A stretch of DNA of 64,000 bases from Mobula hypostoma (Eukaryota). The translations under genes and the position numbers were made by a program. Of this stretch, positions 1 through 64,000 are shown piece by piece (the stretch's first letter is position 1; every line of letters starts with the position of its first letter). Below the pieces are notes generated by a model. That model was not told where the DNA came from, searched no databases, and was given only the letters and a program-made list of their open reading frames with translations. Location of the stretch: contig NC_086108.1 in the NCBI RefSeq assembly GCF_963921235.1, positions 35,962,001-36,026,000 on the forward strand, given 5' to 3'.

Positions 1-811
1 CCAATTACAACTCATCATCTATAACAATACAATACTCACTTATTACAGCCCTAGTGAATCAAAGCCAGTATTGTACACGGTTCTTAAGACTAGGAGGTTT
101 AGTTGCTAATATTCAAGAATCAACTCAGTTTCGCAAAAATAAAAATGTAAAAAGTTACAGATATCTTTGTCTTCAATAGATTTCAAAAATCCCAACTCTA
201 GAAAAAAAGTCACTCAACTATCTCATCCACTCTATGCAACGTTCATGCATTATGTCAACAAATGCACCCAAAACATCACTTGTACATCGTTTTAGAGATG
301 CACTAAATTGCATGTTTTCAGAAAGCTCAAATGAAGCTGTACATAGACAAACATTTCGCCAACCCCAGTTCTACTCCTCGAATGCTGCTCAACGTTGGAG
401 AATGCTGAACACCCTTTATTCAAACAGATTACCTCATTATCATTACCAAAAGAACTGCAAAAAAAAAATAAAAAGCACAATGGGCTTGATTTTTCTCTAA
501 CTAAATTCCGTTTTGCCAACTGAGTCAATACGCAATGAATGTTTAATACATATATAATTAGATGTTCTCACAACATTTTCCATCATACTTTGCATGTACC
601 TACTCTATAAAAGTGAACATGGATGCCTTGAGCTAAATGGTCTCTTCCCATACCAAAATTTCAAGTTTACTGTTGCTATAGGCATCAACTAACATTCTGC
701 TACAGCAGCAACATAATACATTACAAGATAAGGACAAACATAGGTTAACAAACTTCGAAGTAGCATACTTAACAAACATTGGTGCAGAATAAAGAACAAG
801 AAAATACATAC

Positions 812-875
812 TTCTGTATTCGCTTCTCTATGACTGGTCGGACTGCACTGACCCAGTCATCTTGATTACATGCAC
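812..875 (-). CDS. UCHL5: UCHL5 exon 7, 64 nt
   Basis: (G)ACNQDDWVSAVRPVIEKRIQ(K); tag acceptor, gtatgt donor. Remaining exons lie outside the window. Confidence 0.94.
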
Positions 876-1617
876 CTAGAAAAAGAAACCACAAATTGAC
901 ACACACAAGTAAAGACATAATGATTATCAGTTATATTTGCCACAAGTATTGCTCACAGTAAGAAAACCATTCTGGTTACATTAATACTACAGCTCTAAAA
1001 TGGTAGACATATATCGCCCGTCTTTCTTTCTCTGTGAATATTACCCAAATCGATATCCGGCGTTTCCCTTTCATAATGTGAATACTGTCTACTTGACTTC
1101 TTTAAACAATCTTACATACACAAGGGAAGCCTTCTAACCTTGGCTCTCATTCACTTACATTAAGGTTCATATAATGTATATTTGTTCCTTATTCAATGAA
1201 ATCTCATTATTTGAAGATAAAATGCTACAATTGTACTCTTTTGGTATGGAAGCATATCTTTTGAACTCTCAAGCATTGCTATTTAGCTTTTGACAATAAA
1301 TCACTGCATCCCACATATTAAACGACACTAAAGCAAAATGTTATTAATTTAATCCCTGAATGGAAATCAAGCTTTCTTATTTTCACACATTAACACTGGA
1401 TTTCCTTATAGCTAAACTAAATACCTGAGTCAAAATCTGAAACATCTTGAATTTGTTTCCAAAATTGTAAGCTCAAATGATTATGATACTTTTCCAGTCG
1501 CTTATAAATCAAGTAAAACAACATAAGAAATCTGAAGCATTAGTGCAATATCACTAATGGGGAAAATATCGCAAAATGTTCAGATGTTACTTTTACCAGT
1601 ACAAAAATATCCTTGTT

Positions 1618-3735
1618 AGAACATAGAACAATACAGCATAGACCAGGCCATTCAGCCCAGAATGTTTTGACCTGCTTCAAGATCAATCTCATCCTTCCCT
1701 CCCCCATAGCTCCGCATTCTTCTTTCATCTGCTTGCCTATGTAAGAATCTTATACACCTCTATCAAGTCACCTCACATCCTCCTTCGCTCCAAAGAGTAA
1801 AGCTCCAGCTTGCTCAATCTTTCCTCACAAGATATTCCAGAATCCAGGTAACCATTTCTACACCCTCTCTAAAGCTTCCACATCCTTCCTATGAAGCAAA
1901 CAGAACTGAACACAATGTTCCAAGTGTGATCTAACCAGAGTTTTATAGACCTGCAGCAATACTTCATGGATCCTGAACTCAATCACCTGACTAATGAAGG
2001 CCAACATACCATACACCTTCTTAACTACCCTATCAACTTGCTTGGGAACTTTGAGGGATCTATGGACTTGGACCCCAAGATCTCTCTGTTCCTTCAGACT
2101 AAGAATTCTGCCATTAAGCTTGTACTCTGCCTTTGTTCACCCTTCTAAAGTGAATCACTTCATACTTTTCTGGATTGAACTCAATTGCCACTTCTCCACC
2201 CAGCTCTGCATTCTGTCAATTTGCCTTGTAACTTAGGACAACCTTCTGCATCATCTACACTATCACCAACTTTCATGTCATCCGCAAATTTACTAACACA
2301 TCCTTCTACTTCCTCATCCAAGTCATTTATAATCCCTGCAAAACACCACAAGTCACCAACCTCCAGGTAGAATTCATTAAGTCTGCTACCACACTTTGCC
2401 TGCTGTGGGCCAGCCAACTTAGATTCCATGCAGCCAAGTTCCCGTAGATCCCATCCCTCCTGACTTCATTAACAAGCCTACCATGTGGACCTTGCTGAAC
2501 GCCTTACTAAATCCATATGCACCACATCCATCCTCTACCTTCATTATTTTATGTCATTTGCACAAAAAAAACTTTGTCAGGCCTATGAGCCATGACCTGC
2601 CCCTCACAAAGCCATGCTGACCATCCCTCAGACCATGTTGCTCCAAGTGCTCATAAAACCTGCCTCTAAGTATCCTCTCCAATAAGACCATAAGACATAG
2701 GAGCAGTATTACACCATTCAGCCCATCAAGTATGCTCTGCCACTCCATCATAACTGATTTATTATTCCTCTCAACACCATTCTCCTGCCTCCTCCCCATA
2801 ACCTTTGATGCCCTGACTATTCGCGAACCCATCAACTTCTGCTTTAAATACACCCAATGACTTAGCCTCCACAGCCACTTGCGGCAATGAATTCCACAGA
2901 CTCACCACCCTTTGGCAACAGAAAGTCCTCATCTCTATTCTAAATGAACATTCCTATAGTCTGAGGCTATGTCCTCTGGTCCTCGTCTCGCCCACTATAG
3001 GAAACATCTTCTGTACATCCACTCTATCCAGACCTTTCAATATTCAAAAGGCTTCAATGCAATCCCCCCTCATTCTTCTAAATTACACGAGTACAAAGCC
3101 CAGAGCTATCAATCATTCCTCGTACATTAACCTTCCATTCCCAGAATCATTCTCGTGAACCTCCTCTGGAATGCCAGCACATCTTTTCTTAGATAAGGGG
3201 CCTAAAACTGCTCACAATACTCCAAGTGCAGTCTAACCAATGCCTTATAAAGCCTCAGCATTACATCCTTCTACATATTCTAGTCCTCACAAAACTAATG
3301 CTAACATGCATCAGCTTTCCTAACCAGCAACTCAACCTGCAAGTTTACCTTTATGGAATCCTGCAGAAGGATTCCAAAGTACCTTTGCATCTCTGATTTT
3401 TGAATTTTCTCCCCATCTAGAAAATTGTCTACACCTTTATTCCTTCTACCAAAGTGCATGACTATACACTTCCCTACACTATGTTTCATCTTTCACTTTT
3501 TTGGCCATTCTCCAAATCTGTCTTGGTCCTTCTGCAGATTCCCTGCTTCCTCAACAATACTTGCCCCTGCACCTATCGTTGTATAGTCCACAAGCTTGGC
3601 CACAAAACCACCAATTCCATCATTCAAATTATTCACATATAACGTGAAAAGAAGCAGTCCCAACACTGACCCCTGTGGAACGTCACTAGTCATCTGGAGC
3701 AAACCAGAGAAGGCTGCTTTTATTCCTACTCCCTT
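1618..3735 (-). mobile_element. Two or more degenerate CR1 fragments
   Basis: KFADD, VPQGSVLG and QHGFVRGRS remnants; CR1-type 3' repeats near 1620 and 2685. Confidence 0.85.
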
Positions 3736-4725
3736 TAGTGACAACTGACTGCACTTCTAGAGATGTAGACAATATGGAAACAAAATATATCTTTTTTTTG
3801 GCAAATTAGTTGCAGGGCACCTCAAATTCTAGTTTCTACTACATGCCATTCTAATGTTTTTTAAGCCAATGTTTTCCTGAGATTAGATCAATTTTCTAAA
3901 TCAAACGAAAATCTAACAGCCTTCTTATAACTTTACAAATAATCCTGAACAACACAGGGAAATGTTAGTAAATTTATTAGGGGTGGAGACAGATTATATA
4001 CATGCAGAATTTTAATTTTCCCTACCTTTTATATCAATGTCTAACTAAGCAATGCCACAGTCTCTGAACTTCGAAGTTACATGTTAAGAACAGAATTAAA
4101 ATCAACTGTGAGCCCTTCTGAGTGATATTTACTGCCGCTTCCAAAATCAAATCATGCTGAAAATACATTGTCAAGAGATGGCATCTTTAAGTTGAGCCTT
4201 AAAACTGAGGCCTATGCCTTCCTAGAGAAGCAAAAAAAAATCTCTCAGGTCAGATGAGCTACATATGTTTGGACCAATGACCAACCATCAATCAATACTA
4301 CTAAAAAAGATTATGCGGTTACTTATCCCATTATCTAGAGAATATATTTCAAACATTATTTACTGTGAAACTTATATAGGGAAAAGGACAACCAAAACCT
4401 ATCTCCTTTCCAACGCTAAACCAATATATGAAGAATGGCTACTGGATACCATGGGGCTGTTCTGAAATGATATTCCAACAACCAACATTATTTTCAGCAG
4501 GGAAGAAATAGTTGGGAGAACTAAATAAAATAAAATAAAATATATTTATTTAATTGGAAAGCTAAATTTCTAGCTACATCTTATATCATGCACAAAAGAT
4601 TAAAAATGACATAATTTTAAGTGCTATTCATAGCCCAAAAAGAACACATTATCAGAAACATCCATTACAATTTGACTTTATGACAATACATGACAAATAG
4701 CTCCAAACACGAGAACCATCATTAC

Positions 4726-4856
4726 CCAAGTCAATTGGCCCTTCCCTCAATCCATCCAGTTCATATAATCTTCCATGGACGGGAAAGTAACTGACAAAAT
4801 GGAATGCATCTTCCTCCTTTCCTGCAGTCTTGGCATCAAATTCAAACATCTGCTGC
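4726..4856 (-). CDS. UCHL5: UCHL5 exon 6, 131 nt (catalytic His/Asp)
   Basis: [43 protein letters not shown](G); cag acceptor, gtaatg donor. Confidence 0.96.
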
Positions 4857-4938
4857 CTGGGAAGAAAAGTGCCAGAATAGGTTCAGAGGAACTTTGGACA
4901 AAGCTGGTGAGAAAACAGGTGATGTAGAGATTTCATAC

Positions 4939-5000
4939 CTGGCAAAGCCATTGTGAACCTGCCGAATGACTTCAGAGTTGCTCAGAGCCAAACCTTTCAT
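4939..5000 (-). CDS. UCHL5: UCHL5 exon 5, 62 nt
   Basis: MKGLALSNSEVIRQVHNGFA(R); cag acceptor, gtatga donor; followed by an 82-nt intron. Confidence 0.95.
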
Positions 5001-5290
5001 CTGTTATAAAGATTAAAATCAATCAATCCAAGGACTGCTTTATTCGTATATCACCATGTTAAATCAAGGATTCATGTAAGTGTTCACCACTCCCCAGTCC
5101 TACCCACGTGTTTGCCTGAAATATTCTGAATTACAAATAAAAACAAAATGATGATTGGTATTCTAAAAGAATAATCTGCAAAAAAAAAGCAAGATGACTA
5201 AAAAGAAAGAAAACAAATGTGATCATTTTCTGAATTTTTATATATGTATTTCACACTTAATTCAGTGGGGACACTCTCTCTCTCTAGCTC

Positions 5291-5708
5291 CATCATCATC
5301 ATCATCATCAGGTGCCGTGCCCAGTTTGAGCTTTGACTGCCATGGCCCACGCACTCCTGTTTCGGGTCAAGTGGATCAATTCATTGGTATTCATTTCCAG
5401 TTCTCCGGCTGCTGTCTCCATCATCATTTGTCTTTGTCTTCCTCTTGCTTTCTTCCTTTCAATCTTTCCCATAATTACCGTGCATTCTAACTCCTCTTTC
5501 CTAATCACATGTCCAATGAATTTACATTGCCTTTTCATGGTCTCACACATTACTTCTCTTTTTGTGTTTGCTCTGTTCATGACATCCTCGTTAGATATTC
5601 ATTTCATCCATGATATTCTTTGCATCCTCCTCAAAAACAACATCTCTGCAGCTTCAATTCGTTTACTCCTGTTACTAGATATTGTCCCAACACTGAGGCA
5701 TATAACGT
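5291..5708 (-). mobile_element. RTE-clade LINE 3' fragment
   Basis: IEAAEMLFLRRMQRISW, FIGHVIRK, GKIERKKARGRQR; (TGA)n tail at 5291-5310. Confidence 0.8.
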
Positions 5709-6883
5709 AACAGGATAAATGTAACATTTCAGTGCTCTGAGGCCGGTCTCTAGCTCCAGGTACCCTAAAAAAAAACCCATCTAAATAAGACATCATTGCC
5801 TGTATGCTCAAGTTTGCACCAAATAAAGTGAAAGTGACTGACCAACTTACTGATCAACTCCCTCCCAACATCACAACCAAAATAACTTTAACAATGAACC
5901 TAAAATTCTATGGTTCCATAATATGTTACATGACTTCCTTTTCATTTTCATCCTTAATTTCAAGAACACCAACGTCCCTACTTCTTCAGAAGACTAAAGA
6001 AATTTCACAAATCCCCGTTAACCCTTACCAATTTTTATTGATGCACTATAGAAAGCATTCTGTCTGGATTAGTAACAGCTTCACATGGCAACTGCTCTGC
6101 ACGAAACCACACACAAAAAAAAGCAGAGTTATGGACACAGCTCAGTACATTACGAGAAGAAGCTGCTCTTTTAAGGATTCTATACTTCTTGTCACCTCAG
6201 TGAAACAGCCAACATAATCAAATATCCAATCCATCTCAAACATTCTCTCTTCTCCCCTCTCCCATCAGGCTGAAGGTACGGAAGCCTGCAAACATCAGGG
6301 AGGATTGTTTTTAATCCCACTGTTAACTGTCTCTGACGATAATGTAAACTCTTGACTTCACAATCTACTTGCTATGATCTTGTATTGTTTACCTGCACTG
6401 CACTTCTTCAGTAGCTTTTACCCCTTATACTGCATTGTTGTTGTTTTTTGTTATTCTACCTCAGTGCAATGTGTAATGATTTGATTTGAATGAACAGTAA
6501 GCATGACAAGCTTTTCACTACACCTGGCAAAAATAAACCTATACCAATGTTCCTTTTTGTTTCTTCATTTGTATTTCCAAACACAGTCAAACTCCAATAA
6601 TGAAGCACTCTCGGGACATCGGGCAGATTGGCAGACTTTCCAGACTCTTAGAAAGCATCATTAACACATCAACTGAATTTTAAGTAACACACACAAAATG
6701 CTGTAGGACCTCAGCAGGTCAGCAGCATCTATGAAAATGAATAAACAGGGGGGACTTCCGGGTCGTCAAGGGAATGGCGGCGTAAGGAAAAGGTCTCTCG
6801 ACAAAAAAGAAGGTAAACTGCCCCAAAATCGAATTTAGACAAATACTTAATATTGCATAACTATATTAATAAAAGGGGCAAGG

Positions 6884-7870
6884 ATGATGTCTAAGAACAA
6901 GATTAAAAAGTCCGCTCCGAAGGCTGATAAACATAAAGAGACGCAGCAAGGCGACGGGCCTAGCTCCCCCACGGCAAGCCAGGACGGAGATAATGAGGGG
7001 GAATCGGTGACTCTGTCTTTGATTCTCGGAGAGATTCGCGAGTTCCGACAAGATAACAGCAAACAGCTGGAAGATATTACAGGAGAAATAGTAAACACTA
7101 ACTCGCGGATAGATGAAGCCGAAGCGAGGATTGTTGGAATTGAAGAGAAGCTACAAAACGCTGAGGAAGTGATAGCAGAAATGCTGAAGCTAAAAAACCA
7201 GCTCCAGTGGAAACTAATAGATCAAGAAGAACGCTCAAGAAGGGAAAATGTGAGGATTTACGGAGTTCCCGAAGGAACCGAAGGTAAACCCGGATTGATG
7301 ATTCCCTTCGTGGAGAAGCTGCTTAGCGAGAACCTTGATATACCGGCCGCAAAAGACCTACAGATAGAAAGGGCTCACCGCGCATTGGCACCACAGCCCC
7401 TGGCAGGCGCCCAGCCCAGATCGATTCTGATCAGATTTCTCAGTTACAGAACGAAGGAAGAGGTGCTTAAAAGGGCATGGCAAAATAAAGGTTTCATGTG
7501 GAACAACTGTAAAATCAGTTTAGACCACGACTACGCACCGGGGATTCTTGCCAGACGGAAGGAATATGCAGAAACACGGAGAGTTCTGAAGGAAAACAAC
7601 ATCAGATTCCAGACTCTGTATCCAGCTCGGCTGAGAGTCTTTTACGACGAAGGGACAAAAACTTACGCTACGGTGGAGGAGGCAACGTTGGACCTGGCGG
7701 ACCGGGGACTACCTATTAAAGTTATCACCCAACCGGAGTCGCTACTGGAGAGGATTCGGCAGATGTCGTGGCAGTTAGTGGGGCGAGGACGCTCCACTCG
7801 AACCAGAGTGTCAAACTACAAGGAAAAGCTGCAAATATTCAGACGCGAATGTACAGAGAATACAGATTAA
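6884..7870 (+). CDS. L1 ORF1p (coiled coil + RRM + CTD)
   Basis: Intact 328-aa ORF with RSRRENVRIYGVPE, IERAHR, PRSILIRF and LYPARLRV motifs. Confidence 0.92.
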   Translation: MMSKNKIKKSAPKADKHKETQQGDGPSSPTASQDGDNEGESVTLSLILGEIREFRQDNSKQLEDITGEIVNTNSRIDEAEARIVGIEEKLQNAEEVIAEMLKLKNQLQWKLIDQEERSRRENVRIYGVPEGTEGKPGLMIPFVEKLLSENLDIPAAKDLQIERAHRALAPQPLAGAQPRSILIRFLSYRTKEEVLKRAWQNKGFMWNNCKISLDHDYAPGILARRKEYAETRRVLKENNIRFQTLYPARLRVFYDEGTKTYATVEEATLDLADRGLPIKVITQPESLLERIRQMSWQLVGRGRSTRTRVSNYKEKLQIFRRECTENTD

Positions 7871-8230
7871 TTAAGAGAAATGACTGAAAAGAGTAAATCG
7901 GACTTAAAGATAAAATGAAAACTGGTAACTGAAAATAAACTAGGCGGAATAATTTGAATGATAGCAATTTGGTCGAGACATAAATAGGAGAAAATTCTCT
8001 ATGATTATTCAAACTGCTGAGGGCCCTCTAACACAGGGTGAAGATAGAGGTTATCCCTCTGAACTGAGGCGGGTCGGTGCTCAGGCCTCACTGTGGGAAG
8101 TCGGGAAAAATTTTCAAATGTTACACGTTCAAAAATGTCTAGGGTGTGGTTGTATGTCTTGGTTTACTGTTGAGAAGGGATTGCTTACTGTTTGGTTAGA
8201 AAAGGAGAGTTTTTTTTCTACTAGAGAAAA

Positions 8231-11200
8231 ATGCAAACTGAATTGGTAAAAATAATTTCCTATAATGTTAATGGGGTTTTGAATCCAATTAAAAGAAATA
8301 AGATTATGTCTAAATCGAAAAAAGAGAGGGCACAAATAGCTTTCCTCCAGGAAACACATATGAGCCAATCTGAACATGGAAAATTAAAAAGAATGGGCTT
8401 TAAGCATGTATTTTATTCATCATATAAATTCAGTCACAAAAGAGGGGTAGCTACTTTAATATCAAGTACTCTTAATTATGAACATATTTCAGAGACTAAA
8501 GACAAAGAAGGACGGTTTGTAAAAATCACAGGAAGAATAGAAGGCACAGAAATAACATTGCTGAATGCTTATGCTCCTCCAGGTTGTGAATGGTCATTTT
8601 ATAGACACATTTTTGACCTAATGGTCAGTTCTCAAGGGGTAGTAATTTGTGGAGGGCATTTTAATATTAGATTAAATCCTGTATTAGATTCTTCAAGAAT
8701 AGTTACTCAGAATAAACCTCTGACTCGGAAAATGAATTCATTGATGGAGGAGTTGGGAATTATAGATGTCTGGAGGGAATTACACCCTACTAGTAAAAAT
8801 TATACACATTACTCTTTCCCTCATTCAGCCTATTCAAGGATAGACTATTTCTTTATCTTTAATACAGACAGACTCAGGATAAAAAACTGTAATATTGCAA
8901 CAATTGATCTGTCGGATCATAGCCCAGTCTCTATGTCTCTAATCCTGGAAAGGAAAATGAGGAAAACACTATGGAGGCTAAACTCACATATACTCAATAA
9001 CCCGAAAGTAATGGAGAGATTAAAGGGAGAAATCAAAGAATATCTAGACCTTAATGACACGGGAGAAACATCACCAGTGATCTTATGGGATACATTGAAA
9101 GCTGTACTGAGAGGGAAAATTATTTCCATTACCACTCACATGAAAAAAATCAATGCACAAAAATTAGCAGACCTTCAAGGAAAATTAAAAGAACTTCAAG
9201 TTGTAGATAGCAACAAAAGTAATTCAAATCGAAAACAGGAAATTAGGAAATTGCAAAGTGAAATTGACAATATTTATACGTTGGAAACTCAAAGAAATTT
9301 TCTTTACCTGAGACAAAAGAATTATGAAGTAGGAGGTAAATCAGATAGATTATTAGCATATAAATTACGAAAACAACAAGCAGACAATACAATTCATAAA
9401 ATAAAGAATCCAAAGACAAAACTTGTGGAGAGTACAATAGGGAAAATTCAAGAGAGTTTTGAAACATATTATCAAGAGCTGTACTCCCAACCCCAGGCCC
9501 CCAATGAGCCCTATATAGACAGTGTATTGAATTTTTTAGATCTACCTAAACTTACAGATTTACAAAATGAAAGTTTATTAGAACCAGTAACTGTCAAAGA
9601 ACTGAACGTGACCATCTCTAGGTTAAAGGCTGGAAAGTCCCCGGGTTCTGATGGGTTTACCTCAGAGTGGTACAAATCCCTGAAGACACAGTTAGCCCCA
9701 TTACTACTTAACACCTTTAATTGGATCTTGCAGAGAGGAGAAACTCCACCTTCCTGGAGAGAAGCGATTATTTCAGTTATTCCTAAAGAGGGTAAAGATA
9801 AACTAGAATGTGGCAATTATCGGCCAATTAGTGTTCTTAATTTAGATTACAAACTATTTACATCTATATTAGCGCGCAGATTGGAAAAGCTTTTACTTGG
9901 CCTAATCCACTTAGACCAGACTGGATTTATTCAACAAAGACAAACACAGGACAACATAAGGAGAACTCTGCACATAGTAGAACAGGTTAATAAGAACGAG
10001 ACAGAGACAATGGTAGTAGGATTGGACGCTGAGAAAGCTTTTGATTCGGTTAGTTGGGCATTCCAATACAGAGTGTTAGGAAGATTCGGCTTTCAAGAAA
10101 AGTTTATTAAAGTAATTCAGACTCTATATGACAGCCCTACAGGCCGAGTTAAGATAAATGGGGACCTCTCTGACTCCTTCATCTTAGAGAGAGGCACTAG
10201 ACAGGGATGCCCAATTTCTCCTCTCCTTTTTGCGCTATATATTGAACCGCTTGCCCAACTAATAAGACAGAGCGAAATCGTAAAAGGTATCAAGGTGGCA
10301 GGGATTGAACAGAAAGTGGCGTTATTCGCAGATGATGTTTTGGTCTATCTGAGTGAACCAGAAAAATCATTTATAGGATTGTTTACACTGTTGGATGACT
10401 TTGGGAAAATATCAGGTTATAAAATAAATGTAAAGAAAACGCAGGTTATGTCCCTAAATTATACACCATCCAAAAAATTGCAGGGTACATACGATCTTAA
10501 GTGGGAAGCTAAATCATTAAAATATTTAGGAATAACCCTGCCGAAGGATCTTTCAACACTGTCACAGGTAAATTATGGGCCATTGATCTCAGAGATAAAA
10601 GCAGATATGCCTAGATGGAATCTTATCCCCTTTTTAAGTTTAAATTCAAGGATAAATACTATAAAAATGAATATTCTTCCTCGGTTATTGTATCTTTTCC
10701 ATACTTTACCGGTGGAGGTGGATGATAATCAATTCAGGGAATGGGACAAATGGATTTCCCGCTTCATTTGGCAAGGAAAGAAACCCAGAATTCGATATAA
10801 CACCTTACAGTTAGGGAAGGAAGGAAGGAGGTATGGTTCTTCCTTGCCTGAGAAATTATTTTTATGCCTCACAGATAACCCCTCTGTTATATTGGTGCAA
10901 TAGGGAATATAAGGCTAGATGGAAGGAAATAGAATTTGGATTAGTTGACAGTTTTCCTCTACAGGCCTCAACAGCTGACGAAGGATTGATGGCCCAGTTG
11001 GAAAAATTTAAAAACAGTTGGATAAATCTTACATTAAAAGTATGGCAGAAGGTGGTTAATTCATGTGGAATTAATAACATGTTAAAACTCTTTAGATGGT
11101 GTGCATATGATACCGAATTCCTTCCCAACAGAGGAGATAAAAGATTTGAGCTATGGATAAAGAAAGGTCTTACAACCTACCTCTCATTTATAGATAAAAG

Positions 11201-12020
11201 AGTACTACAAAGTTTCCAAATCCTGCAGGACAAACATGGCCGAGAACATAATGACTTTTTTAGGTACCTTCAAATACGAAACTATGTTAACCAGAATTGT
11301 AGATATACAGACCTATCAACAGTAGAATTAGAATTTTTCAAGATTCTGAATTCGGCTTGCAGTTCAATACCTAGTAAATCAGTTTCTCGAGTATATAATG
11401 CACTCTCCCATGCTAAAAATGTAAATACACTGTATATTAAAGAGAAGTGGGAGAAAGAAGCGGGGTTGGTACTTTCAGAGGAGGCTTGGGGGAAAATCTG
11501 CAGTTTTCAATGGTCCTCGACTAATTCTTTGACTTGGAGAGAACATAGTTGGAAAAACATTATAAGATACTTCAAGACCCCATATCAGGAAAAATACAAA
11601 GATACAAACGTGACTTGTTGGAGAAGGTGCGGCTCCAAGGAGGAAAATCATTTTCATATTTTCTGGGATTGCCCTAAATTAAGTCTATATTGGGAAGGTA
11701 TTCATAGAACATTAGTTAAGGTACTTAGGTCCCAGATACCTCTGAACTTTGAGATGCTCTATTTGGGGCATGTATTGTTTCTTGAACAGAAGGAAGATAT
11801 AAAGTTGCTGCAGGCCCTCTTAGCGGCAAGTAAGAAATCAATCACTAGAAAGTGGCTAAATCCAATACCACCTACATTAGAAGATTGGCACGAAATTATC
11901 TTGGAAATATTTAAAATGGAGAAGTTGACTTACTCCCTGAGAATTCAAAAAGAAAAATTTTATCAAATCTGGAATAAATGGATTGAATATATAACCCCAA
12001 TGCGAGCAGACTTTAGATGA
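8231..12020 (+). pseudogene. L1 ORF2p (APE endonuclease, RT, CCHC), split by one frameshift near 10825
   Basis: SYNVNG, LQETH, SRIDY, SDH; RQGCPISP, LFADD; C-terminal CWRRC...H...C. Encoded by overlapping ORFs 8231-10903 and 10833-12020. Confidence 0.93.
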
Positions 12021-12480
12021 CTCTCCTAATGATTTATACTGCTCTTCTCATCAACATAGTAATATTGCTAACGTAAGCACCCCTAGTCTAAATGTCTTTT
12101 TTTTTTGTTTTTGTTTTCTTTTGGAAAATAGAGAATTAACACAAGTAAAGGGAAAGATTTGGGAAAGGGATAAAAAATGAAAAAATTAAGTAAATAAGTA
12201 CATAGGGATTAGATAATTATGTCTGCGGGCAGGAGCAAGCATGAACAAATTAGGATATAAACACCTACAATGGTTGTTACATAGGCTTATATACAACATT
12301 TTGGACCAGTGGAAATGGTCCAGAAGAGTCATATGGAAACTATTACTACCATTTTTCTTAACAACTAATACCATTACTTAGCCTAATAGATTAGAATTAC
12401 CACAGTACATAATTATCTATTTAAGTGTCTAATATCCTTTTATATCATCTCAATGTGTACTTAAGAATGTATAAATAATT

Positions 12481-14546
12481 ATAGAAACATAGAAAATAGG
12501 TGCAGGAGTAGGCCATTCGGCCCTTCGAGCCAGCACCGCCATTTATTATGATCATGGCTGATCATCCAACTCAGAACCCCGCCCCAGCCTTCCCTCCATA
12601 CCCCCTGATCCCCGTAGCCACAAGGGCCATATCTAACTCCCTCTTAAGTATAGCCAATGAACTGGCCTCAACTGTTTCCTGTGGCAGAGAATTCCACAGA
12701 TTCACCACTGTCTGTGTGAAGAAGTTTTTCCTAATCACAGTCCTAAAAGGCTTCCCCTTTATCCTCAAACTGTGACCCCTTGTTCTGGACTTCCCCAACA
12801 TCGGGAACAATCTTCCTGCATCTAGCCTGTCCAATCCCTTTAGGATTTTATACGCTTCAATCAGATCCCCCCTCAATCTTCTAAATTCCAACGAGTACAA
12901 GCCCAGTTCATCCAGTCTTTCTTCATATGAAACTCCTGCCATCCCAGGAATCAATCTGGTGAACCTTCTCTGTACTCCCTCTATGGCAAGGATGTCTTTC
13001 CTCAGATTAGGGGACCAAAACTGCACACAATACTCCAGGTGTGGTCTCACCAAGGCCTTGTACAACTGCAGTAGTACATCCCTGCTCCTGTACTCGAATC
13101 CTCTCGCTATAAATGCCAGCATACCATTCGCCTTTTTCACCGCCTGCTGTACCTGCATGCCCACTTTCAATGACACCCAGGTCTCGTTGCACCTCCCCTT
13201 TTCCTAATCGGCCACCATTCAGATAATAATATGTTTTCCTATTTTTGCCACCAAAGTAGATAACTTCATATTTTTCCACATTAAATTGCATCTGCCATGA
13301 ATTTGCCCACTCACCCAACCTATCCAAGTCACTCTGCATCCTCTTAGCATCCTCCTCACAGCTAACACTGCCACTCAGCTTCGTGTCATCCGCAAACTTG
13401 GAGCTGCTGCATTTAATTCCCTCATCCAAGTCATTAATATATATTGTAAACAACTGGGGTCCCAGCACTGAGCCTTGCGGTACCCCACTAGTCATCGCCT
13501 GCCATTCTGAAAAGGTCCCGTTTATTCCCACTCTTTGCTTCCTGTCTGCTAACCAATTCTCCATCCACATCAATACCTTACCCCCAATACCGTGTGCTTT
13601 AAGTTTGCACACTAATCTCCTGTGTGGGACCTTGTCAAAAGCCTTTTGAAAATCCAAATATACCACATCCACTGGTTCTCCCCTATCCACTCTACTAGTT
13701 ACATCCTCAAAAAATTATATGAGATTCGTCAGACATGATTTTCCTTTCACAAATCCATGCTGACTTTGTCCGATGATTTCACCGCTTTCCAAATGTGCTG
13801 TTATCACATCTTTGATAACTGACTCCAGCAGTTTCCCCACCACCGACGTTAGGCTAACCAGTCTATAATTCCCTGGTTTCTCTCTCCCTCCTTTTTTAAA
13901 AAGTGGGGTTACATTAGCCACCCTCCAATCCTCAGGAACTAGTCCAGAATCTAACGAGTTTTGAAAAATTATCACTAATGCATCCACTATTTCTTGGGCT
14001 ACTTCCTTAAGCACTCTAGGATGCAGACCATCTGGCCCTGGGGATTTATCTGCCTTCAATCCCTTCAATTTACCTAACACCACTTCCCTACTAACATGTA
14101 TTTCGCTCAGTTCCTCCATCTCACTGGACCCTCTGTCCCCTACTATTTCTGGAAGATTATTTATGTCCTCCTTAGTGAAGACAGAACCAAAGTAATTATG
14201 CAATTGGTCTGCCATGTCCTTGCTCCCCATAATCAATTCACCTGTTTCTGTCTGTAGGGGACCAACATTTGTCTTTACCAGTCTTTTCCTTTTTACATAT
14301 CTATAAAAGCTTTTACAGTCAGTTTTTATGTTCCCTGCCAGTTTTCTCTCATAATCTTTTTTCCCCTTCCTAATTAAGCCCTTTGTCCTCCTCTGCTGAA
14401 CTCTGAATTTCTCCCAGTCCTCAGGTGAGCCACTTTCTCTGGCTAATTTGTATGCTTCTTCTTTGGAATTGATACTATCCCTAATTTCTCTTGTCAGCCA
14501 CGGGTGCACTACCTTCCTTGATTTATTCTTTTGCCAAACTGGGATG
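12481..14546 (-). mobile_element. 5'-truncated CR1 LINE
   Basis: KSPGPDGLHPRVLKE, YLDFQKAFDKVPH, GVPQGSVLGP, KFADD, LVRPHLEYCVQFW; (TTCTATGT)-type 3' repeat at the left end. Confidence 0.93.
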
Positions 14547-14667
14547 AATATAAAAAAATGGAAAAGGTTATATGTGTGAATAAAGTACATGATATTTGTG
14601 AATTCCTTATCCAAATAAAAATAAAATTTTAAAAAAGGAAAAAAAAAAGAAGAAAATGAATAAACAG

Positions 14668-16236
14668 TTGACATTTCGGGCTGAGACCCTTCTTCAGGAC
14701 TAAAACATGGGGAAAATGCCAGAATGAAAAGGTGGGGGGGAGGGGAAAGAGGATAGATAAAAGGTGATAGGTGAAGCCAGGTGGGTTGGAAAGATAAAGG
14801 GCTAGAGAAGAAGGAATCTGATAGGAGAAAGGGAAGGAGGAGGGGACCCAGGAAGAAGTGATAGGCAGATGAGAAGAGATTACAGACCAGAGTGGGAACA
14901 GAAAAAGGGAGGGGGAGTTTTTCTTTATCAGAAGGAGACATCAATGTTCATGACATCAGTTTGGAGGCATTGAGTTGGCGGATTGATGTTTTTCTTTTAT
15001 GGAAACTTGTACGGCGTATAGCTCTGGGGTTGTGCTCCCAATGGTTTATTTTTCTCGTTTTTTTTCTGTTAGTTGGGTTTTTTTTAGTTAGTATGGGTTC
15101 TTTTTCCCAAAAAAATAGATCTAACATTTTATTTTTTCTTCTTATTATTGATAAATTGTTCAGCTTTGTTAATCAGTTATTTGATCATTTAATTCTCATT
15201 GTACATATTGACATGTTGACTTGATTACTTTAATGTATTGTTTTGTTGATCTTCAATAATAATTAATAAAAAAGATTTTAAAATGTAATAAGTTTGGAGG
15301 CTAACCAGACATAATATAAGGTGTTGCTCTTCCACCAAGTGTGGCATCAATGTGGCACAAGAGGGGGCCATGGACCAACATGTGGGAACGGAAATTGGAA
15401 CTAAAATGTTTGGCTGCCAGCAAGTTCCACTTTAGCGAGATCGAGTGGAGTAGATGAAGCAGTCCCCCAATTTACAATGTGTCTCACCAATGTAGAGGAG
15501 GATGCATTGGGAGCACTGGGCACAATAGATGACCCCAGCAGGTTCACAGGTGAAGTGTTGCCTCACATGGATGGACCGTTTGGGGCCCTGAATGGAGGTG
15601 AGGGAGCAGGTGAATGGGCAGGTGTAGCACTTAGGACGCTTGCAAGGGAATCACGGAGGAAATAATCCCTGCAGAAAGCAGAGGGGTGGAAAAGATATGT
15701 TTAGTTTTAGGATCTCTTTGGAGATGGCGGAAGTTGCAGAGGATGATGTGTTGAATGCGGAGGCTCGTGTGGTGGTAGGCAAGAACGAGAAACTATCACA
15801 GTTAAGGCAGCAGGAAGGCAGTGTGAGGGCGTTTGTTCAGGAAATGGAGGAGATGCAGGTGAGGGCTGCATCAATAGTGGAGGAAGGGAAATCCCGTTTT
15901 TGATGGTGGTGGCCATCTCTGATGTCCTGGAAAGGAAAGCCGCATCCTGGGAACAGATGTGGTGGAGACGAAGGAAATGAGAAAAGGGAATAGTATTTTT
16001 AAAGGAGATAGGGTAGGGAGAGGTTTAGTCAAGATAACTGTGGGAATTGGTACATTTATAAAAGATGTTCGTTGAGTTTGTCTCCAGAGATGGAGACAGA
16101 TTGAGAAAGGGGAGGAAGGTGTCAGAAATGGACCGAGTGAATTTAAGGGCAGGGAGGAAGTTAGAGGCAAAGTTGATGAAATTGATGAGCTCAACATGAG
16201 TGCATGAAGCAGCACCAATGCAGCCGTCAATGTAGC
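14668..16236 (-). mobile_element. Degenerate Penelope-like element; its terminus at about 6688-6748 is displaced by the L1 insertion
   Basis: YIDGCIGAASCTHVELINFINFASNF..LKFT RT remnant; pLTR with hammerhead-like core at 14664-14701. Confidence 0.8.
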
Positions 16237-16489
16237 AGATTTTTAAGTACCTTTTTTTTAAGAGGTTACTAAATCTCAGAGAACAACACGAATTTAAAGG
16301 GAGCGCAAGGAAAAGAACAAGATGAGCCAGGAGCTGACCCATTGAGATTGCTAAATAATCAGATAGCAGATCACTGGGGATTGACTGAAAATGAAAAGGA
16401 AATGTTTTATGGATGGACCAACTATGTTCCAATTACTAGAGTAAAGTATGCTGCACACAAAGAAATTAGATTAATTTGGGAATACTTAC

Positions 16490-16615
16490 AGCTGCATCAA
16501 AGCTTTGTGAGAATTCTTTAAATTCCCCAAGAGTCTCTCCCAGTTCTACATCTGGGTGAATACAGTTCAGTAACACACTGATAATAGCCTGAGTTGCACA
16601 GGCATTATTGATAAC
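16490..16615 (-). CDS. UCHL5: UCHL5 exon 4, 126 nt (catalytic Cys)
   Basis: VINNACATQAIISVLLNCIHPDVELGETLGEFKEFSQSFDAA; aag acceptor, gtaagt donor. Confidence 0.96.
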
Positions 16616-18341
16616 CTTGAGAGGGAAAACAAAGAGAAAAGTCATCAAACACAGAGACAGAGAAGATTCCTAACATGTCCTTGCATCAAAATCAATCATA
16701 GAAAAAAACTATGTCCATAAAGACATTAATATTAAATTGCTTCTAATCTTTGAATTAGAAAGACTAGAAAGTAAAACATGTTTATTAGCTCACTTATTTT
16801 TCTAATCAAGGAAATAAATATACAGATTATGTTTTAACTTTTTTTTCTTTTCTAATTCAAAATTCAAAATAAATTAATTACTACAGCATATATACGTCAC
16901 AATACACTATCATGAGATTCATGTTCTTGTGGGCATTCTCAGTAAATACAAAGAAACGTGTGCAGTTTATCTTGATTCTGTCACAACAGTGACTGACAAC
17001 TAACCCATATGCAAAAGACAAATTGTGCAAATGCAAAACTAAAGAAAAATATAATAATAATAAATAACTAAGCAATAAGTATTGAAAACACAAATTGTAG
17101 AGTCCTTAAAAGTGAGTCCATAGATTGTGGATTCAGTTCAGTGTTGGGATGAGTAAAGGTATTTCCTGTTTTAATATCTTCATGGATATCAACCTATTTA
17201 GTTTGCATATTGATTTATTCGCCAAAAGCCCCAATCTTACCTTCTTTATCTAACATTTTTAATTAATCAAGAAAATGCTGGTAACATTCAAGTTAGGCTG
17301 CATCTGTAGAAAATGAAATGGAGTTAACAACTCAAGTCAAAGACCCTTCATCAGCAACTTGTCTTCTTTCCTTTGCAGTTCTGATGGAGGGTCTCTGAAA
17401 TATTTAACCCTCCCTTTCCATAACTGCGGGCTGACCTGTCTTTCCAGCACATTCTGTTTTTAATTCAGATTTACAGCGTCTCCTGCTTTGATCCCTATCA
17501 ACATATCCTTTCATTCCATTCCTCTCCATTGATTTTAAAATCAAGCTTCACCAGAAATATGGTGCTGAGCATCTTAAACACTCCTTGCAGTTAAATTCTG
17601 CAGGTAAGTTTATTTTAATTTATTCACTGTCCAGAGTGCAGATGATACTCAGAAGTGAAAATGTTTTCTCCATGGTGCCACAATCTAATCCTTTCATAAT
17701 ATGAAAACTTCAGCTGGCAAGTACTTCACCACTGCAGATCAAACAAGCCATCTTAAGTCACTAATTCAATAGTCTGATAGTATTTATAATATTTAGTATG
17801 CCTATGTAAACAAATATAGTCTATATTCACGTTCAACACTATTGCAATTTCACTATATGGGAATTCATATTATTTTATACAAGGATTCATAGACTTGTAG
17901 AACACAGATGGCAGGCACCTGCTCCACTGACTCTGCACCATCTCTTTCAAAGAACAATCTAGTTAGTTCCTTTCCCTGCCTCTTCATTGAATAAATTTAT
18001 AGAGATATGGAATCTCCAGGTTACACATTGAAAGCATAGTGCAAATATCAAGCATTAGTTGGCTACAAACCTCTTTCTTCATCTTCCCTGATTCTTTTGT
18101 CAAATCACCTAAATCTGCACTATTTAAGTATGTACCCATTGGTTAATATTGGAAATAGCTTTGAGTTTTGATTTTAAAACTATGACATTCAAAACTTAAA
18201 AACTAAATAAGAAATAAATATAAAAAAAGAGAACATCCTATAGTCTGTTAAAATATCGTTCCATTCTACAGTAATATCTCGATGAGAAGACTTAACTGTT
18301 TTATATTCTAATACAGCAAACAATTTGTATCTAGATATTAA

Positions 18342-18589
18342 GGGGAACGGGGAGGGGAGGGAACATTGACTCAGACCATGAGAGGCCTGCATCGGGCATT
18401 TTCATGCCTTACAATGCGCAGATGGGAAGTCTGTGTGAGACACCACTCCTCACACAGACACTAGAGCAATGTGTGATTAAGTGCCTTGCTCAAGGGCACA
18501 AACACGCTGCCACAGCTGAGGCTCAAACTAGCAACCCTGAGATAACTAGACGAACGCCTTAACCACTTGGCCACGTGCCCAACACAATA
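18342..18589 (-). mobile_element. tRNA-derived SINE
   Basis: A box TGGCCAAGTGG, B-box-like GTTTGAGCC, GTGCCCTTGAGCAAGGCAC core; candidate 10-bp TSD TAGATATTAA (18332-18341, 18590-18599). Confidence 0.75.
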
Positions 18590-20143
18590 TAGATATTAAA
18601 AGCTATAAAAGCTACCCATAAACCTATATATATTAACTGAAAATATCAAAATGGTCTTACTTAGAGAAAAAAAAATCTTGTTCAGGAAAAATTTTTCCAC
18701 TGACAATCATTAAATGAAAATCATTATCTTAACAAAATATTCATATAGTCAGCATTACAGAGGATTCAGAAAAATGATCCATTGATCAGAATACTTTATA
18801 TAATTCTACACTTGATAGCCTGCCACAAATAGTACAGGTCATTGAAGGACAGGCCTCAGAAATGTCAAATTGTTCACGAAAAATGCTGTTGGTAGTTAAT
18901 TAATAACTAGTTGCCTAGCAAATAAAAAATTCAGTGGACTTCCTCCAAACCCATAAGTGACAACCACTGATTGTGTATATATATCCACCAATCTGATATT
19001 TATTTGCACTATCCTTACGAAGAGAAATGAGTAGGCAAAAATTCTATTATTTTCCTGCTTGCAAAAAGAAACTGAACAGTGCATTACGATACTTGTTCAC
19101 TTATGTCTTGTCTTTGCCAATCCTTTGGTATCAATGAAGAAGTTTTTGCTTCACTGTTGCGTGATGCTGAGGTGACCAAAGAGGCCAATACAGGAGTAGG
19201 AGACTCCCACAGAATAGGCAAGTGCTGGGTGGATAGCTTATAAGACAATTAATAAACATCTACACAAGTTTTCAATCACTAAGGCATTGAAGCTACAGAC
19301 CTATTGCGAGTAAATAGGATTAGAAGAGTTTAGTATAGGTGGTGTGAAAATGTGAACCAAAGCTACTATCACTTCAAGATGTAAATGGGACATCTGTGTG
19401 CTTCCAATAAATGTCCTTGACCTTCTCAACATAATCCACTTCAACTAGTTATGGTCCACCGTTTCCAAGAGTTGGAGGGAAGTAGCATTGCTCCAAGGAG
19501 GTTTTGAATCTTTTCCTGTTTACCTGGCACTTCTTTGCATGAGCAAGCTAGGAATTAAGTGTCTCTTAAGGAGTTGGGTGTCAAAACAACCTGGCCTGCC
19601 CAATACAGTTCATTGATATATCTAGGGTCATTATCCTGAGGATGTTGACAGGGAGAAGCACTGACAATGTTGTGCTTTTCTTTCCAGTGAAACTGAAGTA
19701 CTTGGTGGAGCATTATGAGTGTTTTTTTCCCCCAGTACCAGAGATGCCTGCTATCTATGCAAGTCCACACCATAGAGGCATTTTGGAAGGGAAGGATCAC
19801 TAATGCCCAATACATCACAGGTCTTGTACAAGATCAAAGTTCCTGATGTTTAGACAACCTCAAATGATCAATGGCTGTGCTGGGACACTGAAAGATGTGA
19901 TGAATTTCACCACTGTTATCTATTTTCATCAAGAAGAGGCTCCCAAGATATAGGAAGCATCCCCTTTTCAAGCACCTCTTCAAGAACCTTTACTGTTCCC
20001 AAAGATATGGCATCAAGCCAAATCCTGTTCTATTTTACACATATATTCTGTCACCATCCTAAGTTCACTGATAATCTTCTGATCTACTCGTCAAAGGTTA
20101 CAGGGAGAAGGCAAGGGAATGGGGTTGAGAGGGATAATAATTG

Positions 20144-20450
20144 TGGGTGCCACGGTAGCGTAGAGGCTAGTGCAGTGCTATTACAGCTCAGAGCACTGGA
20201 GTTCAGAACTCAATCTCCGCATCCTCTGTAAGGAGTCTCTACATTCTCCCCATGGAATGGGTGGGTTTCCTCCAGGTGCTCCAGTTTCCTCCCTTAGTCC
20301 AAAGATGTACTGATTAGTAGTTTAATTGGTTATTGTAAATTGTCCCATGATTAAGCTAGGGTTAAATCAGGGGTTGCTAGGTGGCATGTTTCAAAGGGTC
20401 AGAAGGGTCTTTTCCATTCTGTATCTCTAAATAAATAAATGAATGAATGA
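20144..20450 (+). mobile_element. HE1-like V-SINE
   Basis: tRNA-like head, V-domain core GGGTTTCCTCCAGGTGCTCCAGTTTCCTCCC..TCCAAAGA, (AAAT/GAAT)n tail. Confidence 0.8.
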
Positions 20451-21300
20451 GTAATGGTATGGCAGAGCAGACTCAATGGACTGAATGATCTAATTCTGCT
20501 CCTGTGTCTTCTCTTCACACTGGCCATCTTTCCTCTCCACTTTCTGTCGTGACTCAAAATATTATTAATTCCTTTCCCCACAGCAAATGTTGTTTGACCT
20601 ATTCAGTTACTCCTGCAGATTATTTATTGTTCCTGTTCTATTTCACTTCCTACTATCCTTTTACTTGTAGACAGATCTTGAGTGAAAGCAATCTCTGTCA
20701 TATTGTTGGCTTTGTCACACTACTTCAGCCCTTTATATCTAGCTATTGTACTTGCTAACAATAGACAAAAATAATTCAGAAGAGCAAAGGTGAAATACAT
20801 CTTGGTAAATATTTTCTATCAATCCGTATTTTGGAAATTAAAGTATGTGATGAAAATTTTGGTGTAATGAATCAGTGAGCGGAGAAAGCAGCAGTTGAGC
20901 TTAGCCTATCCAGTTTTTATTTACAAAGCATGTCCACTTGTCATTAGTCAGTGATACTTGCCATTCTTCTTTACACAAGGCCGATATCATTATTTGTTTA
21001 CCAATTAATAATTCTAGCTAAACTACTCAAGTGCAGTAAAACTCTGATAATCTACTTCTCTAAAATCTCAATGGTTTGGCTCACCTGGTGACATCACCTG
21101 CATTTACTTCAAACTAACCAGAACCCCATTTCCTGCACTTGCTTTAGATTCACTAACTAGGGTTCACTAGGAAACTCATGTAATATTGCATAAGTTTTTT
21201 TAGTGAATTTAACTCGTGTTGGATCACAAAATGCAGAGTGTGCCAAATTATCATAGTTTTACCACGTGTTCCAGAATTAATTGAAACGGCCTTAGTCCAC

Positions 21301-21406
21301 CTGCTTGGCAAAGAAGATCTTCTCAAGTCTAGAATCCTGAACAATGGATCCTGCTGGTTCTTCGCCTGGTTGCCACTTGAATAGGAAGATGAGGCCATGA
21401 ACTGGT
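21301..21406 (-). CDS. UCHL5: UCHL5 exon 3, 106 nt
   Basis: PVHGLIFLFKWQPGEEPAGSIVQDSRLEKIFFAKQ; polypyrimidine+cag acceptor, GT donor. Confidence 0.95.
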
Positions 21407-21629
21407 CTGAAAAAGAAAGAGAACTACTGAAGCTATTACACAAGACTATGCTCAATATGGCAAGAAATATGTGCACCCTAAATATTTTAGTGCAATTTTA
21501 TCATACTACCAGCTGCTAGGCAAGCTGTCTGCTTAACAGATCTAGCAACCAACAATGCATATAACATTGCTGCATGTACTTTAAAAGAGTGAATTCTTGT
21601 TATCAGATGATCCAGATTTGGAGAATTTA

Positions 21630-23072
21630 CAATGATGAGTAAAAGTCTGTGAATCCTTTGCATTTACTTGGTACTCTGCATCAATTACTCATAAAATGTG
21701 GTCTGATCTTCATTCAAGTCACAATAAAAGGCAAACACAATCTGCCTAAACTAATAACACATAAACAATTGTACTTTCCATGTCTTTATTGAACACATCA
21801 TTTAATCATTCTCAACCCAGGCTAGGAAATGTGAACCCTTGTATTTAATTTAGCAGCAATAATCTCCAGCAAACGTTTGCTGATCCTCCTCGCCTTTGCT
21901 GGTTTGCACAAAGGCGAGGAGGATTTTTAGAATATTACCCTAATCAAAACTGTTTCAGTTCATCAGTATTTCTGTAATATCTCACGTAAACAGCTCTCTT
22001 CAGGTCGTGCCGCAGCATCTCAATTGAGTTAAGGTCTGTACTCTGACATGGCCATTCCAAAACACAAAACCATTCTGTTGTTGATTTACTCTTGTGTTTC
22101 TGATCATTGTCTTGCGTTATCCAACTTCATTAAGCTTCAGGTGACAAACATTCAGCTGACATTCTCCTGTAAAATGTCTTGATACAATTTAGAATTCATT
22201 ATTCCTTCAACGATTACAAGCTGTCCAGGCAATGAAGCACCATGATGCTCCTTCCACCATGCTCCATAGTTGGGATGAGGCTTTGGTGTTGGTGTGCAGT
22301 GCCCATTTTCCTCCAAACATTAACAGTGAGCATTTCTGCCGAAAAGTTCCACATTTGTCACATCTGTTGACAAAACATTGTCTCAGAAGCGTTGTGGAGC
22401 ATTCAAGTGGTCTTTTGCAAACTTGAAATGTGCAGCAATGTTTTTTTTGGTGAGCAGTGGTTTCCTCTGTGGTGTCCTTCCATGAACACCATTCTTGTTC
22501 AGTCTCTTTATTACAGTGGACACATGAACAGAGACTCTAACAAGTTCTAGTGATCTCTGCAAATCTTTCGTTCTTACTCTTGGGTTCTTTTTCACCTCCT
22601 TCAGCATTGCACTAAAATTTCATACAATTTTTTTCCCAACAGTGGCTTTCTCTTTGCCACTCTCCCACAATGCCGTGACTGGTGAAGTACCCAGGCAACA
22701 GTTGTATGTGCAGTGTCTCCCATCTCAGCCTCTGAAGCTGGTACATCCTCCAGAGTTATCACAGGGTCTCCTGGTAGCCTCCCTCACTAATTTCCTTGTT
22801 GCACGGTCACTCAGTTTTTGAGAATGGCCTGCTCCAGGCAGATTTACAAATGAAGGGAGGTGAATACTTTTTATAGGCGCTGTACTTATTGTAAACTATA
22901 AGTACAATTGTTTGTGTGTTGTTAGTTTAGGCAGATTGTGTTTGTCTATTATTGTTACTTAGATGAAGATCAAACCACATGTTATGAGTAACTAATGCAG
23001 ATAATTGAAAGGGTTATGAGTAACTAATGCAGAAAACCAGATAATTGAAAGGTTCACAAACTTTTTCTTGCA
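21630..23072 (-). mobile_element. Degenerate Tc1-like DNA transposon with long TIRs
   Basis: About 150-bp imperfect inverted ends (21630-21775 vs 22903-23072); transposase remnants KKNPRVRTKDLQ and RKPLLTKKN. Confidence 0.85.
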
Positions 23073-24989
23073 TGCCTCATATACAATGGATGTCAACTCA
23101 CAATAAATTTCATTCTTACATTTACTGAGGTTTCAAATATTGGAAATTTATCATGTTACCATACCAGAAAAATACATAGGCCTGAAATTATGATCCATTA
23201 ACTAAGTAAAATACTAACATGGGAGTTGAGTGATTTAGTTTCAGTTAAATGAATCTCAAATGACAAAAATATGAATAGTAAATTTAAATTATCAGACTGT
23301 TGCAAAACACACAAGAAGCATTTATCAACACAACATCACATGCTTAATTGCTAACTTATTCATCATCCTAAGTAGTCACTCTTTCAACCACCAATATATA
23401 ATGGCTTCAACATGTAGCAGCAAGGAACACTGCAGTTACTCAAGAGTATTGTGAAAGTAGTTCCTAAACCTTTGAACCTTACCACTGAGGAGGTTATGAG
23501 ATTCAGGTCTGGGGACCACTACTACCTCCAGATTCCCCTTAAAATCAAATACCATTGCTCTTTCAGGGTCAGTCAATCGGTTTTAATCCTGGAACTCCTC
23601 ACACAACAGCACTAAGAGTATACCTTCACCAGAAAAAAGCAACTGGTTTGAGGTAGTACCCTTCTCTTAAGCAGTTAGAAATTAATAACAAATACTGAAC
23701 TCGACTGCAGACTTATTCCACAATTTTTTTTAAAAATTGGCTTAGTGATATCCTACAGATCCAAAAGAATGTTCAGGTAACAAACTAATCAATTCGTGTC
23801 AATAACACATCTTTACCCGATCAGCAGTGAGCATCATTTTCCATTTTATACAGTAGCTCATCTTTTAAAATTATAGAATGTTTTGACAACTCATCAAGAC
23901 AGTGTTTTCAAGATCACAATTATTAATTTGGTGGAAAAATTCCTTTTGGAAATCATGTTAAGTAGATGTCCTGTATTTTCTGCTCTTCATAACTGGTAAA
24001 ATTATTTCATCAAAACACTTGACAGTTTCTATCAAATATCTCTTTAATCTTCAAGCTCCAAGAGAAGCAACTCCTGAATCTTTGAATGACACCCAACATG
24101 CTGAGGGAACTCAGCAGATCATGCAACATTTATGAAGAGAAATATACAGTCGAAGTTTCAGGTTGAGTCCCTTCATCAAAATCTCATGTCCCTGATTCCC
24201 TGCGTCTCTTTATCTAATCTCTCTACATACTAAAGACTGTCATCCTTTGAACTACACTAGTAAATCTCTTAACTTTTTTGAGGAACTGACCTAGCACTTA
24301 TTTAAAAAGAAATAGTGCCCAAAATTTCAGACAGTAATTCACGTGGACTAACTTAACATACTATGAAAGCTTTGACCATTTACTTGGATACTCTGCTTCT
24401 ATTTGAAGAAATAATTGTTTTCCTCAATTTACCCTGCCACTTTTGAAGATTCCTAAGCAAACATCCTTTGATCCTTTACAACACAATTAAAAATGCTATA
24501 TCCCCCTTCTTCCTTGTGCATTATCCAGCCACACTACCAGGTTAAGGAGGACCTGCCTAATTTTCCTATCACATTGGTCTGTTTCTTTATAATTCATAAC
24601 TAATCTTTTCAATTTTTACCAAATACCTATCTCCCCTCAATACATCAAATTAATACTTTTTTTCTGCATGAAGCTAAGACCCAAATAAAGACAAATCAAG
24701 TTTATATTCATATGCACAAGTATGATGAGGTACAGGCCTGCAGCAGAATCATAGACATGTATATTCAGGTAACAAATAAACACGAATTATACATAAATTA
24801 TACAAAACAGTGGGGGGAATAGGCTATGCTGAAACAAGACAGAGCAAAAACCCATGAAATAAGTCCATAGCAGTGCTAAAGGTAGTCTGTCATATTCCAT
24901 TGCTGAATGCAGTATTAGAATGCAGATGAACCCAAATGCAGTTTTTAATTTAATGTTGATTTTAAAGTTTATTCCATCCGGTTACTTAC

Positions 24990-25053
24990 TTTAACTTGTC
25001 AAAGTTTTCTGGTTCTAGACTCCATATTTCTTCCACCTGAACACCCTTGCATC
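24990..25053 (-). CDS. UCHL5: UCHL5 exon 2, 64 nt
   Basis: (G)CKGVQVEEIWSLEPENFDKL(K); tttcag acceptor, gtaagt donor; phases fit exons 1 and 3. Confidence 0.95.
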
Positions 25054-25499
25054 CTGAAACATGTTATTGAACCAACTTTAAAATTTAATACTCTCCCAAT
25101 TGTGTGCATAAAATTTAAAAACATATATAACAGTCATTGTATAGCAAAAAAATACAACTTATGGGAAGGCATTGCCGCAGAAAAGATACAAAAACACTTA
25201 AATCAAACTGATGGTTTAAAGATAGCTGTAAATTTTTTTCTAAAAGTGCTTTAAAGTGGTCTGATCTCAACAACATTTTAGGTTTGTTTGCATTTATACT
25301 GAAATTACTCTTTCCTAACTAGACCACGTTTTGCAGCTTTGAATTCGATATGCGAGATCAATACTTGCAACTTTAAAGCTCTGTCTTATGAAGAAACATT
25401 ACACCTATCATCTCCCCAAAGACACGGTACATATAACTGAATCACAGCTCCCAAATGCTAACGACACAAGAGACTGCAGAAGCATAATCTGAAACAAAA

Positions 25500-26280
25500 C
25501 GAACTGATAGAGGAACTCAACGAGTCGAGCAGTTATCCGCAAAGGGAACAGAATTGTCGATGGTTATGCGCCGAGACCCTGCATAAGGGGTCGAAGCGCC
25601 GATCATTCCGACCCCTGATCCCCGAAACGTCTGCTGTTCGACCCGCTAAGTTCCTCGAGCAGATATTAGGCCTTTAACGGTCTGTTTCAAATGTTAGCAA
25701 CGTTTGTGACGAAGAGTGGTCAAATTGCAACCAAAAGATATGTAATAACAAGACTACCCTACTGTTGCTGAACCTAATGCTGTCCTTCGTCCCTTGCTTT
25801 GACAGCTTGCAATTAAGTTGCCCGCCCCGAGCTCCGATATCCAGCGCGCAGGCCCCAAGCGACGGCGTGACTCCCGGCCACCCCCATCCATCCTTCCCAC
25901 TCGAGACATGCGGAGGAACGGTCCCAGCCGTACCGAAGCCTTTGATCAGCTCCGTAAAAACCCCGGGATCGCTCTCCATCAGGCACCATTCGCCGGCGCT
26001 CCCTGCCATCTCTCCAGCGTGCCCGTCCGCGTCCATCCGCGATCCAGGCCTGGAGAAGGACGCAAACTCTTCGAAAGCCGGACAGCCTTCCCAGTAGGCC
26101 GCACAGCTAGGCTCAGCTGCACATGCGCGCCAGATTTCCAGGGCAACCGCCGGGCAGCCGGACTGCAGGGGGTTTGTACCGGGGACCTGAAGCTCGCCAG
26201 CATGGCTTGTCTTAGCAGAGTACTTCTGGCACTCCAGATTAAATCTCCCGTACGCAGTTGTGAGCCACCTAGCAAGAGAA
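25500..26280. promoter_or_regulatory. CpG island / UCHL5 promoter
   Basis: High CpG density against a CpG-poor background, overlapping exon 1. NRF1-like GCACATGCGC near 26119 and an RFX-like ATTTCCAGGGCAAC at 26134-26147. Confidence 0.8.
25934..26009 (-). CDS. UCHL5: UCHL5 (UCH37) coding exon 1, 76 nt
   Basis: Translates MAGSAGEWCLMESDPGVFTELIKGF(G), the N-terminus of UCH37. Start context gagATGG, GT donor (gtacgg) at 25933-25932, inside a CpG-rich island. Confidence 0.96.
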
Positions 26281-28516
26281 AACTCCTTTGATTACCATCA
26301 TTTATTAATTACAAAATCATTGTAAAAGGCAAGAAAGGTTGTTGAACTGAGTAGCATGAGACTTTCAAAATTTCAGTGACGAGAAATGGGCAGTAGTTTT
26401 TGAGGTAGCAACACCACATCAAATTACCCCATGTCAACCTGATAAAGTAAATTCTACGTCAAAAAAACAGCCAAAATGACAAAATAAAACCTTAAAGTTA
26501 AAGATAACCCTATTCACTGCATACTGTTTAAGATAACTTGACTTTGTTAAGATAACAGTTCCGCACTATAGTTTATTTAAATGCCCTCATATCAACTTTG
26601 GAAGGGCAGCTGGAAGTCTAAAAATAATCAGAAAATACTGGATATACTCTTCAGGTCAGGCAGAATAAACCAACTTTACACTTCTGGTCAAAGTCCCTTT
26701 GTCGGAATGGAAATATGAGAAATAATTTAATTTCTAATTACAAGAAAGGTGGGAGAAGAGTGGATATTACAAAGGGAAAATCTATGATAGGATGAGATAA
26801 AGGTTGCAGTGGAGATTATTTTTAAAAAGTTTGATTAATTAGGTAGACAGAAAAAAGGGACAAGCAAAAGTTCTGAAATGCAGATCAAATCTAGAGTAGA
26901 TAGTGAGAAAGAGAATTTCAGAAATGTGAGTTATTTTGTAAAAATTTAGTTCTTATGTGAACATCTACTAGATCATTTAATATCTATGAAGAGCCAAAAA
27001 AAAATTACAAATGGATAACCTCACAACAGAACTAACCAGTTCTGATACAATGAGGGAGACAAGGTTATTTGAAGTTGTTCAATTTGATACTGAATCCTGA
27101 CAGCTGCTATGTGCCTAGACAGAAGATGAGGTGCTGTTCCTGAAGGTCACATTGGATCTTACTGGAACAGTACAGAAGATCACAGATAGATAGATCAGAA
27201 CTGAAGTAGGAAGAAGAATTAAAATGACAGGCAGCCAGAAAGTCAAAATCACCTGTATATTGGATTGACTTTATTTCTTACATCCTAAACATACGTGAGG
27301 AGTAAAAATCTTTACGTTACCTCGCCATCTGAATGTGCAATAGGCAAATTATCGTATTTTGTAATAAATAGTATGTACATTAAGATATGCAACAGAACAG
27401 TCAATAGAGCTTAGAAATACAGTTGTGTCAGCATGAATTAATCAGTCTGATGGCCTGGTGGAAGAAGCTGGCCCGGAGCCTGTTGGTCCTGGCTTTAATG
27501 CTGCAGTACCATTTCCTGGATGATAGCAGCTGAAACAGTTTGTGGTTAGGGTGATTCGGATTCCCAATGGTCCTTCGGGCCCTTTTACGCGCCTGACGCT
27601 GTAAATGTCCTGAATAGTGGGAAGTTCACATCCACAGATGCAGTGGGCTATCCACGCCACTCTTTGCAGAATCCTGTGATTGAGGGAGGTACAGTTCCCA
27701 TACCAGGCAGTGATACAGCCAGTCAGGATGCTCTCAACTGTGGCCCTGTAGAAAGTCATTTTGTGGACTCATGCCAAACTTCTTCAAACTGTCTGAGGTG
27801 AAAGAGGGTTGACGTGAATTTTTCGCCACACAGCCAATATGTACAGATTAAGTGAGGTCCTCAGTAATGTGTAAACCGAGGAACTTGAAACTGTTTACCC
27901 TCTCAATCCCAGATCTGTTGATGTCAATAGAAGTTAGCCTGTCTCCATTCCTCCTGTAGTCCACAATCAGCTCCATTGAGGGAGAGGTTGTTTTCTTGAC
28001 ACTGCTGTGTCAGGGTGATGACTTCTCTGTAGACTGCCTTATTATTAAATGTAGTATCATCTGCAAATTTAATTAGCAGTTTGGATATGTGGGTGCGACA
28101 CAGTCATGGGTGTATAGAGAGTAAAGGAGGGGGATTAGGACACAGACCAGAGGGGCTCCTGTGTTGAGGGTCAGAGAGGCAGAGGTGAGGGAGCCCACTC
28201 TTATCATCCGCCGACAATCTGACAGGAATTTCAGGATCCAGTTACACAAGGGAGGGTGAAGGCTGAGGTCTCTGAGCTTCTTGTCAAGCCTGGAAGGAAT
28301 TATGGTGTTGAATACTGAACTGTAGTCCAAGAACAGCATTCTCACATAAGCATCCCTCCTCTTCAGATGTGTAAGGATGGTGTGTAGAGCTGTGGCTATT
28401 GCATCACCTGTTGATCAGTTGTGTAGGTAGGCAAATTGTAGGGGGTCCAGTGTGGGTGATATCATGCTGCAGATGTAGTCCTTGAACAGCCTCTCAAAAC
28501 ATTTGCCTATTATTGA

Positions 28517-29553
28517 CGCAAACACGAGGAAATCTGCAGATGCTGGAAATTCAAGCAACACACACAAAGTGCTGGTGGAACTGCAGCAGGCCAGACAGCA
28601 TCCGTAGGAAGAGGCATAGTCAACGTTTCGGGCCATGACCCTTCGTCAGGACTAACTGAAAGAAGAGATAGTAAGAGATTTGAAAGTGGGAGGGGGTGGG
28701 GGAGATCGGAAATGATAGGAGAAGACAGGAGGGGGAGGGATAGAGCTAAGAGCTGGAAAGTTGATTGGCAAAAGGGATACGAGGCTGGAGAAGGGAGAGG
28801 ATCATGGGACGGGAGGCCTAGTGAGAAAGAAAGGGGGAGGGGAGCACCAGAGGAAGATGGAGAGCAGGCAGGGAGTTATTGAGAGAGGGACAGAGAGAGA
28901 AAAAAGAGAGAGAGAGAGAAAAAGGAAAAAATAAAAATAATAAATAAAGGTTGGAGGCTACCCAGACGGAATATATGGTGTTTTTCCTCCAACCTGAGTG
29001 TGGTTTCACCTTGACAGTAGAGGAGGCCATGGATAGACATATCAGAATGGGAATGGGACGTGGAATTAAAATGTGCAGACACTGGGAGATCCTGCTTTCT
29101 CTGGCGGACAGAGCGTAGGTGTTCAGCGAAACGGTCTCCCAGTCTGTATCGGTCTCACCCATATATAGAAGGCCACACCAGGAGCACCGGACGCAGCATA
29201 TCACACCAGGCAACTCACAGGTGAAGTGTCGCCTCACCTGGAAGGACTGTCTGGGGCCCTGAATGGTGGTAAGGGAGGAAGTGTAAGGGCATGTGTAGCA
29301 CTTGTTCCGCTTACAAGGATAAGTGCCGGGAGGGAGATCGGTGGGAAGGGATAGGGCGACGAATGGACAAGGATAAGTGCCTCCTGTCTTCTTCTATCAT
29401 CTTGGATCTCGCCCTCCCCCTCCCACTTTCAAATCTCTTACTTTTTCTTCTTTCAGTTAGTCCTGACGAGGGGTCTCAGCCCAAAACGTCGACTGTGCTT
29501 CTTCCTATGGTTGCTGTCTGGCCTGCTGCGTTCCACCAGCAGTTTGTGTGTGT
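28517..29553 (-). mobile_element. Penelope-like insert (GIY-YIG 3' part) with inverted pLTR
   Basis: FTCE..GVI..C.WCGLLYMGET remnant; inverted terminal copies; TSD TGC(C/T)TATTATTGA at 28504-28516 and 29554-29566. Confidence 0.88.
28617..28654 (-). ncRNA. Minimal type I hammerhead ribozyme motif
   Basis: uaguc-CUGACGA-agggucauggccc-GAAAC-GUU-gacua: intact core, 5-bp stem I, GGG/CCC stem II. Confidence 0.75.
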
Positions 29554-29884
29554 TGCTTATTATTGAGGTCAGTGTGACAGGATGCCAGTCATTCCAACAT
29601 GTTACCTTGGTCTTTTTAGGTACAGGGACAATGGTGGATGTTTTGAAGCAGGAGGGCACTCTGCACTGGGAGAGGGAGAGGGAGAGGTTAAAAATGTCTG
29701 TAAGCACACGAGCCAGCTGAGCCGTGCACACCCTGAGTACCCTCCCTGGAATGCCGTCTGGTCCCGCAGCCTTGCGGCTGTTCACTTGGAAACCCTTACG
29801 TACTTCAGCCTCAGAGATAACCAAGGTGCAGGTTGCATCGGGGGCTCCGAGTTGGCGACATCAAACAGAGCGTGAGAAAGAGTT

Positions 29885-30010
29885 CAAATCTCTTACTATC
29901 TCTTCTTTCAGTTAGTCCTGACAAAGGGTCCAGGCCCAAAACGTCAACTGTACCTCTTCCTATAGATGCTGCCTGGCCTGCTTCGTTCACCAGCGTTTTT
30001 TGTGTGTGTT
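29885..30010 (+). mobile_element. Solo Penelope pLTR fragment
   Basis: Same pLTR sequence as neighbouring copies; perfect 13-bp TSD GTGAGAAAGAGTT at 29872-29884 and 30011-30023. Confidence 0.85.
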
Positions 30011-32429
30011 GTGAGAAAGAGTTAGCTCATTTTAGAGAAAGGCAGCATCATTGGCAGTACCGCTGCATTTAGCTTTGAAGACCTTACCATAAGGTGTTGC
30101 TGGTGGAGAGTTGTGTCTGGATCTTGTCCCTGTATTGTCATTTCCCTGCCTTAATGACTTGGCGTAGATTCCAGATGCACTTCTTGAGTTCCTAGTGGTT
30201 ACCAATGGCGCAAGTTCTGTCTTGCACGATGAGTACAGCGCACAAGCAACTGTTGACCCAGGGTTTCTAGTTTGGATAGACCCTGACTGATTTTAGGGGA
30301 CAACGTCCTCGATGCACTTCCAGATGAAGCTCGTGACCTCTTCTGCAAACTCAGAGATATCCTCATCATGAAAGACATTCCAGTTGATGTCATCAAAGCA
30401 GTCCTGCAGCATGGAAACTGATTGGTCAGTGGACGGTTTTAATTATGGCCACCTCTTGTTTCGGCTTCTGCCTGTACACGGGCAGAAGCAGGATGCAGGA
30501 GTGATCAGACTTCCCAAACAGTGGACGGACGGAGGAGTGCTTTGAAAGTATTGCAGAAGAGAGAGTAGCAATGGTCAAGTATACTATCTCCCCTTGTGCT
30601 CACCTGGATGTGTTGACAAAACTTCAGAGAGACTTTAGTCAATGATGCTTGATTAAAGTCTCCAGTGACAATGATGCAGCCTCCAGGTGTACAATCTCCA
30701 AGGTGCAGATGGTCTCATACAATTCCTTGATAGCCAGGTCAATATCAGACTGCTCTGGAATATACACAGATTTGATAATAACAGCCGTGAACTCTCTAGG
30801 CAGCCAGAAAGGTCCACACAGCAGCACAAAGTACTCCAGATACAGGGAACAAAAGGATTTGAAGGCATGCACATTCTGGGGGATGCACCAAGCATATTGA
30901 TCATGAACAGACCTAACCTCCTCTACCCTTCCCAGAGAGCTAAATTGAAGTGTTCCACAAAGCACCCATTTGTTACTGCACTACTCCTGCCCTGTTTTGG
31001 AACTCCAACATTTGTATCCCAATTTTGATGCTCCAGTTTGATTACTCCAGTTTTAACAATCCTATTCTTGGATTTTTTTTTCGCTATACTATTTACGTGC
31101 TCCTTTTTGAGGCTTCTTATTTCAGTCTCCTGTTTGGCTTCTCTTGATTTCAGAACTCCCAATTGCTGTCTGCAGAATCCTTTTTGAGTATTTGACCTTC
31201 TTGTTTGCATATTCCAGATTAGGTTCTGCTGTTTTGAAGCACCCAGTTAGGTCCACATGTTCAGATACTACGATTTTGGTACTCCATTTTGAGATTTCAC
31301 TGCTTTGGCCCTCCTGCCCCAGCGCTCTTGTTTGGTTGCTTCAGCACTTCTGTTTCAGCAGTTTCAACTGGGCATTCGTTTTTCTGCACTCCTCTTTGGA
31401 ACTCCTACTTGGATACTCTTCTTACTATGCTTCTGTTCAGGGATTGTAGCTTTGGCTCTCTAGTTTCAGTTCTCCCATTTGGACATGAGCATTCCTGATT
31501 CTGTGTCCCAATTTGTTAGTACCTAGTTGGTACTCCTCACTCAGCACTCCTTTTTAAGTTCTTCCATTTTGGCATATTTCAATTTCTCCAGTGTAGACCA
31601 AAACACGGATGAAAAACTAAATGCAATGCACCAGCTTGAAAGAAATCCAAGTGAATGGGTGCTTCAAGATTCCTGGATGATGAGAAGTGATAAACCAAGA
31701 GACCAGGTGTTGCAGCTCTTGCGATTGGATTGGAGAGTTATCTGAGAAAAGGATTTGGAAGATAGAAGACCAAAGAATCCACTTGGAATGCTGAGAAGAG
31801 AAGGGAGGTGAAGAATCGTCATAGTGATGGAATCTCAGTGAAGTTAGGGAAAATTCTGAAGAATGATCTATTGAATGCAGAGTTTGATGGGATGGAAAGT
31901 ACTGTCAATCTGAAAAAAAATAGAAAATGGTGAAATTGCTCAGCAATTGAAATAGTATCTGTGAAGAGGGACCTTGCATCAAAACTGGGAAAAATTAGAT
32001 ATGGAACACACTTGAAATTGCAGAGAAGGCAGGACAAGACAGAGAGAACAACAGGGATGTTCGATAATTTTATAGACTCTGAGAGAGTGAATGATACACA
32101 CCAGTAGTAGCAGCAGAAAGGAGGAAAGAAATGTATATCGGAAGGATATGCAAGTTGGAAGGTGCCAACGAAATCTAAAATTCATGAACATAAAAATTGC
32201 TCAGTACTGGAAATGTGGTACATGGCTGACATGTTTGATTATCTGGAACTGTTGCATTCAATATTAAATTTTGAAAGATGTAATGCACCAAGTCAGAATA
32301 GAAGGGTGCTCTACCTCCAGCTTACATTGAATTTTGCTGGAATACGAGACCAGATATAAGCAGGTCTGAGTACTACTGAAATAGACAGTTAAAGTAACAG
32401 CTAACTTAAGCTCAGGATCATTTTTGTAA

Positions 32430-33415
32430 ACTCTGTGAGCTCAGCCCGCTGCTGTTCACATTACTGATGCATGACTGTGTCACAGGATCCATTTCCAACC
32501 GTGACATCAAGTTTGCGGATGACACAGCAGTGGTTGGCCTTATCAAGAAAGATGACAAGATAGAGAAGAGGCGGAGTGGGTGGTGGATTGGTGTGAGAAG
32601 ACCAAACAAAGCCTGAACATGGAGAAGACAAAGGAAATCATTGTGGACTTCAGGAAGGTGCAGACAAACCGTCCTTCTCCGTGAATACATGGCTTCTCCT
32701 CAGAGAGAGTTAAGTGCACCAAGTTCCTGGGAGTTCACATCACAGATGACCACATCTGGTCCCTTAATATCTCCTCCCTGAACAAGAAGGCTCACCACTG
32801 CCTCCACTTTCAAAGAAGATGGAGGAAAGCAAGGTTTCCAACCTTCCATCTTAACTGTGTTTTACAGGAGCACCATTGAGAGTGCGCTGACAAGTTGAAT
32901 CTCCATCTAGTATGGGAGCAGTTGAACGTTGGACCAGAAGTCCCTACAAAGGACTGTGAGAACAGCTGAGAGGATCATAGGGATCTTCCTACTCTCCATC
33001 GGGAACATTTATCAGGAGCGCTGCATACGCAGGGCCCTTGGTATTATAAAGGATCCCACCCATCCATCCAGAATCCTCTTTGACTTTCTAACATTAGACT
33101 ATGATACATAAAAACGAGAACAGTCAGGATGAGGAACATTTTCCATTGGGCTTCTGAATTCCCTGCTGTATCATATTCAAGGTGTCAGTGGTTAATCTGT
33201 TCCGTAGCTTGGAATATTCAATATTAATGCACTTTAGTTTGTTATTTGTGTGTGATTCATCTGTAGATTTTATCCTTACCTTCATAAGTTATCATGTGTT
33301 ATGTGTACCTCAGTGCTTAACACCCTGATTCAAAGAAATGTTGTCTCGTTTCTATATACATTTTATGATAATATACATGTATATAGTTAAATGACAGTAA
33401 ACTTGACGACTTGAA
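32430..33415 (+). mobile_element. Rex1-like LINE 3' portion
   Basis: KFADDTAVVGLI and LQRTVRTAERIIG remnants; (ACTTG)-type tail. Confidence 0.78.
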
Positions 33416-33884
33416 ACTGAACAGAGAAGTTCAGTGATGCATTCACATTGTGTTTGACTTCTTTAAAGTAGAGGAGATTATATCAAGAGCATGTAGAACA
33501 TTAAACTGAAAGTACCGATAATGGTTGCTGTGCTGAAAGGGACTTTTGGGTCATTGAAGGACAGGAAGAGAGATGGTAAAACAGCAGTTTTTGCACTTTT
33601 TGTGATTGCATGGGAAGATGCAAGGAGAAAAGGAATAGATGGTGATCAACAATGGAAGAGTAGATCATAATAGTGCAGAGGAAAGAGATCCTGTGACAAG
33701 CTGAAAGGGGGGTGGTGATAAAGTTGCACCTTCTAGGTATCAAGTTCCAGAAAACACCTTTACTGGGTAGAGAGGAGGCTCAATTCTACCAATGTTTCGA
33801 GAATAATAAAATCTGTCCACCTTTCTTAGCAATCACCTTAGCTAACGGCTGATTTTCAGAGCCAAGGCAGTTTTTAATTTACCG

Positions 33885-35110
33885 GGGTTACCAAGAAAGT
33901 AGATGAAGGAAAGGCTGTGGATGTTGTCTACATGGCCTTTAGTAAGGCCTTTGACAAGGTCCCACATGGGCAGTTAGTTCAGAAGGTTCAGACACTAGGT
34001 ATCCATGGAGGGGTTGTAAACTGGATTCGAAATTGGCTGTGTGGGAGAAGACAGAGAGTGATAGTGGGTGATTGCTTCTCAGACTGGAGGCCTGTGACTA
34101 GTGGTGTGCCTCAGGGATCTGTGCTGGGACCATTGTTGTTTGTTGTCTATATCAATGATCTAGATGATAATGTGGTAAATTGGATCAGCAAGTTTGCTGA
34201 TGACACTAAGATTGGAGGCGTTGTTGACAGCGAGGAAGGCTTTCAAAGCTTGCAGAGGGATCTGGACCAACTGGAAAAAATGGGCTAGAAAATGGCAGAT
34301 GAAATTTAATGCAGACAAGTGTGAGGTGTTGCCTTTTGGAAGGACAAATCACAGGACATACACAGTAAATGGTAGAGCACTGAGGAGTGCGGAGGAACAG
34401 AGGGATCTGGGAGTTCAGATATATAATTCCTTGAAAGTAGCGTCACAGGTAGACAGGGTTGTGAAGAAGGCTTTTGGCATCCTGGCATTCATAAATCAAA
34501 GTATTGAGTATAGGAGTTGGGATGATATGGTGAGGTTGTATAAGACATTGGTGAGGCCAAATTTGGAGTATTGTGTTCAGTTCTGATCACCTAACTATAG
34601 GAAGAATATCAGTAAGATTGAAAGAGTGCAGAGAAGATTTACTAGGATGTTCCCGGGTCTTCAAGAGTTGAGTTACAGGGAAAGATTGAACAGGTTAGGA
34701 CTTCATTCCTTGGAGTGTAGAAGAATGAGGGGGGATTTAATAGAGGTTTACAAAATTATGAGGGGTATGGACAGAGTAAATGTGAAAAGGCTCTTTCCAC
34801 TTAGATTAGGAGAGACAAATACGAGAGGACATGGCTTTAGGGTGAAAGGGGAAAGGTTTAGGGGGAACATTAGGGGGAACTTCTTCACTCAGAGAGTGGT
34901 GGGAGTGTGGAACGAGCTGCCATGTGATGTGGTAAATGGGGGCTCACTCTTAAGTTTTAAGAATAAATTGGATAGATACATGGGTGGGAGAGGTCTGGAG
35001 GGTTACAGACTGGGTGCAGGTCAATGGGACTAGCGGAATAAAGTTTTGGCGCAGACTAGAAGGGCCGATGGCCTGTTTTCTGTGCTGTAGTGTTCTATGG
35101 TTCTATGGTT
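33885..35110 (+). mobile_element. 5'-truncated CR1 LINE
   Basis: FSKAFDKVPH, GVPQGSVLGP, KFADD, LVRPNLEYCVQF; (TTCTATGG)n tail. Confidence 0.92.
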
Positions 35111-35975
35111 TTAAGTCATTCCAGTTCAGTTTTTGAACAATTATTTGCTTGCAGGTTGAAAATCGCTCTTCTTTTCTTAAGCGCAGAAAGAAAACCAAGT
35201 ATAAACATAGTTAAATGAATCTACTATCAAGATGGCACAAGTATAATTGTGTACTTCTATGTCCCAATCAGTGTCTGATCAGATGTTGAGATTGTGCTGG
35301 AAGTACAGTTATAAAATAACGTCAATCACCATCAATCTCCTTTCCATTGCTAATTCGAATTACTTGAATCCTCACCTCAATACAAGCCGAATAATTAAAA
35401 GTAAGATTATTGTGCAAGAAATGTAAGAACAATTTTCCCTCAGGATTACAGCAATATTTGACTGAGTAAGGTGGAGCAAGAAGACAAAAAAAATCTTGTC
35501 TCTACCTCCAGTACAGTACCGAGGGAGAATTAACTGGCAGATCTGCCATATTTTGAATGGGAGATTAAAATGAAGCCCACCCCTCCCCGCATCTGTGCGC
35601 TTTCAGGTAGATATAGAAAATCCTGTGGCATTACTGTACTTCTAAACAAAAAGCAACAGAAGTACAACTTGCATCCTAGTTAGCATTTATCTCATTTATC
35701 TTTCCTTCAACAACACTAAAACAGATTACATAGTCATTATCACATTCCTGTTTATAAAACCTATCCATGTGCAAATTAGTTGCTGTTTAATTCATTGTAG
35801 GAGTAACTATGCTAAACTGTGTTAGAACAAAATACAACTGTATTTTCCCTTTTCTTAAACACTGCAAAAACTGGTGTAAATGACAGATAATCAAAAGATC
35901 AATCAGAAGCTGAAGCCAAACTGACACAACCAAATCTTGTCTTTGAACAAAGCAAATTCCTTAATCAGCACCAGT

Positions 35976-36985
35976 GTCCACACTACGCCGGATAATTTTG
36001 AAGACGAAGCTTTTTCTCTTAGTTTTGCCCTCCCGTCCACACCGAGCCGGCGTTTTCAGCCCCCGAAAACCGAGATTTTCGAAAACACTCTCCAGAGTGA
36101 ATAAATCTGAAAACGCTAAATATCCGGCGTAGTGTCTACCGGGTAAACGGAGAGATTTAAAAACGTTGTCATGACAACACCACAACAACAATGCTTTTTT
36201 TTCTGCTTCTGCTTGGTACTGCGCAAGCTGTTATAACGTGCAGTCGGAGTGAACGGCGTAAGAGTTAAACTGTAAAGTGAGCTTTTTTGACTATTTAAAA
36301 ACGCTGTCATGACGTGCCGGAACAGATGTTCGTTGTTTTCTTGAACGCCACCACCTAACAATTTCAGAACAGACGGACTAGACTGAAGCCAGAAGGGTTA
36401 GAAATGTACTCACCAAATACTTTGACCCATAGCTTACTGAATAAATAAGTATAGTCACTTCGCCCTGTTTTCTGTCCTTGGCTGTGCGAAGGTGGTTTAC
36501 CTATTTATGCAAGTACTTCTCTGACAATAGATGTGTAACAGCCCAATGTAACATTGTATGGAAATACAAGATAACACTGATGCAGACGTTTTATACATTT
36601 AACAAGGTGCTTTATTAATGCAACAGAGTTAGTCAGTTTTTCAATGTTCGTCGTCAGCTGGGTCATACTGTCCGTGAACTCGCTGTCGGTTGCCTCCATA
36701 CGCTCCAGTATTTGTTTTTTTTTAAGTTTTAAGTCCTCCTGCGCGAGAGCCAAGAGCAATTCTTTTTAAGTTTTTCTACTCTGTAACTGGACAAACACGC
36801 ACCAAGTATATCGTTTCCTCTTCACTTGTTTTCTGTGTGTGTGTCCTGCGCATGCCCAGTAGGAGGAGATTCGCCCAAATATCCGTTTAATGTGGACGGA
36901 GATGTTTTGAAAAAACACTTAGTGTGAACGCCTGTCGTTTTTACTCGAAACCGGCGTTTTCAAAATTATCCGGCGTAGTGTGGAC
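35976..36985. mobile_element. Non-autonomous TIR DNA transposon, PIF/Harbinger-like
   Basis: Perfect 27-bp inverted repeat GTCCACACTACGCCGGATAATTTTGAA (35976-36002, 36959-36985), subterminal repeats, CpG-rich. Confidence 0.8.
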
Positions 36986-37014
36986 GTATTTTTAACCGAA
37001 GAAATAAAATAAAA

Positions 37015-38290
37015 TAACCCAACAATTACAGCAGGCCTCGAAGCAATGAAGGTCATGAGTTCGAGCCCCAGCCGAGGCAGCGTGTTGTGTCTTTGAGCAG
37101 GGCACTTAATCACACATTGCTCTGCGATGACACTGGTGCCAAGCTGTATGGGTCCTAATGCCCTTCCCTTGGACGATATCAGTGTCGTGGAGAGGGGAGA
37201 CTTGCAGCATGGGCAACTGCTAGTCTTCCATACAACCTTGCCCAGGCCTGTGCCCTGGAGAGTGAAGACTTTCCAGGCGCAGATCCATGGTCTTGCAAGA
37301 TTAACGGATGCCTCGAAGCAATGAAGCAGTATTATGAAAAATGGTCTCTGAACCCAAATCTATCAAAAACTCAAGTGTGTTATTCCACCTGAGTAATCGA
37401 GAAGCAGCTCGGAAACTCAAGATCTTCTGGTGTGGGAAGGAGCACGAACACCATCCGACTCCAATTTACCTGGGCGTGACACTGGATAGGACGTTCTCAT
37501 TTGCCACCCACATCCAAAAACTCCGAGGGAAAGTTGGCCCTCGCAATTCTCTCTTGGAAAAAAAAGGCAGGCACGAAATGGGGAACTAATGCTTACACAC
37601 TTAGATCAACTGCCCTCGCACTCTGCTATGCACCTGCAGAATACTGTACACCTGTGTGGGGCAGATCAGCCCATGCAAAGAAAATAGACCAGTTGCTTAA
37701 CGAAGCCTGCCCAATAATCACGGGCACACTGCGCCCCACACCCCCTAACATCATTTACAGACTCGCAAGCATTGCTCCCCCAGAGATCCGAAGACACATC
37801 ACAACAAAAATTGAAAAAGGTAAACAGAACTCGGATTCACGGAACCCACTACATCATCATGTGCCAATTTCCAACCGCCTAAAATCGAGGAAAAACTTTG
37901 CTACAGTAGAGGAACTACCACACGGAACATCCCCCCCACCCCCAAACATACTAGATTGACCTCTGGCAACAAACGGAAGCCAGAACCCCACCAAACAATA
38001 CAGTGCAAGACCCCACAGAAATGTTAGCAGACGGGGCACTGCTTGACAGACGGAAGTGGTGCACTCTCAACAGAGCGAGAGCAGGAGTTTGTAGGACGGG
38101 AAGTGGTGAAGTGGGGTTTAAAGACCAGCGAATCCTGTGAATGTGGCGAAAGGGTGTAGAACATTGAACACGTTCTGCGCAACTGTCCACTCTCACCTGA
38201 TTTAGCTGACACTGACCTGCTCTGACAACTCTGGAGTGGCTGGCTGTCTGGTGTGGCAAACTGTGACGATGACCCAATGATTTAAATGAC
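37015..38290 (+). mobile_element. Vingi/Ingi-like LINE 3' portion
   Basis: YLGVTLDRTFSF..HI, AGTKWG..AYTLRSTALALCYAPAEYC.PVW, IITGTLRPTP, IAPPEIRR; C-terminal C-x-C-G...H...C remnant. Confidence 0.75.
37052..37309 (+). mobile_element. 5'-truncated tRNA-derived SINE nested in the Vingi-like LINE
   Basis: B box GTTCGAGCC and the same core as the 18.4-kb SINE; perfect 17-bp TSD GCCTCGAAGCAATGAAG (37035-37051, 37310-37326). Confidence 0.85.
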
Positions 38291-38749
38291 TCCGAGCACA
38301 GAGCCATTCCATACTTTGATACAATATCTTCTGGATGTTGAAAATTGTTGATGGCTTCACGTGGATGGACAGCACCTGCTTCTTCCACAATATCACCTGA
38401 AAATAACAATATTGTGGAATAGAGTAGCACCACTCCCCCTTCTTTTTTATCCTGTCCTTACTGTTCTTTACAATCTCCCTTCCTGTTGTGAAAAGCATTA
38501 TATAAGTACTTCCTCGTCCTTTTAAAATACAGCGCCAGGGGAGAAGAAAAAATCATCCATAAACTGTTTGGTTGGGATTGTGATATAAAACCTGAAAGTA
38601 AACTACGGTGGATTGTGGGAATCTAAACCAAAATAATGAAAATTCGTAGTAGGTCAAGTTACATCTATGATAAATAAACATGATTGATTTATTAATGTAA
38701 ATACCAGCAAACTAGAGCGAAACTAAGTGTAGCCCAGCAGCAATGATCT

Positions 38750-39160
38750 TTTCAGCGCTGCAGTACAGGCTGTTTTGGGTCAGGGATGTATTTCCCTTGT
38801 AGCCACGGGTGGCGCTACGGAGCCAGGAGAGTGGAGAAGCCGATTGGCTAGCGATGACATCAGGGGGAGCGGGGAGCCCGGATGTTGCTGTGGTAACGGA
38901 CTGTGGCGGCGGCGGAGATTTTCTTTTCTTTTTTGTGTTTTCGTGTTTACGGGAGGCGGTGTCATCGCTGAGAGCTTGTAACATGGAGGTAACTGCAGTG
39001 TTTGCCTTACGAAGGGGGAGAGTTAACTAGTTTAGTCAGGATTTAGCATCCCCCTTTCCCCGTCCGTGGACACAGGCGTTTACGGTGATGGACGCCTGGG
39101 TGGAGGGAGGCCTACTGCTGGTCGCACATTGCAATTCGCTTCAGACCCACGCTGAATATG
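38750..39160 (+). promoter_or_regulatory. CpG-rich promoter and putative first exon of RO60
   Basis: Non-repetitive CpG-rich patch with an inverted CCAAT (ATTGG, 38843-38847), CRE-like TGACATCA (38855-38862) and RFX X-box GTTGCTGTGGTAAC (38884-38897), followed by ATGGAG|gtaact. Confidence 0.7.
38983..38988 (+). CDS. RO60: Putative RO60 initiator mini-CDS (Met-Glu) at the end of exon 1
   Basis: aacATGGAG has a strong Kozak context and is followed directly by a GT donor in phase 0, matching the phase-0 acceptor at 46540. Confidence 0.65.
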
Positions 39161-39884
39161 TCATCACAGATCTCTGTGCTGCATAATTGCCTGCAACTCC
39201 TCTTAAACTGAGCAGTCCATCATTCACCGCCTTGATTTTAAGTACGTAAATTAGTTTTACTTGATAACAGCAATTTTGGACCATTTACCATTATTTCGCC
39301 TTTGCCGACCGAAACGTATCATTACGTACTTTATCTTAAGTAATGCCTACGAAATTTACGCCCAACAATATTAAGTTCGAAATTACATCATGGATTGGTT
39401 CAAAGATTGTACTAGCACCTTGTAAATTATTATAGTATATTGAGGTTTATGTTTACACTGTTTAGTAAAATGCAGACAACAAGAGAACGTACAGTACAGG
39501 AACATACATACAGCCCTTAATGTTTGTGCCGAACTAACTAAATTACTCATTAAATGCCTAGATAAACCCTTCTACCTACACAATGACCTTGTCCTTCATT
39601 TCTTGTACATCATGCCTACCTAATTTAAACACCCTCTCATATTTGCCTCATCCATCACCTCTGGCAGTGCATTCCAGTCAATCAACATGCTTTTAAAAAA
39701 AACTTGGCCTGCACATCTCCTTTGAACTTAACCTCTCACCTTGAAGGTAGGTCTTCTGGTATTAGATATTTCAACCCTGGGGTAAAATGATGCTGGCTGT
39801 CACTCTATCACAATCTTATAAACCTCTAATCAGATCTCCCTTCAGCCTTCACTTTACTAGAGAAAACAACCTAAGTTTGTCCAA

Positions 39885-40790
39885 GCAACACACATCAAAG
39901 TTGCTGGTGAACGCAGCAGGCCAGGCAGCATCTGTAGGAAGAGGTGCAGTCGACGTTTCAGGCCGAGACCCTTCATCAGGACTAACTGAAGGAAGAGTGA
40001 GTAAGGGATTTGAAAGCCCCAAACAGTCCTTCCAGGTGAGGCAACACTTCACCTGTGAGTCGACTGGGGTGATATACTGCGTCCGGTGCTCCCGATGTGG
40101 CCTTTTATATATTGGCAAGACCCGACGCAGGCTGGGAGACCACTTTGCTGAACATCTACGCTCTGTCTGCCAGAGAAAGCAGGATCTCCCAGTGGCCACA
40201 CATTTTAATTCCACATCCCATTCCCATTCTGACATGTCTATCCACGGCCTCCTCTACTGTAAAGGTGAAGCCACACTCAGGTTGGAGGAACAACACCTTA
40301 TATTCCATCTGGGTAGCCTCCAACCTGATGGCATGAACATCGACTTCTCTAACTTCCGCTAAGGCCCCACCTCCCCCTCGTACCCCATCTGTTACTTATT
40401 TTTATGCACACATTCTTTCTCTCACTCTCCTTTTTCTCCCTCTGTCCCTCTGAATATACCTCTTGCCCATCCTCTGGGTCCCCCCCCGCCTTGTCTTTCT
40501 TCCCGGACCTCCTGTCCCATGATCCTCTCGTATCCCCTTTTGCCTATCACCTGTCCAGCTCTTGGCTCTATCCCTCCCTCTCCTGTCTTCTCCTATCATT
40601 TTGGATCTCCCCCTCCCCCTCTAACTTTCAAATCCCTTACTCACTCTTCCTTCATTTAGTCTTGACGAAGGGTCTTGGCCTGAAACGTCGACTGCACCTC
40701 TTCCTACAGATGCTGCCTGGCCTGCTGCGTTCACCAGCAATTTTGATGTGTGTTGCTTGAATTTCCAGCATCTGCAGAATTCCTGTTGTT
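39885..40790 (+). mobile_element. Penelope-like insert (GIY-YIG domain) with inverted 5' pLTR
   Basis: FTCESTGVIYCVRCSRCGLLYIGKTRRRLGDHFAEH...PDGMNIDF; perfect 13-bp TSD TAAGTTTGTCCAA (39872-39884, 40791-40803). Confidence 0.92.
39947..39984 (-). ncRNA. Minimal type I hammerhead ribozyme motif
   Basis: uaguc-CUGAUGA-agggucucggccu-GAAAC-GUC-gacug: intact core with palindromic ACGU stem III. Confidence 0.8.
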
Positions 40791-40975
40791 TAAGTTTGTC
40801 CAACCTCTCCTAATAGCAGATGCCATCTAAACCAGACAATATCCTGGTAAACAACTTCTGCACCCTCTCCAAAGCCTCAGCATTCTTCTTGTGATGGAGT
40901 GACCAGAAATTAATGCTGTTCTCCAGATGCAGCCTAACTAGGTGTTTTATAAAGCTGCAACAAAATAACTTGAAC

Positions 40976-42918
40976 ACGAGGAAATCTGCAGATGCTGGAA
41001 TTTCAAGCAGCACACATAAAAAATGCTGGTGAACGCAGCAGGCCAGGCAGCACCTATAGGAAGAGGTACAGTCGAAGTTTCGGGCCAAGACCCTTTGTCA
41101 GGACTAACTGAAAGAAGAGATTTGAGAGGGGGAAGGGGAGATCCGAAATGATGGGAGAAGACAAGAGGGGGAGGAATGGAGCTAAGAGCTGCAAAGTTGA
41201 TTGGCAAAAAGGATACGAGGCTGGAGAAGGGAGAAGATCATGGGATGGGAGGCCTAGGGAGAAAGAAAGGGGGAAGGGGAAGCCCAGAGGATGGGCAAGG
41301 AGTATAGTGAGAGGGACAGAGGGAAAAAAAAGAGAGAGAGAGAGAATAAATAAATAACGGATGGGGTACGAGGGGGAGGTGGGGCATTAGCGGAAGTTAG
41401 AGAAGTCGATGTTCATGCCATCAGGTTGGAGGCTACCCAGACGGAATATAAGGCGTTGTTCCTCCAACTTGAGTGTGGCTTCATCTTGACAGTAGAGGAG
41501 CTGTGGATAGACATATCAGAATGGGAATGGGACGCGGAATTAAAATGTGTGGTCACTGGGAGATCCTGCTTTCTCTGGCGGACAGAGCGTAGGTGTTCAG
41601 CGAAATGGTCTCCCAGCCTGCATCAGGTCACGCCAATATATAGAAGGCCACATCGGGAGCACCAGACACTGTATATCACCCCAGCCGACTCACAGGTGAA
41701 GTGTCGCCTCACCTGGAAGGACTATCTGGGGCCCTGAATGGTGGTGAGGGAGGAAGTGTAAGGGCATGTGTAGCACTTGTTCCGCTTAAAAGGATAAGTG
41801 CCGGGAGGTAGATCGGTGAGGAGGGATGGGGGGGATGAATGGACAAGGGAGTTGCGTAGGGAGCGATCCCTGTGGAAAGCAGACAGAGGGGGGAGGGAAA
41901 GATGTGCTTAGTGGTGGGATCCCGTTGGGAGTGACGGAAGTTACGGAGAATTAAATGTTGGACCTGGAGGCTGGTGGGGTGGTAGGTGAGGACAAGGAGA
42001 ACCCTATTCCTAGTGGGATGGCGGGAGGATGGGGTGAGAGCAGATGTGCGTGAAATGGGAGAGATGCATTTGAGAGTAGAGTTGATGGTGGAGGAAGGGA
42101 AGCCCCTTTCTTTAAAAATGGAGGACACCTTCTTCGTCCTGGAATGAAAAGCCTCATCCTGAGAGCAGATGCGGCGGAGATTGAGGAATTGCGAGAAGGG
42201 GATGGCATTTTTGCAAGAGACAGGGTGGGACGAGGAATAGTTCAGGTAGCTGTGAGAGTCAGTAGGCTTATAGTAGACATCAGTAGATAAGCTGTCTCCA
42301 GAGATAGAGACAGAAAGGTCAAGAAAGGGGAGGGAGGTGTCGGAAATGGACCAGGTAAACTTGAGGGCGGGGTGAAAGTTGGACGCAAAGTTAATGAAGT
42401 CAACGAGCTCAGCATGCGTGCAGGAAGCAGCGTCCCTTCCCACCAATCTCCCTCCCGGCACTTATCCTTGTAAGTGGAACAAGTGCTACACATGCCCTTA
42501 CACTTCCTCCCTCACCACCCTTCGTACCCCATCCGTTATTTATTTATTATTATTTTAAATTTTTTTTCTCTCTCTCTCCTTTTTCTCCCTCTGTCCCTCT
42601 CACTATACTCCTTGCCCATCCTCTGGGCTTCCCCCCTCCCCCTTTCTTTCTCCCTCGGCCTCCCGTCACATGATCCTCTCCCTTCTCCAGCCTTGTATCC
42701 CTTTTGCCAATCAACTTCGGAGCTCTTAGCTCCATCCCTCCCCCTCCTGTCTTCTCCTATCATTTCAGATCTCCCCCTCCCCTCCCACTTTCAAATCTTT
42801 TACTATCTCTTATTTTAGTTAGTCCTGATGAAGGGTTTCGGTCCGAAACGTCAACTGTACCTCTTCCTATAGATGCTGCCTGGCCTGCTCATTCACCAGC
42901 ATTTTTTGTGTGTGTTGC
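40976..42918 (-). mobile_element. Penelope-like element (RT C-terminal part + GIY-YIG) with inverted distal segment
   Basis: FHPALKFTWSISDTSLPFLDL, TDVYYKPTDSHSYL; orientation flips near 42432; 16-bp TSD ACAAA(A/G)TAACTTGAAC (40960-40975, 42919-42934). Confidence 0.92.
42820..42857 (+). ncRNA. Minimal type I hammerhead ribozyme motif, sense to RO60
   Basis: uaguc-CUGAUGA-aggguuucggucc-GAAAC-GUC-aacug: core intact, one mismatch in stem I. Confidence 0.65.
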
Positions 42919-43009
42919 ACAAAGTAACTTGAACTCAGTTCTTTGACAAATGACTTTACTACCCTATCAATCTCTTCTCCCTGAAAGTGGACTTGAACCT
43001 GAAGATCCC

Positions 43010-45910
43010 TCTGAACATCAAGGAGTATTATGAACAAAGCGGGTGAGCTTAGAGCATGGATCCGTACTTGGAGCTGTGATGTTGTGGCCATTACAGAGAC
43101 TTGGATGGCTCAGGGACAGGAATGGTTACTTCAAGTGCCAGGTTTTAAATGTTTCAGAAAGGACAGGGAGGGAGGCAAAAGAAGTGGGGGCATGGCACTG
43201 TGGATGAGAGAGAATGTTATGGCCATAGAAAAGGAGGAAGACATGGAGGGGTTGTCTACGGAGTTTCTGTGGGTGGAAGTTAGGAACAGGTCGGGGTCAA
43301 TAACTCTATTGGGTGTTTTTTATAGACCACCCTATAGTAACAGATACATCGAGGAGCAGATAGGGAGACAGATTCTGGAAAGGGTAGTAATAACAGGGTT
43401 GTCGTGGTGGGAGATTTTAATATCCCAAATATCAATTGGCATGTCCCTAGAGCGAGGGGTTTAGATGAGGTGGAGTTTGCTAGGTGTGTTCAGGAAGGTT
43501 TCTTGACTCGATATGTAGATAAGCCTACAAGAGGAGAGGCTGCACTTGATCTGGTATTGGGAAATGATTCTAGTCAGGTGTTCACCAGCAACTTTTAGGT
43601 GTGTTGCTTGAATTTCCAGCATCTGCAGAATTCCTGTTGTCTGGTCGGGTGTCAGATCTCTCAGTGATCTCTTTGGAGGTAGTAATCACAACTCTGTCTC
43701 CTTTACCATAGCATTGGAGAGGGATAGGAACAGACAAGTTAGGAAAGCGTTCAATTGCAGTAAGGGAAAATATGAGGCTATTAGGCAGGAATTTGGAAGC
43801 ATAAATTGGAAACAGATGTTCTTAGGGAAATGTACAGAAGAAATGTGGCAAATGTTCAGAGGATATTTGTGTGGAGTTCTGCATGGGTATGTTCCAGTGA
43901 GACAGGGAAAGGATGGTAGGGTACAGGAACCATGGTGTACAAAGGCTGTTGTAAATTGAGTCAAGAAGAGGAGAGCTTATAAAAGGTTCAAAAAGCTAGG
44001 TGATGATAGAGAGCTAGAAGATTATAAGGCTAGCAGGAAGGAGGTCAAGAAAGAAATCAGGAGAGCCAGAAGGGGCCATGAGAAGGCCTTAGCGGACAGC
44101 ATTAAGGAAGACCCCAAGTATGTGAAAGGCAGGCAGATAAGACGTGAGAGAATAGGACCAATCAAGTAGAGAATGGAAAAGTGTGTTATGGAACCGGAGG
44201 AGATAGCAGAGGTACTTAATGAGTACTTTGCTTCAGTATTCACTTGGAAGAGGATCTTGGCGATTGTAGGGATGACTTGCAGTGGACTGAAAAGCTTGAG
44301 CATATAGATATTAAGAAAAATGATGTGCTGGAGCTCTTGGAAAACATCAAGTTGGATAAGTCGCTGGGACCGGACGAGATGTACCCCAGGCTATTTTGGG
44401 AGGCAAGGGAGGAGATTGCTGAGCCTCTGGCAATGATCTTTGCCTCATCAATGGGGACGGGAGAGGTTTCAGAGGATTGGAGGGTTGCAGATGTTGTTCC
44501 ATTATTCAAGAAAGGGAGTAGAGATAGCCCAGGAAATTATAGACCAGTGAGTCTTACTTCAGTGGTTGGTAAGTTGATGGGAGAAGATCCTGAGAGGCAG
44601 GATTTCTGAACATTTGGAGAGGCATAATATGATTAGGAATAGTCAGCATAACTTTCTGAAGGGCAGGTCATGCCTTACGAGCCTGATCGAATTTTTTGAG
44701 GATGTGACTAAACACATTGATGTTACAGCAGTAGATGTAGTGTATATGGATTTCAGCAAGGCATTTAACAAGGTACCACAAGGCTTATTGAGAAAGTAAG
44801 GAGGCATGGGATCCAAGGGGAAGTTGCATTGTGGATCCAGAACTGGCTTGCCTACAGAAGGCAAAAAGTGGTTTTGATGAGTTATATTCTGCATGGAGGT
44901 CGGTGACCAGTGGTGTGTCTCAGGGATCTGTCCTGGGACCCCTACTCTTCGTGATTTTCATAAATGACCTGGATGATGAAGTGGGGGGATTGTTTAGTAA
45001 ATTTGCTGATGACACAAATGTTGGAGGTGCTGTGGATAGTGTGGAGGGCTGTCAGAGGTTACAGCGGGACATTGATAGGATGCAAAAATGGGCTGAGAAG
45101 TGGCAGATGGAGTTCAACCCAGATAAGTGTGAAGTGGTTTATTTTGGTAGGTCAAATATGATAACAGAATATAATATTAATGGTAAGACTCTTGGCAATG
45201 TAAGGATCAGAGGGCTCTTGGGGTCCGAGTCTATAGGATGCTCAAAGCAGCTGCGCAGGTTGAGTCTGTGGTTAAGAAAGCAAATGGTGCATTGGCCTTC
45301 ATCAGTCATGTGATTGAGTTTAGGAGCCAATAGGTAATGTTACAGCTGTATGGGTCCCTAGTCAGACCCCACTTGGAGTACTGTGCTCAGTTCTGGTCAC
45401 CTCACTACGGGAAGGATGTGGAAACTATAGAAAGGGTGCAGAGGAGATTTACAAGGATGTTGCCTAGATGGGGGAGCATGCCTTATGAGAGTAAGTTGTG
45501 TGAACTTGGCCTTTTCTCCTTGGAGTGACAGAGGATGAGAGGTGACCTGATAGAGGTGTATAAGATGATGAGAGGCATTGATCGTGTGGATAGTCAGAGC
45601 TTTTTCCCAGGGTTGAAATGGCTAGCATGAGAGGGCACAGTTTTAAGGTGCTTGGAAGTAGGTATAGAGGAGATATCAGGGGTAAGTTTTTTTTTACACA
45701 GAGTGGTGAGTGCGTGGAATGGGCTGCTGGCGACGGTGGTGGAGGTAGATAGGATAAGGTCTTTTAAGAGACTCCTGAATAGTTATATAGAGCTCAGTGA
45801 AGTAGAGGGCTGTGGGTAACCCCAGGTAATTTCTTAGGTAAGGACATGTTCGGCACAGCTTTGTGGGCCAAAGGGCCTGTATTATGCTGTAGGTTTTCTA
45901 TGTTTCTATC
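43010..45910 (+). mobile_element. Long degenerate CR1 LINE (endonuclease + RT)
   Basis: AITETW, GVFYRPP, GDFN, GPDEMYPR, NYRPVSLTS, KFADD, LVRPHLEYC; TTCTATGTTTCTAT tail. Confidence 0.92.
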
Positions 45911-46539
45911 TGCACTGTTATGGGTCTTGCCATACTGTCCCTTTACATTTGATTTCCAAAGTGCAACACTTGGCATTTGGCCAGGTTAAACTCCTGTTTG
46001 CCATTTCTCTGTTCTTATCTAAAAAATATCTATATCTTGCTGAATCCTTTGGCAATCTTCTATACTATCCAGAATTCCACCTGTTTTCTTAGTGTTGACA
46101 AACTTAGTAACCCAACCATCTATGATGTCATTGAGGTCATCTGTGTAGTGTGTATCACTAACAGCAGGGGTCCCAGAATGGATCCTTGCGGCATACCACT
46201 CGTCAGAAATCTCCAGCTAGAATAAGTCCTATCGACCACTACCCTCTGTCTTTTACAACCCAGCCAATTCTGAATCCAAACAGCTAATCAGGACCTAGGC
46301 TGTGACTGGAGAGGACACGACCCGAGCAATCTCATTGCTTGCATCTCATGAGGTATATTGCATCAGGCCTTGGGGAAAGTTATCCACTTTAATAAAGAGG
46401 AGAACAGGGAAGGATTGGTTACCCTTCCTAGACAGTTTTTACAAAAATTGTTATTTGCAACTTTAGTTAATTCATCATTTTATGATCTTGCAAATTTTAA
46501 CCTCTGTACATCTTAACAAAATAATCTTTTTCTATTCAG

Positions 46540-47158
46540 CAATGTTTCACAGATGGACTCAAAACTATTGGAGGGCCACCTGAATCTAAATTGCATCAAG
46601 TGGAGCCATCAACTGGCCAGCAACTACAGAACTCTGAAGGTGGTAGAATGTGGCAAGTGACAGATATGACCCGCTTGCGTCGGTTTCTCTGTTTTGGTTC
46701 TGAGGGTGGGACGTACACCACCAATGTGGAAAAGCTTGGAAAAGAAAATGCTCAGGCCATATTGAGATTGATAGAATGTGGTAAAGGGACTGAAGTTGTC
46801 CAGGAGATAAAGACATTTAGTACTGAGGGAAGAGTGACCACTCAAGATCCTGCTTTGTTCGCTTTGGCTCTTTGCACACAGTGCTCAAATATTTCAACAA
46901 AACAAGCTGCCTACAAAGTTCTGGCTGAAATCTGTCGAATTCCCACCCATTTATTCACATATATTCGATTTAGAAAGGAACTCAGTAGAGGAATGGAATG
47001 CGGTATCTGGGGAAGAGCCCTGCGGAAAGCAGTGGCAAACTGGTACAACAGTAAAGATGGAATGTCTATCGCTATGGCTGTTACAAAATATAAGCGGAGA
47101 GCAGGATGGTCACACAAAGATTTACTTCGGTTGTCACATCTGAAACCAGCTAATGAAG
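46540..47158 (+). CDS. RO60: RO60/TROVE2 (60 kDa SS-A/Ro ribonucleoprotein) large N-terminal coding exon
   Basis: TROVE domain motifs [70 protein letters not shown](G); tttttctattcag acceptor, gtcagt donor. RO60 next to UCHL5 is known vertebrate synteny. Confidence 0.95.
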
Positions 47159-49231
47159 GTCAGTACAACAGAGTTATAGAGCTATACAGCACAGAAGCAG
47201 GCCCTTTGGCCCAACTCATCCATGTTGACCCATTTGCCTTCCTGAACGAGTCCAATGTACCTGTGTTTGGTCCACATCTCAGGAATGTGTATTCATGTAC
47301 CTGTCTAAATGTCTTTTAAACATCATAATTACGCATGTCTGAAACTTCATTTGACAGTTTGTTCCACGTACTCAGATTCTCTGAGTGAAAACTCTATTCT
47401 CTGGTCCCCTTTAAATCTTTTTCCTATCCTTTTAAATCTATAGCCTCTCTTTTTAGACTCGACCACCCTATGAAAAACGCTATGACCATTCACCTTATCT
47501 GTATCCCTTGTGAACTTAAGGTCGCCGATCAGCCTGCTACTCTCCAGGGAAAAAGTTGAAGCTTCTCCTTATAGCTCAAATCTTCTAGTCCTGTAACATC
47601 TTCGTGAATCTTTTCTACACCCTTTCCAGCAGTGTAGAATCTTTTCTATGCTCCTTTTAGCTAGGTGACCAGAACTGCACACAGTTGTCTCACCAACATC
47701 TCATACAGTTATAACATAACATCTCAACTATTGTACTCAATGACCTGACCAATGAAGGCAAGTCTACCTTCTTCACCACCCTGTCAACCTATTTCTCCAT
47801 TGTGAGGGAACTATGTACCTAAACCCCTTGGTGTCTGTATTCTATAACAGTCTCCAAGGTTCTACCATTTACTCTGTAAGTTTTGGCTCAGAATCAGGTT
47901 TAATATCTCTAAAATATGTAAAGAAATTTGTCGTTTTGCAGCAGAAGTATGGTGTAATGCATAAAAAAGACTATTAATTACAATAAGAAATATTTAAAAA
48001 ATTAAATAAGTTGTGCAATTACAGTGATGTAGAGTTCATGGGTTGATTAATTGTCCATTCAGAAATCTGATGGTTGCGGGGTAGAAGCCATTCCTTAAAA
48101 AGTTGAGCATGTGTCTTCAAAGTCCTGTACCTCCGTTTTGATGGTAGTAATAAGAGGACATATCCTGGTGATGGAAGGCCTTGGTGAGGAATGGATGCCA
48201 CCTTTTTGAGGCATCACTTCTCGAAGATGTTCTCAGTGTTGGGGAGGTGAGTGTCCATGATGGAGCTGGCTGAGTTTGTAACCCTCTGCAGCTTTTCCTG
48301 ATCCTGTGCAGTGGCTGCTCCAGACCAGACGGTGATGTAACCAGTTAGCATGTTCTCTATGGTACTTGTGTAGAAACTTGCAAGTCTTTGCTAACATACA
48401 AGATTTCCTTAAATCTGCTTAGTTTAACTTAGCAATATGCAACACTTTGCACTTGTGCAAGTGAAATTTCGTTACTATTTCCTTTGTCTATTTTTCCTTT
48501 GCCTATTGATCTTGTTCCTATTGTAATCTTTAGAAATATTCTTTTCTGTTCACTATACCACCAATTTTAGTGTCATTCACAAACTTATTGTCATAGTCTA
48601 GCTGCTATTTAAGTTAACTGTTTGCTAGAGACAGCAAGTTATCAATGGTATACTGGATCCAATCTTATATGAACGTATTGTGTCTAGTATATACCTTCCA
48701 CAGGCACTAGATGACAATTGAATTGCCTAAATTAGGATTCTAGTTGAATTTAGTTAGCTTGTTATGGGCTGGGAAGTGATGTGCTGAGCTATGCTTCCTC
48801 TCCCTAACTAACCAGAGGATTGTAATTAATGTAATTGAAACTAAAATTATTTCTTCTAAAATTCTAAAACATGAGCTAAAGTTGTGGTTAAAAGCAATAC
48901 GTTGATGCTGTTGGTGGGATCATGCTACCATAGTCAGATATTGCAAACAACTCATTGGAGCCATAGGTGACAGTTGAGTGTCCGCTGGGGACCAAAGGTA
49001 ACATTCAAAATGACTGAAGGTACCTTCAAATTCTCTGTAGTTCTTAACATGTTTATGTATCTCATTTATTTGGAGCACTACATTGCTTAATTAGGACAGG
49101 AGACTATTGCCTTACAGTTTTCTGTCTTGTTGTGTGTGCCATTATGTGGCTGTTAGACACTACACCATGCTTACACCAAGTAGTTTTTAAGTAGTGCTGG
49201 TTGAATGCACTGTGTTGAGGTAGGGGTGGGT

Positions 49232-49285
<54 letters not shown>

Positions 49286-49510
49286 ATATGTGTGTGTGTG
49301 TGTATGTATATATGTGTGTGTGTGTATGTATATATGTGTGTGTGTGTGTTTGTGTATGTATATGTGTGTGTGTGTGTGTATATATATGTGTGTGTGTGTA
49401 TGTATGTGTGTGTATGTATATGTGTGTGTGTGTATTTATATGTGTGTGTATGTGTGTGTGTATGTATATGTGTGTGTGTGTGTGTGTATGTATATGTGTG
49501 TGTATATGTG

Positions 49511-49542
<32 letters not shown>

Positions 49543-49561
49543 TACACACACACACACACAC
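49232..49561. repeat. Compound (TG)n/(TA)/(CA)n microsatellite
   Basis: Directly visible; it explains the low-complexity CVCV/HTHT ORFs. Confidence 0.97.
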
Positions 49562-51880
49562 AGTTACAAGTAAAAGTTTGAACCCTTCGCAATTACCTGG
49601 ATTTCTGCATTAAATACTCATAAAATATGGTCTGCTCTTCATCTAAGTCACAATACAGGTTTCCCCCGCCATCTGAAGGTAGAGCGTTCCTATGAAACGG
49701 TTCGTAAGCCGGAATGTCGTAAAGCAAAGAAGCAATTACCATTAATTTATATGGGAAAAATTTGTGAGCGTTCGCAGACCCAAAAATAACCTACCAAATT
49801 ATGCCAAATAACACATAAAACCTAAAATAACAGTAACATATAGTAAAAGCAGGAATGATATGATGAATACACAGCCTATATAAAGTAGAAATACTTTTCC
49901 ACAATCATTGCCGCACTGTTCTCCGTAGCGAAAATCTCACACAAGCACTCCTGGCAGAAACACGGTGCAAGCACTCTCCAGTAACCTTTAAGCTATGAAG
50001 CTGCCAAATCATACCAAATAACACGTAAAAATACACAACCGATATAAAGTAGAAATAATGTATGTACAATGTAGTATCACTTACTGGAATTGGGACAGTG
50101 TCGAGCACACTGATGATGGTGTGTTAGGCTGAGTCGTCGGAGGTTGGGGTGGTGCAGTGGCCCCACCTTCCTGGCAGCGAACCGATACCGATCCGTGAAG
50201 AATGCAGGGGTACAGCGGTAGCCGGGACTCACCCAGCACATCTTTAAGAAAAAAGCCGAAACAAACAAGCTAACTAATTAGGTGCCGCCCGGCACATAAA
50301 AGTCGGCCCAGATCAGAGGCGACGCAATCGGCAATCGTCTCTGATCTGGGCCGACATTTACATGCCGGGTGGCACCTAATTATTTAGCTTGTTTATTTCG
50401 GCCTTTTTTCTTAAAGATGTGCTGGGTGCATCCCGGCTACCGCTGCATTCTTCACGGATTGGTATCTGTCTGCAGCCCGGGGGTTGGGGTGTCATCTCAT
50501 GGTCGATCAGGGCAGGCAGCTCATCTTCTCCTATGTCTGCCTGCCTCGATATTGAAGGTCGAGGTTCGTCGTCTGATGTGGCTGATGTGGAAGGCTTGCT
50601 TGACTGCTTAGCCTCGCGCATTTTTAGATCATAGAATTATTTGTAAGCACTCAAACCATCCTGCAAATATGCCCTAAACTGACGTACCCTTTCAAAATTA
50701 AAGTCGTACTTTATCATTGCAGCGAAAATCTCACGCAGTTGCTTCACGTTCAGTTCCTGGACGACTTCACTTTTGGTCCGTTCGTTACTGCATTCGGTTT
50801 TGATTATTATCCCTTCCTCTTCCAATTGCATCAGCTCTTCATCTATCAGTTCTTGGTCATGAGATGCCAAAACCTTTTCAACATCATCTTCGTCAACTTC
50901 CACAAGCCAAACTCACTTTGTCCTTACTTCGTTCACCGCGATCGAAACGCTTAATTATGTCTAGTTTTATGCTGTTTAACACCCTTATGAGCTCTTTTAG
51001 GCTTTTCCGATACAGTAGAACTCATCTTGCTAACGGCTGCTCAATGCAACGTGTTTAAGCAATGCTGGCGAGAATGCTGTTCCGAATCCGGGATGGAGCG
51101 GCTGCTCAGGGCGCGCGCTGCTTTTTTTTGTAACAGTGAAAACACCCTCTGTTAGCGAAAACAGATAACTTTCGTAACAGTGAGGTTTCGTAAAGCGAAC
51201 GTTTGAAAAGCGGGGGACACATGTAATAGACAAATACAATTTGCCTAAACTAATTACACACAAACAGTTGTATGTTTCATGTCTTTATTGAACACATTGT
51301 TTAATCATTCACAGTCCATCGTAGAAAAAGTATGTGAACCCATGTATTTAATAACTGGTAGAACGTCCTTTAGTAGCAATAATGTCCACCAAATGTTTTC
51401 TGTAGCTGCTGATCAGACTTGCGCAAAAGTGAGGAGGAATTTTAAGCCATTCCCCCATACAAAACTGTTTCCGTTCCTCAATATTTCTGGGATACTTTGC
51501 ATGAACAGCCTTCTTCAAGTCATGCCGCAGTATCTCAATTGGGTTAAGGTCTCTGACTTAGCCTTTCCGAAACACAGATGTTCTTATTTTAAGCCATTCT
51601 GCTGTTGATTTACTCTTGTGTTTCAGATCATTGTCTTGTTGCATCATCCAACTAATATTAAGCTCAGGTGACAGACTGCTACCCTGACATTCTTCTGAGA
51701 AATGGCTTGATACAATTTAGAATTCATTGTTTCTTCAATGGCCGCAAGCTATCCAGGCCCTGAGGCAGCTAAGCAGCCCCAAACCATGATGCTCCTTCCA
51801 CCATGCTTCACAGTTGGGATAAGGTTTTGGTGTTGGTGTGCAGTTCCCTTTTTCCTCCAAACATAGTGGTGTGCATTTTT
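49561..51880 (-). mobile_element. Truncated Tc1-like element of the same family as 21630-23072, interrupted by a pogo/Tigger-like element
   Basis: Joining the flanks at 49655/51226 restores AAGTCACAATA|ATAGACAAATACAATTTGCCTAAACTAA, matching 21716-21753. Confidence 0.8.
49656..51223 (-). mobile_element. Non-autonomous pogo/Tigger-like DNA transposon, copy 1
   Basis: TA flanks (49654-49655, 51224-51225); imperfect TIRs CAGGTTTCCCCCGC / GCGGGGGACACATG; acidic transposase C-terminal remnant EVDEDDVEKVLASHDQELIDEELMQL. Confidence 0.85.
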
Positions 51881-52494
51881 GTATATATTGCTTAATTCGT
51901 CTTGTTGACTTGGTCTTTAGGTATGATTTTTTCATAAATTTTATTGTATTTATTTTCCTGTAAACGCCTGCAAGAAAATAAATCTCAGGAGGTAATAGAT
52001 GGTGACATACACATACTTTGATTATAAATTTATTTTGACTTTGACCTCCATCTGCTGGCCTGTGGAGGCAAAAAATGTACTTCCACCACTGGTACCAAAC
52101 TTGCAGCTTTCTCTGGTATGAAAACCGAAATACTGGTCAACCTTCACTAATCTGACTACCTGTAATCCGGTTCCTTCAATAATCCACACTGATTTCAAAT
52201 TTTCCGCACAACTGTAATTTCTAATTTTCCGGGCCACCGTACCAATCTGCTGCGCATTGTTTTGGTTGCACTAGATCTGTTCACGTGTTGGCACGCTCTT
52301 GTAAGCACAGACAGGCGATTCCTGCTTGTTTTCCTGCACTTACTAATATCATTTGCGTGAGGTGCAGCCGCCCAGCACCCGCCCATCTCACTCACCAGCA
52401 GCGAGGGAGCTGGCGCACGCTGGGTCGGTCCGCCTGCTGGCAGTTGCGCACTACCCTCTGGTGTCGCCCGACCGGCCCCCTGTTCTCTTCTGCC

Positions 52495-52656
52495 TACGAT
52501 CTCAGGACAGACGTGGTGACCCGCTGAATTTAAGCATATTACTAAGCAGAGGAAAAGAAACTAATGAGTGAAGAGTAACTGCGAGTGAAGAGGGAAGAGC
52601 CCAGAACCGAATCCATGACCGCCTGGCAGTCGCATGAAATGTGGCGTCTAGAAGTC
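52495..52656 (+). pseudogene. Degenerate 28S rRNA 5'-end fragment, preceded by GC-rich ITS2-like sequence
   Basis: GACCCGCTGAATTTAAGCATAT...GAGGAAAAGAAACTAA...GCGAGTGAAGAGGGAAGAGCCCAG..CCGAATCC is the conserved eukaryotic LSU 5' end, here with substitutions. Confidence 0.92.
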
Positions 52657-52794
52657 CTCCTTTCTCCAACTTCTGCTTCTGACAACCCCTCACTTGCAGA
52701 CATGTAACTTTGCCTGTAGGTACGTTAAACGTCTCACTTTAGAAGCGGAAGTGCTCAACTGTTCTGTATGAGTTAATTCCTGTACATTTACCTG

Positions 52795-53472
52795 TTAGAT
52801 TATTAGATTAGATTATGAGGACACTCAGTCCTCGTTTATTGTCATTTCGAAATGCATGCATGCATTAAGAAATGATACAATGTTCCTCCAGAGCGATATT
52901 ACAAAAAAAAACAAGACAAACCAAAGACTAACACTGACAAGACCACATAATTATAACATATAGTTACAGCAGTGCAAAACAGTACCATAATTTGATAAAG
53001 AGCAGACCATGGGAACGGTAAAAAAAAGTCTCAAAGTTCCGATCGACTCCCGATAGTCCCCGATAGCAGGCGGCAGAAGGGAGAAACTCACTCTGTCATA
53101 AACCTCCAGGCATCGACAACTGTCGATGCATTGGAAGCACCTGACCACAGCTGACTCTGAATCCGTCTGAAAACTTTGAGCATCCGATCAGCCCTTTGAC
53201 ACTGAGCACCATCTCTGCTGAGCGCTTCAACCCCTGTCCTGGCCGCCGAGCAACAAGCAAAGCCGAGAATTCGGGGCCTTCCCCTCCGGAGATTCTCGAT
53301 CACACAGTGAGAGCGGCAGCGAAAAAGGCATTTCAGAAGTTTCTCCAGATGTTCCTCCGTTCTTTCATGTCTGTCTCCATCAAATCAGGATTGTGCACGG
53401 CACCCTACTTGACAGATTACAGATATCATTCACCGGAGTGGCCGCGCAAGCTGTGTCGCATCGCCATCTTCC
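52795..53472 (-). mobile_element. Short non-autonomous retroelement, same family as 62480-63930
   Basis: Starts GGAAGATGGCG and ends in a (TCTAA)n tail; homologous in reverse orientation to the copy at 62.5-63.9 kb. Confidence 0.7.
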
Positions 53473-54519
53473 ATCTTCTCATTTACCTGTACCCTTTATT
53501 TTATCTGTGCCTGTACAGTATATTACTTTATTAAAATTCCACTTGCTACTCATTTAATATTTCTGTTCCATATTATGTAACCTGTACTGATTTACATAAG
53601 TCACCTCTTTCTCCCTTATTAGGGGAGAGAGAGAGCCTGCAGCATGTCGAACTATCGGGTGAACAATGTAGTCTTTGGGGTAACTGCAAGTCTGTGCCTT
53701 TGCTATCAGTTAGCTCACGCATGAGTGCTGGTAGTGGGTGTGCTTTATTTTTTGCCAGTGGGGAGGGGGGATTGTTGCTCACTGTTGCTTACACACGGGA
53801 GGGAGGGGAGCGGGGGGCTTAGGGGTTCTAACATTTAACTGTCGTTCATTCTTTGGGGAACTCCTCTGTTTTCATAGATGGTTGTGAAGAAAAAGCATTT
53901 CAGATATATATTGTATACATTTCTCTGACATTAAATGAACCTTTGAATCCTTTGTTCTTTTAAAGGTATGATGAGGCAGTTAGCTATTGCTTAATGTGAT
54001 CCTTCTGTAATTCGACATTTTCTCTAATCTAGCACTCCTCTGGTCCCTATGGTGCTGGATTATAGAAGGTCGACCTGTAGTAGAAACACTTAATAGATCA
54101 AATCGCACGTTTGGAGAGAAAAGTAAAGTTACCATTGCAGGTCAATGATCTTTCACCATACTACAACCTTAATTCATTTTCTGTCTTCTTAGATGCAGGC
54201 CAACTGAATGTTTCTAGTAGCTTCTGCCCAGTATCTGCTGCATTTTACTTCTTCAGCTTCCTCTAGTTTCTTACATTTCCCCTTTGTGCTCTCACTGAGC
54301 TTATCTCATCCACAACTTTGACCTCCTTCAATCCTCTTCCGGCTGAACTAACGATCTTCCTGCCCGTATGCTTGCTGACATTATTGCTATTTCATTCTTG
54401 GGTCCTTACACTTTCTGTAAATTGCCATTATGTCCCTCTCTCATGAAAGCTAACATGATCTTTGGTCTCTGCAAATTATTAGTTCGTCTTTCCTTTCTGG
54501 GGTTCTTTAATGCGTCATA

Positions 54520-56240
<1,721 letters not shown>

Positions 56241-59200
56241 TAAGTGGCCAAACACGTGGTGATCTTACCTGGACCTTAAAAACCTGTACAAATTCAAAAC
56301 AGCACCAAAGTTACCAGTGACATCCTCTGTGATTGTGGCAATCACAATCTGTCCTTGTGCTTTTCAGCTTCCATGCAACTTCTGATCAAATTACTTTCCT
56401 CCAGTTTGTTAATTCACTTCCGTGATGTCTTGTTTATCCAATCACATTCAAAGAATCACCAGAATTGTTTGATGCTTCAGCCAATACTCTTGTATTTTTT
56501 AATAGTGCATATTTTGTACTTTATACTTCCTATTTTTCATCCATATGGTTTGCAGTATCATCTGAGGACATGGCATCAGTTTCCACATGTCCACAGATGT
56601 CATCTAGCTTTATATCACAAACAGCTCTGTTGACACCTCAACTATCAAAATTTCCAGATTAACACCAAACATTAGACAAGGATGAAGTTTCTTCCACCAT
56701 AAAAGACTGGCCCAGCACATCATTCATCTAAAGCCCTGTCACTCATTCTATTTCTTGCCAGCTTTCTCTCACACTACCTGTGTATTGACTGAAAATGAGC
56801 CACACTGTTAACCTTTGTGTCTTTTTGGATCTTGTGCTAAGGCAATAGCAAGGACCATATGTGTCAGTCTTTCTAATTTCAGTCCATCTGCTGAATCCCT
56901 CACTCCTGCCTTTTGTTACTTCATAGACTTATTAATTCCACCATATTCCTGTCAGACTTCTAAAGCCCCCACTGGGGCATCGGCTGCCTACAGCAGTCTT
57001 CCACAGTCATCTGTCCTGGGCTAGTCTTTCATGTTGTTCCCAGATGTAGCCCATCTTCGAATATCCTGATTCTCCCAGGGATGAGATCCTTGGAGCTTCT
57101 GTTGACGTTTCTGTAGCTCTGGGATTTTGTGCTTTGGGGTTGGTGGCCACATGCCCAACCCTCCTCCTCTTAGAGCTAGGCTTGGACATTTCATGGTGGA
57201 ATTATTCCTGCAGACCCTCCATCTTTTATTCCATAAACTTGGATAACAAAGTTTTTAATTACTTTGTATTCTAATTTGCTGCATGTACCCAACTCATAAG
57301 ACTGTATTTGCCAAGTTTTATTAAGTCTTGGATAACAATTTTACCTTTGATTGCAAAATTCTGAAAGGACTCTTCCCTTCTAATATCTGTAATCCATTCT
57401 ATGCCCATTACTCTCCCAACCATCTGTTTTTCAAAACTAGCTTCTTAAGTAGCCTCGAATTTAATTGCTGTGTAACAAGTAGCCAGACCTTCAGCTGCTG
57501 ATAACTTGTGCTGTGCGATTAACAAGCACATATGTAAGAACAGAACTAGGTCATTTGGCACATCGAATCTGCTCTGCCATTTCATCATGGCTGATTCAGT
57601 TTAACTCTCAGCCCCAATCTCCTGCCTTCTCCCTGTATCCCTTCATGCCCTGACCAATTAAGAATCTATCAACCTCTGCCTTAAATATACATAGACTTGG
57701 CCTTCACAGCTGCCTGTGGCAAAGAATTCAGATCCGCTGCTCTGGCTAAAGAAATTTATCCTCATCTCTGTTCTAAAAGGATACCCCTCTATTCTGAGGC
57801 TAACTCCTCTGGTCTTAGATTCTCACACCATCCTATCCACATCCATTTCATTTTCATTTTTAAAATCTTTTTATTGATACATAATCTTCTACAGCTATAA
57901 AATATAGAAGGTCAACAAATTAATGTATATATAATCAATAAAGATGAGAAAAACATACATGCTAATGAAAAAAAAATTATATAAGAAGGAAGAAAGAGAA
58001 CCCCAACTAACTGGGAAACCCCCCCATTAACTACAAAACAAAAAAAAACATTAGGAACCAACTTCTGGAGCAATACGTCTTACAATCATTTATATATATA
58101 AAAGAAGAAAAAGAGAACAACAACCGCCAAATCACATTTATATAACATAAAATTGGAAGGAAACCATATAAATTAATTCAAATTAAAAGATAATATTTGG
58201 CAAAAGAGCCCCACCTTCTCTCAAAATCGAATTGGGGATCAAAAGTTCTACTTCTAATTTTTTCCAAACTAAGACATAACATTACTTGGGAAAACCATTG
58301 AATTAGTGTAGGAGCAGAGGTATCTTTCCATTTCAATAAAATAGCCCTTCTTGCCAACAATGTAACGAATGCAATTACCTGTTGGTTTGAAAATGAAATA
58401 CCCTGAAGATGATACAGAACTATTCCAAATAGGACAGTCAAGGTTGTAAATTAATTTTCAAAACTTTAGAAATTGTAGAAAATAAAGATTTCCAGAAAGA
58501 TTTCAATGAGGGACATGATCAGAACATATGTGACAAAGTAGCTACTTCATTTTTGCACCTATCACAATAATTATCTATATTAGGAAATATTTTGGATAGC
58601 TTCTTCTTTGTTAAATAATAACGATGAACAATTTTAGATTGAATTAAACAATGATTAGCACATATCGAAGAAGAATTAACCATTTTCAGAACTCGCAACC
58701 AATCTTCATTAACAAAAGTCATATTAAGTTCTCTCTCCCAATCTTGTCTAATCTTTAGTGAGAGGTTATCTTTTTGTAGTAAAAAATAAATTATAAATTC
58801 TACCAATGGAACCTCTCAGTAAAGGATTCATATTCAAAATAGTATCCAACAAATCAGATTCTTGCATATATGGAAACGTAGAAACATATTTTTGTAAAAA
58901 ATGTCTAACCTGAAAATATTGCAAGAAATGTGTATGAATGAGAGAGTATTTGCTAACTAAGTCTTCAAAAGTCATCAATCGACCATCACCAAATAAATCT
59001 GCAAAGGAACAGATCCCCTTATTTCTCCATAAAAGAAAAATGGGATTAGTAATTGAAGGTTTAAATAGCAAATTTTGAAATACAGGGCTAGACAATTTAA
59101 ATTGTTTAAAATTAAATGAGTTGCAAAACTGAAACCAAATCTGTAAGGATTGTTTAATAACAGGGTAGAGATTTAAATTGGAAATTTTAGCGAGTTGTAA

Positions 59201-59365
59201 AGGTAATGGAGCTCCTAATAATGAAGTTAAATAAAATTGATTAATAGCTTTAAATTCCAAATCAATCTAAGAGTGGTTTTTGGTTCTTACTGAGCCAATA
59301 TAACCAAAAACATAGTTGTCGAATATTAACAGTCCAATAATAAAATCTTAAATTAGGTAGCGCGA

Positions 59366-60736
59366 GAAATACTTTTCCACAATCATTGCCTGCACTGTTC
59401 TCGGTAGCGAAATCTCACGCAAGTGCTCTCAGCAGAAACATGGCGCAAGCGCTCTCCAGTAACCTTTAAGCTATGAAGCTGCCAAATCATACAAAATAAC
59501 ACGTAAAAATACACAGCCTATATAAAGTAGAAATAATGTATGTACAATGTAGTATCACTTACTGGAATTGGGACAGCGCCGAGCACACTGATGATGGTGT
59601 GTTTGGCTCAGTAGTCGGAGATTGGGGTGGTGCAGTGGCCCCCACCCTCTGGGCTGCGAGCCGATACCGATCCGCGAAGAATGCAGGGGTACAGTGATAG
59701 CCGGGACTCACCCAGCACATCTTTTAAGAAAAAAGCCGAAACAAACACGCTAATTAATTAGGTGCCACCCGGCACATAAATGTCAGCCCAGATCAGAGGC
59801 AACGCAATCGGCAATTGCCTCTGATCTGGGCCGACAATCATGTGCCGGGCAGCACCTAATTAATTAGCATGTTTAATTCTGCTTTTTTCTTAAAGATGTG
59901 CTGGGCTCCTCCTGGCTACTGCTGCATTCTCCGCGAATTGGTATCTGTCTGCCGCCCGGGGATTGGGACCACTGGGGTGTCATCTCATCGTCGATCAGGG
60001 CAGGCAGGTCACCTTCTTTGGCGAAGGTCGAAGTTCGTCGTCTGCTGTGGCTGATGTGGAAGGCTTGCTTGACTGCTTAGCCTCACGCATTTTTAGATCA
60101 TACAGTTCTTTGTAAGGACTCAAACAATCCTGCAAATATGCCCTAAACCGACGTACCCTTTCAAATTTAAAGTCATACTTTGTCATTGCAGCGAAAATCT
60201 CACGCAGTTGCTTCACGTTCAGTTCCTGGACGACTTCACTTTCGGTCCGTTCGCTACTGCGTTCGGTTTTGATTGTTATCCTTTCCTCTCCCAATTGCAT
60301 CAGCTCTTCATCTATCAGTTCTTGGTCATGGGATGCCAAAACCTCTTCAACATCATCTTCGTCAACTTCCACAAGCCAAACTCACTTTGTTCTTACTTGT
60401 TCACCACGATCGAAACGCTTAATTATGTCTAGTTTTACGCTAAATGTAACACCCTTATGACCTCTTTTAGGCTTTTCTGATACTTTAGAACTCATTTTGC
60501 AAATGGTTGCTCACAGGCACGTGTTTAAGCAATGCTGGCTAGAATGCCGTTCTGAATCCGGGGGAGAGTGGCTGCTCGGGGCGCGCGCTGCTTTTTCTGC
60601 GTGCTGCCTTTTATCATATGCTGCTTTTTTCGTAACAGTGAAAACACCTTCTGTTAGCGAAAACAGGTAACTAATGTAGGTCTTTCATAACAGTGAGGTT
60701 TCGTAAAGTGAACGTTCGAAAAGCGGGGGACACCTG
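59366..60736 (-). mobile_element. pogo/Tigger-like element copy 2, one end deleted
   Basis: Direct repeat of about 49886-51223; retains GCGGGGGACACCTG+TA at the right end. Confidence 0.85.
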
Positions 60737-62536
60737 TACATTAAACGAATAAGTCCATTCAACTCTATCAAATGCCTTTTCTGCATCCAGAGAAATAACA
60801 CATTGGGGTGTTTTGGATAATGGTGAATATATATTGTTCATCAATCTTGGAACATTAGAAAAAGAATAACGGCCTCTAATAAAGCCTGTTTGATCCATAG
60901 AGATAATTTTAGATAAAATGTTTTCCAAACGGTTAGCCATTCTCTTAGAAAGAATTTTAGCGTCCACATTTAATAGCGAAATAGGGCTATAAGGTGAGCA
61001 TTCAGTAGGGTCTTTATCTTTCTTAAGGATTAAAGAAACAAAAGCTTCATAAAAAGAAGGTAAATTACCTTTCTCAAAAGATTCGTGAAATATTTCCAAA
61101 AGGTATGGAGAAAGTAATTTTTCAAATTTTTTGTAAAATCCTACTGAATAACCATCGAGTTCAGGAGCTTTACCTGATTGCATTGACCATATAGCTTTCT
61201 GAATTTCATGCTCAAGAATTGGAGCATCAAGCAAGGTTTTGTTGGTCTTCAGCAGTTTATTTGAGGAAATTTAATCTTATATAAAAAAGCCTTCATTTTG
61301 GAGGGATCTGCAGGAAACTGAGATTTATAAAGATAGGATTAAAAATCCTGAAAAATATTATTAATGTCTTCATAATTACTTACTATATCTCCATTATCTT
61401 TACGAATCTTTAAAATTTGTCTTTTAGCTTTTGCAGCCCTTAATTGGGAAGCTAAAAGCCTATTATTTTTATCCCCAAAAATATGAAACTGACTTTTTAA
61501 TTTAAACAAATATCCTTCAATAGGATAAGTTAATAATTAGCTATATTGTGATTGTAATTCCACTCTTTTACACAAATCAACATTTGGAAAATTGCCGTTG
61601 ATATTATCTAATTCTTTAATTCGTTTAGCAATTTTATCTAATTCCATTCTTGTCTGTTTCTTCAACTTAGCTAAATAAGAAATAATCTGACCACGTAAAT
61701 AAGCGTTTAACCTGTCCCAAATTACTAACTTTGAGGTGTTTCCTGTATTATTAAAGAGAAAAATCTCTTTTATCTGAGTTTCAATAAACTCAACAAAATC
61801 TGAACTTTATAACAAATGTTCTGGAAAGTGCCAGGGTGGTCTTGTAGAAACAACATCTTTCAGATCAAATATTAAATTTAAAGGAGCAAGATCAGAAATA
61901 ACAATTGCATCATATTCACATTTCTGAACATTAAATAAAAGTCGAGGGTTGGCTATAAAATAGTCGATGCTTGAATATTTATTATGAATGTGTGGAAAAA
62001 AAGGAATATTCTCTATCAGTAGGATGCATATGTCTCCAGACTTCAATTAAACCATAATCAATTAAAAAGGAATTAATAAGTGATGCAGAGCGATTACGGA
62101 TTTGATGTCTAGATGATAGTTTATCTAATAGGGGATTTAAGCAAGTATTAAAATCTCCACCCATTAATAACATATATTCATTTAAATCAGGTAATAGAGC
62201 GAAAATGTCTTAAAAATGAAGGATCATCGGCATTTATACTTTATACTATATTGTCGCCAAACAATTGATACTAGAATGTACAATCGTCACTGCGATATTT
62301 GATTCTGCACTTCCTGCTCCCTGGAGTACAAATCGATAGTAAATATTAAAAATTGGACAATATATATTAACCAAAACCATTTTCTTTTTGTGAATTGTTC
62401 CTTTAACAATCAAAAATCTACCTTTAATATCAGATATAATATCCTCCTGATTAAAGGGGATATTAGAATCAATGGAGGAGAAGATGGTGGCGCGACGGCT
62501 GTGTGCGTGGCCACTTCGGTGGTGATGTCTGTTATC

Positions 62537-63351
62537 TAGATAGATAGATAGATATACTTTATTAATCCCGAGGGAAATTTGGTTTCGTTACATCCGCACC
62601 AACCAAGAATCGAGCGTAAATATAGCAATACAAAAACCACCAACAACCAAACAGCAAAATGCAAACTATGCCAGATGGGATATAAGTCCAGGACCAGTCT
62701 ATTGGCTCAGGGTGTCTGACCCTCCACGAGAGGAGCTGCAAATTCGATGGCCACAGGCAGGAATGACCTCCCGTGCCGCCAAGTATCACGGTGGAATGTG
62801 GCCGAAGTCCAACAGTAAAAAGTTCAATGTCCAGTCTGCAAGCACGTTCCTCGATCGTAATATGACCCGGATTGCACCATCTGTTGTTAACCAGATCAGT
62901 AAGCACCCAACTCCTTTACGCTTACCGCTCTCAGTGCACTTCCAGTCAGCTGGAACGGTATTAACCACCGAACTCCTCTTCTCCATAAGTCTCTGTTGTC
63001 TCGACCCGGTCCTCTTTCCTCGACTTTGTGATCCCCCTCTGCATCCTCTGTGTGTTTTCCTCCGGATTTCAGCAGGGGTGTCCGCCGCTGTGCTCGCTAA
63101 ACCGGCCGGCATTAGCTGGAATACACAATGCGACCTTGCTTCTGTCCCGCGTGTCGGAATGTAACCATTTCCAGCACTAAAAAAAAAACCCAAATAAAAC
63201 TCTCTCTACCAGCATGTTAGGGTGCAGCTTCGACGTGTTACCGTGAGAAAAAAAATACAAAGAATAACGTAAATTAAAAAGTAAGAAGAAGAAAGTAAGA
63301 ATAGATCGGAACAGCTGTACCAGGCTGCATGCACGACCGGCGCATGCGCAC
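62537..63351 (-). mobile_element. Internally deleted Rex1-like element nested in a short retroelement
   Basis: Basic N-terminus RRKTHRGCRGG and endonuclease remnant ESGKRKG / LVNNRWC fused to a 3' UTR with a (TCTA)n tail. Confidence 0.7.
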
Positions 63352-64000
63352 TTGTCAAGTAGGGGACCGTGCACAATTCTGATTTGATGGAGACGGACGT
63401 GAGAGCACTGAGGAACATCTGGAAATCTTCTGAAATGCCCGCTTCGCTGCCACTGCTACTGTGTGGTAACCGGAATCTCCGGAGCAGAAGGCCCCAAAAT
63501 CCTCGACTTTGCGTGGTTCAGCGGCTGGGGCGGGGTCGATGGCGCTCAGGAGGCTGGTCGGAAGCTCAAAGTTTTCAGACGGATGGACTCAGTGTTGGCT
63601 GTGGTCGGCTGCTTCCAAGGCACCGGCAAGTTGGCTCCTGCAGGGTGTTTCTCCCTTTTGCCACCTGCTATCGGGGACTCGGGAGTCGATCAACTGGGGA
63701 CTTTGAGACTTTTTTTTTTACTCTGCCCATGGTCTGTTCTTCATTAAATTATGGTATTGCTTTGCACTGCTGTAACTATATGTTATAATTATGTGGTTCT
63801 GTCAGTGTTAGTCTTTGGTTTGTCCTGTTTTCTGTGATATCACTCCAGAGAAACATTGTATAATTTCTTAATGCATGTATACATTTCTAAATGACAATAA
63901 AAAGAGGACCGAGTGTTCTCATAAAATCTAAAAAAAATTTTACTTTGAGAGTTTGCGTGAATCTGAGGGCCCTTCCAAAATTTAAAAAATTGATTGTTAT

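Follow-up and report, generated by a model that had tools for sequence, protein, structure and literature searches.

A recurrent 38-nt motif in this 64,000-nucleotide stretch of a ray genome (the window) very probably represents a minimal type I hammerhead (min-HHR) carried in the pseudo-LTRs (pLTRs) of 5'-truncated Penelope-like insertions; the local copies are likely inert relics that have decayed mainly at CpG sites. A preliminary description had named eight copies, all of which are present at the positions and on the strands that it gave:

14665-14702, minus strand: min-HHR of copy E; 11 core bases kept, C>U at 15.2 breaking the ACGU palindrome, mismatch at 1.1
28617-28654, minus strand: min-HHR of copy A; core unchanged, cut site GUU owing to C17U at a CpG
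29458-29495, plus strand: min-HHR of copy A'; G12A, intact cut-site half
29913-29950, plus strand: min-HHR of copy S; G8A, G12A, mismatch at 1.1
39947-39984, minus strand: min-HHR of copy B'; intact core, G10.1-U11.1
40657-40694, plus strand: min-HHR of copy B; C3U, G10.1-U11.1, intact cut-site half (GUC and the 3' strand of helix I)
41069-41106, minus strand: min-HHR of copy C; G8A, 16.2 G>U
42820-42857, plus strand: min-HHR of copy D; core bases all kept, helix II weakened (G-U at 10.3-11.3), mismatch at 1.1

A profile HMM trained on the seven young copies, which match it by construction, scores them at 110-128 bits (nhmmer) and the older copy at 14664 at 32 bits, against a maximum of 12.7 bits over 20 shuffled windows. 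Two kinds of scan had been proposed earlier. A strict structural descriptor passes two copies (28617 and 39947) and nothing in each of 20 shuffles. The covariance-model scan did not recover the motif: none of the 20 Rfam matches at E<=1 in the window is a hammerhead, and the curated canonical type I hammerhead models match nowhere in it. Decayed traces had also been listed near 17340, 24150 and 26690; the HMM recovers the first two (15-18 bits at 17272-17455, and 37 bits) and has no match for the third, which is nonetheless a plausible remnant because it aligns weakly and the same strand has an endonuclease remnant some 380 nt upstream of it:

17272-17354, minus strand, and 17363-17455, plus strand: decayed inverted pair of pLTR ends in UCHL5 intron 3 (nhmmer 17.5 and 15.3 bits)
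24089-24179, minus strand: decayed pLTR end with a hammerhead remnant (C3U, 16.2 G>U) in UCHL5 intron 2 (nhmmer 36.6 bits)
26640-27244, minus strand: very old Penelope remnant, with an endonuclease C-terminus at 27068-27244 (tblastn E 6e-8) and the weak candidate hammerhead trace at about 26690 (alignment)

The assignment made earlier, to minimal type I hammerheads with a palindromic stem III in Penelope-like pLTRs, agrees with the predicted fold, in which helix III is ACGU. The family majority has CUGANGA ... GAAA ... UH, and all 11 core bases are kept in four of the eight copies. Every copy has an additional nucleotide between A9 and 10.1; the 10.1-11.1 pair is G-C in six copies and G-U in B and B', and the palindromic ACGU at 15.2-16.2, without a helix III loop, is found in six. 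With helix I of 4-5 bp and helix II of 4 bp, 86% of cells are paired, versus 17-51% when the helices are slid. The core changes listed earlier are correct except for GAAAT at 14664, which alters helix III position 15.2 rather than a core base. The three copies described as core-intact do keep their core bases, yet none is flawless: the defect is the GUU cut site in 28617, G10.1-U11.1 in 39947, and the 1.1 mismatch and weakened helix II in 42820. Six of the seven young copies have a splice-acceptor-like tract that stops 1 nt short of helix I, and one reading frame passes through the motif.

The tract and the frame would suit a motif that is no ribozyme and is merely conserved pLTR sequence (a promoter, splice acceptor or coding start), as would the absence of Rfam hammerhead matches and of covariation inside the window, where 11 copies show none beyond shuffles (398 of 500 shuffles were as high). 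This reading is very unlikely, given that the hammerhead core is matched exactly, that the helices lie where they should and that descriptor scans of shuffled sequence are empty; other Penelope hammerheads, as described in parts of PMC4209133 and PMC11167929, also overlap an intron end and the start of an ORF. The helices moreover covary in unrelated sequences that have this core. A set of 106 distinct motifs of that kind was picked from public (metagenome) contigs with a pattern derived from the ray motif: helix I reaches at least 4 bp in 35 of them (shuffled mean 4.1, maximum 11), with each of the four Watson-Crick types represented, and 77 have an extended helix II (shuffled mean 16.7); only 16 of 125 metagenome loci have a Penelope protein match within about 400 bp.

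The seven young copies fall in four insertions, each bounded by a target-site duplication (TSD) of 9, 11, 13 or 15 bp; they are listed here together with the older copy E:

14664-16234, minus strand: E, an older Penelope-like copy in UCHL5 intron 4 (sense), truncated at its 5' end and retaining a pLTR and remnants of the RT thumb and the endonuclease
28517-29372, minus strand: A, intergenic, the long arm of insertion 1, with a zinc linker, a remnant of GIY-YIG and a tailed pLTR ending 105 nt past the cut site
29380-29557, plus strand: A', inverted tail-less arm of insertion 1 (67 nt past the cut site), intergenic
29883-30010, plus strand: S, solo 128-nt tail-less pLTR insertion (65 nt), with an 11-bp TSD at 29872-29882 and 30011-30021, intergenic
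39885-40016, minus strand: B', antisense in RO60 intron 1, the inverted arm of insertion 3, which lacks the tail (67 nt)
40016-40790, plus strand: B, long arm of insertion 3 (GIY-YIG frame at 40018-40359, tailed pLTR, 101 nt), sense in RO60 intron 1
40976-42431, minus strand: C, antisense in RO60 intron 1, the long arm of insertion 4, with the C-terminal part of the RT, the linker, GIY-YIG and a tailed pLTR (98 nt); tblastn E 1e-137
42433-42919, plus strand: D, sense in RO60 intron 1, the inverted arm of insertion 4, which has an internal deletion and lacks the tail (67 nt)

Insertion 1 splits a LINE RT frame and has its 9-bp TSD at 28508-28516 and 29558-29566; the TSD of insertion 3 is 13 bp (39872-39884 and 40791-40803), and that of insertion 4 is 15 bp with one mismatch (40961-40975 and 42920-42934). 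Three of the four insertions are inverted pairs, and each of the three joins one tailed arm to one tail-less arm. The tail-less class ends 65-67 nt past the cut site (four of seven arms) and the tailed class 98-105 nt past it (three of seven); each inverted insertion has one arm of each end class, and the solo copy ends at 65 nt. The two classes probably correspond to the two reverse-transcription start sites of the element, one used at each end of an insertion.

Upstream of the motif lie the C-terminal part of an RT, a CX4CxxC linker (arms A and C) and a GIY-CxxC-YIG endonuclease whose Pfam GIY-YIG match (E 0.001) falls below the gathering score. Arm C matches the RT-EN proteins P0003 and P0012 at E 1e-137 and 2e-70, and the remnants in E were detected by tblastn with the same two proteins, its nucleotide sequence being about 70% identical to the young family (blastn). 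The closest proteins to the element, from Mobula and Hypanus, are 76-95% identical, with homologs of the B endonuclease frame at 95%, and the motif lies about 290-300 nt downstream of the end of the GIY-YIG frame in B and C. No full-length copy of the element is present in the window. Domains and insertion architecture place it in the EN+ Penelope-like class of the Neptune/Nematis type, and it is provisionally termed Neptune-like. In an active element, the hammerheads would likely cut a tandem transcript as a strand-swapped dimer.

The placement of the copies relative to genes, as given earlier, agrees with a tblastn exon map and an inferred RO60 exon 1. Of the eight copies, two (40657 and 42820) lie in sense orientation in the first intron of RO60 and one (14664) does so in the fourth intron of UCHL5. 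The antisense copies in RO60 intron 1 are 39947 and 41068, and 28617, 29458 and 29913 are intergenic. From this gene structure, the genic copies would be transcribed within host pre-mRNA.

38750-38988, plus strand: inferred RO60 promoter and exon 1, CpG-rich (o/e 0.83), ending ATG GAG|GT; 5' boundary approximate
46540-47157, plus strand: RO60 exon 2 (TROVE domain), with its 3' limit placed where the tblastn match stops
About 26036-25932, 25054-24989, 21405-21300, 16615-16490, 5000-4939 and 4858-4724, minus strand: UCHL5 coding exons 1-6 (tblastn with P0018/P0015)
Near 879, minus strand: UCHL5 exon 7 (tblastn)

Splicing from the exon-1 donor at 38988 gives a 12-residue protein start identical to that of Hypanus RO60, and the spliced frame equals the N-terminus of P0133.

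The preliminary description had proposed that selection against intronic cleavage explains why no sense copy is flawless; this found no support, as no copy in any orientation is flawless and neutral decay makes such an outcome likely. Changed positions are concentrated at CpG sites (17 of 70, 15 of them of deamination type, versus 7 of 196 elsewhere; P=2e-6) when loop-II position L3 is taken as C on a 3:3 tie, and also without that choice (12 of 56 versus 12 of 210; P=0.0009). Critical sites have changed in 4 of 60 cases in sense copies, 3 of 60 in antisense copies and 5 of 90 in intergenic copies, and none of the seven young copies, whatever its orientation, is free of such changes. The measured decay rate gives a copy about a 6% chance of being flawless, so that finding none among four or five is expected with probability 0.73-0.77. 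The pattern can be explained without host selection on the ribozyme.

Purifying selection might still have removed or disabled intact sense intronic ribozymes, which would cut host pre-mRNA, but this is improbable. The strict descriptor passes none of three sense copies versus two of five others (one of two antisense), and these comparisons give P=0.40-0.46 (P=0.40 for sense versus antisense). Weakly in favour of selection, the only two non-CpG changes at critical sites (C3U in B and 11.3 in D) are both in the two young sense copies, a coincidence with a post hoc chance of (2/7)^2, or about 0.08. Against it, the helix II change of B is shared with its antisense twin B' and so likely predates insertion, and inverted insertions yield one sense copy in either landing direction. 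A further point in its favour is that retrozyme-related sequences of Xenopus are under-represented in introns, in an account that gives this without an orientation split in the part considered (bioRxiv 10.64898/2026.07.22.740005). Mild selection may have acted, given the tiny sample of two young sense, two antisense and three intergenic copies.

The preliminary description had overlooked the antisense partners of the RO60 intron 1 sense copies and the need to judge dimers by halves. An inverted insertion supplies a ribozyme and its antisense to the same intron, so the sense copies would be duplexed in RO60 pre-mRNA and unable to fold as ribozymes. In the plus-strand minimum free energy structure, B is paired with antisense copies over 37 of its 38 nt and D over 36 of its 38; when two partial transcripts are folded, helix II of B has a probability of about 1e-21. 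Predicted arm duplexes have energies of -251 to -469 kcal/mol over 133-256 bp, compared with -5.2 for a D+B double hammerhead, in folding predictions that leave out proteins, splicing kinetics and A-to-I editing. Both young sense copies in RO60 intron 1 are thus predicted to be masked by antisense arms of the same intron. The copy at 14664, which has no young inverted partner, falls outside this argument, and its inertness rests on its own defects.

The same two copies, which lie 2163 nt apart in this intron, could in principle form a split ribozyme: 42820 would supply the catalytic half and 40657, the upstream copy, the half with the cut site, and RO60 pre-mRNA would be cut at a low rate after 40689, the predicted cut of the B hammerhead. 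Both are sense, and the composite loses none of the 11 core bases and would have a helix I of 5 bp and a 4-bp ACGU/ACGU helix III, but its -5.2 kcal/mol compares with -54 to -70 for B or D paired with an antisense copy. D alone is predicted to favour a misfolded hairpin that buries GAAAC (-7.7, versus -0.1 for the hammerhead), eight of nine Xenopus dimer constructs showed no cleavage, and the dimers treated in the relevant parts of PMC4209133 and PMC11167929 are slow or protein-dependent. Such cleavage is therefore highly improbable; equally so is a latent split ribozyme held off by the inverted-repeat duplexes and released by duplex editing or unwinding or by expression of the element's protein. 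If it existed, counts of flawless monomers would misjudge the number of cuttable introns in a repeat-rich ray genome.

The hammerhead-bearing Penelope-like insertions described here are one more instance, from a ray, of a class already described and contribute little beyond that, the inverted tailed/tail-less architecture being already known. An inverted Penelope insertion brings a ribozyme and the antisense that would mask it into one intron, so solo and inverted insertions have to be kept apart when orientation bias is tested. Hammerheads of the dimer type need to be judged half by half. The two groups of 3' ends (65-67 versus 98-105 nt) would be a modest genomic counterpart of the two RT start sites reported in vitro for an Anolis element.

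The following comparisons draw on portions of the cited papers. The ray motif resembles the min-HHRs of metazoan Penelope-like pLTRs, whose monomers are reported as inactive and dimers as weak (Cervera and De la Pena 2014, PMC4209133), in its type I topology, core, extra nucleotide between A9 and 10.1, G10.1-C11.1 pair, helix I of 4-5 bp and palindromic 15.2-16.2 without loop III, and in occurring mostly as dispersed truncated copies with motif pairs 100-700 bp apart on opposite strands. Its helix II has 4 bp, unlike the 7-8 bp of Schistosoma, and its host is a ray, whereas the hosts named in the portion of that paper considered are fishes, coelacanth, Xenopus and reptiles, not cartilaginous fishes. 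The RT, CX2-5CxxC linker and GIY-YIG domain, the 5' truncation, the inverted 5'-truncated copy, the one-sided 30-40 bp tail and the TSDs are all as in Neptune/Nematis-type EN+ elements (Craig et al. 2021, PMC8557442; Arkhipova et al. 2013, PMC3846280). PAc, an element of Anolis carolinensis (Frangieh et al. 2024, PMC11167929), likewise has a hammerhead at the pLTR end, AT-rich targets and two discrete 3' ends a tail-length apart, together with two RT start sites; unlike the ray family, it belongs to the Poseidon clade and its ORF starts inside helix II. The PAc hammerhead needs the element's protein, and protein-assisted cleavage was shown for PAc; the ray family is known here from sequence. 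Vertebrate non-LTR retrozymes, present in the one chondrichthyan sampled, also have pLTR-derived type I hammerheads but form tandem arrays (bioRxiv 10.64898/2026.07.22.740005), whereas the ray copies are solo or inverted and have ORF remnants; retrozyme identity was rejected, as head-to-tail units each with a hammerhead were not found and none of the six tandem-repeat rows in 14000-48000 holds the motif. The sense copies share type I topology and an intronic sense position with the amniote intronic hammerheads (RECK and others, PMC6155905), which are conserved at orthologous sites, whereas the ray copies are young, mutated and flanked by TSDs and have a minimal helix III; a domesticated intronic hammerhead is disfavoured because their decay follows the neutral CpG pattern.

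All eight hammerhead copies of the preliminary description are present in the window as described there:

14664, minus strand: E, an older copy
28617, minus strand: A, in insertion 1
29458, plus strand: A', in insertion 1
29913, plus strand: S, a solo copy
39947, minus strand: B', in insertion 3
40657, plus strand: B, in insertion 3
41068, minus strand: C, in insertion 4
42820, plus strand: D, in insertion 4

An HMM built from the seven young copies (all except E) scores them at 110-128 bits, a match by construction, and also recovers 14664 at 32 bits and a trace at 24150 at 37 bits, the maximum in 20 shuffled windows being 12.7 bits. By the same control, an inverted pair at 17272-17455 stands at 15-18 bits, and two further matches, at 6686 and 43579, are scraps of the 3' part only. 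The trace at 26690, on the strand of an endonuclease remnant and downstream of it, is not detected by the HMM. A strict structural descriptor is passed by the copies at 28617 and 39947, with no match in 20 shuffled windows, and the Rfam scan of the window includes no hammerhead model among its 20 matches at E<=1. Weak inverted traces resembling the pseudo-LTR (pLTR) at 25547-25661, with nhmmer scores of 5.6 and 2.7 bits that shuffles also reach, adjoin the UCHL5 CpG island, in UCHL5 intron 1.

From 5' to 3', the motif opens with one 5-nt strand of helix I, followed by CUGANGA and a single extra nucleotide; helix II (4 bp, with a loop of 4 nt) precedes GAAA, CG and UH, and the second strand of helix I closes the motif. 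This layout matches the minimal type I hammerhead (min-HHR) of Cervera and De la Pena, and the earlier identification of the motif was right; min-HHRs feature an extra nucleotide after A9, a G10.1-C11.1 pair and palindromic positions 15.2-16.2 (PMC4209133). All 11 core bases are intact in four of the eight copies, and ACGU is intact in six. Covariation among the window copies, which are too few and too alike, does not exceed that of shuffles (398 of 500 as high). The exact family motif has no match in metagenome contigs; a looser core pattern occurs at 124 metagenome loci and one viral locus, and none of these 125 public loci resembles the ray pLTR by blastn at E<=1e-3. Covariation does occur in the 106 distinct motifs that these loci provide, from unrelated carriers of the core: 35 form a helix I of 4 bp or more (shuffled mean 4.1, maximum 11), using all four Watson-Crick pair types, and 77 extend helix II by 2 bp or more (shuffled mean 16.7). 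A Penelope protein match lies within about 400 bp at 16 of the 125 loci. These unrelated motifs support the structure class and not activity, because the search pattern was derived from the ray motif. The viral locus (L125) has the same minimal core pattern at positions 401-428 of one 35.5-kb viral-collection contig.

Upstream of the motifs are remnants of a reverse transcriptase (RT) C-terminal part, a CX4CxxC linker and a GIY-CxxC-YIG domain, and Mobula and Hypanus supply the closest proteins (top five, 76-95%), so a myliobatiform ray is the likely host. A linker of this type marks Neptune or Nematis (PMC8557442), and by it the carrier is probably a Penelope element of one of these types. 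The seven young copies represent four insertions, A/A', the solo S, B'/B and C/D, with target-site duplications (TSDs) of 9, 11, 13 and 15 bp respectively, the longest having one mismatch; all but S are inverted pairs. The A/A' insertion breaks the RT frame of a LINE, which reads on beyond the TSD. From the cut site to the arm end the distance is 98, 101 and 105 nt in the long arms, 67 nt in every inverted arm and 65 nt in S. An inverted truncated copy with a one-sided tail of 30-40 bp is a described architecture (PMC8557442, PMC3846280), and reverse transcription of an Anolis element has two start sites, one at either boundary of the tail (PMC11167929); each insertion end in the window would have been primed from one of two such start sites. 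A reading of the window copies as tandem retrozymes was rejected, none of six tandem repeats at 14000-48000 containing the motif.

A tract with branch point, polypyrimidine run and AG is present at 28655-28682 on the minus strand and at the equivalent place in the other young arms, and stops 1 nt before helix I in six of the seven young copies, the exception being the sense copy B, where AG has become AT. The element itself may use this tract as splice acceptor for its pLTR intron, and in host introns the tract may act as a cryptic one. Penelope RT/endonuclease sequence is also found within three ray proteins annotated as host-gene isoforms (P0003, P0005 and P0011: kinase-domain, mucin-2 and neuromedin-U receptor), as a result of either exonisation or gene-model error.

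Exons 1-7 of UCHL5 map to the minus strand, and the copy at 14664 is sense in intron 4. RO60 exon 2 begins at 46540, and a scan of the plus strand from 25.5 to 46.5 kb, minus one 100-nt stretch, found only one ATG-GAR/GT donor, at 38983-38988 in a CpG-rich stretch. Joining 38988 to exon 2 gives 12 residues identical to Hypanus RO60, which suggests that this donor is the end of RO60 exon 1. With exon 1 there, RO60 intron 1 holds B and D in sense and B' and C in antisense orientation, and A, A' and S lie in intergenic sequence, so that the placement of copies implied by the preliminary description holds on exon mapping and this putative donor. With this donor identified, an alternative in which RO60 exon 1 shares the CpG island of UCHL5 near 26.2 kb was abandoned; under it the four plus-strand copies would all have been sense. 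Three other RO60 isoforms have upstream peptides that do not map to the window; RO60 may have alternative first exons further upstream. In mammals UCHL5 and RO60 stand head to head at close range; here their starts (26036, minus strand, and about 38750, plus strand) appear about 12.7 kb apart, in separate CpG islands. The intron between UCHL5 exons 5 and 6 (4939-4858) is only about 80 nt long, the others 3.5-11.5 kb. UCHL5 intron 4 contains long antisense LINE-1-like ORFs (339, 892 and 401 aa; 6851-12017, plus strand), and a Tc1-like transposase remnant at 54518-56242 is flanked by long inverted repeats (94-98% complementary), both labelled by eye. Two copies of a 1.2-kb element containing internal inverted repeats (49932-51126 and 59410-60596, 87-94% alike) lie 9.5 kb apart, and a short match to the 5' end of LSU rRNA at 52520-52590 on the plus strand (55 bits) exceeds the gathering score.

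Changes from the family majority are concentrated at CpG (17 of 70, against 7 of 196 at non-CpG positions, P=2e-6, when loop position L3 is set to C on a 3:3 tie; 12 of 56 against 12 of 210, P=0.0009, without that choice). With 30 of the 38 positions taken as critical (leaving out 2.5, N7, the extra nucleotide, four loop positions and 1.5), every one of the seven young copies has at least one critical change, and the decay implies a chance of 0.06 for a flawless copy. Purifying selection against intact sense copies in introns, which the preliminary description raised as a possible guard against intronic cleavage, is unsupported, critical changes being alike in sense (4/60), antisense (3/60) and intergenic (5/90) copies. 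Strict-descriptor passes (none of three sense, one of two antisense, P=0.40) point the same way, as do changes by strand, irrespective of gene context (plus 16/152, minus 8/114, P=0.39). On the side of selection, the sense copies hold both non-CpG critical changes (about 0.08, post hoc), and retrozyme sequences are under-represented in Xenopus introns (bioRxiv 10.64898/2026.07.22.740005). The window data are unable to demonstrate selection, and the pattern does not need it. No paper on sense/antisense depletion was found in a search of the openly available literature.

Under the double-hammerhead model of a figure legend in PMC4209133, an active site would combine the catalytic half of one copy with the GUC and helix I 3' strand of the other, this strand assignment being ours. 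Neither B nor D is flawless; the catalytic half of D and the cut-site half of B are intact, so that a complete site can be drawn. In RO60 pre-mRNA this composite site is predicted to lose to antisense pairing, at -5.2 kcal/mol for the D+B structure against -54 to -70 for each 38-mer with an antisense copy; whole-arm duplexes are predicted to span 133-256 bp (-251 to -469). Predicted plus-strand folds pair B to antisense copies at 37 of its 38 nt and D at 36 of 38; the predicted probability of B's helix II is near 1e-21 in two partial transcripts. By itself, D is predicted to favour a misfold. Two inverted insertions 170 nt apart place four arms in RO60 intron 1 (39885-42919); these arms are predicted to form long double-stranded RNA, a candidate substrate for A-to-I editing. 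At 14664 both the palindrome and pair 1.1 are gone, and the neighbouring copies on that strand have decayed. Hammerhead activity is lowered by C3U, G8A, G12A and a GUU site. A measured effect of C3U was not found in passages of PMC7151607 and PMC3088659.

Eight of nine Xenopus dimers were without cleavage, and published min-HHRs are inactive as monomers and of low activity as dimers (PMC4209133). The Anolis motif requires protein, and RNA ends at its cut site were not seen (PMC11167929); the work of Lunse et al. on dimer cleavage is cited and summarised in PMC6765202. No paper on the ray family was found in the openly available literature, that on elasmobranch Penelope elements included. Chondrichthyan motifs may be listed in the supplements of PMC4209133 and bioRxiv 10.64898/2026.07.22.740005, and the hammerhead class, the insertion architecture and the dimer model are already in print.
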